From Ylistrum balloti (lineage: Eukaryota): a DNA stretch of 60,601 nt. Made by a program: the position numbers and the translations under genes. The notes beneath the pieces are model-generated. The model was given only the letters and a program-made list of their open reading frames with translations, was not told the origin of the DNA and ran no database searches. Below are positions 1 through 60,601 of this stretch, in pieces. The stretch lies in the NCBI RefSeq assembly GCF_031769215.1, contig NW_026782268.1, forward strand, positions 2,108,001-2,168,601. The letters run 5' to 3'. Each line of letters opens with the position of its first letter. The stretch's first letter is position 1.

Positions 1-884
1 ACTTTGTCATGGTTAGAATATGATATTTTGTATGTGCGGGTTATTTTTAAATAAACGCACGTTTACCGTTTGACACTAGTTTTTTTCCTTTTCACACCTT
101 GTGTAAAATGTCAAATAAGGAGCATACGTGTCCTTCAAAGTCCTTCAAAAGAAATTACATATTGCGAAATATTTATGACGTGTCTGTATGAGGTGATAGA
201 TGATAGAGTAACAATGTATGAAACCCCCACGCCAGGACAATAGACATTAATATTGCACAAATATTGAGATTCTAAACCAAATACAATACTTTTTCCATAT
301 TCTCACTTCAGACGCATTGGTATAATTACTTAACATTGTCATTCACATTGATATATGAATTCCTTTGATTAGGATAATGTAATACACATGATGAATGCCT
401 AATGGTTCGCAAACAAACTGTCGTGAAGATCAAACGTGTCATTATTAGGTAATGCGTGCCATATTTGAGTAGTTAAATGTAAACACTCCTCAACAAATCG
501 ACAAGAATCCATTCAATATTTATCTTGCAATATATGACGTAAATTTAGATATAGTTTGATTAGTTTGTCAATGGATATCGACATGTTCAACAGTCATTAG
601 TGAAACAAATAGTTATCCAAGAAATAATATTACTTAGGTTAAAAGACAATAGGAAGCAAGCCTTTGTACGACATGGATTTATCGGTATCTGAAAGCGATA
701 CTGCTTTTGCTTCCAATTTCTGGTGCATTTTGGTGGGGTTCCGATCATGCAGATGTGTATTCCAGCGTTTCACATGTGCTTACCAGGTGATTTTGACTTG
801 TGCAAGTCTTTTAATTTGTTTATACCTCGTAAATATAACTTGTACTTCCGTTGTTGTTTATATTAAGCTGGGCGTGTTTTAGGC

Positions 885-1030
885 TCGTTCGTTTGCTTTT
901 TGGTTCCGTTTTTGTATACCGTATTTTTTTGTTTATTTTTTTGAGAACGTGACATTACATGTTTGGATTTACCTGGGTTTGTATAGAGACTGTCGTCAAT
1001 GAAGCAGAAGACTTTTTCGGGGATAGCCAT
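885..1030 (+). mobile_element. Degenerate 3'-tail remnant of the Penelope-like element family
   Basis: Similar by eye to the non-coding tail at 37380-37510 (ttggttcc..ttgtatacc..ttgagaacgtgacattac..tgtcgtcaatgaagcagaagac). Boundaries are approximate. Confidence 0.45.
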
Positions 1031-2234
1031 GTCAATATGTCCTTTCTTCATATTTTGCCTTAATTCATCAAATTTGGGTTTTAATCTGTTAAGATTGTTA
1101 CCACGTCTTCGTTTCTTTGTTCTTTAGAATAAATGCAGTCACAAGTGATCTAAAAAAAAACTCGCTGTCAGACTAGATACATGTTTTTAAACTTCTAAAC
1201 ACCCCTCTTGCTAATTTAAAAAAAAAAATCAAAATTGTGTACATTTAGTAAAGGGATGCCATAATTTGATTTGATTTGATTTTTAGCTATAATATTTAAC
1301 ATAAGTATTCCATCGTTAAAACGGTAGCAACTTTGAAGTTTTTCTTTCATTGATACCATTTCAAATTTGTCAATGTCTATATGTGTGCTCTTTTAATCAT
1401 TACTCCGTCGAATGTTTTACATCGAAGTAACAAGCCGAGCAAAAGTGTATGATGAAGTAAACACATGCAAAACACACATTCATCAATCGCAGATCTATAA
1501 TCTATATTTGTGATGACATATGTATATAAATGAAAATAAATTAAATAAATGCAGTTTTTTTTTCTAATAAGCCGTTTAAAAGTTGTCTCCCTTACACCAG
1601 TGACTCGCGAAATTGTTATGAGTCTATTTTTAATATTCTTTGACATTGACCGGGTAACTCATTCTAAGGCAAAATCGGCACACATTCTAGAAAGTGGGAA
1701 GATTGCTAAACTAGCCATTGTCGAAACCGACTCTGACTTTATGCTTGAAGTCATATATCTTATTCGTGTCCATATGACACGTGTTGCTGCACAAGAGACA
1801 TCGATAGGTTTTTAAAACATTTCCAAAACGTAACTGGCCAAACCTGCCAACAATTAAATGTCACCATCGTAATTAATTTTTGTTTTACATTTTACCAAAA
1901 ACACGTCTGACAATGAATCTATACATTTTATCATAATGTACCAATAACATTTCAGGACAAAAATACGGCATGTGATTAAAAAATCAAATTTTAAAGACCA
2001 GCAAGATATCTAAGGATTTAGAGAACATTATTATCGCTATCATAGGCAACGCTTAAAAGATAAACACGATCGATCCCAAACACTTTGATTTTAATTCATT
2101 GGAAAAGTGGCACGTCCAGAATATACACATGCTCCTAACACTCTTCTGAAATTATACGAATAAAGAAAACTTCACAATTTATTTACTTATAGGATCCGCT
2201 GAACGGTGCAAAAAATGAATCTAAAAAATACAAA

Positions 2235-2500
2235 CATGGCAACACAATCATAATGTAGACTCATATTCGATAAAACTAGAGCAAAATATTAACAACCAAA
2301 AGATTTACACGGAGACTCCCGAAAAGTACAAGAATAATAATACCGGATGTTCCGGAAGGGAAGCGCCTTCTGCTTCGTTGACGACACCCTCCATGTAAAC
2401 CTTGGTCAGTCAAAGTACGTAATGTCACGTTCTCAAATGAGAACAAGGTATACAACAACGGAACCCACAAGCAAACTAACGAGCATTAAATACGTCCAGC
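2235..2500 (-). mobile_element. 3'-tail fragment of the Penelope-like element family
   Basis: Reverse complement aligns closely with 37370-37610 and 14350-14590 (e.g. gttctcatttgagaacgtgacattac, gggtgtcgtcaacgaagcagaagg, ggagtctccgtgtaaatcttt). Confidence 0.65.
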
Positions 2501-3204
2501 TTTGTGTCACACAGAGAAATAGAACATTCATGTTTTGGCACCGGTATATGTATATTTCTATATGTGTACAATTTGTTGACAACGAAAGCTGAGACAAGGA
2601 TCTGTTTCCCCTATATCTACTCTTATATTCAGTAGAGTTTTGTCTATTCTAGTTTACACACAACAATTTTAAAAACCTATTCGCTCCTGTCAGATTATCA
2701 ACCAGGGTGATAAATGGACCAATCAGCTTCTTCGTATCATTTATGACATTAGTTCTTCACTTAAAAGGGCAATGCCACACGGATGGTCTTTTGAAATGTG
2801 GTTTTGTAGAAAGGTCTTCTCTGCAAACTGTCTAGCCTTGGAATTCGAGATCACTCTGTCCCTTTTAGTGTTTTAGTGGTTTTACACATGGTTCCATACT
2901 TGGTCCTGTATTGTGTCTCCTATTCATTAATGACATCGTAAAAATATTCTATTATTATGTTATTTACATGTGATGATTCTCTGTATATGCTGTCATTGAT
3001 ACCCGTAGCATAAGTGAAGACAATTTTGAATTCTGAAAGGTTCTTTGACAATTTTAGTATATAAGAAAAAATACGAAAAGGAAAACGTTAATTTTGCAGA
3101 TCAATAACAGTCAATAACTACACTTAATACGGCAGTGAAGATCCCAAAATAACCCAAAGTTATTAAACTACAAAACATTTGAAATTCTTAATTCGGCCAG
3201 AAGT

Positions 3205-3216
3205 ACAAAGGTAAGT
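3205..3216 (+). other. Candidate splice donor of a non-coding 5' exon of gene A
   Basis: Perfect AAG|GTAAGT consensus (intron would start at 3211) about 0.9 kb upstream of the gene A ATG. The possible acceptor at AG 4088-4089 is weak. Confidence 0.3.
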
Positions 3217-4126
3217 GATATATATTGTTTGTGTTTATATATAATATATGTTTTGTCAATTGTCATGCTAATTTCATCACTGATAGGCAGTGTGATCCAA
3301 TTTTAGGTATAAATTTGAAAAACAAAAGTGGTATAATTTTATCGTTCGAACGAAGGAATGTTCCTTTTAACAACAGACACTTTATTAGGACATATTAGTC
3401 AAAAAATGTCACCCACTTCCATCCCCGATATGGGTTAGTATACTGCTAGTATTAAAACAGGTTCGATTTTCAATCTAATTAACAATCCAAATTTATTACC
3501 CATTGGTTTCATAAACATGTCACATACATAAGTAATTGATTATACCAGTACTGAGCACGTTCTATGACTTTTCATCTTTAGAATTTCACGTTCTTATTTT
3601 ACATGATGTGTAGCTTTTTCGCAGGAATGAGACTAGTAACAATAATAGTATTCACTGTCTCCTCTAATAATTTAGCGAGAAGGATAATACGACAATTTGA
3701 TATTCCAGCTTGTAAAGAAGACATTTTGTACAAGCCAGTTACTCAGTCCATTCAATGCCTACGTCATCTACAAAAATAGAAAGTGTATTTACTTGGTATG
3801 ATGGTAGATACTAATTTGACGAATTTTAGCGATTTTCTCTGCTTTTTTCTTTACAAACTACTCACTAAGTAATGAATTACAAAGCCATGAGGCACATTGT
3901 ACAGCGTTAACAGGCTTGTTAGAATACCTCATAGTCTTTGATAGTGATCACTGACCCAAACGACGTGACCCCAGTTATCCAATGTTCGAGGGATTAAACA
4001 GCATGCATTAACTACACCGGGGCAAGCTGTATTTATACAAAGCATTTATTGTTAACCACTTCTCGTACCGTGAAAAATATTATCGACAGTCGCTGCCGAA
4101 ATCGAGGGAAGTACATTTTTCTCTCA

Positions 4127-5542
4127 ATGGCAAGTATGGGCCGGTTTGTCATCTTGTGTTTTCTGATCGTTTCGTACGAGCACGTTGTTGCTCAGACATA
4201 TTCAGACATGGACAGACTTCATAAGAACTTGACCAGTAACTACAACAGGAATATACGGCCAACAGTGAATTTCTCAAGTCCAACGCATGTCGTAGTAGGA
4301 TTCCAATTGTTAAGTATAAAGGAATTTGTGGAAAAAGACAATAAGTTGTCTATCATGGGAATATTTATATTAGAGTGGAACGATTACAATATGGTGTGGG
4401 ATCCAGGACAATATGGAGGTATTTCAACTTTTCTGATCCCACAAAAAGACGTCTGGAAACCTGACTTGATCCTTGGCAATCCGTATAATAGTATCCAGTC
4501 CCTTGGTTTTGACGAAATGCATATCCGTGTAAGGTCCGACGGGACGATGTTTTGGATGCCCGGGGATATTTATGAATCCACTTGTGCTGCAGATATAACA
4601 AATTATCCGTTTGACGAGCATACCTGTTATCTGTTGTTTTATCCATGGATGTATCTTAACGACCAGGAAATGACATTACATAATTTGACAAGCAAACCGG
4701 AAACATCCCTGTATTTTCCAAGTGGACAATGGGAGCTGATTGATACGAGAATCGAGGCTGGAGCTTTAACGGTTACTCCAGAGTTCAAGTTAATGATCAG
4801 TTTTAGACGTCGTCCATTGTTTAGTTTAATCAATATCTTTGTACCCGCAAGTGTCATGGCGCTGCTTATTACCTTAGTGTTTCTCCTTCCGGCAGATTCA
4901 GGAGAACGAGTAGGATTTTCAATAACGGTCCTGCTTGCTTTGACCGTATTTCTCACAATAGTGTCCGATAGCTTACCTAACACCAGTGAACCTAGTATTC
5001 CACGTATGTCATATATCTTAATTGCGGATTTAGTAATAAGTACACTGGCAACGATATGTACTATCCTCGGGTTACGTTTGCACCACAAACCGGAAGAGAG
5101 CAAGATCCCAAAGTGGCTACAGTATTTCATCTGTGCGACGCAGAAAAACAATAGATATTCTGAAAAGGATCTTTCAGATTCGGATTACTCTCAGATACGT
5201 TCCCGAGAAGTTAGCGGTGTAAACTATACTCACCCAATGACAAGTTTACCTTCGGTATACTGCAGTCAAAACTACATGGTTCACGGGAGAAATGATCAAG
5301 GACATCATCGTTTATACCAACCAACGAGAAATAAAAAATTCACAACCGGAGACAACTCTGAGATGCAACACTCAGATCGCAGCAGATATCAGAGGAAAGA
5401 CTCATCTCATGATGACAGCAGTGAAGCTAACGTCGTCACATGGAAGCAGGTCGCGTCGTTTTGTGATGTGTTCTGCTTTGTGTTTTTTCTGATATTAGTT
5501 GTCGTTAAAAACATTATAGCATTTATAACATTCATGACGTAA
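4127..5542 (+). CDS. Gene A: intronless Cys-loop ligand-gated ion channel subunit, nAChR-like non-alpha (471 aa from ATG 4127)
   Basis: Signal-peptide-like N-terminus (MASMGRFVILCFLIVSYEHVVAQ), WKPD, Cys-loop CAADITNYPFDEHTC (C-x13-C), loop B YPWMY, M1-M3, M2 DSGERVGFSITVLLALTVF, C-terminal M4. No vicinal CC in loop C. The track start at 4049 is a TTG. Confidence 0.93.
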   Translation: MASMGRFVILCFLIVSYEHVVAQTYSDMDRLHKNLTSNYNRNIRPTVNFSSPTHVVVGFQLLSIKEFVEKDNKLSIMGIFILEWNDYNMVWDPGQYGGISTFLIPQKDVWKPDLILGNPYNSIQSLGFDEMHIRVRSDGTMFWMPGDIYESTCAADITNYPFDEHTCYLLFYPWMYLNDQEMTLHNLTSKPETSLYFPSGQWELIDTRIEAGALTVTPEFKLMISFRRRPLFSLINIFVPASVMALLITLVFLLPADSGERVGFSITVLLALTVFLTIVSDSLPNTSEPSIPRMSYILIADLVISTLATICTILGLRLHHKPEESKIPKWLQYFICATQKNNRYSEKDLSDSDYSQIRSREVSGVNYTHPMTSLPSVYCSQNYMVHGRNDQGHHRLYQPTRNKKFTTGDNSEMQHSDRSRYQRKDSSHDDSSEANVVTWKQVASFCDVFCFVFFLILVVVKNIIAFITFMT

Positions 5543-7012
5543 TGAACACCTTATCAAGACCCTACTGGACTTGCTTCTTAGCTATTGTTTTATTGTATGC
5601 TTGTAGTTTGACAAGGTTGAGTAGACACGATAACCTATAAGAAGTATATCCTCAAACGTACGAGATTGCTAAAGTATAAATTAGACACTGCTAGTGGAAA
5701 ATATTTCGACTTATCCGAATTTCGACTATAACGAAGTGTATAAATAAGGTTAACGATATCAGTTTCCTGACGTTGATTGATTGTATATGCAAAAGATTTA
5801 TTATCAACACAAAAATTTATACAATATAGTGTTCATACTACTTTCTTTAGAATGAGTCGACAGTGACCAATATGTTAATATCAATGTTTTGACTGATATT
5901 TCTAAGGGTCACGCACCTTGTTCCCTACATAACATGTAATTCGGAGTATTACTTTTAACCTTAGTAAAATTTTGCAAGAATGGCCACTCTCAGTCATTTT
6001 ATGGTTTGTAAGACCCCATATTTCACAACCATACATCAAAATGTTATTCACAATTTTAACAGATAAATCATATACACAAAAAAATACAGATTATATTGTC
6101 AACATTTCTTCATAATATGCATTCATATTGTTGTGTTTTTTAAACAGTATTTTTGAAACTGACCAAAGCGACAAAATATTATACTCAAGTAGGTAAAACT
6201 GCCCGCTATATCTAGCTCTTCATCATTACAAAAAAACGTGTATATTTGTTGGGTTTTTTTTCGTTATTCAATACCATACATTTAATTTTACTTACATCAA
6301 CCTTTACTTTCCACTCTGTATAGTATTCACTGAATACGTTTAGCTGTGGCTGTAAATCAGTTGGGCAGTTGGAGTAGAGTACTATTATCATAATAATATT
6401 ACGATAAACAAAGTGATAAAAACATGAAAATCATTTTCTAATTTATTACTAAGATGCGTCAACTGCGGAATATTATTTTGAACCATATACTGAAAGGCAA
6501 ACATATTTGTAATTAACTGAAAAAATCAAGTATTCGTTTTCTAGTTCTTAATATGGATCACCTATATATTAATTAGAATTATTAAGTGGTATATATACTG
6601 TTTCAAACAACAAAACTTCATCACATCTACATACATGTCAATTAATCTTAAACCAATTTACATACTTATCACCACAATCTACAGTCTTTATACAGTTTAC
6701 TCCACCACACTTAAATTTGTTTTGCTATTGCACCAGCTTTTATTTTTCATTTTAGCCACAAATCCAGGTTGGGTTTACCCAACGACACGTTCCTATTGTA
6801 CAGAGGAGTGATTTCGCCGACGCTTCCACGGGGGTGTCTGGGGTCGAAGGAGTACAACACACCCGTCTATTAAAAGTTTGTTCTTACACAGCACAATTTT
6901 CTTATTCTTTACTTGTGTCGATATATAAAATACATTGTGATATACAATAGCGTAAATATATGAATTTATAGTAGGACTGTCCCTACATAAAAAAAAATAC
7001 ACCAAGGTTTTT

Positions 7013-7464
7013 TGTGGGGTTCAGGTTGGTAACAGCCAATAAATAACAGAGATTATACGTTTCAGTATGATTTTATTACATACAGAAGGAAAACCAAGGA
7101 CGAAACAGAACAAAGCCCCAGTCAACACACAGGAGGCTACCGTCGGGACTAGCTAGGACATACACACAGACCTTACATACATTTCCGGTCAGCCTTCCTG
7201 GCTTTATCGGCATACACAAGACATAGACGAGACACCCACCTTACAACAGACCTGTCAAAGAGAGAAAAAAAATGAATTGAACTGCTCACGAAACTTTTTC
7301 AGACTGACGAAATGCAGGTACACAACGTGTTAGCCAATAAGAGACAGGAAGAGAAGAGCCAATCAGAAGAGAGTTCAGAGAGGTAGAGATGAAAGTGAAA
7401 GTAGAAACGTTAGTATTACAGTTAGGCATGTCCTGCCTGGTAGCCAAAGACAAAGAATGCTACA
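7013..7464 (-). mobile_element. Possible solo LTR (~450 bp)
   Basis: TGT...ACA termini, AATAAA on the minus strand about 60 nt from the end, several CCAAT motifs, composition unlike the flanks. No clean TSD. Confidence 0.3.
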
Positions 7465-7752
7465 AGGTATATATATGAACTATCATGAACAACTCCCTAT
7501 CAAGCTACATGCACCAGTACTCACACAACACCACGACCGGGCTACATTCATAATATACAACTTTCACAAATATAACCAATACCATAACGTATCACAGGAT
7601 GACAAGGTCCTCGTAGTTATGTGGAGCTTAAATTGTCTAGTGTTTGGCATCTTCATAAACATATATATACTACGAGGAAAAAGAATCACAACTTCAACAT
7701 CAGCGAACTGGTGACGTGGCCGTTTCGGCTGCCGCTTATCTCGCCATGGCAA

Positions 7753-7880
7753 CGCCTTTCACCTAGCCGTCCGGGGTTCGATTCCCGGTATGGACGTGAA
7801 AAGGTATGGGGTCACCTGCCTAACCACGTGAGCATTCCCATGATACTCCGATTTCCTCTCACAGTAACACCCTTCACGCG
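7753..7880 (+). mobile_element. 5'-truncated tRNA-derived SINE
   Basis: B-box GGGGTTCGATTCCCGG, followed by ggtcacctgcctaaccacgtg and a degenerate copy (gatactccgatttcctctcac) of the ggtactccggtttcctcccac core common in invertebrate SINEs. No A-box and no cloverleaf. Confidence 0.6.
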
Positions 7881-10800
7881 TTTTCTATTCTACCAATCAC
7901 TCTCAGAATGAATGTTGAAACAGCAACAATAGTGAGACTTTTGTTGGGTATATATAAGTATCCATATGCATGTTGCACTCGTCTTTTTACTCCTTGTAGG
8001 ATAGATAAAAATATTTAAATGAAACCCCTTTGTTAAAAGATCAGACTCTGGAAATAGAGACATTTAGTATTGTGATGTCTCAGAGATTTGATTTCATTGA
8101 GGGCATTCTGACACAAAAGAAACATAACAATACAGTCAAAATTGTATAGGTGACTATCACTGGTGGATCATGTAGCTCTTTGTTACTAATCTTAGCATCT
8201 TTACAGATTTTTATCATACTGCTGGTAAACACAAAAACAACTACAATAAGATTTTTGAGCGATCTTTCAAAACTGGTAGCTTCTCAGGCAGGATTTATGG
8301 TGAATAGCTCATATGAAAGATGTCCATTAAAATTTATATATAATCTAAAGATTTTTGAATTTTTGAGAACACGTTTATTTCTACCATACACTAAAACTCT
8401 ACAAAATAAAACATTCATATACATATATTAAGGATTAATACTACTTTTTACCACGACAAGGAATAAGATTACGTCTGTAGCACTATATTTTAAGTATTTA
8501 GATCTACTTTGTTTTGCGTTCACTTTCAACAACCTAAGATGGTGACCAGTTGAGCATCCAGTTTCTTAAGTGACACTTTCTAGAGTAAATATGCACTTGA
8601 TCCAATTTGTTATGGAGCCAAAATATAGAACTTAACCAGATGGTGCATATCTTAACTGTGGAAAAGATCCTTTTTGTTCACTTATTGAAATGTGTTGTTA
8701 TGGTATATCAAAACTATGGTACTCTTTTGCTTTTGTTTTGACGTCAAAATTTCCATACCGGTTAACATAGCTAGCTTCTCCATATGAATCATGATAAATA
8801 CCTGTCCATTTTCAAGGTCATCGGTAACGAAAGATTTTATCTATTTCTTGACGTAAATATCATGTTGGTACCTTTAATAGATTTTCATCTCTCGATATGG
8901 TTGTCGCTGAGTGCATTCGGCTACAAATGAGTTTGTTTAACTGTCCGCACTTCGGCTTTTCCCGGTAGCTTTCGGGAATCTTCGGCACCTATTATCTTTG
9001 ACGTCAATTCCGCCAGATGGTTAGTGATTGTTGTAAACACAGAGGAAGTCTCATCACGGACTTGACATTTTAAGTCAATAGTCTCCTATAAAATGGCGAT
9101 TTTTAAACGGTCTTATTTCAGCAGTGATGGTACACTGTGTTATGTCGGGGTATTGCAACCCTAATAAAAATCAAAGTTGTTTATGTCTATGTTAACTTCT
9201 TAAATACAACGGGATATGGAAAAATTACGAAACACAGCTGAGACGAACAACAAGTAACGAATCTAGCAGATGAACTCTTAAATATCTGTCCAACATGTTA
9301 ATTGGCTCCGATCAATTTCGGCAGCTGTTAACAACCCTTACCTGTCATACATACAGCTAGGTAAACACCTTAAGATACCTGTGTGAGCCCAGGTGTGCGT
9401 CCAAGGTCACACCTGTGTTCAGGGTCATTACCAGTATTAATCACCCTATTGTTAACTGGCAGGTATATCAGAATGCAATGAGATAGTATTTGTTATTTCA
9501 TCTTAAAATTCTGAGAGAATAGTTAAATGATAGTTTATATATTTTAATATTTCAATAATAAAATTTAATGATAATTTATATTTTTTTCCAAATAAATATT
9601 TTATTATCTTAGTGCTTTTGTTGACCCCTGTTCAGTGTGAGTTTTTATCAAAGTATCCCGAGTTATTTTTGGCTGTATATATATGTGTGTGTGTTATCTA
9701 ATATATCTATATATATATGTGTAAAACAAACACAATGTTTTTGTCTCTAATACTAGACTATTTAGCTATTGTTTTCTGTGTCCTCGTTCTATGATTCATA
9801 CATTGAGCATTACAATCATGTTTACGAAGAGATTGCTTTACGTCTAGAACATTATAGGATACTTACATAGTTTTGCACGTTTATTGTCCTACATGTGGAA
9901 GGTGATGGTGTTGTACAGTATGTGTACATGTGTTCCGGTATATTTGTGTACTTCCCCAGAAGATGATGTCCTGCTCTATGGGGTTTTCTTTGTTTTTCGA
10001 AGGTGAATTTCATTCTGCATGTATGGAACAGTAGTAGACACGAGAAGTGCAAGGGATAAAATTTATTTTCTCGACAATTGTATATATACAGATGAAAACA
10101 TTAGCTCTGCTGAATTAATTTACGAACAAACGTATATAACAATTTATTAACAAAGCATATACGACATATCCAAGCATGGTAAAATTACACACATGTTAAC
10201 AAAGCAAAACAGTTATAAACAATGTATTTGCTGACAAAATATTGATGGGACGCAGTAATAAAATTACACAAAATATAAAACGATAGAATAGCGTTGTTTG
10301 ATTTTTGGTGACAAATTAGTCATTTAAATATATATTAGCAAAATGTGAGCCGAGAGTTCATTCCTTTATAAATCAGATAAAACTGGACGTCTTGCTGCTT
10401 ATTAAGGTAAATTCACAGTCCACTTAACTAGTAGGTGTCCTGTCACAACCATTAATCCCCTCCAATCGGTAAGGTCCCGGTGTGTACTTAGGTAGCCCAG
10501 GGCATGTGGAACTTAACAGCGATTAATAATGTAATGAATATTGCATTTAACAAACACTTTACGATTAGAATAAAATTATTTCGATTATTAAAACAAAATC
10601 TGAAAAAAGTGGAAAGACGGCTCCCATCACTGAAATGAACAGCAGATGAAAATCGCAAAATTGACAATATTATAAAGAATGACTTTGTCTGCAGCTACAT
10701 AAAAGTTGTCACTTATATGTAAATATAGATGTGCAGTAAACAAATAGTTTAATAAAAAAAAAACACTACCTCTTAGTCATTTTATGGTTGTTGTACATGT

Positions 10801-11471
10801 TTATGAAATCAAATATAGCCGATTTAATGTACAGAATCTACTAAAACACTACTAATAAACAAATAAACATGTGTCTAGTGGAAGATTGACGTCCTTGAGA
10901 GTCATTGGTTTTCATAAAAGAAATAACTCTAGATATTTAAACTTCCTCGTGTTTTCACAAGTAGAAATTGTACTAGCTGTCCATCCCCTAATTCCTTTCT
11001 TAAGACGTCATCTAATGATTTTTCACGAAAATTAAATCTTTATTCCAATTGCCGATGACCTTTAACTTCAAAATATTCTCTTGTCACATGATTGCCTTCT
11101 AATTTAGAGAATATGGCTATGTTTACGCATTATATATTATGTATTACAGTATGATATCACCTATGATATCATCAGGTTAAAATAATGTAATGACGTCATT
11201 ATCATAGATTTCATTGTGAGATAACTATGTGGACACCATTATCCAATTTCTGAAATACTTACCTGCATAAAACGATCATTTACTGAAAGTTATCTCAAAT
11301 ATATGTGATTTCCGTAACTCGTCACATTTTTTAAAAATTTTTTGTTTTTTGTTTTAACGAGTCATTAAAAATTCTAAGACTCGTTACTGTAAATGCCTTT
11401 TTTTATAACTTACGGAAACATTAAGCGCCATGCAAAATATAGATGGATTCTAGAAGTTTGTTTGTTTTCCT

Positions 11472-12902
11472 TTAAGCACTATCCTTAAAAAGTAAAAATG
11501 ATGCTATTATTTTTGCAATGATAATCAAAAGGAACACAATAAACAAGAAAACATCGCAAAAGTCTGCAATGTCTTTCCATTTAACGATAGGCTGATCTTC
11601 TGCTGAAGAGGTCGCAACTTCCTGTTTGTTATTGCCCTCCTCCTGGGGATATTGCCTACTGCTATTAGGATGTGGAGTTATTCCTTCTCGCTTGTATTGG
11701 TTTCCTCTTATCTCATTGTAAGTGCCTGATCTACTTTGAAACTGTCCAAACTGATTGAACTTCCAATGATATATCTTTCTGTTCTCTGTAATCGACGACA
11801 CATTTGTTGATCTGGAATTGAATTCATTTGTATATGGATTAGATAACGTGTCTGATGCATCAAATGTAGATTTTTTCTCTTTTATACGTTTGGAGCAACA
11901 TCTCTTACACGAGAGACATCGGAGCCATCGTGGGACAGTTTCGTCCTCGCCTTTATGATGTAAACGTAATACCAGAATTGTACATATAGTTATCATTGTT
12001 CCTATTACCAGATCTGCAAGCAAGAGATAGGACATCCTTGGTATGCTTGGCTGACTGGTGCTGGGTAAGCTATCAGCGATGATAGTTAAAAACACAGACA
12101 TTGCTAGTAATACTGTTATAGAAAATCCAACACGTTCACCTGAATCTGCGGGAAGCAGAAACACCAGCACATTTAAAATCCCCAGAACAGTTATCGGCAC
12201 CAAGATATTAACTACATGAAAAATCGGACGGCGTTGAAACTCCAACCCAAGTAAAAACAATTGGGAACCTGGTATTTCACCAACTCTAACGTAAGTGTCT
12301 CTGAGTTCCCATACACCACTGGGAGTAAATTGTGCCAGGTCCATTTCCCTATGCACGACCTGAATGAGCATTTCGTCCATCGAATGCATCCAAGGTGTGA
12401 AGATGAATTCGCATCGATGAATATCGAAAGGATAATAAGTGACGTCAGCAGAACATGTGGTCTGGTACACATCTCCGGGCATCCAAAGCATCGTTCCATC
12501 AAACATCACGCGGACATTAAGCCTTTCAAATCCCAATGGTTCGATTTTCTCGTATGGCTGGGCATTAACTACTTCAGGTATCCATACCTGATTTTGTGGT
12601 ATTAATAATGAATATATACCTGCATGTACATGTGGATCCCATGCCATTCTCTTGTCTTTCCATGTGAATGTGAAAATGCCAACTATCTCGAGTTTCCCTT
12701 CTTTCTCTTCAAACTCCTTAATAGATAAAAGTATAAAAGAAGAATCGACTATTGTCGGTTGTTGGACATTTTCAATAGGTCGAATGTTTCTGTTGTAATT
12801 TGTTGTTAAGTTATTGTAAAGTCTGCTATAATCATCACTATCTTGTCCTAGTGTGATTCCGTATAATGTCGACAACAACACGAAGGATATCTTAAAATCC
12901 AT
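11472..12902 (-). CDS. Gene B: intronless nAChR-like non-alpha Cys-loop subunit (476 aa from ATG 12902)
   Basis: Signal peptide MDFKISFVLLSTLYGITLG, WIPE, Cys-loop CSADVTYYPFDIHRC, loop B TPWMH, M2 DSGERVGFSITVLLAMSVF, M4. No loop C CC. The track start at 12923 is a GTG. Confidence 0.93.
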   Translation of the reverse strand: MDFKISFVLLSTLYGITLGQDSDDYSRLYNNLTTNYNRNIRPIENVQQPTIVDSSFILLSIKEFEEKEGKLEIVGIFTFTWKDKRMAWDPHVHAGIYSLLIPQNQVWIPEVVNAQPYEKIEPLGFERLNVRVMFDGTMLWMPGDVYQTTCSADVTYYPFDIHRCEFIFTPWMHSMDEMLIQVVHREMDLAQFTPSGVWELRDTYVRVGEIPGSQLFLLGLEFQRRPIFHVVNILVPITVLGILNVLVFLLPADSGERVGFSITVLLAMSVFLTIIADSLPSTSQPSIPRMSYLLLADLVIGTMITICTILVLRLHHKGEDETVPRWLRCLSCKRCCSKRIKEKKSTFDASDTLSNPYTNEFNSRSTNVSSITENRKIYHWKFNQFGQFQSRSGTYNEIRGNQYKREGITPHPNSSRQYPQEEGNNKQEVATSSAEDQPIVKWKDIADFCDVFLFIVFLLIIIAKIIASFLLFKDSA

Positions 12903-13789
12903 CTTACCTGCAGGAAATCCCACATGAATATACTGTAGGTTTAAATCGTCGTCGCATATTTAGTACTGGGACAAAGTAATAGCACGTGACATAGATTGAT
13001 ACCATAACTGTGTCAGCCAAACTTACAATGAACTATAGTCCTACCATTGTATTTGAATGGTGAAGCTTTGTATTATGATATGGGGTATTTCTCAGTCCAT
13101 TGTCAATAAAGGCTCGACAAGCTCTGTTTCTATCTTGTGTGAATATGTCATGAAAGTTACTCTCCTACTTTTAAAGATCGTTGTTTGCAATTATCGTTAC
13201 CTAGCAAAGTTTTATCAATGGAATGAATACACTACTTAAGTTATGCAAGAGTGACTTCCGTTCAACTATTGACGACACTATAAATATCACTTTAGCCTTC
13301 TTCAAAATATTTAAAAGACCTTTAGTGACCAAACTATTATCGTCATATACTGTTTATGTTAACCTTAATTTCGTCTTCAAACAATAATTGTAAACAGTTT
13401 ATTTAATGTTATTTGAAATACCTTACCGTAAGTGTATCATGAAAGCAGGACTCTCCTTAACTAAGCTTGTTGATGAATCATGATAATATACCATGGCTAT
13501 TAACGGAATGATAACTCAAAAGTGGACTGTCAAGTATTTTAAAGACGTTAACAACACCTAAACATAAAAAGAAATATCTGTCAAATTTGTGTTCAGATTC
13601 CAATATTGTGTTGTATAGAGCATTCCTCCAAGTAAAGCTATGGATTTATTTTCCAATGTGTGACAGGTGACCGATGACCTCGTACGGCTCTAGTTTATTT
13701 CTCAATGCAGTAGTTTTAGTTATGAAATTGAGATTGATTTAAATATGGAGAAAGGTAGGTCAATGCCACAATGACAATTATATTCATGG

Positions 13790-14610
13790 TCTTATGGAAA
13801 CTACGTCCCTCTGTTGGCTGACTTGTTTTTGTTTTCATACGAGGCTGAATTAATTGAAGAGCTTATCAAAACAGGTCATACTTTCACTTTCACTTTCCGA
13901 TATATTGATTACGTCTTATTTTTGAATAACCAAAAAGGATTAAACGTAAGTATAAGCATACCAGAATTGGAAATCAAATACACGACAAACTCTTCTACAT
14001 CAGCTGCTTATCTCGATCTTTTCCTACAACAAAACCAACATGGCCAGTTTTCCACCAAGCTATATGAGAAACATGATGATGATTTCAAGTTCTCTATCGT
14101 GAATTTTCTATTTCTAGATAGCAATACCCCTGCATCACCAACCTATGGTATTTATATGTAATAGTTGATTCGATTTTCAAGGGCCTGTTCCCTTTATCAC
14201 GGTCATCATGCAAGACGTCGTCAACGTCCGGACAAACTCGTAACCCAGGGTTGTACATACAGATTGACGAAATTTATGGGGAAAATTTATGGTCGCAAAG
14301 GTGATCTCATTCTGTTTCTTGATATGAAGCTGAACGTGTTTGATACTAGTTGGTTTGTCTATTGGTTCCGTTGTTGTATACCACGTTCTCATTTGAGAAT
14401 GCGTTATTACTTACTTGAATTGACCAATGATTGCATGGCATTTGCCGTCGAAGAAGCAAAAGACGCTTACTCTTCTGGAACACCCGATCTTATCCTCTAT
14501 GTATTTTTCAGGTGCGTGTAAATCTTTCTTTTGATCATATTTTGCCTTAGTTTTATGGAATTTGAGTTTTGCTTATGATTATGTTGACATAGCATTTTGC
14601 TTGGTGGTTT
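13790..14610 (+). mobile_element. Penelope-like retroelement fragment (C-terminal RT/thumb plus 3' tail), degenerate
   Basis: Translates as PLLADLFLFSYE..FRYIDYV..ELEIKYTT..SAAYLDL..TKLYEKHDD.FKFSIVNF..SNTP..YGIY..LIRFSRACS, recognised from memory as the invertebrate PLE RT C-terminus (Naiad-like clade uncertain). Contains stops and frameshifts. Confidence 0.7.
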
Positions 14611-14764
14611 TTAGTAAGGAAAAAGCCTCTTTTTATCTCAGTAAAGAAAAAAAGTGTCGTGCAGAAAACATAATATTCTCTTAAAGTTAAAGTTAAAATA
14701 CATATGACTGGGATATTTCATTGCCCACACGCAATTGTCGTTACTTCTACATGGCAATGTACAT

Positions 14765-15010
14765 TAATATGTAGCTAGGACGGCTGTGGCGGTTGTCATC
14801 TCTACAAGTCGCACTGATGAGAGGTTTCGATGTACATTGAAAATAGCTAGGCTGGTTACGGATGTAGCTATCTCTAGAGGCCACTATGATGAGATAAGGC
14901 CAATGTTTATATTGCCAGTGGCTAGGGTGACTGTGGCCATCTTCAGAGGCCACACTGATAAGATAGTGTCAATGTTTATTAACAAGTAGCTAGAGTGATT
15001 GTGAATATGG
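14765..15010. repeat. Degenerate ~70-bp tandem repeat at the end of duplication unit 1
   Basis: Motif ctctagaggccacactgatgaga...tagctagggtgactgtggc recurs at 14800, 14872 and 14941. Confidence 0.6.
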
Positions 15011-16675
15011 CCCATTGTTTTCTAAGAACACTGAACATTATAATCATGTTTACGAAGAGATTCCTTTACGTCTAGAACATTATAGGATACTTACATAGTT
15101 TTGCACGTTTATTGTCCTACATGTGGAAGGTGATGGTGTTGTACAGTATGTGTACATGTGTTCCGGTATATTTGTGTACTTCCCCAGAAGATGATGTCCT
15201 GCTCTGTGGGGTTTTCTTTGTTTTTCGAAGGTGAATTTCATTCTGCCTGTATGGAACAGTAGTAGACACGAGAAGTGCAAGGAATAAGATTTATTTTCTC
15301 GACAATTGTATATATACAGATAAAAACATTAGCTGTGCTGAGTTAATTTACGAACAAACGTATATAACAATTTATTAACAAAGCATATACGACATATCCA
15401 AGCATGGTAAAATTACACACATGTTAACAAAGCAAAACAGTTATAAACAATGTATTTGCTGACAAAATATTGATGGGACGCAGTAATAAAATTACACAAA
15501 ATATAAAACGATAGAATAGCGTTGTTTGATTTTTGGTGACAAATTAGTCATTTAAATATATCTTAGCAAAATGTGAGCCGAGAGTTCATTCCTTTATAAA
15601 TCAGATAAAACTGGACGTCTTGCTGCTTATTAAGGTAAATTCACAGTCCACTTAACTAGTAGGTGTCCTGTCACGACCATTGATCCCCTCCAATCGGTAG
15701 GGTCCCGGTGTGTACTTGGGTAGCCCAGGGCATGTGGGACTTAACAGCGATTAATAATGTAATGAATATTGCATTTAACAAACGCTTTACGATTAGAATA
15801 AAATTATTTTGATTATTAAAACAAAATCTGAAAAAAGTGGAAAGACGGCTCCCATCACTGAAATGAACAGCAGATGAAAATCGCAAAATTGACAAAATTA
15901 TAAAGAATGACTTTGTCTGCAGCTACATAAAAGTTGTCACTTATATGTAAATATAGATGTGCAGTAAACAAATAGTTTAATAACAAACACTATATCTTAG
16001 TCATTTTATGGTTGTTGTACATGTTTATGAAATCAAATATAGCCGATTTAATGTACAGAATGTACTAAAAACTACTAATAAACATGTGTCTAGTGGAAGA
16101 TTGACGTCCTTGAGAGTCCTTGGTTTTCATAAAAGAAATAACTCTAGATATTTAAACTTCCTCGTGTTTTCACAAGTAGAAATTGTACTAGCTGTCCATC
16201 CCCTAATTCCTTTCTTAAGACGTCATCTAATGATTTTTCACGAAAATTAAGTCTTTATTCCCATTGTCGATGACCTTTAACTTCAAAATATTCTCTTGTC
16301 ACATGATTGCCTTGTAATTTAGAGAATATGGCTATGTTTACGCATTATGTATTACAGTATAATATCACCTATGATATCATCAGGTTAAAATAATTAACTG
16401 ACGTCACAATCATAGATTACATTATGTCGTAACAATGGACACCCTTATCCAATTTCTGCAATATTTACCTGCATAAAACGATCATTTACTGAAAGTTATC
16501 TCAAATATATGTGATTTCCGTAACTCGTCACATTTTTTAAAATTTTTTTGTTTTTGTTTTAACGAGTCTTTAAACATTCTTAGACTCGTTACTGTAAATG
16601 TTTTTTTTATAACTTACGGAAACATTAAGCGCCATGCAAAATATAGATGGATTCTAGAAGTTTGTTTGTTTTCCT

Positions 16676-18106
16676 TTAAGCACTATCCTTAAAAAGTAAA
16701 AATGATAATATTATTTTGGCAATGATAATCAAAAGGAACACAATGAACAAGAAAATATCGCAAAAGTCCGCTATGTCTTTCCATCTAACGATAGGCTGAT
16801 CTTCTGCTGAAGAGGTCGCAACTTCCTGTTTGTTATTGCCCTCCTCCTGGGGATATTGCCTACTGCTATTAGGATGTGGAGTTATTCCTTCTCGCTTGTA
16901 TTGGTTTCCTCTTATCTCATTGTAAGGGCCTGATCTACTTTGAAACTGTCCAAACTGATTGAACTTCCAATGATATATCTTTCTGTTCTCTGTAATCGAC
17001 GACACATTTGTTGATCTGGAATTGAATTCATTTGTATATGGATTAGATAACGTGTCTGATGCATCAAATGTAGATTTTTTCTCTTTTATACGTTTGGAGC
17101 AACATCTCTTACACGAGAGACATTGGAGCCATCGTGGGACAGTTTCGTCCTCGCCTTTATGATGTAAACGTAATACCAGAATTGTACATATAGTTATCAT
17201 TGTTCCTATTGCCAGATCTGCAAGCAAGAGATAGGACATCCTTGGTATGCTTGGCTGACTGGTACTGGGTAAGCTATCAGCGATGATAGTTAAAAACACA
17301 GACATTGCTAGTAATACTGTTATAGAAAATCCAACACGTTCACCTGAATCTGCGGGAAGCAGAAAAACTAGCACATTTAAAATCCCCAGAATAGTTATCG
17401 GCACCAACATATTAACTACATGAAAAATAGGACGGCGTTGAAACTCCAATCCAAGTAAAAACAATTGGGAACCTGGTATTTCACCAACTCTAACGTAAGT
17501 GCCTCTGAGTTCCCATACACCACTGGGAGTAAATGGTGTCAGGTCCATTTCCCCACGCACGACCTGAATGAGCATTTCGTCCATCGAATACATCCAAGGT
17601 GTAAAGATGAATTCGCATCGATGAATATCGAAAGGATAATAAGTGACGTCGGCAGAACATGTGGTCTGGTACACATCTCCGGGCATCCAAAACATTGTTC
17701 CATCAAACATCACGCGGGCATTAAGCCTTTCAAATCCCAATGGTTCGATTTTCTCGTATGGCTGGGCATTAACTACTTCAGGTATCCATACCTGATTTTG
17801 TGGTATTAATAATGAATATATACCTGCATGTACATGCGGATCCCATGCCATTCTCTTGTCTTTCCATGTGAATGTGAAAATCCCAACTATCTCGAGTTTC
17901 CCTTCTTTCTCTTCAAACTCCTTAATAGATAAAAGTATAAAAGAAGAATCGACTATTGTCGGTTGTTGGACATTTTCAATAGGTCGAATGTTTCTGTTAT
18001 AATTTGTTGTTAAGTTATTGTAAAGTCTGCTATAATCATCACTATCTTGTCCTAGTGTGATTCCGTATAATGTCGACAACAACACGAAGGATATCTTAAA
18101 ATCCAT
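16676..18106 (-). CDS. Gene C: intronless nAChR-like non-alpha subunit, recent paralogue of B (476 aa)
   Basis: Same motifs as B. Differs from B at 16 residues by manual comparison. ORF is intact. Confidence 0.92.
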   Translation of the reverse strand: MDFKISFVLLSTLYGITLGQDSDDYSRLYNNLTTNYNRNIRPIENVQQPTIVDSSFILLSIKEFEEKEGKLEIVGIFTFTWKDKRMAWDPHVHAGIYSLLIPQNQVWIPEVVNAQPYEKIEPLGFERLNARVMFDGTMFWMPGDVYQTTCSADVTYYPFDIHRCEFIFTPWMYSMDEMLIQVVRGEMDLTPFTPSGVWELRGTYVRVGEIPGSQLFLLGLEFQRRPIFHVVNMLVPITILGILNVLVFLLPADSGERVGFSITVLLAMSVFLTIIADSLPSTSQPSIPRMSYLLLADLAIGTMITICTILVLRLHHKGEDETVPRWLQCLSCKRCCSKRIKEKKSTFDASDTLSNPYTNEFNSRSTNVSSITENRKIYHWKFNQFGQFQSRSGPYNEIRGNQYKREGITPHPNSSRQYPQEEGNNKQEVATSSAEDQPIVRWKDIADFCDIFLFIVFLLIIIAKIILSFLLFKDSA

Positions 18107-18984
18107 CTTACCTGCAGGAAATCCCACATGAATATACTGTAGGTTTAAATCGTCGTCGCATATTTAGTACTGGGACAAAGTAATAGCACGTGACATAGAT
18201 TGATACCATAACCGTGTCAGCCAAACTTACGATGAACTATAATCCTACCATTTTATTTGAATAGTGGAGCTTTGTATTGTGATATGGGGTATTTCTCAGT
18301 TCATTGTCAATAAAGGCTCGACAAGCTCTGTTTCTATCTTCTGTGAAAATGTCATGAAATTCACTCTCCTACTTTAAGAGATCGCTGTTTGCAATTATCA
18401 TTACCTAGCAGAGTTTATCAATGAAATGAATACACTACTTAGGTTATGAAAGAGTGACTTCCGTTCAACTATTGACGACACTACAAATATCACTTTAGTC
18501 TTCTTCAAAATATTTGAAAGACCTTTAGTGACCAAACTATTATCGTCATGTACTGTTTATGTTTACCTTAATTTCGTCTTCAAACAATAATTGTAAACAG
18601 TTTATTTAATGTTATTTGAAATACCTTACCGTAAGTGTATCATGAAATCAGGACTCTCCTTAACGAAGCTTGTTGATGAATCATGACAATATACCATGGC
18701 TATTAACGGAATGATAACTCAAAGGTGGACTGTCGAGTATTTTAAAGACGTTAACAACACCTAAAACATAAAAATAAATATCTGTCAAAGTTGTGTTCAG
18801 ATTCTAATATTGTGTTGTATAGGGCATTCCTCCAAGTAAAGCTATGGATTTATTTTCCAATGTGTAACAGGTTACCGATGACCTCGTTTATTTCTCAATC
18901 AAGTAGTTTTAGTTATGAAATTGAGATTGATTTAAATATGGAGAAAAGTAGGTCAATGCCACAATGACAATTAGATTCATAGTC

Positions 18985-19790
18985 TTATGGAAACTACGTC
19001 CCTCTGTTGGCTGACTTGTTTTTGTTTTCATGCGAGGCTAAATTAATTGAAGAGCTTATCAAAACAGGTCACACTTTCACTTTCCGATATACTGATGACG
19101 TCTTATTTTTAAATAACCAAAAAGGATTAAACGTAAGTATAAGCCTACCAGAATTGGAAATCAAATACACGACAAACTCTTCAACATCAGCTGCTTATCT
19201 CGATCTTTTCCTACAACAAAACCAACATGGCCAGCTTTCCACCAAGCTATATGAGAAACATGATGATTTCAAGTTCTCTATCGTGAATTTTCTATTTCTG
19301 GATAGCAATACCCCAGCATCACCAACCTATGGTATTTATATGTAATAGTTGATTCGATTTTCAAGGGCCTGTTCCCAATATCACAGTCTTTATGCAAGAC
19401 GTCGTCAACGTCCGGACAAACTCGTAACCCAAGGCTGCAAAAGATGCAGGTTAATGAAAATTATGGGGAAAATGTATGGTCGCAAAAGTGATCTCATACT
19501 GTTTCTTGATATGAAGCTGAACGTGGTTAATACTCGTTAGTTTGTGTATTGGTTCTGTTGTTGTATACCGCGTTCTCATTTGAGAATGCGTTATTACTTA
19601 CTTGAATTGACCAATGGTTGCATGGCATTTGCCGTCGAAGAAGCAGAAGACACTTCCTCTTCTGGAACACCTGCTCCTATCCTCCATGTATTTTTCAGGT
19701 GTCTGCGTGTAAATCTTTCTTTTGATCATATTTTGCCTTAGTTTTATGGAATTTGAGTTTTGCTTATGACTATGTTGACATAGCATTTTG
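18985..19790 (+). mobile_element. Penelope-like retroelement fragment (duplicate of 13790-14610)
   Basis: Same RT C-terminal motifs (FRYTDDV, YLDL, KLYEKHDDFKFSIVNF) and the same tail. Confidence 0.7.
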
Positions 19791-19954
19791 CTTGGTGTTT
19801 TTTAGTAAGGAAAAAGCCTCTTTTTATCTCAGTAAAGAAAAAAAAGTGTCGTGCAGAAAACATAATATTCTCTTAAAGTTAAAGTTAAAATACATATGAC
19901 TGGGATATTTCATTGCCCACACGCAATTGTCGTTACTTCTACATGGCAATTACA

Positions 19955-20295
19955 TTAATATGTAGCTAGGACGTCTGTGGCGGTTGTCATCTCTACAAGT
20001 CGCACTGATGAGATATGTTTCGATGTACATTGAAAATAGCTATCTCTAGAGGCCACACTGATGATATAAAGTCAATGTTCATATTACCAGTGGCTAGGGT
20101 GACTGTGGCCATCTTCAGAGGCCACACTGATAAGATAGTGTCAATCTTTATTAACAAGTAGATAGGGTGACTGTGAATGTAGCCATCTCTAGAGGGCTCA
20201 TTGTAATCTGACAAATATCTAAGGTGTCTAAGGCCGCAGTAATGAGACGAGGTCAGCGTACATCAACAAATAGCTAGAGTAGCTGTTAGAGCCGC
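19955..20295. repeat. Degenerate ~70-bp tandem repeat, longer version
   Basis: Motif recurs at 19991, 20044, 20113 and 20187, with a decayed unit near 20270. Confidence 0.6.
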
Positions 20296-20899
20296 ATTGT
20301 AACAAACAAAACCACCTTAATTGTACGATCGTATTGATATAAGGCTGTATATTTAAATACCGCTTTAATTGGTTCATATTTACTCATGTTATCGTGTTCA
20401 CAAAATCCCACGGTACCAGTCCCTGAATCTAGTGGATCTAATTGTAGCCTCTCATTTTGGAGTTTGCTGCTCCAACCTCACAGTAAGAGACATACGATAT
20501 ATAGGAACAGTAAATACATTTTGCTTCCTGCTGAATTTCAACAGTTGAAGCCTTCTACGTTTTAAGCAATCGTGGTAGCAAGATTGCGTTTCCGGTGTAC
20601 AAAACCATAAATCTCGATACTTTTCCTCGCTGTTGCACTCGGTTCACTGTAATATAATGATAAGTATGAAAACGGGCTTCATATCGTAAATTACACATCC
20701 TGGGCTGGGATATGTTCATCACACACTGGCATGATTCGTTTTACATAAAAGGATACATTGTAAAGATGACAGGTTAAACCCTTCTAAGTATGTGCTCTGA
20801 ACCGTGAAAGTGTTAAATCATTATGATGATCCGCTTCATGTTAAAAGGCCATTATGGACGGGTAGCATAAATATATTGGTCAAGATAAAGATCACAAAC

Positions 20900-21852
20900 A
20901 TGTTTTAGCAAGTCATTGTCAGCGCTCTAGCGGCCTAATTGTAACTTTAACATCACTATCAATTGCTGAAGCAATACATGTCCATGGCGCCTTTGCAATC
21001 TATCACACAATACTAGATGCAGAAAGTGTTGAATGTGCTATGTACTCAACATGGAGCAGCTTTGATGGTAGTTTTAAAAGGCAGACGTATCTGCCTGTCT
21101 TAAAATTATCATCCCATTATCATTATTATACACTGCATGGCACATAGATTGAAACTTGCTGTAAAAGATATAATTTCTGAGGCTCTCGACAGAAGCAATT
21201 TGAAAAAAAATGCAGAACTGCCAATGTTCTACTCAGAGTTGTAGTGACCAATTTGATTACCCATATTCTCCATGATGTGACAAACATCCTTGTATCATAT
21301 ATATACTTGTTAAGATATTTTAGTACTTACAAAAAAATGTTTGAAGTTTCATGAAAATCCCTAAAGACTTGAGGCCGCTAGAGCGCTAACAACGTTTTTC
21401 TTAAAAAAAAGAGTGGTCTCTACCTTCACACAACAACCCTGGAAATCGACCATGTCAAAGATATTATGGTCATTTGTAAATGTGTGAGGTTTGACCAAAA
21501 TCCTAAAGGGATTGAAACCGCTAGAGCACTGGCAATAACTTCCTAGAACTAGTAACGGTGACCTTGACCTTGACCCAATAACTCTTCAGCTCGATTTTGT
21601 CCAAGATGATTTGATGCGATGTTAGAGTGTAAATTATGAGTAATCTCCAAAGCCACTAGTTTGCTGACAGAATTTTTTAAGGTAGTTACAGTGGCCTTTG
21701 TATTAACAATACAACCAGGAATCTCGAACTTATCCAAGAAACTGCGATGCTTTATAAGTATATGAAGTTTGATGAGAACAGCTTAAAGAATGAAGCTACT
21801 GGAGAGGCTACAGAGCCATAACCTCCTGCTGGTTTCACCTCTGGGGGACAAA
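20900..21852 (+). mobile_element. Possible non-autonomous Helentron/HINE-like element with degenerate internal repeats
   Basis: Motifs typical of such mollusc elements: aagtttcatgaaaatcc, gccgctagagcgctaac (also inverted near 20922), tgaccttgaccttgacc, and a terminal cctcc..ggtttcacc..gggggac hairpin-like end before an A-rich run. Recognised from memory; ends are uncertain. Confidence 0.4.
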
Positions 21853-23167
21853 CAAAACAAATAAACAAATGAATCCGAATTTCTATGATAACAAATTAAA
21901 GTTTCGCGATTTGGATGTAAAAGAACATCTAATACACAGGCCTCTCACTATTTCATTGGTTTGATTTTCGCTGTCGCGGTAATGTACCGCGATTTGAGTG
22001 TATAGCACGTTTCAGTATTCTTTGAAATTGAAACTAATTTCTGAAACTAAGTGACACATGGACAAATGAAAGCAACTGTGTAATATTATATGTCTTAAAG
22101 AAAGAAAACAATCCTCTCAAACACATACGAATTTCAATAAATAGTCAGACTTCTGTGATAAACATACAGTCCCTGTAATTAATAATAACGACTGTATCCA
22201 AACAAATCGAACTCTGTTGAATGAGCTCGCTGATCTGTGATCGCAATACAAGTTAGAGTTATAGGGTTGTTACAATTGTCAAATTTTTGAGACAATCCGC
22301 TGATAGTTTTTTTTTTCAATTAAATAATGACATATAATTTCATAATAGGGAAACCATGAAAGACTAATGGGACTGAATGTTCCCTATTCACAACACAAAC
22401 ATGAGTCTGCAGAGATATTCAACAATGGAGATATGCTAAATCATAAATCTAGTGATAAAGGCCTGCTGTTAAACTAATGGGGTCTCATATTAATGAAAAC
22501 AATTACTGTTGCAATTTAGTCGCTGATTTAAAAAAACCAATTAATGTCAGAAAAACAAGACGTCATAAGTGCTGAATGGTTTTAATTTTGCAAATGATCA
22601 ATAAACGAGATTTTCAAAAAAAAAAAAAAACGAAAACAAACAAAAACAAAAACCAAAAAATCCAAAACAAAAAAAAAAAAAAAAAAAAACAGTATATCAT
22701 GTATGTATGAGCGAAGATGTACTTAAACTGATTTCATGAATATATCTCGAGGAAATTTGAGAAAATCGTGTTGTTGACTGAAGTCGAAGTATCTGGAGAT
22801 TTAATACAAATTCATCCGCTAGCCTGATGAAGCATCTATGTCTGTGAATATTATCAACTCCAGGATGACAATTGTATTCAAAACTCTTTTTTTTTTCTTT
22901 TTTTTTTTTTGAGAAAATAAACGTTGTCGAACTTGCTCTGCCACGTTAAACACCGTTTGCACGAGTACTCATTGAAGGTAGACATGTGCTCATACTTTAT
23001 TTTAGAATTTTGACAAATGCAGAAGGACAGGAAGCTTTCCGGAATGGTTTGTGGTGTTGTGACATATATGAAAGTAGTTGTATATTTTGATGTCAGCCAT
23101 TTAGTTATTTCTTGGTTAATGCAGCATTTGAACCAAACTGGTCAAAAAAGACCAGAAAAGATTACAG

Positions 23168-23395
23168 ATAGAGAAGATAGACAGACAGGTGGGCCCCTTC
23201 ACCACTGCCAACAGGCTCAGGGGACAGTTGAATGTCAATACTCCTGTTAGATATGCAGCATCTGAACCAAACCGCGTATATTGTGAGCATCCCAGGTCTG
23301 GCACCTGCCCTGAAAGTCTACATATAGAGAAGATAGACTTCTGTGTTGTCATTCAAAGCCAGCCCCTTTCACCACTGCCAACAGGCTCAGAGGAC
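23168..23395. repeat. Two-block imperfect direct repeat
   Basis: atagagaagatagac at 23168 and 23324; cccctt(t)caccactgccaacaggctcag at 23194 and 23363. Confidence 0.6.
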
Positions 23396-24968
23396 TGTGG
23401 AACGTCACTGTTCGCGTTAACCTTCATCAAATGCTTTATATCATACTTGTTTCTAAAATCAAACTATATTATTTTCCCTACCGATAATTACTGATGGCTA
23501 TATTGTTATATATGCATTTTAAAATTCCTATCGACGCACAAAAATACAATTAAAACAATGCCACCTTTCAGCTATCTGTTGTATGCCAACATTACCTTCA
23601 GTGTTGTCAATTGTTTTACCTGAAACAAGGAAGCTATTGCCTTAAAGTAAGAATAAATCATGTCTATGCTCTAAATTGCGTTTTCATGAGAAACCGTAAA
23701 ACCAGCAAGAATAGTGTCATCTAAATTAACCATATTCCAACAAACAACATAATTAAACAAATGGAAAAATGTTAAATATTTTTCTATTCATACGGGATTA
23801 ATGAAATAATCTATTTTTTTTTCTTGAATCTGATACGGAAGTGAAAAGAATTCTGCAAGATTCTATTTAAAGTATAAATAAGATACTTTATTGAACTTAT
23901 AGTTAACCCGTTCTTTGGTGACATCACCACGCATATAATACCATTATGACGTCACAATGGAAGCTCTGCTCGCTCGGTCTTATTTCATATATACACAAAC
24001 AATTTATGTATTGTGTGTTATTACACTTATAACAGGTCAGTTATGTGAATAACCTGTTTGCAACATATGTCAAACGAATAGTACACTTATCTTACAACAG
24101 AAAAATGTATAGTGATATCCAGCTATATATGGTGATAATAAAAGCAATGGGCGTCCCACCAACATACAATACACATCAAGGTGGAGATACATGGATAAAG
24201 GTAACAACACAGTAATGTAGAATAAAAGTTCTTCATCATACAACCAGTAGAAGATTTGAGTGTGGCATTTAGATGACTACCAGGTCACCTTCATCAGACA
24301 AATGGCCAGTGTGTAGTGTGCACTAGCATTGACGTACGTAGTATACGAGATGGAAAGGAATCTACCAACTTTGTTCGGTTGTACATTAATCCCATGTAAA
24401 ATAAGGTCGAAAATAGTGTGATGAAATAGCAAAACATTAAAGGCGTTGGTCTATGGGAAAAAGACACACATGCAGCAATACTTCAACGTCCGATCGCATC
24501 GCTTCCCTTTACACCAGAAGCTGTGCGTTGGATGAATTTTGCTCAACAGACGTGACACGATAAACACAAAAGAACAAGACAAAAACAAGAATAAAATCAC
24601 ATACATAGCGCCATGAAAAAAAAACCATGTAGACACCCTGATAGGGAAATCCAAGAAGTTCAAAACGACTTTGGAGAAAGCAAAGAGAAGAGTAAGAGAC
24701 GAGACACCAGGGAAAAGAACAAATTGCAAGGACAGGTTGGCATCTCTTACATCCAAAGCCTGTCAGAAACCATTCAGAGAATTTACTATGATCATGGAAG
24801 AAATAAAGTTGGTCGATTTTTTACCATCTCGTACACTGCATACGCCAGAGTTAGTACTCTTCACATTGGTAATTTGTCTGGCGAAACTGACCTTTTAGTC
24901 ATCAAAATTCTAATAATTATCACCTTAATAGCAATGAATAATTAGCAATGTCTGGTAATAGTGTTGAA

Positions 24969-26219
24969 CTAAATTCCTATATTAACCTCGAAAACTGACA
25001 TTGAAACAACCTCAAAAATGAGAATGATGATCTCGCTTATCAAAAACAATGATTTGTCAATGAACTTGGAAACGCTCTCAATGTCATCTTTAGTACTGCG
25101 AATCCAGTCCTGACTTTCTCTGACACTTGCTTCGTCATCTGTGACGCCATCTTTAATTTCAATGCGGTTCCTTTTCCTGCATCTCGCTATATATATCCAG
25201 GTTTTGACAAAAAGAGTCAACCAACATGGAAACTCATAAAGGTTTTGCACTTCAACATAATTAAGACGTAATACTGTTAGTATGATTAACAAACAGCTGA
25301 AACATATGGATCCCAGGAGGAAATGGGATAGTCCTGACATCGGGTCAGAAACCTTCGGCATTAGTTCTTGTCCTATGTAAGACATGTACACAGCAAGGGA
25401 CAAAAATATTGTTACCGCAAACGATATTCTCTCACCCGAAGAAACGGGAAGTAGAAAAACAAATGGGTTTAAAAAGCACAACAGTATAACAGGACTCGCT
25501 AGTGATATCATGAAATATCGCGGTTTTCTTCTTAAATAAATATCATGTGAAATCACCGTTGCGTATTTGCTATATCTTGCATTTTCCGCTACAAACGTCC
25601 TGTCTATCTCCCATTCTTTGCTTGGCCAGAACAAGCTAGTGTCAATTTTTGACATATTTGGCAAAAGTTTCACTTCAGATCGACTGTATAACCAAGGTGC
25701 GAATATTGCGGAACACACATGAGAATCCGAAGGAAAACTCGTCATATCAACGCTACATGTTGTCTTAACTACTCTACCTGGCGTAAACATTACCGTGCCG
25801 TTACTAAAGACCCTAGCATCAAATTTATCTGATCCGTACTCTTCATATTCGTCCGCGGACGATATCATGAAGATTGATGGTTTCCATATGAGTGCAGAAC
25901 TAAAACCATGATGTACGATACCGCCATATTCAGTCGAGTTCCATGCTAGGCGAAAGTCCATCCAGTTCAATTGAAATCCAGATGATATGGTCAGAGTACC
26001 AGACACCTCATCAAAATCCAAAATAGACGCTACAATAAAAATTGTATTTATCTCTACTACATCACTGAGGTTACGCACGGGTCGCATTTCTCTATAATAG
26101 TTACGAAAAAGTTGCGTTTTTAGGTTGTTGATATCGTTTATAGTGCCAGACGCCATAACGGACTGAACAGTCACGTGATACTGCAGTAGAAAGATTACTG
26201 GAAAGACTGATGTCATCAT
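24969..26219 (-). CDS. Gene D: intronless divergent nAChR-like non-alpha subunit (416 aa)
   Basis: Signal peptide, WKPS, Cys-loop CSVDMTSFPSDSHVC, loop B APWLY, M2 SSGERISFAVTIFLSLAVYM, short M3-M4 loop, M4. No loop C CC. Confidence 0.92.
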   Translation of the reverse strand: MMTSVFPVIFLLQYHVTVQSVMASGTINDINNLKTQLFRNYYREMRPVRNLSDVVEINTIFIVASILDFDEVSGTLTISSGFQLNWMDFRLAWNSTEYGGIVHHGFSSALIWKPSIFMISSADEYEEYGSDKFDARVFSNGTVMFTPGRVVKTTCSVDMTSFPSDSHVCSAIFAPWLYSRSEVKLLPNMSKIDTSLFWPSKEWEIDRTFVAENARYSKYATVISHDIYLRRKPRYFMISLASPVILLCFLNPFVFLLPVSSGERISFAVTIFLSLAVYMSYIGQELMPKVSDPMSGLSHFLLGSICFSCLLIILTVLRLNYVEVQNLYEFPCWLTLFVKTWIYIARCRKRNRIEIKDGVTDDEASVRESQDWIRSTKDDIESVSKFIDKSLFLISEIIILIFEVVSMSVFEVNIGI

Positions 26220-27434
26220 TATGTGTCGACTTTCCGTCGTCTATAAACAAAAATAAATATTCATTACTACTGACACACACTATATATTTATAAGCTATTT
26301 TGCTCACTCTAAATTATGAAAAGGTATTATTCTCTGGTGTAGCTTTTGTACAATCGTGCTTATAATGTTCGCGCACAACATTTGTGGTAACCAGGTTACG
26401 CCAAATATGGAAATCTGTTCTAACGATTCAAATCTTCAGGTAAGTAAAGAAAACATGAAACAATACAAATGATAATTGAAAGCGCTGAAATGATGCTTCT
26501 AAATAAGGTATTTGTCTTACCGTTGTAAAATCTTTACACCTTGCTGTCAATTTGATAACACTGTACAGCTTACGGAGAAGGTTACTGCAACGCAAATGAG
26601 ACTAAAATGCCAAAGAGCGTGTTCTACATATGTTGAAAAATGGAAGAAATCAATATATTTCATATAACTACCTTTGCTACCATGGCAATTTAAACCAATA
26701 AGATTGTGATAATTACGTGTTGGGTCCGGATCCATTATGTAGACATTCAAGTATCATCAGTACCCACACGGTAAGTGCTTTACTTAAACATTGTCCAGGC
26801 GAAAATCAAACACGGTGTATTGGTAATATTTACATATGGTTTGAAGTATCTTTATCATTACCAGTTCTATCCACTACTGACAAAATGTTCTGGGCGTATG
26901 TATTTGTGCATGGATACTGAGTGTTGTCAATATACTGTAATGGATGATATTTTTAAGATTGTACAAAAGACACACAAGTAATTAGCACCTTTTTTCATAA
27001 TTTAGAGTGAGATACAGTGAAGCCAAACAATGAAATAAAGCTCTCTTAGTATCCGGATTTAGTGTACCTTATAGGTAGTAATACATATTCTCAAAGCATC
27101 AAAAACTGCAACATTGTTATATGAGGAACCCAAAACATATATCAGTGTTCCGGACAGCCCACTGGCGAAAATAACATCCATCCTTACAACATTCAAAAAG
27201 CAAGATGTAAGATATTCTGGGACGTTTTACACGATTATTTTGTACTTTATAACATTTGATCGACATGAAGGATACCTGACACAACTGTGATAGGATACTT
27301 ACATATCCATCAAAATACTTACACATATCTATAATTTAACTCCTTGTTCCCATTTCGGTAAAATATGATATTTCAAAATTGAAATGTATACATGTACCTC
27401 TCTACCGATACAAAACACCGTACCGTCGTTAGAT

Positions 27435-29440
27435 CACTGACAGGTTTAAATGTTCTGACCTGATATGACATCCTTTAGACTACCCACAGCACCGACAGTT
27501 TTAAATGTTCTGACCTGATATGACATCCTTTAGACTACCCACAGCACTGACAGTTTTAAATGTTCTGACCTGATATGACATCCTTTAGACTACTACCCAC
27601 AGCACCGACAGTTTTAAATGTTCTGACCTGATATGACATCCTTTAGACTACCCACAGCACTGACAGTTTTAAATGTTCTGACCTGATATGAAATCCTTTA
27701 GACTACCCACAGCACCGACAGTTTTAAATGTTCTGACCTGATATGACATCCTTTAGACTACCCACAGCACCGACAGTTTTAAATGTTCTGACCTGATATG
27801 ACATCCTTTAGACTACTACCCACAGCACCGACAGTTTTAAATGTTCTGACCTGATATGACATCCTTTAGACTACCCACAGCACCGACAGTTTTAAATGTT
27901 CTGACCTGATATGACATCCTTTAGACTACCCACAGCACCGACAGTTTTAAATGTTCTGACCTGATATGACATCCTTTAGACTACCCACAGCACCGACAGT
28001 TTTAAATGTTCTGACCTGATATGACATCCTTTAGACTACTACCCACAGCACCTGATATGACATCCTTTAGACTACTACCCACAGCACCACCGACAGTTTT
28101 AAATGTTCTGACTGATATGACATGATATGACATCCTATGACATCCTTTAGACTACCCACAGCACCGACAGTTTTAAATGTTCTGACCTGATATGACATCC
28201 TTTAGACTACTACCCACAGCACCGACAGTTTTAAATGTTCTGACCTGATATGACATCCTTTAGACTACCCACAGCACTGACAGTTTTAAATGTTCTGACC
28301 TGATATGACATCCTTTAGACTACTACCTACAGCACCGACAGTTTTAAATGTTCTGACCTGATATGACATCCTTTAGACTACTACCCACAGCACCGACAGT
28401 TTTAAATGTTCTGACCTGATATGACATCCTTTAGACTACTACCCACAGCACCGACAGTTTTAAATGTTCTGACCTGATATGACATCCTTTAGACTACTAC
28501 CCACAGCACCGACAGTTTTAAATGTTCTGACCTGATATGACATCCTTTAGACTACTACCCACAGCACCGACAGTTTTAAATGTTCTGACCTGATATGACA
28601 TCCTTTAGACTACCCACAGCACCGACAGTTTTAAATGTTCTGACCTGATATGACATCCTTTAGACTACCCACAGCACCGACAGTTTTAAATGTTCTGACC
28701 TGATATGACATCCTTTAGACTACTACCCACAGCACCGACAGTTTTAAATGTTCTGACCTGATATGACATCCTTTAGACTACTACCCACAGCACCGACAGT
28801 TTTAAATGTTCTGACCTGATATGACATCCTTTAGACTACTACCCACAGCACCGACAGTTTTAAATGTTCTAACCAGATATGACATCCTTTAGACTACTAC
28901 CCACAGCACCGACAGTTTTAAATGTTCTGACCTGATATGACATCCTTTAGACTACTACCCACAGCACCGACAGTTTTAAATGTTCTGACCTGATATGACA
29001 TCCTTTAGACTACTACCCACAGCACCGACAGTTTTAAATGTTCTGACCTGATATGACATCCTTTAGACTACTACCCACAGCACCGACAGTTTTAAATGTT
29101 CTGACCTGATATGAAATCCTTAAGACTACTAACCACAGCACCGACAGTTTTAAATGTTCTGACCTGATATGACATCCTTTAGACTACTACCCACAGCACC
29201 GACAGTTTTAAATGTTCTGACCTGATATGACATCCTTTAGACTACTACCCACAGCACCGACAGTTTTAAATGTTCTGACCTGATATGACATCCTTTAGAC
29301 TACTACCCACAGCACCGACAGTTTTAAATGTTCTGACCTGATATGACATCCTTTAGACTACTACCTACAGCACCGACAGTTTTAAATGTTCTGACCTGAT
29401 ATGACATCCTTTAGACTACTACCTACAGCACTGGCAGTTT
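27435..29440. repeat. Minisatellite, 55/58-bp unit, ~35 copies
   Basis: Unit (tac)tacccacagcaccgacagttttaaatgttctgacctgatatgacatcctttagac, with or without an extra tac. Partial units occur around 28040-28145. Confidence 0.97.
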
Positions 29441-29683
29441 AGCAATCAAATGTTTGTCCTCTCCTACACTTATGTGTTTGCAATGGTCAATTAACATTAC
29501 TAGATAAATAAACCTTTCAAAACAATTGATAACTGAAGACAGCTGAAAAGCATTCATCTTTTTAGACTTGCTAAAAGAGACCTAACCCTGAGTATACCAT
29601 TTTCTTGATCTCGGTCCAGTTATCCAGTTACCACAGCCGTATAACTCCGACTACCAGCAAACGGTGTTTTCAAATCGAACCAT

Positions 29684-30189
29684 AGGGACTTGGCACGAAT
29701 TTCCGACTCATGGGTCCATATATATATTTAATAGTGACAAAGGTTGTAACTGCCGACAACGGAAAACTGAACATGTTGTTTTCAGTTAGTTTTTTTGTTA
29801 TATATTCTAGGGGCCGCAGATCTTAGTAACATATGTATCACATTTAAGAAAAATGCATTATCGTTCAAATGAGTGTTTGATGTACGAGATAGGCCAAGTA
29901 TCGACCTTGTATGTAGAATGTCCACGTAGACATTTCCCTGTCCGGTTGAAACACAATCTCGTCTGTAATGGGTACTTCAATAATAGAAATCGCGAAATAC
30001 CATGCAGATCTCCAAGAGTTACTGCCCTTCGTCTCACTCTGAATTTTCTTTGAAAATTAATATTGTCTTACTAAGATATGTGACCCGTACAAATAATTAA
30101 AATCCTGTTCAGTTTTCCGTTTTCGGGAGATACATCCCATGTCACCATAATAGATATACATGGACCATGAGTCGGAAATTCGAGTCCCT
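29684..30189. repeat. Imperfect inverted repeat: arms 29684-29830 and 30067-30189, spacer ~235 nt (foldback or MITE-like)
   Basis: Reverse complement of the right arm shares agggact, cgaatttccgactcatg, gtccat, gtgaca, aacggaaaactgaaca and atcttagtaa with the left arm, in the same order. Confidence 0.75.
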
Positions 30190-31893
30190 GTGAATCGAAC
30201 GATATCGAGAAGATAATGAAAGATTGGAAGGTGGGCACCTGTCAAGCCTTCGCGACGGATAACGCAAAGATCGTTGTCAACGAGAACCAAACGAAAAGTC
30301 AATAAAATGAAGGTGCAAATGACGAAGAGCTGCACGTGGCTATAGGAAAGAATCGGCGCAACCTTCAGCAGCGGAAAACTTGACGGGTATTTTATGAAAA
30401 GCACGACAGTTAATAAGTCTGACGAGAGGGTATCAAATGTAACAGGACAGGAAATAGTGACTAGCCTAATGCCATTGGTTAAGGTGTTCGACGGCAAGAA
30501 AAACTCAAGGCTGGCGGATTTTTTTTTTTTTTTTTTTTTTTCTTTTTCTTTAATTTATGTTTCTGTTGATATTTGTAAGGGATCTCGTGATTTTATCTCA
30601 TTTACGTTGCGAGTAAACAACATTCCTGACGTAGCCGTGCAAATGTTTGATGTTTAAGATAAACCAGTAACCCGTATTGGCATCACTTTGCTATACTTAT
30701 TGGGGAAGTCCCCAATCGATTTGCGGCCTGTTGAATAAAGTTTCAGATAAATTGCCACTAGCACAGCGAAGCAGGGGAGCTGTTTGGCGGTTGCAAATCT
30801 GGAACTTCCCCTTACGTAAAGTGTCCAAGGAAACATACAGAAAAAAACTATAGGAATTATTACCTGTGAGGGTTTATGTTTAAGTTGTAGTTGTTAAGTC
30901 ATCAATGTATGCATGTGTCTATGATTAATTATCGAAAACAGCAGTTGTTTTTTTTTTCATAGATTTTTTCAAACAAATGTTTAATATTTCATATTGAAAA
31001 CGTCTTTTTTGTTAATTAAAATATGACCAGTACGATTATAGTAGTCTGAACAGGAAACAAGACAAACAACCACAAAAGGAAGAAAACAATTCAAACAAAA
31101 ACAGGGGTTAGGATTATTCTAGTTTTGATATATAGCATACATGGCGTTCAAAGGGAGGTAACTGTTCCATTACTGTAGATAAGGGTGAGATAGCATCATA
31201 ACATCAATTCAAAATGATTTCCATGCATCCGATATATCGATAGAAAGTACCGTCATTAAGGACACTACTATTCCTGGGATGAAATAGAAGTATTGGTTAA
31301 TTTTTATGTTACATTAGGTTTGATATATTTTTATTGCCTTTTGTTTACTTTATTATACCTTGGTTCGCATTCTTATCGGAAAAATGCTGACATGTTGAGA
31401 TGAAAAAAATGAGTTCATAAGAAACATCCATGGAAGTACAAAATAGAAGTATACTTTCCACTGTAATCAAAGAACTTCAGCGAAATTAGTACCACATAAA
31501 ACATGATTAAACACTGGTTCAGCCATAAAACCATAGTATGGCGTTTCGCCTATTTGATAATTGTCGATAGTTGAAAACTGGCCTTGTGTAAAAACGGTCA
31601 CTCCCAGAAGTGTATATATTTTGTCGCGAAAGTCAGAGCCGGCAGTTTAATTGTAAAAGCATTTAAACTGTACATAAACCACGTGTAATGTTACCGAAAA
31701 ACCTACATAGGTTTCCAAACTGGCATTCTATATGACATGATCGATTTCAATATTACAGAAGATTTCATCACGGCATTAAGTTTGCCATGCCTTCACCTGT
31801 TAACTGACTTGAAAGCATTTTCGTTTATTTCGGAATCAGTGATAGAATTTTTTCAAAATAGAGTCTAAACACAATTCTATACAAAGGGACAAA

Positions 31894-31922
31894 ACACACA
31901 CACACGCACACACACACACACT

Positions 31923-31960
<38 letters not shown>
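31894..31960. repeat. (CA)n microsatellite
   Basis: Read directly. Confidence 0.95.
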
Positions 31961-32304
31961 AATAGCACCTATTGATAAACATCCATCTAGAACACGTCAG
32001 TGCATTCTCTGGTGCCAAATTTATCTCTATCACAAGGCAAAACGAAAGAAGATAACTGGTAGATTTGAATGTTGTCGTGATATGAAGAGCGACTGAGGAA
32101 AACATGAATATAGAAAATATCAAAACTTCTATGTTTTGTTAATGTTGACACGAATATTTACGATATAAAACGATATTGTATATATAAATCTCAAAATTGT
32201 ACATTGAAAAACAGAAGTTTAACATTATTAACTACAGGATTGTACAATTAAAAAAAACAAATAAAATACCAGTATCTCAACATAAAAAAAAAAAAAAAAA
32301 AAAA

Positions 32305-32382
32305 ATTCGACCTCACTTAAATCGAATACTCGGATAACTCGAATTTTTCAAACGGTCCTTCGAAATAACGAAGTTCGACTGT
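32305..32382. mobile_element. Possible terminal remnant of a Tc1/pogo-type MITE
   Basis: Ends in cttcgaaataacgaagttcgactg (reverse complement cagtcgaacttcgttatttcgaag), which resembles CAGTCGAAC-type TIRs. No partner TIR found. Confidence 0.3.
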
Positions 32383-33363
32383 TGTACATATACAACGTCA
32401 CATATTTGATACAAGGGACGCTTCCCATAACAATAAATCAAACATATAAAATCGCGTCCTCCTCTGTTAACATGCATCATATCCATTGCTTTACATACAA
32501 TAGAATTTCATTGTCATTATAATTCACATCATATGTGTTATTAGATTTATCAACTTGGTAAGTTTTGTATACGTTCGTTTGAAGAGATACGAAGGATTGT
32601 TCTGTGAACGGATGAATTGTGACGTATCTAATGTTTATATAACAATGCAGAGCCTGTTTTGGTCACAATAACACGTCTTCACCGTGCGACATAGGTAGAG
32701 AACAGAAAGTGAAAACAGAGTTATGCAGAGGTGACTGCACAAAATTGTTGGTGTCAGATATCTTTTTTTAATCATTGTGTTACGAGAAAATACAACACGG
32801 TATGTATTGTTTATCGACTCCACAGAGGCTCTCAGAAATTGTGAGAAACTCGAAAGCATACAAGCGACTTCTGTGAATGTGATTTAAACGCAAGATTATT
32901 GTTTTTGTTTAGAATGTATATTTTTTCTTCTTTCGACTTTTAAATATTGGAAACAGGAGGTAGTATATGAAAATGAATTTTAAAGTGCTGGACGAGATAT
33001 ACAAAGCCAATCACCACTAATTAGTATTCTGTGTACGTGTCTTCACTGTCTACTGTACAAGATATTACGAAACCTGATATGATCACGATTTACTAAAACA
33101 GGCGACACAGGTAGACATTAGATTAGGTGATACACGCGTCAGAATGCCAGACATAACATATTACACTACTTTTTCACAAAACGTGTTAAAAATGTCAGGG
33201 TCTGTTTCAGATATGTAATTTGACTCGTATGAATCTTGATACTCGTATTTAAGAACCTGCTCTGCTCTTTCAACACGTTTCTGCGAAAAGCAAACATGAA
33301 AAAGAACTTATAATCAAATAGAAAAACTACTGATGGAGCCGAATAAAGATATGAAGATTTGAA

Positions 33364-33403
33364 CCCCTACCCCCAACCCCAACCCCCCAACCCCCAACCT
33401 CCC
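33364..33403 (-). other. G-quadruplex-forming G-tract
   Basis: Minus strand reads GGGAGGTTGGGGGTTGGGGGGTTGGGGTTGGGGGTAGGGG, with at least five runs of three or more G. Confidence 0.7.
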
Positions 33404-34294
33404 ACTTCCGGCACCACTACCACAAAAATGATAGTTCAATGTATACATCACTTTGTGTCTATATCGAACACTATTCAGTTGATTGATAATGAGCCCTGTC
33501 GCAGGCTCTTAATGACCTGTTTTGTTTATTTGTTATTTTGAAATTGAAGTTGGTAATTTGCTAATGACGCTGTTTGTTATGAATTTCATTTCTTTGGACT
33601 AAATGAATGGTTGTGGTGCTCAGTTGTTTTTGTTTATTTTCATGTTTTCTAAAGACGCAATAAAAAAAATTGCGAAAATTTGTCATTTAAAATGAAATAA
33701 TATATAAAAATACTTGTATTTAGCTTCATAATTTTGGTGAACAACGATTTCAGCCATGTACACTAGTTTCAACAACTTGTCGCTCTGACTGATATGTACA
33801 CTGTGAAATTTCTGTAAACTATGATGTCTAGTCGTTCATGTTGGGTAACTCCTTGACTACTTTATTGACGTGACATTAAAACTACAGTGATGTTCTCAAT
33901 GATGGATGAAAAATAATTTTCCTCTTAAAACAAAGCTTCAGATCTGTTTGGACTCAACTATTTACACTTGCTCTGCACATCGCAAATATGAACCCACAAC
34001 ACACAGTGTATGATATTTTCAAATAATATGCATTAGTGATCTTGCTTTGATATATGTATAGATATATATTTATAATATATATATATATATATAAACCATA
34101 AAAATGAGGTAATACAAAAATATGTTTCTTTGCAAAAATATCACATATCTGATGGGAAAGAGTGAAATCTCCAGCCAATCAATTTCCTTACAGCTGGAAT
34201 TATCATTATGTCATTAAAGCAAGGAACATTTTTCCATCGGACAAACGGTCTGAAGCTTCTCATCAGATTATATTTGGTATCGTGTTATACTGAC

Positions 34295-35105
34295 TTAATG
34301 CTCAGAATCCTCAACGTCTGTAAGATACACCATGTAGAATATCAAACACATGAGCACCATACTAGCCAAAGTTATCACAAACAGAAATATGTCGAAGGCG
34401 TGCAATAGGGATTTTTTCACCAGAACATCATGGATGTCTATCTCAGTGTCATGAACTTTAGTGTCGAGTGGAAAATTTTCATTTAAATCTTCATTCTTCT
34501 TCTTTCGTTGTTTGCGTTTCAGTAGTCTCTTGTCTTTAATCCTGTTTAAGCGAACTAACCAGGCTGGTAGATCGTCATTGATGCTGAAACGAATGGTAAC
34601 TATTGCCATCAGAACTACCATGGTGCTGTGTAAAACGGACGCTAACAGGAAATAGGTCATTCCTGGCAGCCGTTCGGAGGTTGTTGGAAGAAATGACCCC
34701 ATCACGGACATGTAGACAGACAATGCTAGAAAAAGCGTCATTGAAAATGAGACCCTATCACTCGCTTCGACGGGAATTAGAAACACGAATGATTCTAGAA
34801 TGCACAGCACTGTCACTGGAATAAGCATGTTAATGATAAAATATTTAGATTTCCTTGCCATGTGAATGCTTATGGATATGTACGAACTTGACGAAGATTC
34901 CATTTGGTCATAGTCATCAACTTTATCCGACATATGGATCCCGAGGACATCCCACTCACCATTTTTAAGTAGAAATTCATTATTCACTGCGGATGTTGGA
35001 ACAACAAGTTCCATCTCGTGACTGGTATGGATCATGTTGCACAGGATCAATCTACATATATGGTGATCCTTCGGAAAGGAACGCATATTTGCAAGACACG
35101 ATGAT
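34295..35105 (-). CDS. Gene E exon 3 of 3 (Cys-loop, M1-M4); join complement(37932..38173,35932..36132,34295..35105), 417 aa nAChR-like non-alpha subunit
   Basis: Acceptor ttaccgcactttcag at 35106. Splicing restores GGVLISSCLANMRSFPKDHHIC (C-x13-C). M2 is ASDRVSFSMTLFLALSVYM. Confidence 0.9.
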
Positions 35106-35261
35106 CTGAAAGTGCGGTAAACAACAAATTAGTTCAGAAGTGAGATTTCAAAAGTAGCATTAAACTATATATTAAGTTATAACCAGATAAGTTCAGAAGT
35201 GAGATTTACAGAGTAGCATCAAACTGTTTAAGAAGTTATAACTGACTTCAAAACATCAAGA

Positions 35262-35430
35262 ATATACAAACATGGCAATATAATCATAATTCAAACTCCA
35301 TAAAACTAGGACAAAATATGAGCAAAAGATAGATTTATACGGAAACTCCTGAACAAGCACAAGGAGAATTTTTTTGGAGGAGTAAGCGTCTTCTGCTTCA
35401 TCGACGACACCCGCCATGTAAACCTTGTAA
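35262..35430 (-). mobile_element. PLE 3'-tail fragment in gene E intron 2
   Basis: Reverse complement matches the 37450-37620 tail (catggcgggtgtcgtcgatgaagcagaagacgc; ctagttttatggagtttgaattatgattat). Confidence 0.6.
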
Positions 35431-35931
35431 ATCATAGGGAAACGCATGCTTTTGCCAAAGTATAGTTCAGGTAAGCTATGATTTACCTTTGATAACGTTT
35501 GAAACTGGTGGCAAGACAATTAGTTGCAGTTTTAATAATAATGCTATAGTCATTTTACGATGCCTTCAAAAAGAATGATAACCCCTGGCTTCAGATTTTT
35601 ATTATTGCCTTTGACAGAATGCATGATGACTGTTTTGTCGTTCATGGCCATTCCTTTCATGTATTCTGTATTCTGCTTATCTGGAAACCACCACACCCAC
35701 CCCACATCCTATCCCACTCTCGTTTCATTTTCGCCCTTCTTAAATAACTCGTTTATTATATTATCCCCAGCCGACAAACATAAGGCGAATTCATGTATGG
35801 CGATACAAGGGCGAAAAGAACTGGGACGAAAATATCACGGTATGTATATCAGTTTTGCTATAAAGAATTATATCACTTCAGTTAATTAACACTTAATTAA
35901 CCCTCCATTAACCCCTCAGTAGCAGCCTTAC

Positions 35932-36132
35932 ATCAGTACGCCTCCAGGATTCCAGTAAATATCTCCGTTGTAGAGCACATAGACGTTGGATTCATCTGAT
36001 CCGATGTGCTGCATACCGTCAGCGGCATTGATTAGGACAATGCTTGGAAGCCACAACTGAGAAGCCGGCAGCACCATCCCTTCCACACCACCAAAATCAT
36101 CTGGGTCCCATTGAAGCCGGTAGTCGTGCCAT
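35932..36132 (-). CDS. Gene E exon 2 (201 nt)
   Basis: Acceptor ttctattggcaag, donor AT|gtaagg. Encodes WHDYRLQWDPDDFGG..WLPSIVLIN..YWNPGGVL. Phase 2/2 keeps the frame with exons 1 and 3. Confidence 0.9.
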
Positions 36133-36979
36133 CTTGCCAATAGAAGGGATGTTTTGATAAGTGACATTCAACTTATATATGTGAAGATAATGACGTCATA
36201 CTCATTAAACTAACATGTTACTTTAACAACATGAATATATTATAAATGCATGTTGTCTTACTTAGATCATTCAGAATATTTTTTTCATTTTATTATGTTA
36301 ATCATTTAAGTGTTGTCATTGCGAAATGCAAACTTAATTCAATAACTTCTATGTAATTACAAAAAAAGTGAAATAATTAACAAGGACTTGTTATCCAAAG
36401 AATATATCCAGCAGATATTGAATCTCAGCAACTAATAAGAGGCCTGCATAGTGCTATTGCAATCTATTTTCAGGACTGGAATTGTACTCATAATATCTCA
36501 ATTAAAACAAACCAACTAATGTTGACAACAAATGTTTATATCTTAGTTGCAATGCAAACTGAGATAAATATGAAGCATGTCGCCAAAAAATTGCATATTG
36601 ACAAATCAGATACCTAATCATTGCAATGTTCTTCTAAAGATATATAGATGACTATCGAACATATGTTTTTGTTAGACGAAAACTCGGACGTAAATTTAAC
36701 TTTTTTAATTTGTTAATTTCGTTAAACGTTGGTTGGCAAAAACAAAAAGCAATTTCAAAGCACAAAATCGTGAATAATATAAAAATGCTAGTTTACAATT
36801 ACAATTAAATCTTCAAGGCAACTGAAAAATGAGCATTTTGATAAATTTCCTCAAAGCTCAAGATTTATTTACACTTGGGTCCTACTGATCAAGAAAAGTG
36901 ATTAAAGGTATACTCCAGGAAAGTACCTAGCAGCAGTAGAAAACGTTGGAATTTGTTTGCATTAAAAATGGAATCAATA

Positions 36980-37625
36980 TAGCACACCGAATCAAAGGCA
37001 TATCAGACTCTTCTTCATCAGCTGCTTATCTCGACCTTTTCCTACAACGAAACCAACAGGGACAGCTTTCCATCAAGTTGTTTGATTTCAATTTCCCTAT
37101 TGTCAATTTTCAATTTCTGGATAGCAATATGCCCGCTTTTCTAACCTATGGTATTTGCATGTCACAGATGATTCGATAATCAAGGTCCTGTTCCCATTAT
37201 CACAATTTTTGTGCAAGAAGTCGTCAACTGACTGACATACTCGTAATGCAGGGTTTACAAAAGATGCAGGTTGATAAAAAATATGGGGAAGTTTTATGAT
37301 CGCCATAGTGATCTCAATGAGAAATATTCTATTTCTTTGCGCGACTTGAAGCTGAGCTTATTTATTTCTCGTTAGTTTGCCTGTTGGTTTCGTTGTTGTA
37401 TACCTTGTTCTCATTTGAGAACATGACATTACTTACTTGGACTGACCAAGTTTTACATGGCGGGTGTCGACGATAAAGCAGAAGACATTTATTCTTCTGG
37501 AACACCTTGTCTTATTTTCCTTGTACTTTTTCAGGAGTCTCCGTGTAAATCTTTCTTGTGTTCATATTTTGCTCTAGTTTTATGAAATTTGAATTTGAAT
37601 TATGATTATGTTGCCTTGTTGGTAT
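36980..37625 (+). mobile_element. Penelope-like retroelement fragment in gene E intron 1 (antisense to the gene)
   Basis: SSSAAYLDLFLQ..KLFDFNFPIVNFQFLDSNMP..YGICMSQMIR plus the same 3' tail as the 13790 and 18985 copies. Confidence 0.7.
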
Positions 37626-37931
37626 TTTCTTGATGTCTTTTATAGCATCTACGCCCTCAGAAATGAACTACACAGTAAAACTAATCATCTGCCGAACGTT
37701 ATTTTAAATGCTCCACTTTTAATATCAAAGTACAACTATTGGTAACAAAGTGTATCAAAATGAATTGTTTTTAATAAGTAGGTATTTATTCTATATTGAA
37801 TTATTAATCTCTACATCCGACCAAACCTAAGTTTCATACATACTTAAGGGCAAAATATTGTGCTTTACAGTTAAGAAAATCTGGAAGAACCTTTATATGG
37901 TTTGACTGATAAGTAGGTTATAGATACCTAC

Positions 37932-38173
37932 AGGATAACAAACACCCCTGACAAGGAGACGATTTCGGTGACGACATTGAAGTCGATGACGGAGAAGAGG
38001 TTGTAGGTTACGTTCACTTGTAGCGTGTCATCAATGTAAAACACAGGTCGGAACTCTGGTCTGTAGTCTTCGAATAAGGTATCATTTAATTTCTCCAGGT
38101 CCTTCATCGTTCTCCTAGCCATGACAGTGGCCCCTACAGACAGGATCAGGAGCAGAAATGAAACGGAAGACAT
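37932..38173 (-). CDS. Gene E coding exon 1 (242 nt)
   Basis: ATG 38173, signal peptide MSSVSFLLLILSVGATVMA, helix and RP motif (EDYRPEFRP), donor CT|gtaggt. An acceptor (ttgacag) lies 31 nt upstream of the ATG. Confidence 0.88.
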
Positions 38174-39060
38174 ATCGAATGACGTTCCTTTCAGTTTCAG
38201 TTTCCTGTCAAATAGAGTGAAGAAAACATTTTAAATTAAGAAAAATGTTTTGCTGTTACGTATTAACACATTTTTATGAAATAGAGGACAGGAAATGACC
38301 TAGAACTACAGCTTTATATTTTTTCTTAATTAAAAGTATTTCCATATCTTTGTTTCCAGTATTTTCCCCATTAAAATGCCAAATAGTGATACTGGGATAA
38401 TGAGCAAAAAATATTTCAAAATGTTGATTGACAGTCGCAAATCTCCATAGCAACCAAAATGTAGATTTTGAAAAAAAATATATATATCTGACAATATTCT
38501 GAAACTCAAATATTTTCAGGACTTAATGGATAGAAAATGTGTCTTTGTACTGTTTTCATTTTTTTTAAAGATGCCTTTGTTTTTGTTTTTAGAGATTCTC
38601 ACACTCATTTTTTTTTTCAAAATTCATGAACCAGACCAATGTATTTATTTTTCGGTGCTAGTGTTGTGATCCAGCAAGTCAACTCTGATATACATGTTCG
38701 CGTTCGTGGTGATACTTCATGTGGAATATTGTTGAATTTTGCCTTAACCTTCCAGATTTGTACTCAAGAGAAATACTCTATGACGTCAAATACACCAACA
38801 CAAAATATAGCCGACATGAAAAAATCTACAGAACGTGTAACTATTGGTAACAAAGTATATTTAAACGCGGCAATCTATCAAATTGCATTGGAATTCATTT
38901 TATGGGAGGCGGCAGAAATGTCATTGTGAATGTATGTTTTTCCAACTGTAGACCTGATATGAGAAATGTCGCTAAACCATGTAGATGGGATGAAACACAC
39001 AGAAACATGATCTTTTTAATATACATCAACCATTAGATACTGTATGTTGGAATAATTAAA

Positions 39061-39093
39061 CTGCTTCGTCCTTCTCAGACTTGTCAGTGATGT
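39061..39093 (-). pseudogene. Decayed hammerhead-like sequence of the same family as 44617-44658
   Basis: Minus strand catca-CTGACAA-gtc.tgagaag.gac-GAAG, with core substitutions (G8A, A15.1G) and no stem I partner. Confidence 0.4.
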
Positions 39094-40060
39094 GTAGATT
39101 CCAAACATTTTTGACATCGGAGACGACTGAAGAAAGACATAAATATCAAAATCTAGATGAAAGGTCCATCGGCCCAAACTTAGATAAATCTCCACTATAC
39201 CAGATGTTTTTTCTCCATAAGGTTATATCTACTTGATCAGTCTTATAAAGTCCAAGTAGCTGCTGTCTAATAAGGAAAAGATTGTACTTTCAAAGTACCA
39301 TTCAAGCTTCAATTGCAAAATATACACGTCTATTATGATGAGTCAGAGGGACAGCCTATGGTCATTAAAAAACCATTGAAAACGCATAACTTGTAAATAT
39401 AAGACTCTACCTCTCTGAAAAAAGATGCAGCATATATCTTTATTGATGTCTGTGTGTTAAGGATAGGATGATCGTTGGTTTTGTTTCTTGTAAGTTTTCG
39501 GTTGAAATAGGACATTTCAGTAATTGTGAAATAACAAGTATGTCTACTACCTCCATGTCATCATGTTCTGATCGCGACAGAAATTAGGAGAATCGACTCT
39601 GCTGAAACATGCACGGTAAATGGTCGATCAATTTAATGTTGAATTTCAACATAATGATTCAAGGAATGAAAGGTAATACCTCTTCATAATTAAAACTATG
39701 TTTTTTTGTATACCTTTACGTATGATTGCATGCTACAAACTAACAAGTTATTAATACTCACCCCACTCTTCTCTATCTTCCCTCAAAATGCTAAATGTTT
39801 CCTTTGACAGTATAGGTAGCTAAACATAAAATCAGTCACGTTGACAGCGCTTGAATATGTCACGTGATTCAAATTTTACTACAGATCATGTAACCTTATG
39901 TATTAATTTTAAGGGTCCCGTGAATCGCTGCGTGGTATGTACAAGGTTGTGTGCGCCCTGTAACACAGAAAAATTTGGCTAGGCGGAACGACAAAAACAT
40001 ACAATAATTACGTGAGGGTTAACTGAAGGAGAGAGATCTTATAGATGAGAAATATCAGGG

Positions 40061-43000
40061 ACAACCTTTACAAAACATCGATAAATAACAACCTTTACAT
40101 AACATTGATAAATAACAACATCTACATAACATCGATTAATAACAACATCTACATAACATCGATAAATAACAACATCTACATAACATCGATTAATAACAAC
40201 CTATACACAACATCGATAAATAACAACATCTACACAACTTTTATAAATAACATCTACATAACATCGATAAATAACAACATCTACATAACATCGATAAATA
40301 ACAACATCTACATAACATTGATAAATAACAACCTATACACAACATCGATAAATAACAACATCTACATAACATCGATAAATAACAACATCTACATAACATT
40401 GATAAATAACAACCTATACACAACATCGATAAATAACAACATCTACATAACATTGATAAATAACAACCTATACATAACATCGATAAATAACAACATCTAC
40501 ATAACATTGATAAATAACAACCTATACATAACATCGATAAATAACAACATCTACATAACATCGATAAATAACAACATCTACATAACATCGATAAATAACA
40601 ACATCTACATAACATCGATAAACATCTACATAACATCGATAAATAACAACCTATATAACATCGATAAATAACAACATCTACATAACATCGATAAATAACA
40701 ACCTGTACATAACATCGATAAATAACAACATCTACATAACATCGATAAATAACAACATCTACATAACATCGATAAATAACAACATCTACATAACATCGAT
40801 AAATAACAACCTATACATAACATCGATAAATAACAACATCTACATAACATCGATAAATAACAACCTGTACACAACATCGATAAATAACATCTACATAACA
40901 TCGATAAATAACAACCTATACATAACATCGATAAATAACAACCTATACATAACATTGATAAATAACAACCTGTACACATCGATAAATAACAACATCTACA
41001 TAACATCGATAAATAACAACCTTTACATAACATCGATAAATAACAACATCTACATAACATCGATAAATAACAACCTAACAACATCTACATAACATTGATA
41101 AATAACAACCTGTACATAACATCGATAAATAACAACATCTACATAACATCGATAAATAACAACCTTTACATAACATCGATAAATAACAACATCTACATAA
41201 CATTGATAAATAACAACCTGTACATAACATCGATAAATAACAACCTATACACAACATCGATAAATAACAACATCTACACAACATCGATAAATAACATCTA
41301 CATAACATCGATAAATAACAACATCTACATAACATCGATAAATAACAACCTGTACATAACATCGATAAATAACAACATCTACATAACATCGATAAATAAC
41401 ATCTACATAACATCGATAAATAACAACATCTACATAACATCGATAAATAACAACCTTTACATAACATTGATAAATAACAACCTGTACACAACACGATAAA
41501 TAACAACATCTACATAACATAAAAAACAATACACAACATACCTACATAACATCGATAAATAACAACCTATACATAACATCGATAAATAACAACCTCTACA
41601 TAACATCTATAAATAACAACATCTACATAACATCGATAAATAACAACATCTACATAACATCGATAAATAACAACATCTACATAACATCGATAAATAACAA
41701 CATCTACATAACATCGATAAATAACAACATCTACATAACATCGATAAATAACAACATCTACATAACATCGATAAATAACAACCTGTACATAACATCGATA
41801 AATAACAACATCTACATAACATCGATAAATAACAACCTATACACAACATCGATAAATAACAACCTTAACATAACATCGATAAATAACAACATCTACATAA
41901 CATTGATAAATAACAACCTATACACAACATCGATAAATAACAACCTTAACATAACATCGATAAATAACAACCTTTACATAACATCGATAAATAACAACAT
42001 CTACATAACATCGATAAATAACAACCTTAACATAACATTGATAAATAACAACATATACATAACATCGATAAATAACAACCTTAACATAACATCGATAAAT
42101 AACAACCTTTACATAACATCGATAAATAACAACATCTACATAACATCGATAAATAACAACATCTACATAACATCGATAAATAACAACCTATACACAACAT
42201 CGATAAATAACAAATAACATAACATCGATAAATACTACATAACATCGATACATAACATAACGATAAATAACAACATCTACATAACATCGATAAATAACAA
42301 CATCTACATAACATCGATAAATAACAACATCTACATAACATCGATAAATAACAACATCTACATAACATCGATAAATAACAACATCTACATAACATCGATA
42401 AATAACAACCTTTACATAACATCGATAAATAACAACATCTACATAACATCGATAAATAACAACATCTATATAACAGATAAATAACAACCTTACATAACAT
42501 CGATAAATAACAACCTATACATAACATCGATAAATAACAACATCTACATAACATCGATAAATAACAACATCTACATAACATCGATAAATAACAACCTTAA
42601 CATAACATTGATAAATAACAACATCTACATAACATCGATAAATAACAACCTATACACAACATCGATAAATAACAACATCTACATAACATCGATAAATAAC
42701 AACCTTTACATAACATCGATAAATAACAACCTTTACATAACATCGATAAATAACAACATCTACATAACATCGATAAATAACAACATCTACATAACATCGA
42801 TAAATAACAACATCTACATAACATCGATAAATAACAACATCTACATAACATTGATAAATAACAACATCTACATAACATCGATAAATAACAACCTATACAC
42901 AACATCGAGAAATAACAACATCTACATAACATCGATAAATAACAACATCTGCACAACATCGATAAAAAACAACCTATACACAACATCGATAAATAACAAC

Positions 43001-43366
43001 CTTAACATAACATCGATAAATAACAACCTTTACATAACATCGATAAATAACAACATCTACATAACATCGATAAATAACAACCTATACATAACATCGATAA
43101 ATAACAATCTTAATATAACATCGATAGATAACAACCTTAACATAACATCGATAAATAACAACCTTAACATAACATTGATAAATAACAACATCTACATAAC
43201 ATCGATAAATAACAACCTATACACAACATCGATAAATAACAACCTATACACAACATCGATAAATAACAACCTTAACATAACATTGATAAATAACAACATC
43301 TACATAACATCGATAAATAACAACATCTACATAACATCGATAAATAACAACATCTACATAACATTG
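40061..43366. repeat. Minisatellite, 27-bp unit (24-bp variants), ~120 copies
   Basis: Unit tacataacatcgataaataacaacatc, with variants cct(a/t/g)tac, acacaac and acattgat. Confidence 0.97.
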
Positions 43367-44616
43367 TTGATTTACAACTGCACCACATGACGAAAGGGAT
43401 CATCATATATACCACAATTCAATTATCCGTTACCACTGCTGTATAAACAAATGTTTCTAACACAGGTGGAATAAAATATATAGTAGCATTTTTATTGGCT
43501 GACACGGTGAACATTGAGTGGAAACTCGCTGCACGCAATCTGGAAAATTAAAATATACAATAAGTAATTAATGATTGGTGTGTTAATTGCTGTTTATATG
43601 TATTTTTATCAATTTATACCTTTGAAGATAATTATCCCGTTAGTTGCTTGTTATGGTTTGTAATAGAATTATATTCCAACATATTTCTGAAATTTTCAGT
43701 TTTCCAAAACTGATTATTTACGTTTCATTGCAGGCCATATCACTTAGCCCTTACTGATATCGTTGATTATACATCTGGGTGTAGAATAGGTCCATTCATA
43801 GGCGTAATAGCTCTGAATAGGTCTGTATTTCTTCCAGTTACGTAAGCTATAACTTTAAAAACATAACTCGGGTGAAAGAAAATTCCTTTAATGTATATGC
43901 ATATATTTCCTCATGACATCACATCGAGATATGTAACTCGAAACTTCAATAACCTTTCAACAACTTAACTCTCTCGTGATCCCAATGTCTAATTTCCATT
44001 AATGAAGTTTCGGATACTGGTGAAGACTTACACAAAATAATACCATCACCCTCATAAACATTGTTTCCTATTTTGTCATTGTTCATCATTCACAATGTGT
44101 GCGTTTCAAGGTAACGAAATACCAGAACACAATTAAGGAAAATTTCCTGACAAATTTGCGGTCTTATCTTTGCTGAAAATTGCAAATAACTATATCAAAC
44201 AGTGGCAGGATTATCAAACTTAAAGCATTATATCGTAATGTTTAGGACAGTTTAAGATGTATACCATCAGGTTCTCTTGTGATAAGGCACTATTTACTTT
44301 ATTGTAGGGACATAGTTTTAAGAACATAGTGACATAGTATTAAATCGACATGCTGGTAACACATAAGGTTTAAAATTTCACAGTCCCTGCTTTATCGTCC
44401 GACCGATTCGTATCCAATTTCATTGGACGTGGGTGGTATATTTAATTTATATCTACGGTACGTTCTCGTGATCCATACGAGATTGAAACAACCGAGCATC
44501 GTTCTATGTCTGATCCAGAGATATATACGAGGATGGGACAAAAGATACACAAGTTATTAGCACCTTCTAATACATATTCAAATAAGATACAGCAAAGTCA
44601 AAAATGAATAAACTTG

Positions 44617-44658
44617 CATCAGACACGTGTTTCGTCCTTCTAGGATTCGTCAGTGATG
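44617..44658 (-). ncRNA. Minimal type I hammerhead ribozyme (PLE/retrozyme type), stem II closing pair mutated
   Basis: Minus strand CAUCA-CUGACGA-AUCCU.AGA.AGGAC-GAA-ACACGUGU-C-UGAUG: stem I CAUCA/UGAUG, core CUGAnGA and GAA, palindromic stem III, GUC cleavage triplet. Position 10.1 is A rather than G. Confidence 0.75.
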
Positions 44659-45439
44659 TTAAGGGAACCAAAGTTCAAGTTAGGAAGCCACCGCTGAAAA
44701 TGCATTGCACGAAAGAAATATCAACATTTCGATAGGAAGGTGCAGTGGTCCAACAATTCAGTAAATGTCGATTTGGTAATGATGGTAAAAATGGTTACTG
44801 TGATTTTACACCTTTATCCACATAAACGAATAAATTTGCCTTTAAATTGTTTATCCAAATCGACTGCAATGTGCAGCTATAAAAATGAATATCAAAGGTA
44901 GAAGGAAAGTTTTGCACTGAAAATTGGCAGAGAAATCGTAAAGCAAGAACAAGTTTTAAGTAAATATCTTCTACACCATATACACATCAGTATTTCTTTA
45001 TTGTGATAATATAATTATCGACCTTTGCAGACGTTGATAACTATCACTTTAGTTATGCTGAATATTTAAATACAAACTATTCTGGCCCTATATCACTTTT
45101 CATAATCACAATGATGACTTTGTTCTAGACATTGTTTTGTCTTCACAGAAATTTAGTGATTCATATTCTATTTATGGACGTCTTGTCATCGAATGACATT
45201 TTTAGACAACAATCATCTTTTCAATCAACAAGTTTTACGATGGTCATATGATGTAAGTTACGTTATAATTCATTTCATCATTATAATAATAGCTGTTCCT
45301 ATCAAATAAAAGCACGAACTGAGAAGGCCGCAGTCCAGATCACGAAAGGATGTATCGCTTCGAACGTTTGGTGAGTATCGTTTCTTTAACATGATGGGTC
45401 ATTTTGAGTGAGGGCCTCCATGTAGAAGTTGGTGGCTAT

Positions 45440-45540
45440 CTAATTAAACAATACAGTAGAGGCACTATGCATGTCATCCACAGCAATTATAAAAGTGTTA
45501 AGTGTCTTGACCAAAGACACAACTATGCCAGAGCAGACCG
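45440..45540 (-). mobile_element. Possible SINE remnant
   Basis: aagtgtcttgaccaaagacacaac resembles the widespread SINE body motif gttgtgtccttgggcaagacactt (reverse strand). Confidence 0.3.
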
Positions 45541-47118
45541 TTCTGTTTCTCAGCTTCACGAGAAAAAAACCCGTCACGGGTGAGTTCACCTGAGGCAAGG
45601 TCGTCCAACACTATCCGACACTATCGCTACTCTGGCTTGTAGGGCCTCGTGTCATGCTCCGGTTTGCCTAAATAGAAGGCGACACGAGATATAGAAGTAG
45701 TATTGTGTTACACGGTGTCGCTGGGAGGTTCTGAACCCATTAATCACGCCTGAAGAAAGCTAAAGAGACGACTACCTACTGAAATGCTTATGAGCTAACA
45801 TTTTTGTGCAACATAACTATTGTACCTTTTAGTGTCTATGAAGGTAAGATTGCAGGTAAACAATCGAGAACCCGTGCACAAAGTTATAGTTCATCGTCTC
45901 ATATTGATTTTGTCAATGATAACCGTTTTCAGTGTGTAGTCTGCTTTATCATATACACTCAAATTTACCTCAGCCAAGCGCTGTCACTGATGCTGCAGTA
46001 CTCTCTTAGTAATATTACGTGAATTTTAATAAGACAGCTTGTCGAGAAAACGATGTGAATGTTCTTCATATATTCTTCTGGATTTTTTTTATTTTATTTA
46101 TTTATCTTTTCATGTTTAATAGGCATACATCATGAATATTTCATATTTCCAGACAGTGTCAGATAATATCAATTACTTGTATTTAATTTCGAAGTTCAGG
46201 TATATTCCGACTATAAATGTTTTCGCATGGTAAAATTTATGGCAATGTCGACCTGAGTCGCATTTGGTCGCGGCTCATACAAATATCTTCATAGCACGGT
46301 GTTTTCATTGTACGGTTATAGAACAAAAATGATATCTCATGCTGTCCTAAAAAAATCTTATAGGAAACCGGTTTCAAAGGAAGTTTGCAAGTCAGATGCT
46401 AATTGCTCGTTTTTATAGCGCCATTTTTATCTCATATTTTGTTTTGACATTTAGAACAGATATAATAGTCTGCGGTTTGTGATTCCAAGCAGGTATGTAT
46501 AGTTTATTTATGGAATTAAGTTTACTTAAACACGAACAATAGGATTGGCTGTTGTTAAACTTAAGTGGCTTGACAAAGATAGTATTGCAGGTGTGATCTG
46601 TAAAGGAGAAAACGCTTACGTTTCAAGAACAAATCTGGAGTCTTAATTCAAACTATGAAAAAACAGAAAACGTGTGCAAAATATGAACAAGTTATATTTA
46701 CACGACGACATATAAATAAGTGATAAGTGCAATTTAAATGAAATATTAATCCGGGTATTCAACAAGGGCAGTCATAATAGTTGATTAAACATGTTCTCAG
46801 GGTCGTCAGTATTTCACTGTTTTTCATGTTTAATTGAAAAATGAAATTGAAAATTTTATTGTCTTCATAAATACTTTCTTTTAATGAAAAATGAAAAAAA
46901 AATCATAAGTGATGTTTTATGGTATATCTATGAAATATGCAACACTTCAAGTTAAATAAGTAGCATTGGTTTTTTTGTCTTATAGATAAGTTACATACTC
47001 CTAGCACAATATATTCCGTACAAATACGTCTCAATGTGCCTTTATAAGTTTACAGCAAAACCGGTTGTCTCGAATATATACCGAAAAAAAAATCATAAAC
47101 ATATACAATGCATACTTT

Positions 47119-47455
47119 GCTACAGATATTATACCACTTTGTCTACCACAAAATACTACAGATATCATACCACTTTGTCTACCACAAAATACTACAGATA
47201 TTATACCACTTTGTCTACCACAAAATACTACAGATATTATACCACTTTGTCTGCCACAAAATACTACAGATATTATACCACTTTGTCTACCACAAAGTGC
47301 TACAGATATTATACCACTTTGTCTACCACAAAGTACTACAGATATTATACCACTTTGTCTACCACAAAGTACTACAGATATTATACCACTTTGTCTACCA
47401 CAAAATACTACAGATATTATACCACTTTGTCTACCATAAAATACTACAGATATTA
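47119..47455. repeat. Minisatellite, 36-bp unit, ~9 copies
   Basis: Unit tactacagatattataccactttgtctaccacaaaa. Confidence 0.95.
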
Positions 47456-47916
47456 TTTAATAATATATTTTGTTTACCATAACCATCAAATGTCTAATGT
47501 GGCTAAATATTGTATACAAGAATTCAACATTATATAAAGACAGTTACCATAACGCATTAAAAATATTTCATTTCAATATAAATAGCACATCAAAATCATC
47601 CAATGACGGCATTTCTCATTAATCTGTTTCATGTATAATACGACATAAATCTATTAAAAGGTAGGATATTACATTATTTATTTCAAACGAAAGATATCTT
47701 GTTATTATATTTTTACTACTCTATCACAAAACATTGTTCACATTTTGCTATTATGCGATAAATCTGATGTTTGTAAGGATATTATATTTTCTCTCTGTTC
47801 TATTTTCAGCTTTTCATTTTCTTTAAAGTGTCCTGTCTACCATAACAGCGCGTGAAAACGTTTCAACGTGTACAACCCTTAAACTACATATAACTAACAT
47901 TCGTCCTGTTCTTGGA

Positions 47917-48183
47917 ATTAGCACAACGACCGTTGAAATGAATAGGGGCATGATGATACAACATGCTGGTTTTCCCCAATGTCCTGTTGCAGCAGACTTT
48001 TAGGATGTCTCAATCTGAGGTGAAAATAATGTGTAATCGTTTCCAAACAAACGGAAACATTTCCACAATTCATGTTAGAGGTTTTCCGAAAGCAACAACA
48101 CAGCACCAAGACGTTTGTTAATACAGCACGTTCTAGACTGCCACAGAAACCCATGTCAGGTCCTGTTCTGCAGCTATCGGCCC
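47917..48183 (+). mobile_element. Degenerate Tc1/mariner transposase N-terminal (paired-like HTH) fragment running into the gap
   Basis: Frame starting at 47917 reads ..TFRMSQSEVKIMCNRFQTNGNISTIHVRGFPKATTQHQD.., matching the Tc1 pattern RF.ETGS...R.GRP..TT..QD. In-frame stops follow. Confidence 0.55.
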
Positions 48184-48410
48184 NNNNNNNNNNNNNNNNN
48201 NNNNNNNNNNNNNNNNNNNNNNNNNNNNNNNNNNNNNNNNNNNNNNNNNNNNNNNNNNNNNNNNNNNNNNNNNNNNNNNNNNNNNNNNNNNNNNNNNNNN
48301 NNNNNNNNNNNNNNNNNNNNNNNNNNNNNNNNNNNNNNNNNNNNNNNNNNNNNNNNNNNNNNNNNNNNNNNNNNNNNNNNNNNNNNNNNNNNNNNNNNNN
48401 NNNNNNNNNN
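48184..48410. other. Assembly gap (227 N)
   Basis: Run of N. Confidence 1.
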
Positions 48411-48707
48411 GCATCACACGAGATAGAGATTTAAACTGCAACAACATATTTTAAAATTTTAGCGTGACTTAACATAACATTCAATTTTTCAAAACGTTTC
48501 TGTATAAACCAAATTAAATATTTTTATACAGCATATGCTTAAAAACATAATCTTTCATTACGGCATATACCGTATAGGTAGTGTATTCATTCACGACAAC
48601 TTGAATTGAAAGATCGATATTAATTGCGAGTGTAATAATCGTAAAATGGCAAAAAAATAATAATAACAATAATAAAACTAATTTCTAACTTTATCGAGGT
48701 AAACCTA

Positions 48708-49515
48708 TTATTCCTGATCATGTTCGTGTTGAAGGTAAACCATTGAAAATACAATGCACATCAGTATCATTGTAGACAAGGATATAAAAAACAGAAATTT
48801 GTCAAAAGCACTTAACACAGACATTTTAGTCAATATATCGGAGTCGTTCCCATCAGTAGAATCAGGAACAACCCTGTCCAACGGCATATTTTCATAGTCT
48901 TTGTCAGCAGATTTTTGTGAGGACCTACTTTTCTGTCTGTTTTTCCTATTTACTAGTCGACACAGCCGAATCAACCAAGTTGGCAGTTGCTCATATTCGT
49001 TTAAACGAATGGTTGCTATAGTCATCAAAATTACCATAGTACTGTGTAGTTCCGATGCCAACAAGAAATATGTCATTCCTGCCAATGGTTCCGATGTCGT
49101 TGGTAAATATGACCCCATCACGGACATATATACTGTCAGCGACAAAAAAAGGGTCAAGGAAAACGAAACTCTATCACTAGCCCCAATGGGGATCAAAAAT
49201 ACAAAGGCATCTAATATGCAGAGAACCGCGACCGGAACAAGCATGTTGATGATGAAATAATCCGACTTCCGGATCATGCCAATTGTTATAGAGAGAAACG
49301 AAATCGACGTCAAGTCCTTGTATTTGTCAACCTTGTCCGAAACGTTAGTCCAGATTACGTCCCATTCGCCATTCTTTGTGTAGAAATCCATATTTACAGA
49401 TAATTGGTGAGGGATGAGTCTCATCTCCTCTTTAGTGTATATCATGTTATTTAAGATTAGCATACAAGTTTGATAGTCCCTGGGAAAGTCACGCATGTTT
49501 GTTTTGCACGACGAC
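48708..49515 (-). CDS. Gene F exon 3 of 3; join complement(50583..50824,49983..50183,48708..49515), 416 aa nAChR-like non-alpha subunit, paralogue of E
   Basis: Acceptor atttaattccag at 49516. Splicing gives GGVLVSSCKTNMRDFPRDYQTC. M2 is ASDRVSFSLTLFLSLTVYM. Confidence 0.9.
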
Positions 49516-49982
49516 CTGGAATTAAATGCGACAATGCTACATTATGCCATCTATGTAAAGATAAATCATATGACAAGTACATACATTGACTTTTTTTCAA
49601 ATTTCATTTTCAAAATAATAACTACTATTTGAATATGGAAATGACATTCACTGTTTGAAGAAAGTATTCAAATATTATAGTTATGCGTGAAATCCTCTAA
49701 CAAACATAAACGATCAATAATCAAGGGTAAGTTGTCATTGTTTATATTATCAACTGCATAGTATATAATCATCTCAAAGTTATGCATTATTTAGGATAAG
49801 GATATATGGATTTAGATTACTAGTAATGGTTAGGCTCTTTAGTTAGAAGTTAACAATCTGAAATAAATTGTTAATATCAGAATGATCATAATAAAAACAA
49901 TTTTTTTATTAGACAAATGGGAGTTGAGTTGAGTTACTAATAAGCATTGAATTTTTAATACATAATAGAAAATCAGTATTAC

Positions 49983-50183
49983 ACGAGAACGCCTCCCGGA
50001 ACCCACAACACTCTGCCGCTGTGATCTACGTAGACGTCGAAGTCTTCAGATCCCACCTGCTGTATATTGTCCATACCCGTCAGAAGTACGATCTTGGGGT
50101 ACCATACCTGGGAAGCCGGTAACACAATACCATCCACGCCCCCAAAATCTTCCGGATCCCACGCAAGTCGGTAGTCTGTCCAA
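49983..50183 (-). CDS. Gene F exon 2 (201 nt)
   Basis: Acceptor ttcattgaccag, donor GT|gtaata. Encodes WTDYRLAWDPEDFGG..WYPKIVLL..LWVPGGVL. Same length and phase as gene E exon 2. Confidence 0.9.
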
Positions 50184-50582
50184 CTGGTCAATGAATTACA
50201 AAATGTGCATTTAGCTCAATCATTAATCCACTGGTTAAAGTGTATGAAATAAAATATCAGAAAGTATTTCCTACCCTACTTTATAAAAAGTTGCTACACT
50301 AAATGTTTATATCATACCAACAACAAAAATGTTTTCCAAAACATGACAACAGTAATATTATCCATAGAATATTCTTAAAAAATATAGATTTTACGTGATA
50401 ACATTTAACCAGTTAACTGTCTCTTGCATTCACATGCTCAGCGGCATTTGTTAAGTTTCTTCTACACTTGGTTCTTGTCTGTTTGAAGCCGCCTCAGAAT
50501 TTTGTCTGAAACATTTGTCAACCCCATCCTTACAACGACTTATAAGCATGTAGTAAGTTATTAGAAGCAAAGCCAAACAAAC

Positions 50583-50824
50583 CTCATCTGCAAAGCTCCA
50601 GACAATGAGATTGTCTCAGTAATCACGCTGAAGCTAATGAAAGAAAACAGGTTATACAGAATGTGGACGTCTACTGTGTGGTTTAGGTAAAACGCTGGTC
50701 GGAACTCGGGTGTGTAATCTCGGAACAAAGTGTCATTCAGTCTTTGCATGTCCGCCATTGTTCCCATGGAGGACCCATAAACGACCTCTAGCGACAGGAA
50801 TATGATCAGCGTCTTCAGAGACAT
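50583..50824 (-). CDS. Gene F coding exon 1 (242 nt from ATG 50824; alternative in-frame ATG at 50854)
   Basis: Signal peptide MSLKTLIIFLSLEVVYG, RDYTPEFRP, donor AG|gtttgt. Splicing gives GALQMSWTD. Confidence 0.87.
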
Positions 50825-52103
50825 AACGACAGGTTCACATCTTACGCACAACATCAGTTTTGTCTATGCAAATACTACAGTGGTCTGGTGTTGCTGGTGA
50901 TCATAAAATGCAGCTGCAGAAGAGATATTTTTTGTGTGTCTTGAAAAAATAGAGTTGTCACCAAAATCTGAAAAAATACAGTGTTTATACTTTACTTGAT
51001 TTTGCTTGGAAATAGTCAATTTTTCATAGAATATATTGAAAATACTAATTTACATTTTCTAATTATGAGAAAATATGGGATTTTTTCTTTATTTCATACT
51101 AACCGTCTTAGCAAACACACAAATACCCAGTTAATTATTGAGGTGTGCTGACAATGGATGCTCGGTTGTTCTTGTCTTTTTCTAATAGCACTACTGTAAT
51201 ATCACCAAAACACTGAGCATTTTTATTTCACTATCTAAACACTGATTTACGTTTGTGGATTTGCATGAAACATTCAGGTTATCAGTATTGCCTATTGATT
51301 TATTGAGTAACATTGCTACTGAAACACATTTGTGTCGGAAATGTGAACATCGGTTTGATATATTACACTGAAAGTTTCAATCAAAGTATCGACATCATAC
51401 GATATTCACATTTCCGGTATATGTATGATAATGTAAGCAATACTGATTACTTGAATGATTCAAGCAGCTCCACATACGTATATACAAAGTGTAGTGGTTT
51501 ATGATACAAACCTTTGTTGTTAACAGGACGAAAGAGCTAATCACAGTTCACAAAGATGAACTTAATAACACTTACCTACATAGTTTGTTGTATGACGGCA
51601 CACCTTCTAGACCTGTTAGCGACACTGTGTTGTGTTCTGCACAAGTAACCGCTCTATTTCTTTTCTTAAAGTTCTTAAAAAATTCAGACTAGATTAAGTT
51701 TCGCTTGTATCGTAATATCTACGTCAGCTCTTGTGTTATAAATAGAACATTAAAAATAGGTTGTGCAGCAACTGCTACTATGCTTCATGCTTACAAATAT
51801 CACTGACTGTTTTATCACTGTTTCGCATTAGTAAAGATATAATATACTCATATTAAACTTCAGGAAAGGTAAACACCACACGATGTAGAGCATAGAAATT
51901 ATTGACACCGCTAGTGAGTGTTTTAACTGTTAGATAACTAAATTATAATCAACCTAGACTCTACAACTAAGGGGAAGTAGGTTGTGGCCACATTATAAAT
52001 GTTTATCATTATCAAACAGGCACTATTGGCTACACTGCTGTTCTCAATTATGAATAGTCACTGAGAAGAACATATTTATTTATTTAAATGTTTTTAATTT
52101 GTA

Positions 52104-52122
52104 TATTATTATTATTATTATA

Positions 52123-52169
<47 letters not shown>
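52104..52169. repeat. (ATT)n microsatellite
   Basis: Read directly. Confidence 0.95.
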
Positions 52170-52171
<2 letters not shown>

Positions 52172-55100
52172 CTTTTATTTAACAAGGGTTACATATTTAG
52201 ACACTGTCTAGTTAACAAAATGGCCATGCAACAATAAATATATACCAGCATTATTGATAACAGTCAGAAACCAGAAGCCGTGTTACTATCGTGGATCTTC
52301 AAAGCAGAGTCAGATAATCATATTATTCCCTTTTGGTTTTGATATTCTTTTACTGTGCAGTCGTTTATGCTTCAATATTATCATCCTGGTCTGAGATGCA
52401 AGCTTCAAAAAATTAAATTACCATTATCATTGTTTTTTAGAGAAATGTATACTTCTATATATATGTACATCATAGATCTATTTCTTGTGTATAGCCATTT
52501 ATAACTCAATACCATGTTAAATGCTTTGTTATCACATCGTTTCTGGAGTAGCACCGTTTTTTGAGATAACGTCAGCTGCGTTGGAAAAAAGATATCAGAA
52601 AAATAATTGAAAGATGCCTGTTGATGAAGATTATAGAGAAATTCTGTTATCTCTTCAATCCGATGTTTGATTTCTTCATGCTGGTCCAAAGCGACCATCT
52701 TTATCCGTCGTTTCTGTTATCAATCCAGATTACATTCTTTCTGCCGGAACACTGAAAGGCTGGCTTACATAACTAGTAAAATAGATCAGGGAAGTTCAGT
52801 GCGGTACGCTCCAGGACACCTTACACCAAACGTACAGAATATACACATGGCGTTCTGCTGAAATCATAAAAGATATAAAAATTATATATATATTGACATT
52901 TCTCACGAACACTCCAATTCATTATAGCGACACCGCCAAAATTTTATGGCAGACGTTGTTCATACGACGAAAATCAACAACAACGTACACAGTTGTTAAG
53001 CAAAAGATGTTGAATACGTAAATAATCTATTTATTTCATTTGTTCACTTTAATATTTGCTTGCTATGATATGAAATCATTGAAATATTATCATGGTGATA
53101 ACTTTCTGGTATTCTAGTATTCCTAATACACCGTTATACAGTACCCTTAATCACGTATTAACGATAATATGCGATTTCCATACAACGCTGTGTTCAGCGT
53201 TTATACTTTTTTTCGCTGTTTGCAACACTAAAAAGGACTTTCCCGTCTATTTCCTCACATGTTTAGTTTAAACAATATTTTATATCCAATACTCAACAAT
53301 ATCACACATACAATGTACATATATATGGGATGTGAAAACAAGCTTAGAACTGATACTTATTTCTTTTCCGTGTAACGGCAAATAAATCTATAGAACTGGA
53401 AACGCATCAACTTGAATCGTAAAACGTTATAGATGTAGAAATCATCGTTCCAAGGGTTCACAATCTTCCGTGATTTGATTTAAATCGAGATTACCGTGCC
53501 TTCCCATGGTTGTTAAATTTTTTGTCAGTGTTTGTCAGGAAATTGCTAACACATCTTAAATATCTTTCGGCAATATGCACCATTACCCGTGTCTGTATTT
53601 AAGAATTTCATGTTGTAGAGAGTCAGAAACATCGGATCACTTTATAATTTATAATTCTAAATGTTAAAATAAACATATCCTCTAGATATCTGCAGAGCGA
53701 TTTTTTTATCCCATATCTTACAAATTTGAACTAATGTGTTGTTTTGTCTCATTTGATAATCGATAATGATACATATTGCATTAGTCTTAGGAGGCTTGTA
53801 CTTTCGATTCAGTACAAATCAAAATTTATATAAATTACTTTTCGACAACTGCATTATGCCGTCTTCTACAATAGGGAGTAAACTTTTCCTTCAATCCCAC
53901 GACATGATTATGTTGACTTTTTGTATGGTTAAAAAAGATGTGGTTTTGTTACAAAAGGTACCAGTGCATATTTTTCTGTCAAGATGAAAATGTGTTAAAT
54001 ATCTTTTTTATTCCTTATTTTAAAAATGTAAAATTATCATTAGATGATTAGCACGCTATAGAAAACACTACAGAGAATAACAGACATAAAACTTGATAGT
54101 ATTTGTGCGTCTGTTTGTGGTTGGCTTTACGTCCTCGAAACAGCTAGAGTAGATAGGCAGAAGAAAACACATTAGTAGGAATTTTCATATCAAAACTAAC
54201 GTTTGACAATGTATCACATAAAGAAACATTTGCAACAGTTAATCAAAATGGAGTTAAAATGCCCGAAAACAGTTTATATAATGATATTTAGACTACTTAA
54301 AAATATAAATGATAAATAAACAGGAAAAATATCCACTTATAAATGGTCGCGTGCTATTGTTAATGCATAACTGTTCGTAGGAAGCGGAACATCGATTTCA
54401 GTAGAATTATTCATCCGATTGTACCAAATGACGTTTTTATACAATGTATTTATAATTAATCATGAAATGCACTTTTATCATTACATTTGTGTGTTGACAG
54501 TACATCACAGAAGCTATTATACAAAAATCGTATCGGTGCAAAGCACTTACAGAATAGACTTATTTGAATAGTTACAGACAGTTTTTTCGTGTTTATGGGC
54601 CTAATTAGTTAATTGATGTGTTTAATGGTTCACTCGGATATTATCCAGTACCTCTTTCACATATTGATCAAAACATAGATGTACTTTTACGTGAATTGTC
54701 AGTACTGCCTCTGTGTGAACATTTGTATTGATTCACAAAGTAGAAACCCTTGTATAACCAGTGAAGAACAGAGACCACCATTTTCTCAATTTTATACCTC
54801 AATATATCTATTCTATTAAAGAGACTGATTATGAAAAAATTTAGCAGCTAGATTTGAGTTAAAGTTTAGAAATTAGATATTATCTCTGTCGAATGCATAA
54901 TGTGTTCGTTCTAACAATTTGAGTCAGCGATAAGTCTTTTCATACATCATAACGTTGTGGGAATGTCATCTACCTTTTCACACGGAACAAACTAAAGACG
55001 ATACAAGTTATTGTTTCATTAATCTATTGAAACAATTTAGTTGTTAACACATATTGATTGATAATCTTACTCATGGAAAACTTCTCTGGCTGCTCTGTTG

Positions 55101-55909
55101 TATGTATCTAGATTCTACATTCTTTAGACTTTTTAAACATTTATTTATGCAAAATATGTTAGCCTCAAATGGATTCTGATGCTAATGTAGTGTACAGCTA
55201 CGCCTATATTTCATTAGACTACAAAGTAACATAGTATGTCTGATACCAGGATGTTTACGACTGATTAAGAGCCAGCGGATCAAATTCAGGATACCAGTTA
55301 AAACACTTTATTGGGTTTATATGTATCAGTGATTCCACCACAGCTTTTTCCTATTCCACGAAAGCGTATGTGAATAGGTCATTTTCCATTCTTTCTGCAA
55401 TCGATTAGAAATAGAATATTAAATGAGAACTCATGTCCTGAATTTTGCTATGAAACGAAAACTTTAAAGATATTTTTAACGCATAAATCAGAAAAATACA
55501 CTTTGACAGGTTTTAAAGGCAAAATATGGAGGAAATCTTCATCAAAGGAAAACAGTTACTAAATTATGAACGCGTGCAGCCAGTGAAAATTCCCAGATTA
55601 CATCACACTAGTGATAGATATGTAAACTTATCGCAAGGCAACAAACGGATTATATCATAACAAATTTATTACTAAATAATTCCTATTTACAAATGATTTC
55701 TAACAATAAAGGATGATTTATTACTTTATTAGTAAAACAACTGGAATTGAAGCAAGAAATTAAATTAGAATGTAAATTTATGATATGTCGAATTACCGAG
55801 TATTATCGATTGAAATCAAATTCAGAAGGAATGTATTTGCGGCCTATGGTCATAGTGTTTAGTTATACCATACCGTGTAATTCGTTTCGTTTAGTGTTAA
55901 AATGGACAA

Positions 55910-56078
55910 TGTAGTGTTTAGATGTAGAGTAATGGGAAATAACTCTGTTTGTCTTATGTGTGGAGTTATCGTTCTTGTGAAACATCCGGGCATTATTATT
56001 AAAACAGGCGGCCATTGGAACGAGACCAGTTTTGTGTGTTATGATTCAATTCGGGCTCTGATTCAATTCGACACGACA
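55910..56078 (+). repeat. 5' LTR (169 bp)
   Basis: TGTAGTGT...ACACGACA termini (7/8 inverted match). Identical to the visible part of the 3' LTR except at 55948. Confidence 0.93.
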
Positions 56079-56081
56079 ATC

Positions 56082-56094
56082 TGGCGACGAGGAT
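56082..56094 (+). promoter_or_regulatory. Primer-binding site complementary to the tRNA-Ser(GCU) 3' end
   Basis: TGGCGACGAGGAT lies 3 nt after the LTR. It is the reverse complement of ATCCTCGTCGCCA, which I recall as the 3' end of metazoan tRNA-Ser(GCU). Confidence 0.75.
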
Positions 56095-56163
56095 ATTGCG
56101 AATACGTTAGTAAATGTATCAAGAACTGGTGTATGTAAGAAATACGAACTGTCATTTGTGAAA

Positions 56164-58983
56164 ATGTCTTCGATCGACCTGAATGGTATTGAGCCGTTCA
56201 ACGCACATGGTGACCCAGGTCATTTACAGCAGGAATGGAAGCGATGGCTTCGTAGTTTCGATTTATTTGCCACTGGCAAGGGTGTAACAGACAAGAAACA
56301 GTTGAAAGCGTTATTACTACACTGTGCAGGTGTACCAGTTCAAGACATCTATTTCACGCTAACAGAGGCGGAGGGAGGTGATGAGTATGCTGTAGCGGTA
56401 GCCACACTGAGTAAACATTTTGAAACAAAAATAAACGTGCCATACGAACGGTATGTATTTCGGTCAATGTGTCAGGAAGACGAGTCTATCGAACAATTCA
56501 TCACCAGACTCAGAAGACAAGCAGTTCTTTGTGAATTTGGGAACATTGAGGAACAAATAAGGGATCAAATAATAGAAAAATGTAAATCTCATAAACTTAG
56601 AACCAAATGTCTGGAAAAGGGGAAGGAATTGACACTTGATCAATTACGCACAATCGCGGCTACAATGGAAATGGCAGATGTCCAGGCTAAGAAAATGGAG
56701 TCTCCTCTAAGCTCAGTCAATCAGATAAACTTTGTGAAACAAAAGGACACAAAACGGTCAACAAGTAGTAGCACAAAGGCTTTATGTTTTCGATGTGGAC
56801 GTGAAGGTCATTTCGCGAAAGACTCAGGCTGTCCAGCGAAAAACAAAAAGTGCAATAAGTGTGGTAAGATGGGGCATTTTCGTGCATGCTGTAAAACAAA
56901 GGAACCACGTTGCCTAAAGGCAGAGAGGTCAACATTGTCAAAGGTCAAAGGTAAAGTGAACTGTGTAGAGTCAGAGGCAGAGTATGCATTTAGTGTACAA
57001 CACACAGATGCAGACAGACTTTCGTTCATGGTTGGTGGTCACAAAGTTGATATGGTTGTGGATAGTGGAGCGACAGTCAATATCATTGACAAGCCTACAT
57101 GGGAGGACTTAAAGAAAAGAAAGATTGTGTGTCGTTCAGAGAAAACTGACAAACGGCTGTATTCATATGGAGCAGATAAACCTTTATCGTTACTTGGCAA
57201 ATTTATTACTACGGTGTCTGTTGACGGAAGTGATGATGAAATTGAGGCTGCCTTTTATGTACTTGATGGCACAGGTTCGGCTTTATTAGGGAGGGCTACG
57301 GCAGTAGATCTCGGAGTGCTGAAAATTGGAGTCTACTCAGTCCATGATGATATATTGGATAAGTACAAGTCATGTTTTGGAGGAATTGGGAAGCTGAATG
57401 ACTTCAAATTGAAGCTTCATATTGATCCATCTGTAAAACCGGTGGCACAACCTATGTATAGGATTCCTTACAGTCTACGAGAGAAAGTCGGTGCTAAACT
57501 TGATGAACTTGAGGATCAGGACATTATCGAGAAGGTGAATGACCCAACCCCGTGGGTTAGCCCGGTAATAGTTGTCCCAAAACCTAATGGCGATATCAGG
57601 ATATGTGTGGATATGAGACAGGCTAATCAAGCTATAGTCCGTGAGAGACACCCAATACCCACTGTGGACGAGATACTGTACAATATGAATGGGAGTACAG
57701 TGTTCAGCAAATTAGATATGAAGTATGGATATCACCAGATAGAATTAGAAGATTCATCAAGGGAGATAACTACATTTGTGACGCATCAAGGATTATACAG
57801 GTATAAGCGGCTGATGTTTGGTATCAGTTCAGCACCAGAGAAGTATCAACAAATCATATCACAGACATTTCATGATTGTGAAGGGGTTCAGAATATATCC
57901 GATGATATTGTGGTTCATGGCAGGGATAAACATGAACATGATCAAAGGCTAGAGAAAGCATTGTGTAGACTGCAGGAAAAGAACTTAACTCTGAACAAGG
58001 AGAAATGCGAGTGGGGAATGGACAAGATCACATTTATGGGTCATGTATTGTCAAAAAATGGAATCGCGCCGACATCCGATCGTTCAAAGGCCATTATTGA
58101 GGCTCAGAGGCCACAAAGTGCATCTGAGGTGAGAAGCTTTTTAGGCATTGTCAACTTTAGTGCTCGCTATATTCCAAACTTGGCTACATTGTCTGAACCC
58201 TTGAGACGACTTACCAAGTCCAGTGTAAAGTTTTTGTGGGGACAGGAACAGGAGGATTGTTTTCGAGCATTAAAGGAAAGCCTTGTGAACGCAGATACAT
58301 TGGGACATTTCCGATTAGACGCAACAAAAACACAACTTGTGACTGACGCGAGTGATGTAGGTTTAGGGGCTGTACTCGTTCAGGAATCTGAAGGCGAGAC
58401 CAAAGTTATCAGCTATGCTAGTCGTACACTGACTGATGTTGAAAGAAGGTACTCAACCACAGAAAAGGAGGCCTTAGCAGTGGTTTGGGCATGTGGAAAG
58501 TTCCACATATACCTGTATGGCATTGATTTTGAGCTGGTGACAGACCACAAACCATTGGAAATACTGTATGGTCCAAAATCCAAACCTAACGCGCGTATTG
58601 AACGGTGGGTTATGAGACTGATGCCCTACAATTTTCGTATTAGGTATCAACCTGGTAAACAGAACATTGCTGACGCATTGTCGCGACTTGTGAAAAGGAA
58701 ACACAGTGGTGTAACAGATCTACAAACAGAAACAGAGCATTATGTCAGAGCTGTGGCAGAGAGAAGCACCCCAAAAGCAATGACAACTCGTGAGGTGGAG
58801 GAAAAATCCAAGTCTGATCCCGAGCTAACACTGGTGAGAAAGGCTTTATCTGCAGACCAGTGGGAAAAGGAATGTGTAAAGTATTATGCGGTAAAAGATG
58901 AACTGTCCCAGATAGGGTACCTGCTGTTACGTGGAACACGATTGGTTAACCAGCAGTGTTACGAACAGAATGTATTAAATTAG
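56164..58983 (+). CDS. Gag-Pol polyprotein (Gag with two zinc knuckles, protease, RT, RNase H), ended early by a frameshift
   Basis: CFRCGREGHFAKDSGC and CNKCGKMGHFRACC knuckles; VDSGATVN protease; WVSPVIVVPK, KLDMKYGYHQ and ISDD in RT; TDASDVGLGAVL RNase H. Confidence 0.93.
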   Translation: MSSIDLNGIEPFNAHGDPGHLQQEWKRWLRSFDLFATGKGVTDKKQLKALLLHCAGVPVQDIYFTLTEAEGGDEYAVAVATLSKHFETKINVPYERYVFRSMCQEDESIEQFITRLRRQAVLCEFGNIEEQIRDQIIEKCKSHKLRTKCLEKGKELTLDQLRTIAATMEMADVQAKKMESPLSSVNQINFVKQKDTKRSTSSSTKALCFRCGREGHFAKDSGCPAKNKKCNKCGKMGHFRACCKTKEPRCLKAERSTLSKVKGKVNCVESEAEYAFSVQHTDADRLSFMVGGHKVDMVVDSGATVNIIDKPTWEDLKKRKIVCRSEKTDKRLYSYGADKPLSLLGKFITTVSVDGSDDEIEAAFYVLDGTGSALLGRATAVDLGVLKIGVYSVHDDILDKYKSCFGGIGKLNDFKLKLHIDPSVKPVAQPMYRIPYSLREKVGAKLDELEDQDIIEKVNDPTPWVSPVIVVPKPNGDIRICVDMRQANQAIVRERHPIPTVDEILYNMNGSTVFSKLDMKYGYHQIELEDSSREITTFVTHQGLYRYKRLMFGISSAPEKYQQIISQTFHDCEGVQNISDDIVVHGRDKHEHDQRLEKALCRLQEKNLTLNKEKCEWGMDKITFMGHVLSKNGIAPTSDRSKAIIEAQRPQSASEVRSFLGIVNFSARYIPNLATLSEPLRRLTKSSVKFLWGQEQEDCFRALKESLVNADTLGHFRLDATKTQLVTDASDVGLGAVLVQESEGETKVISYASRTLTDVERRYSTTEKEALAVVWACGKFHIYLYGIDFELVTDHKPLEILYGPKSKPNARIERWVMRLMPYNFRIRYQPGKQNIADALSRLVKRKHSGVTDLQTETEHYVRAVAERSTPKAMTTREVEEKSKSDPELTLVRKALSADQWEKECVKYYAVKDELSQIGYLLLRGTRLVNQQCYEQNVLN

Positions 58984-60149
58984 CTCACCAGGGACACCTT
59001 GGTATTGTCGCTACAAAGCAACAGCTACGAACTAAAGTGTGGTGGCCAACTTTAGATAAGGACGTAGAGGCTTATGTCAAGTCATGTCATGGCTGTCAAG
59101 TGGTAAGTTCATTGCCACGGCCCGAGCCCATATCGCCGACCCCTATGCCATCAGGACCATGGCAGGATCTCTCGATAGACCTGCTAGGACCTTTACCGTC
59201 AGGACACTACGTGTTTGTTGTAATAGACTATTACAGCAGATATTATGAAGTGGACATTACAAAGGATATATCTAGTGAAAGGATGATTGATGCACTTGAG
59301 AACATGTTTGCACGTTATGGACTTCCGGTATCGATTACATCAGATAACGGTCCTCAGTTTGTGTCGGCCTTGTTCGAGGAATTTCTATGTGATAATGGAA
59401 TTCATCACAGACGTGTTACTCCGCTCCACCCAGCAGCAAATGGAGAGGTGGAACGACAGAACAGATCTATCATGAAACGAATACGTATTGCTCATGCTGA
59501 ATCACGTGACTGGAAGAAAGATTTGAGAACTTATCTTTTGGCATACAGGGGCACGCCCCATGCTGTAACAGGTGTTTCTCCAGCAGAGTTAATGTTTGGG
59601 CGTAAATTGAGGAATAAAGTACCTCAACTTGATGTTCATCGGAATGAAACCATCGAAGAAGGAGTTCGTGATAGAGACTGGTTTGCAAAAGTCAAAAACA
59701 AACTTTACATTGATGAAAAACGTGGTGCAAAGGAATCAGATCTAGTTGAAGGAGATCAGGTGTTAGTTAAACAGTCGAGGAACAATAAGCTAAGTTCTCC
59801 ATTCAACCCAACTCTGTTTAAACTCCAAAGGAAAGTTGGAAATCAGTGTACTCTTGTTTCTCCTGAGGGAGTTGAGTATAAGCGTAACAGTACACATGTA
59901 AAAAAGTACGTTCAGAGTCCAGAGTCTCTGGTAGAGAGCAAATCTACAACTGCTACTTCTGAAAGTGAAAGTTTGACCATGTCTGACAACAATGTATCGA
60001 AGCAGGACAAAGCCGATGACGATGTCATGCATAGGTCTACTAATGATGGAATGGAATCAAACTTGTCACATCAGGTGGAGATCCCGCGATCAAGACCAGT
60101 GCGCGAGAAAACTAAGCCTAAGCGGTTTGATGATTTTGAAATGACATAA
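58950..60149 (+). CDS. Integrase portion of Pol (out of frame because of a 1-nt deletion near 58948)
   Basis: HQGHLG..CHGC zinc-binding region, IDLLGP / SDNGPQF / NGEVERQNR catalytic D,D,E, and GRKLR. Confidence 0.9.
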   Translation, partial: PAVLRTECIKLAHQGHLGIVATKQQLRTKVWWPTLDKDVEAYVKSCHGCQVVSSLPRPEPISPTPMPSGPWQDLSIDLLGPLPSGHYVFVVIDYYSRYYEVDITKDISSERMIDALENMFARYGLPVSITSDNGPQFVSALFEEFLCDNGIHHRRVTPLHPAANGEVERQNRSIMKRIRIAHAESRDWKKDLRTYLLAYRGTPHAVTGVSPAELMFGRKLRNKVPQLDVHRNETIEEGVRDRDWFAKVKNKLYIDEKRGAKESDLVEGDQVLVKQSRNNKLSSPFNPTLFKLQRKVGNQCTLVSPEGVEYKRNSTHVKKYVQSPESLVESKSTTATSESESLTMSDNNVSKQDKADDDVMHRSTNDGMESNLSHQVEIPRSRPVREKTKPKRFDDFEMT

Positions 60150-60443
60150 CTTTGTGTGAAAGTGAAGTTTTGCATAGTTGGATTACAGTGACATTGTGAT
60201 TCAAGTGTAGTTTAATTTTCAAGTCCTAAGTAAGGAATGTTTTACAGGAACTGAGTTTTAAATTTTAACAGTTAGTGTGTTACATGGACTTGAATACAGT
60301 GAAAATTTAGTATTCTCCATGAACTGTGTTAATTTGGAAATTTTGAGTTTAAATTTAAATTGATAAAAGTTGTCTGATCATATCAAATAGAACTTTGAAG
60401 ATTTTTGAAAGGCAATAATATTCATTGTAATAGTGACAGTCTT

Positions 60444-60457
60444 AAGAGGGGAGAAGA
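60444..60457 (+). promoter_or_regulatory. Polypurine tract
   Basis: AAGAGGGGAGAAGA directly abuts the 3' LTR TGT. Confidence 0.9.
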
Positions 60458-60601
60458 TGTAGTGTTTAGATGTAGAGTAATGGGAAATAACTCTGATTGT
60501 CTTATGTGTGGAGTTATCGTTCTTGTGAAACATCCGGGCATTATTATTAAAACAGGCGGCCATTGGAACGAGACCAGTTTTGTGTGTTATGATTCAATTC
60601 G
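60458..60601 (+). repeat. 3' LTR (first 144 of a predicted 169 bp)
   Basis: 143/144 identical to the 5' LTR. Confidence 0.95.

What the first reader, a model, noticed from the sequence alone, without database searches (positions are those of the whole stretch)
4127..50824. Array of six orphan Cys-loop receptor subunits, none able to form a classical acetylcholine site: candidate ionotropic chemosensory system
Seen: six intact subunits in about 47 kb, falling into three divergent sequence types (A/B/C, D, E/F). All keep the Cys-loop and a cation-type M2 (acidic -1', Leu 9', Val 13'). None has the loop C vicinal Cys-Cys (A RIEAGALTVTPEF; B/C YVRVGEIPGSQLF; D ENARYSKYATVISH; E SDKVDDYDQMESSSSSY; F SDKVDKYKDLTSISF). 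The loop A Tyr position is G, A, A, I, I, L and the loop D Trp55 position is I, I, I, G, V, A. Established: these aromatics and the CC define ACh binding in nAChR alpha subunits; nAChR-like genes are greatly expanded in bivalves, many intronless; cephalopod chemotactile receptors are clustered, intronless nAChR derivatives that lost this cage and sense poorly soluble compounds. Inference: this cluster may encode channels gated by non-ACh ligands (environmental chemicals, settlement cues, microbes or pH), possibly co-assembling combinatorially.
Basis: partly seen in the sequence, partly recalled or inferred. Interest (0 to 1): 0.85.

Follow-up and report, generated by a model that had tools for sequence, protein, structure and literature searches.

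The report
Scallop orphan nicotinic-type channel gene array
Six intact, evolutionarily conserved scallop genes for nicotinic-receptor-like ion channel subunits that have lost the normal acetylcholine pocket are really there, but they belong to a bivalve-wide gene expansion already described, and a chemosensory role is still untested.

Summary
The window is the last 60.6 kb of a Ylistrum balloti scaffold. It holds exactly six intact Cys-loop channel genes: A-D are intronless, and E and F have three exons each. There is no loop-C Cys-Cys. The loop A Tyr position reads G/A/A/I/I/L and the loop D Trp position reads I/I/I/G/V/A. The Cys-loop and a cation-type M2 are kept.

The N gap lies 297 nt past F's stop codon, outside every coding sequence.

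All six genes are under purifying selection (dN/dS about 0.1-0.3). Gene order F-E-D is conserved in Mizuhopecten, and F-E in Pecten.

The array is not special. All six sit in a mollusc-only, CC-less clade (167 of the 223 sequences retrieved). The scan has flagged at least seven more such arrays in this genome. Jiao et al. 2019 described this intron-poor, tandemly arrayed expansion. They, and a 2026 preprint, already proposed non-ACh ligands or ionotropic chemosensation.

Nothing here ties the genes to cephalopod chemotactile receptors. Pocket positions evolve fast even between orthologs, which fits either diversifying or relaxed selection.

Verdict: a new member of a known kind. Function remains orphan.

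The parts
4127..5542 (+). Gene A: intronless Cys-loop subunit, 471 aa (the public model starts at 4136)
   Evidence: Single ORF. Pfam LBD 4e-40 and TM 7e-26. Identical to own-genome protein P0001. AF2 pLDDT 82.5 with a nAChR fold. Orthologues in Pecten and Mizuhopecten are 57% identical, dN/dS about 0.17.
11472..12902 (-). Gene B: intronless subunit, 476 aa from the ATG at 12902
   Evidence: ORF and Pfam. The exact protein is in the public collection. 97.8% nt identity to C, dN/dS 0.30.
16676..18106 (-). Gene C: intronless subunit, a young duplicate of B
   Evidence: equals P0005.
9973..20178 (.). Tandem duplication that made B and C: two units of about 5 kb (9973-15006 and 15201-20178), 95% identical overall
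   Evidence: blastn of the two halves. The duplicated stretch may extend further, because the search intervals were cut at 15200.
24969..26219 (-). Gene D: intronless subunit, 416 aa, short cytoplasmic loop
   Evidence: ORF and Pfam. The Mizuhopecten orthologue is an uninterrupted ORF, 63% identical, dN/dS 0.16. The exact product is not in the public protein collection.
37932..38173 (-). Gene E, exon 1 (signal peptide to beta2)
   Evidence: Splice model. The full model equals annotated protein P0229.
35932..36132 (-). Gene E, exon 2 (loops A and E)
   Evidence: The same exon boundaries are seen in the Mizuhopecten and Pecten orthologues.
34295..35105 (-). Gene E, exon 3 (Cys-loop to M4 and stop)
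   Evidence: dN/dS 0.15-0.17 against orthologues. AF2 pLDDT 89.3.
50583..50824 (-). Gene F, exon 1
   Evidence: The model equals P0224 minus 10 N-terminal residues.
49983..50183 (-). Gene F, exon 2
48708..49515 (-). Gene F, exon 3 (Cys-loop to M4 and stop)
   Evidence: dN/dS 0.10-0.15 against orthologues.
48184..48410 (.). Assembly gap, 297 nt downstream of F's stop codon. It lies outside all coding sequence and possibly inside F's 3' UTR.

Best explanation
The six genes are working members of the bivalve-wide expansion of nicotinic-receptor-like (cationic Cys-loop) channel subunits. That expansion is intron-poor, tandemly arrayed and lacks the loop-C Cys-Cys.

Origin. The array joins two old blocks. 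A, B and C belong to one CC-less subfamily. D, E and F belong to another. Each block is conserved across scallops. B and C arose by a recent 5-kb tandem duplication.

Shown here. Each protein has a signal peptide, a beta-sandwich ligand-binding domain with the Cys-loop, a pre-M1 Arg, four membrane helices and a cation-type pore (acidic -1' ring, Leu 9' gate). So they should assemble into pentameric cation channels. The inter-subunit pocket has been rebuilt:
- There is no Cys-Cys lid, and loop C is reduced to a tight hairpin in A-C.
- Loop A Tyr and loop D Trp are replaced by small or aliphatic residues.
- A-D have Arg at the alpha7 L109 position; E/F have Tyr there.
- Loop B Trp is replaced by Met in E/F.

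Inferred. They cannot bind acetylcholine in the classical way on either face (about 0.8-0.85). Most likely they form channels gated or modulated by something other than acetylcholine, with the ligand unknown (about 0.5). An external chemosensory role is one possibility within that (about 0.2).
For: Family and fold: Pfam, PDB sequence search, AF2 models with Foldseek top hits to muscle and alpha7 nAChR.

Pocket and pore residues.

Functional constraint:
- B vs C: dN/dS 0.30, with fewer nonsynonymous changes than neutral expectation, p = 0.001.
- A orthologues: 0.17-0.22. D: 0.16. E and F exon 3: 0.10-0.17. M1-M3 is lowest at 0.07-0.10.

Conserved order and strand: F-E-D in Mizuhopecten, F-E in Pecten. 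The E/F intron positions are conserved, including in an unrelated Logan contig.

Phylogeny: all six fall in a mollusc-only CC-less clade. It holds 167 of 223 rows with FastTree support 97, and 61 of 71 rows with IQ-TREE PMSF support 99. It is separate from CC-bearing sequences, whose pocket columns are invariant.

Literature: bivalves carry 99-217 nAChR genes, many intronless and in tandem arrays, mostly expressed in gill. Only 13 of 33 oyster alpha subunits keep the full site.
Against: - No expression, ligand or assembly data exist for these genes.
- dS between species is saturated (1.3-1.9 or undefined), so the dN/dS values are rough.
- Pocket columns Q57, Q117 and L119 are among the least conserved ligand-binding-domain positions even between orthologues (7th-9th percentile). 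A disused site would look the same.
- D's exact product is missing from public protein sets.
- AF2 models are monomers, so the interface pocket was not modelled.
- The related annelid orphan Alpo4 has resisted all attempts at activation, so 'ligand-gated' cannot be assumed.
Confidence: 0.55

Rival explanations
1. Accessory or structural subunits. They co-assemble with CC-bearing alpha subunits encoded elsewhere and form ordinary ACh-gated channels. They tune conductance, trafficking or desensitisation without contributing a binding face, as vertebrate beta1, beta3 and alpha5 do.
For: - Lack of Cys-Cys is normal for non-alpha subunits.
- Public annotation names them beta-, delta- or acr-3-like.
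- Pocket positions are weakly constrained even between orthologues, as expected if the pocket is unused.
- Pore and gating elements are the best conserved parts.
Against: - The complementary-face Trp (W55) is also gone in all six.
- CC-less genes vastly outnumber alpha subunits in bivalves: 33 alpha of 132 in oyster, and all 119 named mollusc relatives retrieved here (117 bivalve, 3 gastropod) lack CC.
- Loop B Trp and the 151 position stay conserved, and a pocket Arg is kept in 103 of 167 clade members. This suggests the interface is not simply abandoned.
Confidence: 0.25
2. One reading: an ionotropic chemosensory repertoire for external cues (settlement cues, microbial or poorly soluble compounds, pH). 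It would be functionally convergent with cephalopod chemotactile receptors and possibly combinatorial.
For: - The genomic style matches CRs: intronless or intron-poor, clustered, classical site lost.
- D-F are CRT1-sized with a short cytoplasmic loop (416-417 vs 410 aa).
- Pocket columns are the most variable ligand-binding-domain columns, at the 66th-99th percentile, while the pore is conserved.
- B/C amino-acid differences fall in loops E, B and F, including the Q117 and Y151 positions.
- Bivalve nAChR-like genes are mainly expressed in gill, where choline acetyltransferase is not.
Against: - There is no expression or ligand evidence.
- No sequence or fold affinity to CRT1.
- The CR clade is reported as predominantly cephalopod.
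- A-D carry a charged Arg in the pocket rather than the hydrophobic aromatic pocket of CRT1.
- The B/C clustering is post hoc and not distinguishable from the spread of synonymous changes (Fisher p = 0.14).
- Fast pocket evolution also fits relaxation.
Confidence: 0.2
3. Decaying retrocopies or pseudogenes with no function.
For: Jiao et al. report that more intron-poor than intron-rich nAChR genes have low or no expression. D is absent from public protein sets.
Against: - All six reading frames are intact.
- dN/dS is 0.1-0.3 in every comparison.
- Orthologues and gene order are retained across three scallop genera.
Confidence: 0.03

Closest known systems
Expanded intron-poor, tandemly arrayed nAChR-like genes of bivalves (Jiao et al. 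2019, BMC Genomics, PMC6896357)
   Same: Intronless or 1-2 introns. Tandem arrays of 2-12 genes. Lineage-specific duplication. Degenerate ACh-binding residues. LBD plus NTM architecture. A scallop (Mizuhopecten, 138 genes) is among the species surveyed.
   Different: Nothing essential. This is the Ylistrum balloti instance. Added here: residue-level pocket description, orthology and synteny across three scallops, selection estimates, and the composite origin of the array.
Cephalopod chemotactile receptors (CRT1, CRB1)
   Same: nAChR-derived. Intronless and clustered. Classical ACh site lost. Cation-permeable pentamers. Similar short length for D-F.
   Different: - No phylogenetic or score affinity (CRT1 111 bits vs 140 for alpha3).
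- The CRT1 pocket is hydrophobic and aromatic (Y58, W122, F124, F192), whereas A-D carry Arg at the L109 position and A-C have a truncated loop C.
- E/F have introns.
- Sensory expression and ligands are shown for CRs and unknown here.
Alpo4, an orphan nAChR-like receptor of the annelid Alvinella pompejana (eLife 2023, PMC10338036)
   Same: A lophotrochozoan expansion member without the loop-C Cys-Cys. Not activated by ACh or serotonin. Ligand unknown. Similar score to E (115 bits).
   Different: Alpo4 keeps the full aromatic cage (F103, W159, Y199, Y205, W65). The scallop genes have lost most of it.
Vertebrate non-binding nAChR subunits (beta1, beta3, alpha5) and nematode non-alpha subunits
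   Same: They lack a functional principal face, and public annotation names the scallop genes after them.
   Different: By my own recollection, not tested here, those subunits keep the loop D Trp and a full-length loop C, and each genome has only a handful. Here the Trp is lost, loop C is cut by 7 residues in A-C, and the clade has dozens of members per genome.

Membership tests
[quoted passage not shown] | Neur_chan_LBD plus Neur_chan_memb domains and a four-helix transmembrane domain | tested here: met
   Pfam for all six. AF2 models of A and E show the beta-sandwich plus M1-M4. Foldseek top hits are nAChR chains, prob 1.00.
[quoted passage not shown] | Cys-loop C-x13-C with an FP.D-type motif | tested here: met
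   C-x13-C is present in all six. The motif is YPFD in A-C, FPSD in D, FPKD in E and FPRD in F.
[quoted passage not shown] | Cation-type M2: acidic -1', no Pro-Ala-Arg, Leu 9' | tested here: met
   SGER in A-D and ASDR in E/F, with L9' and V13'.
nAChR alpha subunit (principal ACh-binding face) | Vicinal Cys-Cys at the tip of loop C | tested here: not met
   Absent in all six. Loop C is 7 residues shorter in A-C.
nAChR alpha subunit (principal ACh-binding face) | Aromatic box Y93, W149, Y188, Y195 | tested here: not met
   Y93 reads G/A/A/I/I/L. W149 is kept only in A-D. A Tyr at the Y188 position is aligned only in E/F; it is deleted in A-C and falls in an alignment gap in D. Y195 is not conserved.
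nAChR non-alpha subunit contributing the complementary ACh-binding face | Loop D Trp (W55/W57) | tested here: not met
   Reads I/I/I/G/V/A.
Bivalve expanded intron-poor nAChR-like family (Jiao et al. 2019) | No introns or 1-2 introns | tested here: met
   A-D are single ORFs. E and F have two introns each.
Bivalve expanded intron-poor nAChR-like family (Jiao et al. 2019) | Tandem arrays and lineage-specific duplication within a mollusc-specific clade | tested here: met
   Six genes lie in 47 kb, with at least one more just upstream. B/C is a species-level duplicate. The pectinid expansions have 28 and 55 rows.
Bivalve expanded intron-poor nAChR-like family (Jiao et al. 2019) | Organ- or stage-specific, stress-responsive expression (gill-biased) | not testable with these tools
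   No RNA-seq access. The two Logan contigs examined are genomic (the E/F-type one has an intron acceptor), not transcripts.
Cephalopod chemotactile receptors | Membership of the CR clade | tested here: inconclusive
   No CR sequence could be put into the tree. By score, CRT1 ranks 60th for E (111 bits vs 140) and is outside the Foldseek top 50. A preprint reports the CR clade as predominantly cephalopod, with a broader 'CR-like' clade that includes bivalves.
Cephalopod chemotactile receptors | Hydrophobic, aromatic orthosteric pocket that binds poorly soluble ligands | tested here: inconclusive
   By alignment only. A-D have Arg at the L109 position and mostly aliphatic residues elsewhere. 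E/F have Tyr at the 109 position, and E also at 117. No pentamer model or docking was possible.
Cephalopod chemotactile receptors | Expression in peripheral sensory epithelium and activation by environmental chemicals | not testable with these tools
   Needs in situ hybridisation, RNA-seq and electrophysiology.

The most novel reading that the evidence does not exclude
Scallops, and bivalves generally, use the CC-less nAChR-like expansion as an ionotropic chemoreceptor repertoire on gill, mantle tentacles or larval sensory organs. This would have arisen independently of cephalopod chemotactile receptors. The rebuilt pocket (conserved Arg at the alpha7 L109 position, truncated loop C in the A-C type, Trp-to-Met and gained Tyr in the E/F type) would define ligand classes different from both ACh and the hydrophobic CR ligands.
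Probability: 0.2. Interest if true: 0.75.

Novelty: new member of a known kind. Interest (0 to 1): 0.3.

Why it matters
Bivalves carry 100-200 of these genes and none has a known ligand. If even one subfamily proved to be an environmental or microbial-cue receptor, bivalves would gain a receptor class for settlement, feeding or toxin sensing. It would also be a second, independent conversion of a neurotransmitter receptor into a sensory receptor in molluscs.

This window adds useful particulars. It gives a short list of intact, selected genes with one-to-one orthologues in farmed scallops: OWF48380/81 and OWF44949-51 in Mizuhopecten, and XP_033752351/2 and XP_033752768 in Pecten. It also shows two contrasting pocket designs side by side, and a young duplicate pair (B/C) that differs mainly in the ligand-domain loops. 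These are convenient material for de-orphanisation. It does not change the state of knowledge by itself.

Tried and rejected
1. CR sequences for the tree. I tried to get cephalopod CR sequences. The protein searches returned bivalve, gastropod, vertebrate and unnamed environmental sequences only. PDB alignments are printed only for top hits, so only score ranks could be compared.

2. Foldseek against PDB does not discriminate among nAChR-like chains. All E-values are about 1e-29 to 1e-33, so it says nothing beyond the fold.

3. Specificity-site pattern. I tested whether pocket columns are conserved within orthologue groups but differ between paralogues. They are not. Q57, Q117 and L119 are also among the least conserved within orthologues, so this argument for a ligand site fails.

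4. Co-variation of Arg109 with Trp149, as a possible inter-subunit cation-pi pair. R+W is the commonest state (75 of 167), but Arg also occurs with Ser, Leu or Phe at 149. There is no clean coupling.

5. B/C nonsynonymous clustering in residues 137-209. It is nominally significant (p = 0.001) but chosen post hoc, and not different from the synonymous spread (p = 0.14).

6. Expression evidence from Logan contigs. The two contigs looked at come from one run. The E/F-type contig has an intron acceptor, and no poly(A) tail was evident in the printed ends of either contig.

7. The representative search with E found no close E/F-type relative beyond F (56%) and one Logan fragment (47%). The subfamily therefore looks scallop-restricted, but the library carries no names.

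8. The pseudogene reading was rejected on dN/dS and synteny.

9. An anion-channel reading was rejected: there is no PAR motif.

Full report
**What is there.** The window is AT-rich animal DNA. Protein searches identify it as the saucer scallop Ylistrum balloti, scaffold JAUZWB010000298.1. Gene A maps to 2,112,136-2,113,542 of a 2,168,601-bp record, so the window is the last 60.6 kb of that scaffold.

ORF listing and Pfam show six Cys-loop channel genes. A tblastn scan with the six proteins finds these six loci and nothing else. A, B, C and D are single ORFs. E and F each have three coding exons joined by GT-AG introns in phase 2. My E model is identical to the annotated Y. balloti protein P0229 (XP_060074460). 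My F model equals P0224 (XP_060074461) apart from a 10-residue upstream start.

**The assembly gap.** The only N run is 48184-48410. F is on the minus strand and its stop codon is at 48708-48710, so the gap begins 297 nt downstream of the coding sequence. No reading frame has to be carried across it, and I did not try to fill it. F's 3' UTR may run into the gap, because no AATAAA or ATTAAA lies between the stop and the gap.

F sits on one side of the gap and A-E on the other, so their linkage depends on the scaffold join. Independent support comes from two relatives:
- In Mizuhopecten yessoensis the orthologues of F, E and D lie in the same order and on the same strand of one scaffold, with spacings of about 13 and 10 kb.
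- In Pecten maximus the F and E orthologues are 5 kb apart on one chromosome.

Aligned to vertebrate alpha7, the results are:
- Loop D Trp55 reads I, I, I, G, V, A.
- Loop A Tyr93 reads G, A, A, I, I, L.
- No gene has the loop-C Cys-Cys.
- Loop C is seven residues shorter in A-C. The AF2 model of A shows a two-residue hairpin turn there.
- All six keep C-x13-C, the pre-M1 Arg, and an M2 with acidic -1' (Glu in A-D, Asp in E/F), Leu 9' and Val 13', without a Pro-Ala-Arg anion motif.

Pairwise identities confirm three types: A to B/C 45%, B to C 97%, D to all others 27-30%, E to F 56%.

Three refinements apply. Loop B Trp149 survives in A-D and is Met only in E/F. E/F keep a Tyr at the Y188 position. 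At the pocket position of alpha7 Leu109, A-D carry Arg and E/F carry Tyr.

**Are they functional genes?** Yes, by every test available.
- B and C are 97.8% identical in coding sequence and sit within a roughly 5-kb tandem duplication that is 95% identical overall. They differ by 17 nonsynonymous and 15 synonymous changes (dN/dS 0.30). That is significantly fewer replacements than neutral expectation (p = 0.001).
- A against its Pecten and Mizuhopecten orthologues gives dN/dS 0.17-0.22.
- D against Mizuhopecten gives 0.16.
- E and F exon 3 give 0.10-0.17.
- M1-M3 is always the most constrained part (0.07-0.10).

Synonymous divergence is saturated, so these are rough values, but they are far from 1. 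Intron positions of E/F are conserved in both other scallops and in an unrelated Logan genomic contig.

**Where they sit in the family.** I built trees from 223 retrieved relatives (FastTree) and from a 71-row subset (IQ-TREE with a site-heterogeneous model). Both put all six in a mollusc-only clade (support 97 and 99). In that clade no member has the Cys-Cys, and the W55 and Y93 columns are almost never aromatic. It is separate from CC-bearing sequences, which keep every pocket residue.

Within the clade:
- A groups with single Pecten and Mizuhopecten orthologues.
- B/C is a Ylistrum-specific pair, sister to a paralogue 520 kb away.
- D has a Mizuhopecten orthologue inside a 55-row pectinid expansion.
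- E and F each have Pecten and Mizuhopecten orthologues. Together they form a small, long-stemmed sister group of the D type, with Met at the Trp149 position in all six members.

A full-library HMMER search with E found nothing closer than F (56%) and one fragment (47%).

The array is therefore composite. The A-C block and the D-F block belong to two deeply diverged CC-less subfamilies. In Pecten their orthologues lie about 4 Mb apart on one chromosome, and in Mizuhopecten they are on different scaffolds. The array also continues upstream: another 448-aa subunit gene ends about 1 kb before the window.

**How unusual is this?** Not very. Jiao et al. (2019) reported 99-217 nAChR genes in five bivalves, with 138 in the scallop Mizuhopecten. 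Most are intronless or have 1-2 introns, and 55-65% lie in tandem arrays of up to 12 genes. Only 13 of 33 oyster alpha subunits have the full ACh site, and expression is predominantly in gill. They already suggested that the diverse ligand-binding domains may bind diverse ligands.

A 2026 preprint (MolluscaGenes) describes divergent mollusc clades with substituted ligand-binding residues. It explicitly raises an ionotropic chemosensory role. It places chemotactile receptors in a predominantly cephalopod clade, with a broader 'CR-like' clade that includes bivalves.

The scan's own notes list at least seven other arrays of the same kind in this genome, one of them directly upstream. I did not test those.

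**Evidence bearing on mechanism.** Three patterns stand out.
- Ligand-binding-domain columns are twice as variable as M1-M3 (entropy 1.6 vs 0.8).
- The canonical pocket columns are among the most variable, at the 66th-99th percentile in the A-type and D-type clades. They are invariant in the CC-bearing clade.
- Loop B Trp149 is the exception. It is conserved in 54 of 55 D-type sequences and is Trp or Tyr in the A type. Arg at the L109 position is found in 103 of 167 CC-less sequences.

This looks like a conserved pore and scaffold with a fast-evolving pocket, as in chemoreceptor families. However, when orthologue groups are compared, the complementary-face columns (Q57, Q117, L119) also change between orthologues (7th-9th percentile of within-orthologue conservation). 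That equally fits a site under relaxed constraint.

The B/C replacements fall largely in loops E, B and F, and include the Q117 and Y151 positions. The clustering is post hoc and not separable from the synonymous pattern.

There is no special similarity to octopus CRT1. It scores 111 bits against 140 bits for human alpha3 with E as query, and it is outside the Foldseek top 50 for both models. The CRT1 pocket is built of aromatic and hydrophobic residues, unlike the Arg-bearing pocket of A-D.

**Conclusion.** The six genes encode functional, cation-selective Cys-loop subunits of a known, bivalve-wide CC-less expansion. They cannot make a classical ACh site on either face.

My best reading, at about even odds, is that they form channels gated or modulated by something other than ACh. 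The main rival, at about one in four, is that they are silent partners of CC-bearing alpha subunits. An external chemosensory role is possible at about one in five, but nothing computed here supports it.

The finding is a sound description of a new instance of a known kind.

Noticed in passing
window 56158-60149 (+): Ty3/Gypsy-type LTR retrotransposon coding region at the scaffold end. A 941-aa gag-pol ORF carries a CCHC zinc knuckle, reverse transcriptase and RNase H. It is followed by an overlapping 397-aa integrase ORF in another frame. The region has a higher GC content (0.42-0.44) than its surroundings.
   Followed up: partly
window 40061-43364: A 3.3-kb satellite of a 27-bp unit (about 120 copies, also read as 54 and 81 bp). 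It has extreme strand asymmetry (GC skew -0.46 to -0.65) and lies between genes E and F. It produces spurious long ORFs on both strands.
   Followed up: partly
window 27435-29440 and 47120-47456: A 58-bp minisatellite (35 copies, 93% matches) lies between D and E. A 36-bp repeat (9 copies) lies just beyond the low-coordinate side of the gap.
   Followed up: no
window 9973-20178: The B/C duplication units are 95% identical overall, but the coding sequences are 97.8% identical. This fits purifying selection or gene conversion acting on the coding part.
   Followed up: partly
genes A-D, alpha7 L109-equivalent residue (loop E, beta5'): Arg occupies this pocket-facing position in A-D and in 103 of the 167 CC-less mollusc relatives. 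E/F-type genes have Tyr there together with Met at the loop B Trp position. This may be a hallmark of the clade's rebuilt pocket. Its meaning is unknown.
   Followed up: partly
window 24969-26219 (gene D): D is an intact ORF under purifying selection, but its exact product is not in the 15-billion-protein collection, unlike A, B, C, E and F. It may be unannotated or modelled differently in the public annotation. Its Mizuhopecten orthologue is annotated with a 10.6-kb multi-exon model, although an uninterrupted ORF exists there.
   Followed up: partly
about 1-2.4 kb before window position 1 (locus L001 3470-4816); window end = scaffold end: Another 448-aa nAChR-like gene lies just upstream on the + strand. 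The window also stops at the end of the scaffold. The true size of the array is therefore unknown on both sides.
   Followed up: partly
L004 (Pecten maximus LR736847.1, about 29.16 Mb): The Pecten orthologue of A does not translate colinearly from its annotated range. The open frame begins only at locus position 10177, so the N-terminal part may be interrupted or mis-modelled.
   Followed up: no

Follow-up and report, generated by a model that had tools for sequence, protein, structure and literature searches.

Molluscan genomes contain expanded, intron-poor and tandemly arranged nAChR-like genes (PMC6896357), as also described in a family survey (PMC10338036) and in the MolluscaGenes preprint (PMC13174522). 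Bivalves have one to two hundred nAChR-like genes, the functions of which are almost entirely unknown, and Jiao et al. 2019 (PMC6896357) found absent or low expression to be commoner among intron-poor than among intron-rich molluscan nAChR genes. There are precedents for nAChR-derived receptors that are not cholinergic (PMC11526382; 10.1101/2025.03.03.641191; PMC10338036). Alpo4, an orphan nAChR-like receptor from an annelid, has no vicinal Cys pair and does not respond to ACh or 5-HT, and it has been proposed to recognise something other than acetylcholine (PMC10338036).

Here we analyse a tandem array of such genes, A to F, in the scallop Ylistrum balloti. The window, by which we mean the whole stretch that was analysed, covers 60,601 nt of contig NW_026782268.1 (assembly GCF_031769215.1). 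Within the array, E and F offer a tractable case: an adjacent and strongly conserved pair, restricted to the scallop lineage, in which the central ACh-contact residue has been replaced. Our literature search found no paper on the E/F clade or on its fixed Trp-to-Met change.

Results

Genes E and F are intact

The spliced models of E and F are listed in Table 1. All introns are GT-AG and of phase 2, and they interrupt both genes at two identical codon positions; after splicing, the open frames encode 417 (E) and 416 (F) amino acids. The E product is 100% identical to a 417-aa Ylistrum balloti database protein (P0001), and F corresponds to a 426-aa database entry whose model starts at an in-frame upstream ATG (50854). 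F is 56% identical to E. The assembly gap begins 297 nt 3' of the F stop codon, in the 3' flank; the exons of F all lie on its right and those of E far away on its left. Since the alignment of F to its Pecten orthologue covers the full length, C-terminus included, a hidden exon in the gap is excluded; the effect of the gap is restricted to the distance between E and F, which alone remains uncertain.

Table 1. Positions of the receptor genes and of selected E and F features in the window
Feature	Position	Strand	Remark
Gene A	4127-5542	+	single ORF; another clade; loop B Trp kept; loop C truncated
Gene B	11472-12923	-	single ORF; another clade; loop B Trp kept; loop C truncated
Gene C	16676-18127	-	single ORF; another clade; loop B Trp kept; loop C truncated
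Gene D	24969-26219	-	single ORF, 416 aa; APWLY, Trp kept; nearest relative of E/F in the window
Gene E, whole	34295-38173	-	three exons; intact Cys-loop receptor gene
E exon 1: ATG 38173, signal peptide, N-terminal helix, beta1-beta2	37932-38173	-	GT donor after 37932
E loop D site, Val77	37943-37945	-	in E exon 1
E exon 2 (201 nt): loop A site, loop E	35932-36132	-	Neur_chan_LBD, 1.5e-16
E loop A site, Ile115	36030-36032	-	in E exon 2
E exon 3: Cys-loop C151/C165, loop B, loop C, M1-M4	34295-35105	-	Pfam LBD and Neur_chan_memb
E Met172 codon ATG (loop B Trp149 position)	35033-35035	-	aligned to alpha7 Trp and Torpedo alpha1 W149
E loop C, Tyr213 (34910-34912) to Tyr223 (34880-34882)	34880-34912	-	no Cys pair; from alignment
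E stop codon	34295-34297	-	end of E exon 3
Assembly gap, 227 N	48184-48410		outside all E and F exons
Gene F, whole	48708-50824	-	three exons; intact Cys-loop receptor gene
F exon 1: ATG 50824, loop D site Ala77	50583-50824	-	spliced gene model
F exon 2 (201 nt): loop A site Leu115	49983-50183	-	spliced gene model
F exon 3: Cys-loop, loop B, loop C, M1-M4, stop 48708-48710	48708-49515	-	spliced gene model
F Met172 codon (loop B Trp149 position)	49443-49445	-	aligned to Torpedo alpha1 W149

In E, the ligand-binding domain (Neur_chan_LBD, PF02931) is matched by exon 2 with 61 bits and by exon 3 with 31.1 bits (cut-off 26), and exon 3 also matches the membrane domain (37.3 bits, cut-off 28.1). 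For F, the ligand-binding domain scores above its cut-off, and Neur_chan_memb (PF02932) reaches 22.6 bits on the exon-3 piece, which is below 28.1. The two Cys-loop cysteines (C-x13-C; C151 and C165) are present in both proteins and invariant in 102 relatives; the tip of the loop reads FPKD or FPRD in place of FPFD, given which the coupling between the extracellular (ECD) and transmembrane (TMD) domains may be atypical. An AlphaFold2 model of E built on a 102-sequence alignment has a pLDDT of 91.8 and four TM helices (a model from a six-sequence alignment, with a pLDDT of only 51, was discarded), and it superimposes on nAChR subunits over approximately 370 residues (Foldseek TM approximately 0.8; VIA Z 30-34). 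The M2 segments, with D264 (-1'), R265 (0') and L274 (9') in E and D262 and L272 in F, are of the cation type: the -1' position is acidic, 9' is Leu, and the PAR motif is absent. The sequences of both proteins and the model of E identify E and F as nAChR-like Cys-loop channel subunits, with a cation selectivity that is predicted from M2.

The pair is conserved across scallop genera

Pecten, Mizuhopecten and Argopecten share with Ylistrum the gene order F-to-E, the two phase-2 introns, and the length and phase of E exon 2. In Mizuhopecten, the orthologue of F is P0005, and the D orthologue (P0061) comes directly downstream of that of E; several scallops have E, F and D as neighbours in synteny. 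Within the E/F clade, pairwise dN/dS values range from 0.08 to 0.24 (ECD 0.06-0.18, TMD 0.04-0.12), the omega values being rough because dS is saturated (1.3-3.6). Both domains are thus under purifying selection, and F and E have remained intact and next to each other in the different scallop genera. A second individual, represented by a DNA run of approximately 9x (X1), has the same Met codon in E within an intact ORF, and differs by 8 synonymous changes and 5 replacements, most of them conservative, which leave the frame unbroken. None of the Ylistrum RNA runs that we searched contained the E/F locus, the sole match being DNA run X1.

Methionine replaces the loop B tryptophan

After the Cys-loop, E continues as C165-RLILCNMIH and F as C165-MLILNNMIY, whereas A, B, C and D have YPWMY, TPWMH, TPWMY and APWLY, respectively. 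In gap-free HMMER alignments, Met172 falls opposite the Trp of the alpha7 'GSWSY' motif and W149 of Torpedo alpha1. The loss of the loop B Trp from E and F, to which a sequence-only reading of the window had drawn attention, is therefore confirmed, and with it the classical cation-pi contact of this residue is absent. The change is fixed: Met occupies the position in 9/9 known clade members, which comprise both paralogues in four scallop genera and one Logan contig (L001, from SRR26445937), and the surrounding L-I-L-N-N-M is almost invariant across the clade. The Met is a product neither of chance nor of assembly error: it is invariant in nine members despite saturated synonymous divergence, and the second individual's DNA carries the Met codon and an intact ORF as well.

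On the tree, which took in no cephalopod chemotactile receptor (CR) sequence, the E/F clade has 100% support and a long stem (0.92) and is nested deep in a mollusc-specific radiation, among bivalve paralogues. Its sister group, gene D included, retains Trp, which places the Trp-to-Met change on the stem of the clade. However, the loop B Trp is absent from 52 of the 153 nearest relatives and has changed at least 15 times on the tree, so that its absence alone is weak evidence for anything special; Met itself has at least 2 origins at this position (parsimony over all Met-bearing rows).

Other pocket positions form a mosaic

Further substitutions accompany the change in loop B. At the position of the loop A Tyr (Tyr93), E has Ile115 and F has Leu115, and at that of the loop D Trp, present in delta and alpha7-like references, they have Val77 and Ala77, respectively. 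The vicinal Cys192-Cys193 pair aligns with Gln-Met of E and with Asp-Leu of F. By contrast, gap-free profile alignments pair Tyr213, invariant in the clade, with Torpedo alpha1 Tyr190, and a Phe/Tyr at 221-223 with Tyr198, although it is uncertain whether these aromatics are homologous to the alpha1 residues by descent. E and F thus lack three of the five box aromatics as well as the Cys pair. Judged by these alignments, both proteins are without Trp149, Cys192-Cys193 and Tyr93 of an alpha-type subunit and match its Tyr190 and Tyr198, and neither has the Trp55/57 of a complementary face of the delta/gamma/epsilon/beta2 type. In loop E, the E lineage has Tyr at the columns of alpha7 Leu109 and Gln117; the loop E aromatics of E itself are Tyr132, Tyr140 and Trp141.

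Loop C of E and F measures 29-32 residues, against a canonical 31-32, while that of A-D is 5-7 residues shorter and lacks both loop C tyrosines. The near-canonical loop could be a product of secondary re-elongation instead of a retained ancestral site. Its tip is the least conserved portion of the E/F extracellular domain, whereas few residues there are conserved as well as N-N-M, Tyr213 and Phe/Tyr221-223, which fall at pocket positions.

These observations revise much of what the sequence-only reading had built on the missing Trp. It had held that E and F possess none of the canonical box aromatics, and two are in fact retained at the loop C positions; it had called their loop C longer, which is so only beside the truncated relatives; and the acidic, Ser-rich character that it ascribed to this loop is confined to Ylistrum E, the same stretch being neutral to basic in F and in the E orthologues. 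We also reject the graded loss of the ACh site across A-F that it had proposed, because A-C fall in a different clade from D-E-F and because the residues form a mosaic: A-D keep the loop B Trp and have lost the loop C tyrosines, and E and F show the reverse pattern.

Discussion

We propose that E and F are functional, constrained subunits and that, among the expanded molluscan nAChR-like Cys-loop cation channels, they make up a small clade of the scallop lineage. The orthosteric principal face would have been remodelled on the stem of this clade, through replacement of the loop B Trp by Met within an L-I-L-N-N-M-I motif, in a pocket that lacks the loop A Tyr, the loop D Trp and the Cys pair and combines a loop C of canonical length with an aromatic pair at the Tyr190/Tyr198 positions. 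The channel core retains the signature residues of a cation channel (-1' Asp, 0' Arg, 9' Leu), and we infer that ACh is not bound in the classical manner. From the substitutions and from analogy with other orphan receptors, it is quite plausible, if somewhat short of probable, that E and F, perhaps jointly, form an orphan ligand-gated channel with a putative Met-lined pocket that senses a ligand other than ACh, as octopus chemotactile receptors do and as has been proposed for Alpo4. Several points count against such an orphan channel: absence of the loop B Trp is equally expected in a partner subunit that does not bind ligand, an amine could still be bound with the help of the aromatics kept in loop C, the unusual Cys-loop tip may affect ECD-TMD coupling, the omega values are rough, and our RNA search did not recover the locus.

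The first of these leads to a less likely reading that nevertheless deserves serious weight, in which E and F have an accessory or structural role comparable to that of vertebrate beta1, delta or alpha5/beta3. They would assemble with Trp-bearing partners, possibly D or others, without themselves providing a principal face that binds agonist, and the missing loop B Trp would then simply mark a non-alpha role in a heteromer that is otherwise cholinergic or of another kind. Vertebrate delta, a non-alpha partner subunit, lacks the loop B Trp for that reason (Leu occupies the column in Vipera delta, P0011), delta and beta chains rank among the best sequence and fold matches of E and F, and the missing Cys pair and the synteny with D fit as well; strong purifying selection would suit an obligate partner as much as a ligand-binding subunit. 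However, with the loop D Trp also gone, E and F would be equally unsuited to form a classical complementary face, and the high conservation of N-N-M, Tyr213 and Phe/Tyr221-223 would be needless on a purely structural one. The example of delta also undercuts the earlier inference that the ligand is probably not a cationic amine, which does not follow from the loss of Trp; of that interpretation as a whole, the loss itself stands, and the absence of box aromatics, the graded series, the long acidic loop C and the non-amine ligand are not supported. In other Cys-loop receptors, aromatics of loop A or loop C provide the cation-pi contact. E and F might likewise still bind acetylcholine, choline or another cationic amine through a contact moved to loop C, where the aromatics at the Tyr190 and Tyr198 positions are invariant in the clade, or to loop E, with its two additional tyrosines in the E lineage. 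We regard this as unlikely, given that E and F have lost three of five box aromatics together with the Cys pair, that the loop C tip is so poorly conserved and that, judging by the tree, the long loop could be secondary.

Decay is far less probable still. Intron-poor molluscan nAChR genes are more often expressed weakly or not at all (PMC6896357), and the failure of our RNA search to recover the locus would fit functionless, retro-derived copies in which Trp-to-Met drifted under relaxed constraint. Frames free of disruption in four genera and in the second individual, an invariant Met with its flanking motif, dN/dS far below 1, and the conserved introns and synteny lead us to reject the pseudogene explanation. 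On the sequence evidence, E and F are most likely orphan subunits with a remodelled pocket, or else accessory subunits.

A more specific idea, which we consider improbable and offer as speculation, is that E and F may be an independently arisen scallop counterpart of the octopus chemotactile receptors: a conserved ionotropic chemoreceptor pair with a fixed, putatively Met-lined and partly aromatic pocket, tuned to one ecologically constant non-amine cue and acting in the mantle tentacles, not at synapses. A steroid-like predator compound would be one example of such a cue, although this is pure speculation. If gating by a non-cholinergic cue were true, molluscs would have turned a neurotransmitter receptor into a different kind of sensor for a second time, independently of the first.

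Comparison with known systems

E and F are new members of the known expanded molluscan nAChR-like family. As in that expansion, they belong to a bivalve tandem array (intronless A-D together with the two-intron E and F), are highly divergent, and combine substituted ACh-coordinating positions with a cation-type M2; unlike most of its members, in which loop C is 5-7 residues shorter, they have a near-canonical loop C. They represent a real but fairly ordinary case of orphan receptors, Trp losses of this kind being common in the mollusc expansion.

With cephalopod CRs (CRT1, PDB 9e6b/8eis), E and F share the descent from nAChR-type pentameric channels, the absence of an ACh-binding signature and a short intracellular loop, and E exon 3 aligns to CRT1 over nearly its full length, M4 included. 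There is, however, no special affinity in sequence between them: E exon 3 scores 64 bits against CRT1 and 74 bits against alpha7, and the five best PDB matches are all alpha7 or alpha1. Moreover, E and F have two conserved phase-2 introns whereas CRs are reported to be intronless (PMC13174522), and the extracellular domain of E and F is under purifying selection, in contrast to the diversifying selection reported for the CR pocket (PMC11526382). Vertebrate delta and beta1 resemble E and F in lacking both the loop B Trp and the Cys pair, but delta keeps the loop D Trp for its complementary face, and the position of E and F deep inside a mollusc-specific radiation sets them apart as non-orthologous. 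Alpo4, finally, is likewise a lophotrochozoan orphan without the Cys pair; it retains the entire aromatic cage, including the loop B Trp159, of which E and F have lost three of the five residues.

Gene models and genomic setting

Six Cys-loop receptor genes lie in the window (see table), and database matches identify the genome as that of the scallop Ylistrum balloti. Ligand-binding and membrane domains were detected in a Pfam scan. E and F are each interrupted at the same two codon positions, and all four introns are GT-AG and in phase 2. Splicing of E yields a 417-aa protein that matches database protein P0001 exactly; in P0004, the database counterpart of F, the model starts at an in-frame upstream ATG at 50854. 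The assembly gap overlaps no exon of E or F, and since F aligns with its orthologues through the C-terminus, no coding sequence is concealed by it; the gap leaves uncertainty only in the E-F intergenic distance.

Features of the receptor cluster and surrounding repeats, in window positions
Feature	Position	Strand	Remarks
Gene A	4127-5542	+	single open reading frame
Gene B	11472-12923	-	single open reading frame
Gene C	16676-18127	-	single open reading frame
Gene D	24969-26219	-	single open reading frame
Gene E	38173-37932, 36132-35932, 35105-34295	-	three exons
Gene F	50824-50583, 50183-49983, 49515-48708	-	three exons; stop codon 48708-48710
Met172 codon, E	35033-35035	-	HMMER alignment
Met172 codon, F	49443-49445	-	HMMER alignment
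Assembly gap	48184-48410		227 N; between F and E, starts 297 nt 3' of F stop
Repeated ORFs flanking B/C	9852-10052, 15080-15280		
ORFs adjoining B and C	13814-14161, 19007-19345		share motif with E intron 1 repeat
E intron 2 repeat	35288-35423		
E intron 1 repeat	36920-37735		
Satellite array	40061-43364		3.3 kb, between E and F; 27-nt unit, ~85-120 copies, 89-90% matches; GC 0.27, GC skew -0.65
Tandem array	47120-47456		between satellite and gap; 36-nt unit, 9.4 copies, 97% matches
Putative LTR retrotransposon	56158-60149	+	two ORFs, 941 and 397 aa; local GC 0.42-0.44

Little separates B from C, whose branches in the tree measure 0.011 and 0.025; the near-identical genes sit in a duplicated unit of ~5.2 kb with repeated flanking ORFs, a very recent tandem duplication. 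Long spurious ORFs run through both strands of the satellite. The two ORFs near the window's end carry, by eye, gag-like zinc knuckle, protease, reverse transcriptase, RNase H and integrase-like motifs and look like an LTR retrotransposon in a stretch of elevated GC. Both E introns hold very high-copy interspersed repeats, with summed contig depths of ~29,000-35,000 versus ~9 for unique sequence in X1, a DNA run from another individual; the intron 1 repeat has a peptide-like motif (SSAAYLDLFLQ.NQ.GQ) in common with ORFs adjoining B and C.

Methionine replaces the loop B tryptophan

The residues that follow the intact C-x13-C Cys-loop are RLILCNMIH in E and MLILNNMIY in F, whereas A-D have YPWMY, TPWMH, TPWMY and APWLY. 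HMMER gives the E/F block an ungapped alignment to both human alpha7 (CKLKFGSWSY) and Torpedo alpha1 (CTMKLGIWTY), so Met172 holds the Trp149 position, bearing out the sequence-only reading that E and F lack the tryptophan that A-D keep. Contigs from the other individual cover E ~9x, with the Met codon kept and the frame unbroken; the 13 coding differences comprise 8 synonymous changes and five replacements (V68I, M121I, D138H, I239V and H417N).

Mizuhopecten yessoensis and Pecten maximus each have orthologues of both genes, and the database has a full-length orthologue of E from Argopecten irradians, along with a truncated entry (P0008) that is F-like. A further member, P0191, is encoded on L001, a 1.4-kb contig. 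Fixation of the W-to-M change, a point already raised, is confirmed: Met occurs in all nine known members of this scallop-lineage E/F clade, within a nearly invariant L-I-L-N-N-M-I motif. The Pecten genes repeat the arrangement of the window, with F directly upstream of E and both on one strand, and in Mizuhopecten the D orthologue lies directly downstream of E. The E orthologues of the three other genera and the Pecten F orthologue share the position and phase of both introns, and each has a 201-nt exon 2. Nei-Gojobori dN/dS is 0.08-0.24 across all pairs (extracellular domain 0.06-0.18, membrane domain 0.04-0.12), ratios that are rough because dS is saturated (1.3-3.6), yet far below 1. Judged by their sequences, E and F are working genes, not decaying copies.

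A search of sequencing runs found no RNA evidence for the Ylistrum locus, the sole matching run being X1. L001 (positions 1-1407; a Logan contig of SRR26445937) holds an uninterrupted 409-aa frame that spans both E/F intron positions and includes CTLVITSMIY; its GC is higher than that of the scallop locus. L001 may be a transcript from a relative and, if so, is the sole hint of expression for a clade member. The Argopecten E orthologue model (P0007, 557 aa; contig L005, 10001-26510) has three extra 5' exons across 11 kb, adding ~140 N-terminal residues absent from the other orthologues; the annotation has probably fused the gene with an upstream one or placed its start wrongly.

Origin of the change

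When 1.84 billion cluster representatives were searched exhaustively with HMMER, identity to E fell from 47% straight to 35%, with no sequence in between; outside the clade, the closest matches are an oyster protein and further scallop paralogues (31-35%). A maximum-likelihood tree was built from 80 sequences, leaving out cephalopod chemotactile receptors and P0008; it gives the E/F clade 100% support and a long stem of 0.92 changes per site. Sister to this clade is a group of gene D and scallop paralogues that is entirely Trp-bearing, placing the Trp-to-Met change on the clade stem, before the E/F duplication. A, B and C fall in another clade.

Loss of this tryptophan is not very unusual. With the Cys-loop as alignment anchor, 52 of 153 single-domain relatives are non-Trp at the column (Met 13, Tyr 10, Leu 8, Phe 7, Val 5, others), among them the gastropods Biomphalaria, Elysia and Plakobranchus (Met) and a freshwater mussel protein (Leu). 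The tree requires at least 15 changes between Trp and non-Trp, with at least two origins of Met.

Binding pocket and channel core

The clade profile was mapped onto Torpedo alpha1 and cross-checked in a 102-sequence alignment. Tyr93 (loop A) is replaced by Ile/Leu, Trp149 by Met and Trp55 (loop D) by Val/Ala, and Cys192-Cys193 (loop C) is absent. The Tyr190 position holds an invariant Tyr, and the Tyr198 position Phe, except for a Tyr in Ylistrum E. By position, then, loop C supplies two of the five box aromatics, so the earlier claim that none remain is not supported; the equivalence is one of position, with descent unproven. A-D are the opposite: they keep the loop B Trp, have a loop C shorter by 5-7 residues and lack both loop C tyrosines. 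The proposed graded loss of the acetylcholine site gives way to a mosaic across six genes that are not a single lineage.

Canonical subunits have 31-32 residues in the beta9-loop C-beta10 segment and E/F have 29-32, compared with 27 for the sister group and 25 for the bulk of the expansion. Since the relatives among which E/F nest have short loops, the long loop C of E/F may have been retained or secondarily re-elongated. The description of loop C as longer, acidic and Ser-rich holds for length relative to A-D, but E/F are near canonical length and the acidic Ser-rich tip occurs only in Ylistrum E, with F and the E orthologues neutral to basic. No extracellular segment is less conserved than this tip.

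M2 lacks a PAR motif and carries Asp at -1', Arg at 0', Thr at 6' and Leu at 9', a pattern predictive of a cation channel. The Cys-loop tip is FPKD in E (Lys160) and FPRD in F (Arg160) versus the nearly universal FPFD, whose second Phe is kept in 73 of 102 relatives and is V/S/T/M in the sister clade; as this residue lies at the interface coupling the extracellular and transmembrane domains, gating may be atypical. AlphaFold2, given the 102-sequence alignment, predicts for E a complete beta-sandwich and four transmembrane helices (pLDDT 91.8, pTM 0.81), and the model resembles muscle and neuronal nAChR subunits (TM ~0.8, VIA Z 30-34, ~370 residues).

Interpretation and relation to known receptors

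These results show E and F to be subunits that are intact, conserved and syntenic, and whose remodelled principal face is incapable of the Trp149 cation-pi contact. Our leading reading, held tentatively, is that E and F, possibly as a heteromer, would form an orphan ligand-gated cation channel whose pocket is non-cholinergic. Somewhat less probable is that they are accessory subunits giving no agonist site, like vertebrate non-alpha subunits; a vertebrate delta subunit is likewise non-Trp at the loop B column, with Leu. We consider it unlikely that an amine site has been rebuilt from loop C and loop E aromatics. Relaxed drift is highly improbable given the intact frames, the Met in every clade member, the preserved introns and synteny, and dN/dS.

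A literature search for the E/F clade itself found no paper. Jiao et al. 2019 (PMC6896357) describe the bivalve nAChR expansion, in which genes lie in intron-poor tandem arrays and some copies are expressed at low levels, and do not discuss pocket residues. The Alpo4 paper (PMC10338036) assigns 649 lophotrochozoan sequences, those of Mizuhopecten and Pecten among them, to families and notes that the signature motifs are missing from chemotactile receptors. The MolluscaGenes preprint (PMC13174522) describes divergent clades in which acetylcholine-coordinating positions are substituted, along with a chemotactile receptor-like clade reaching into bivalves. The kind is thus already known, and the E/F clade is a new, well-defined member of it.
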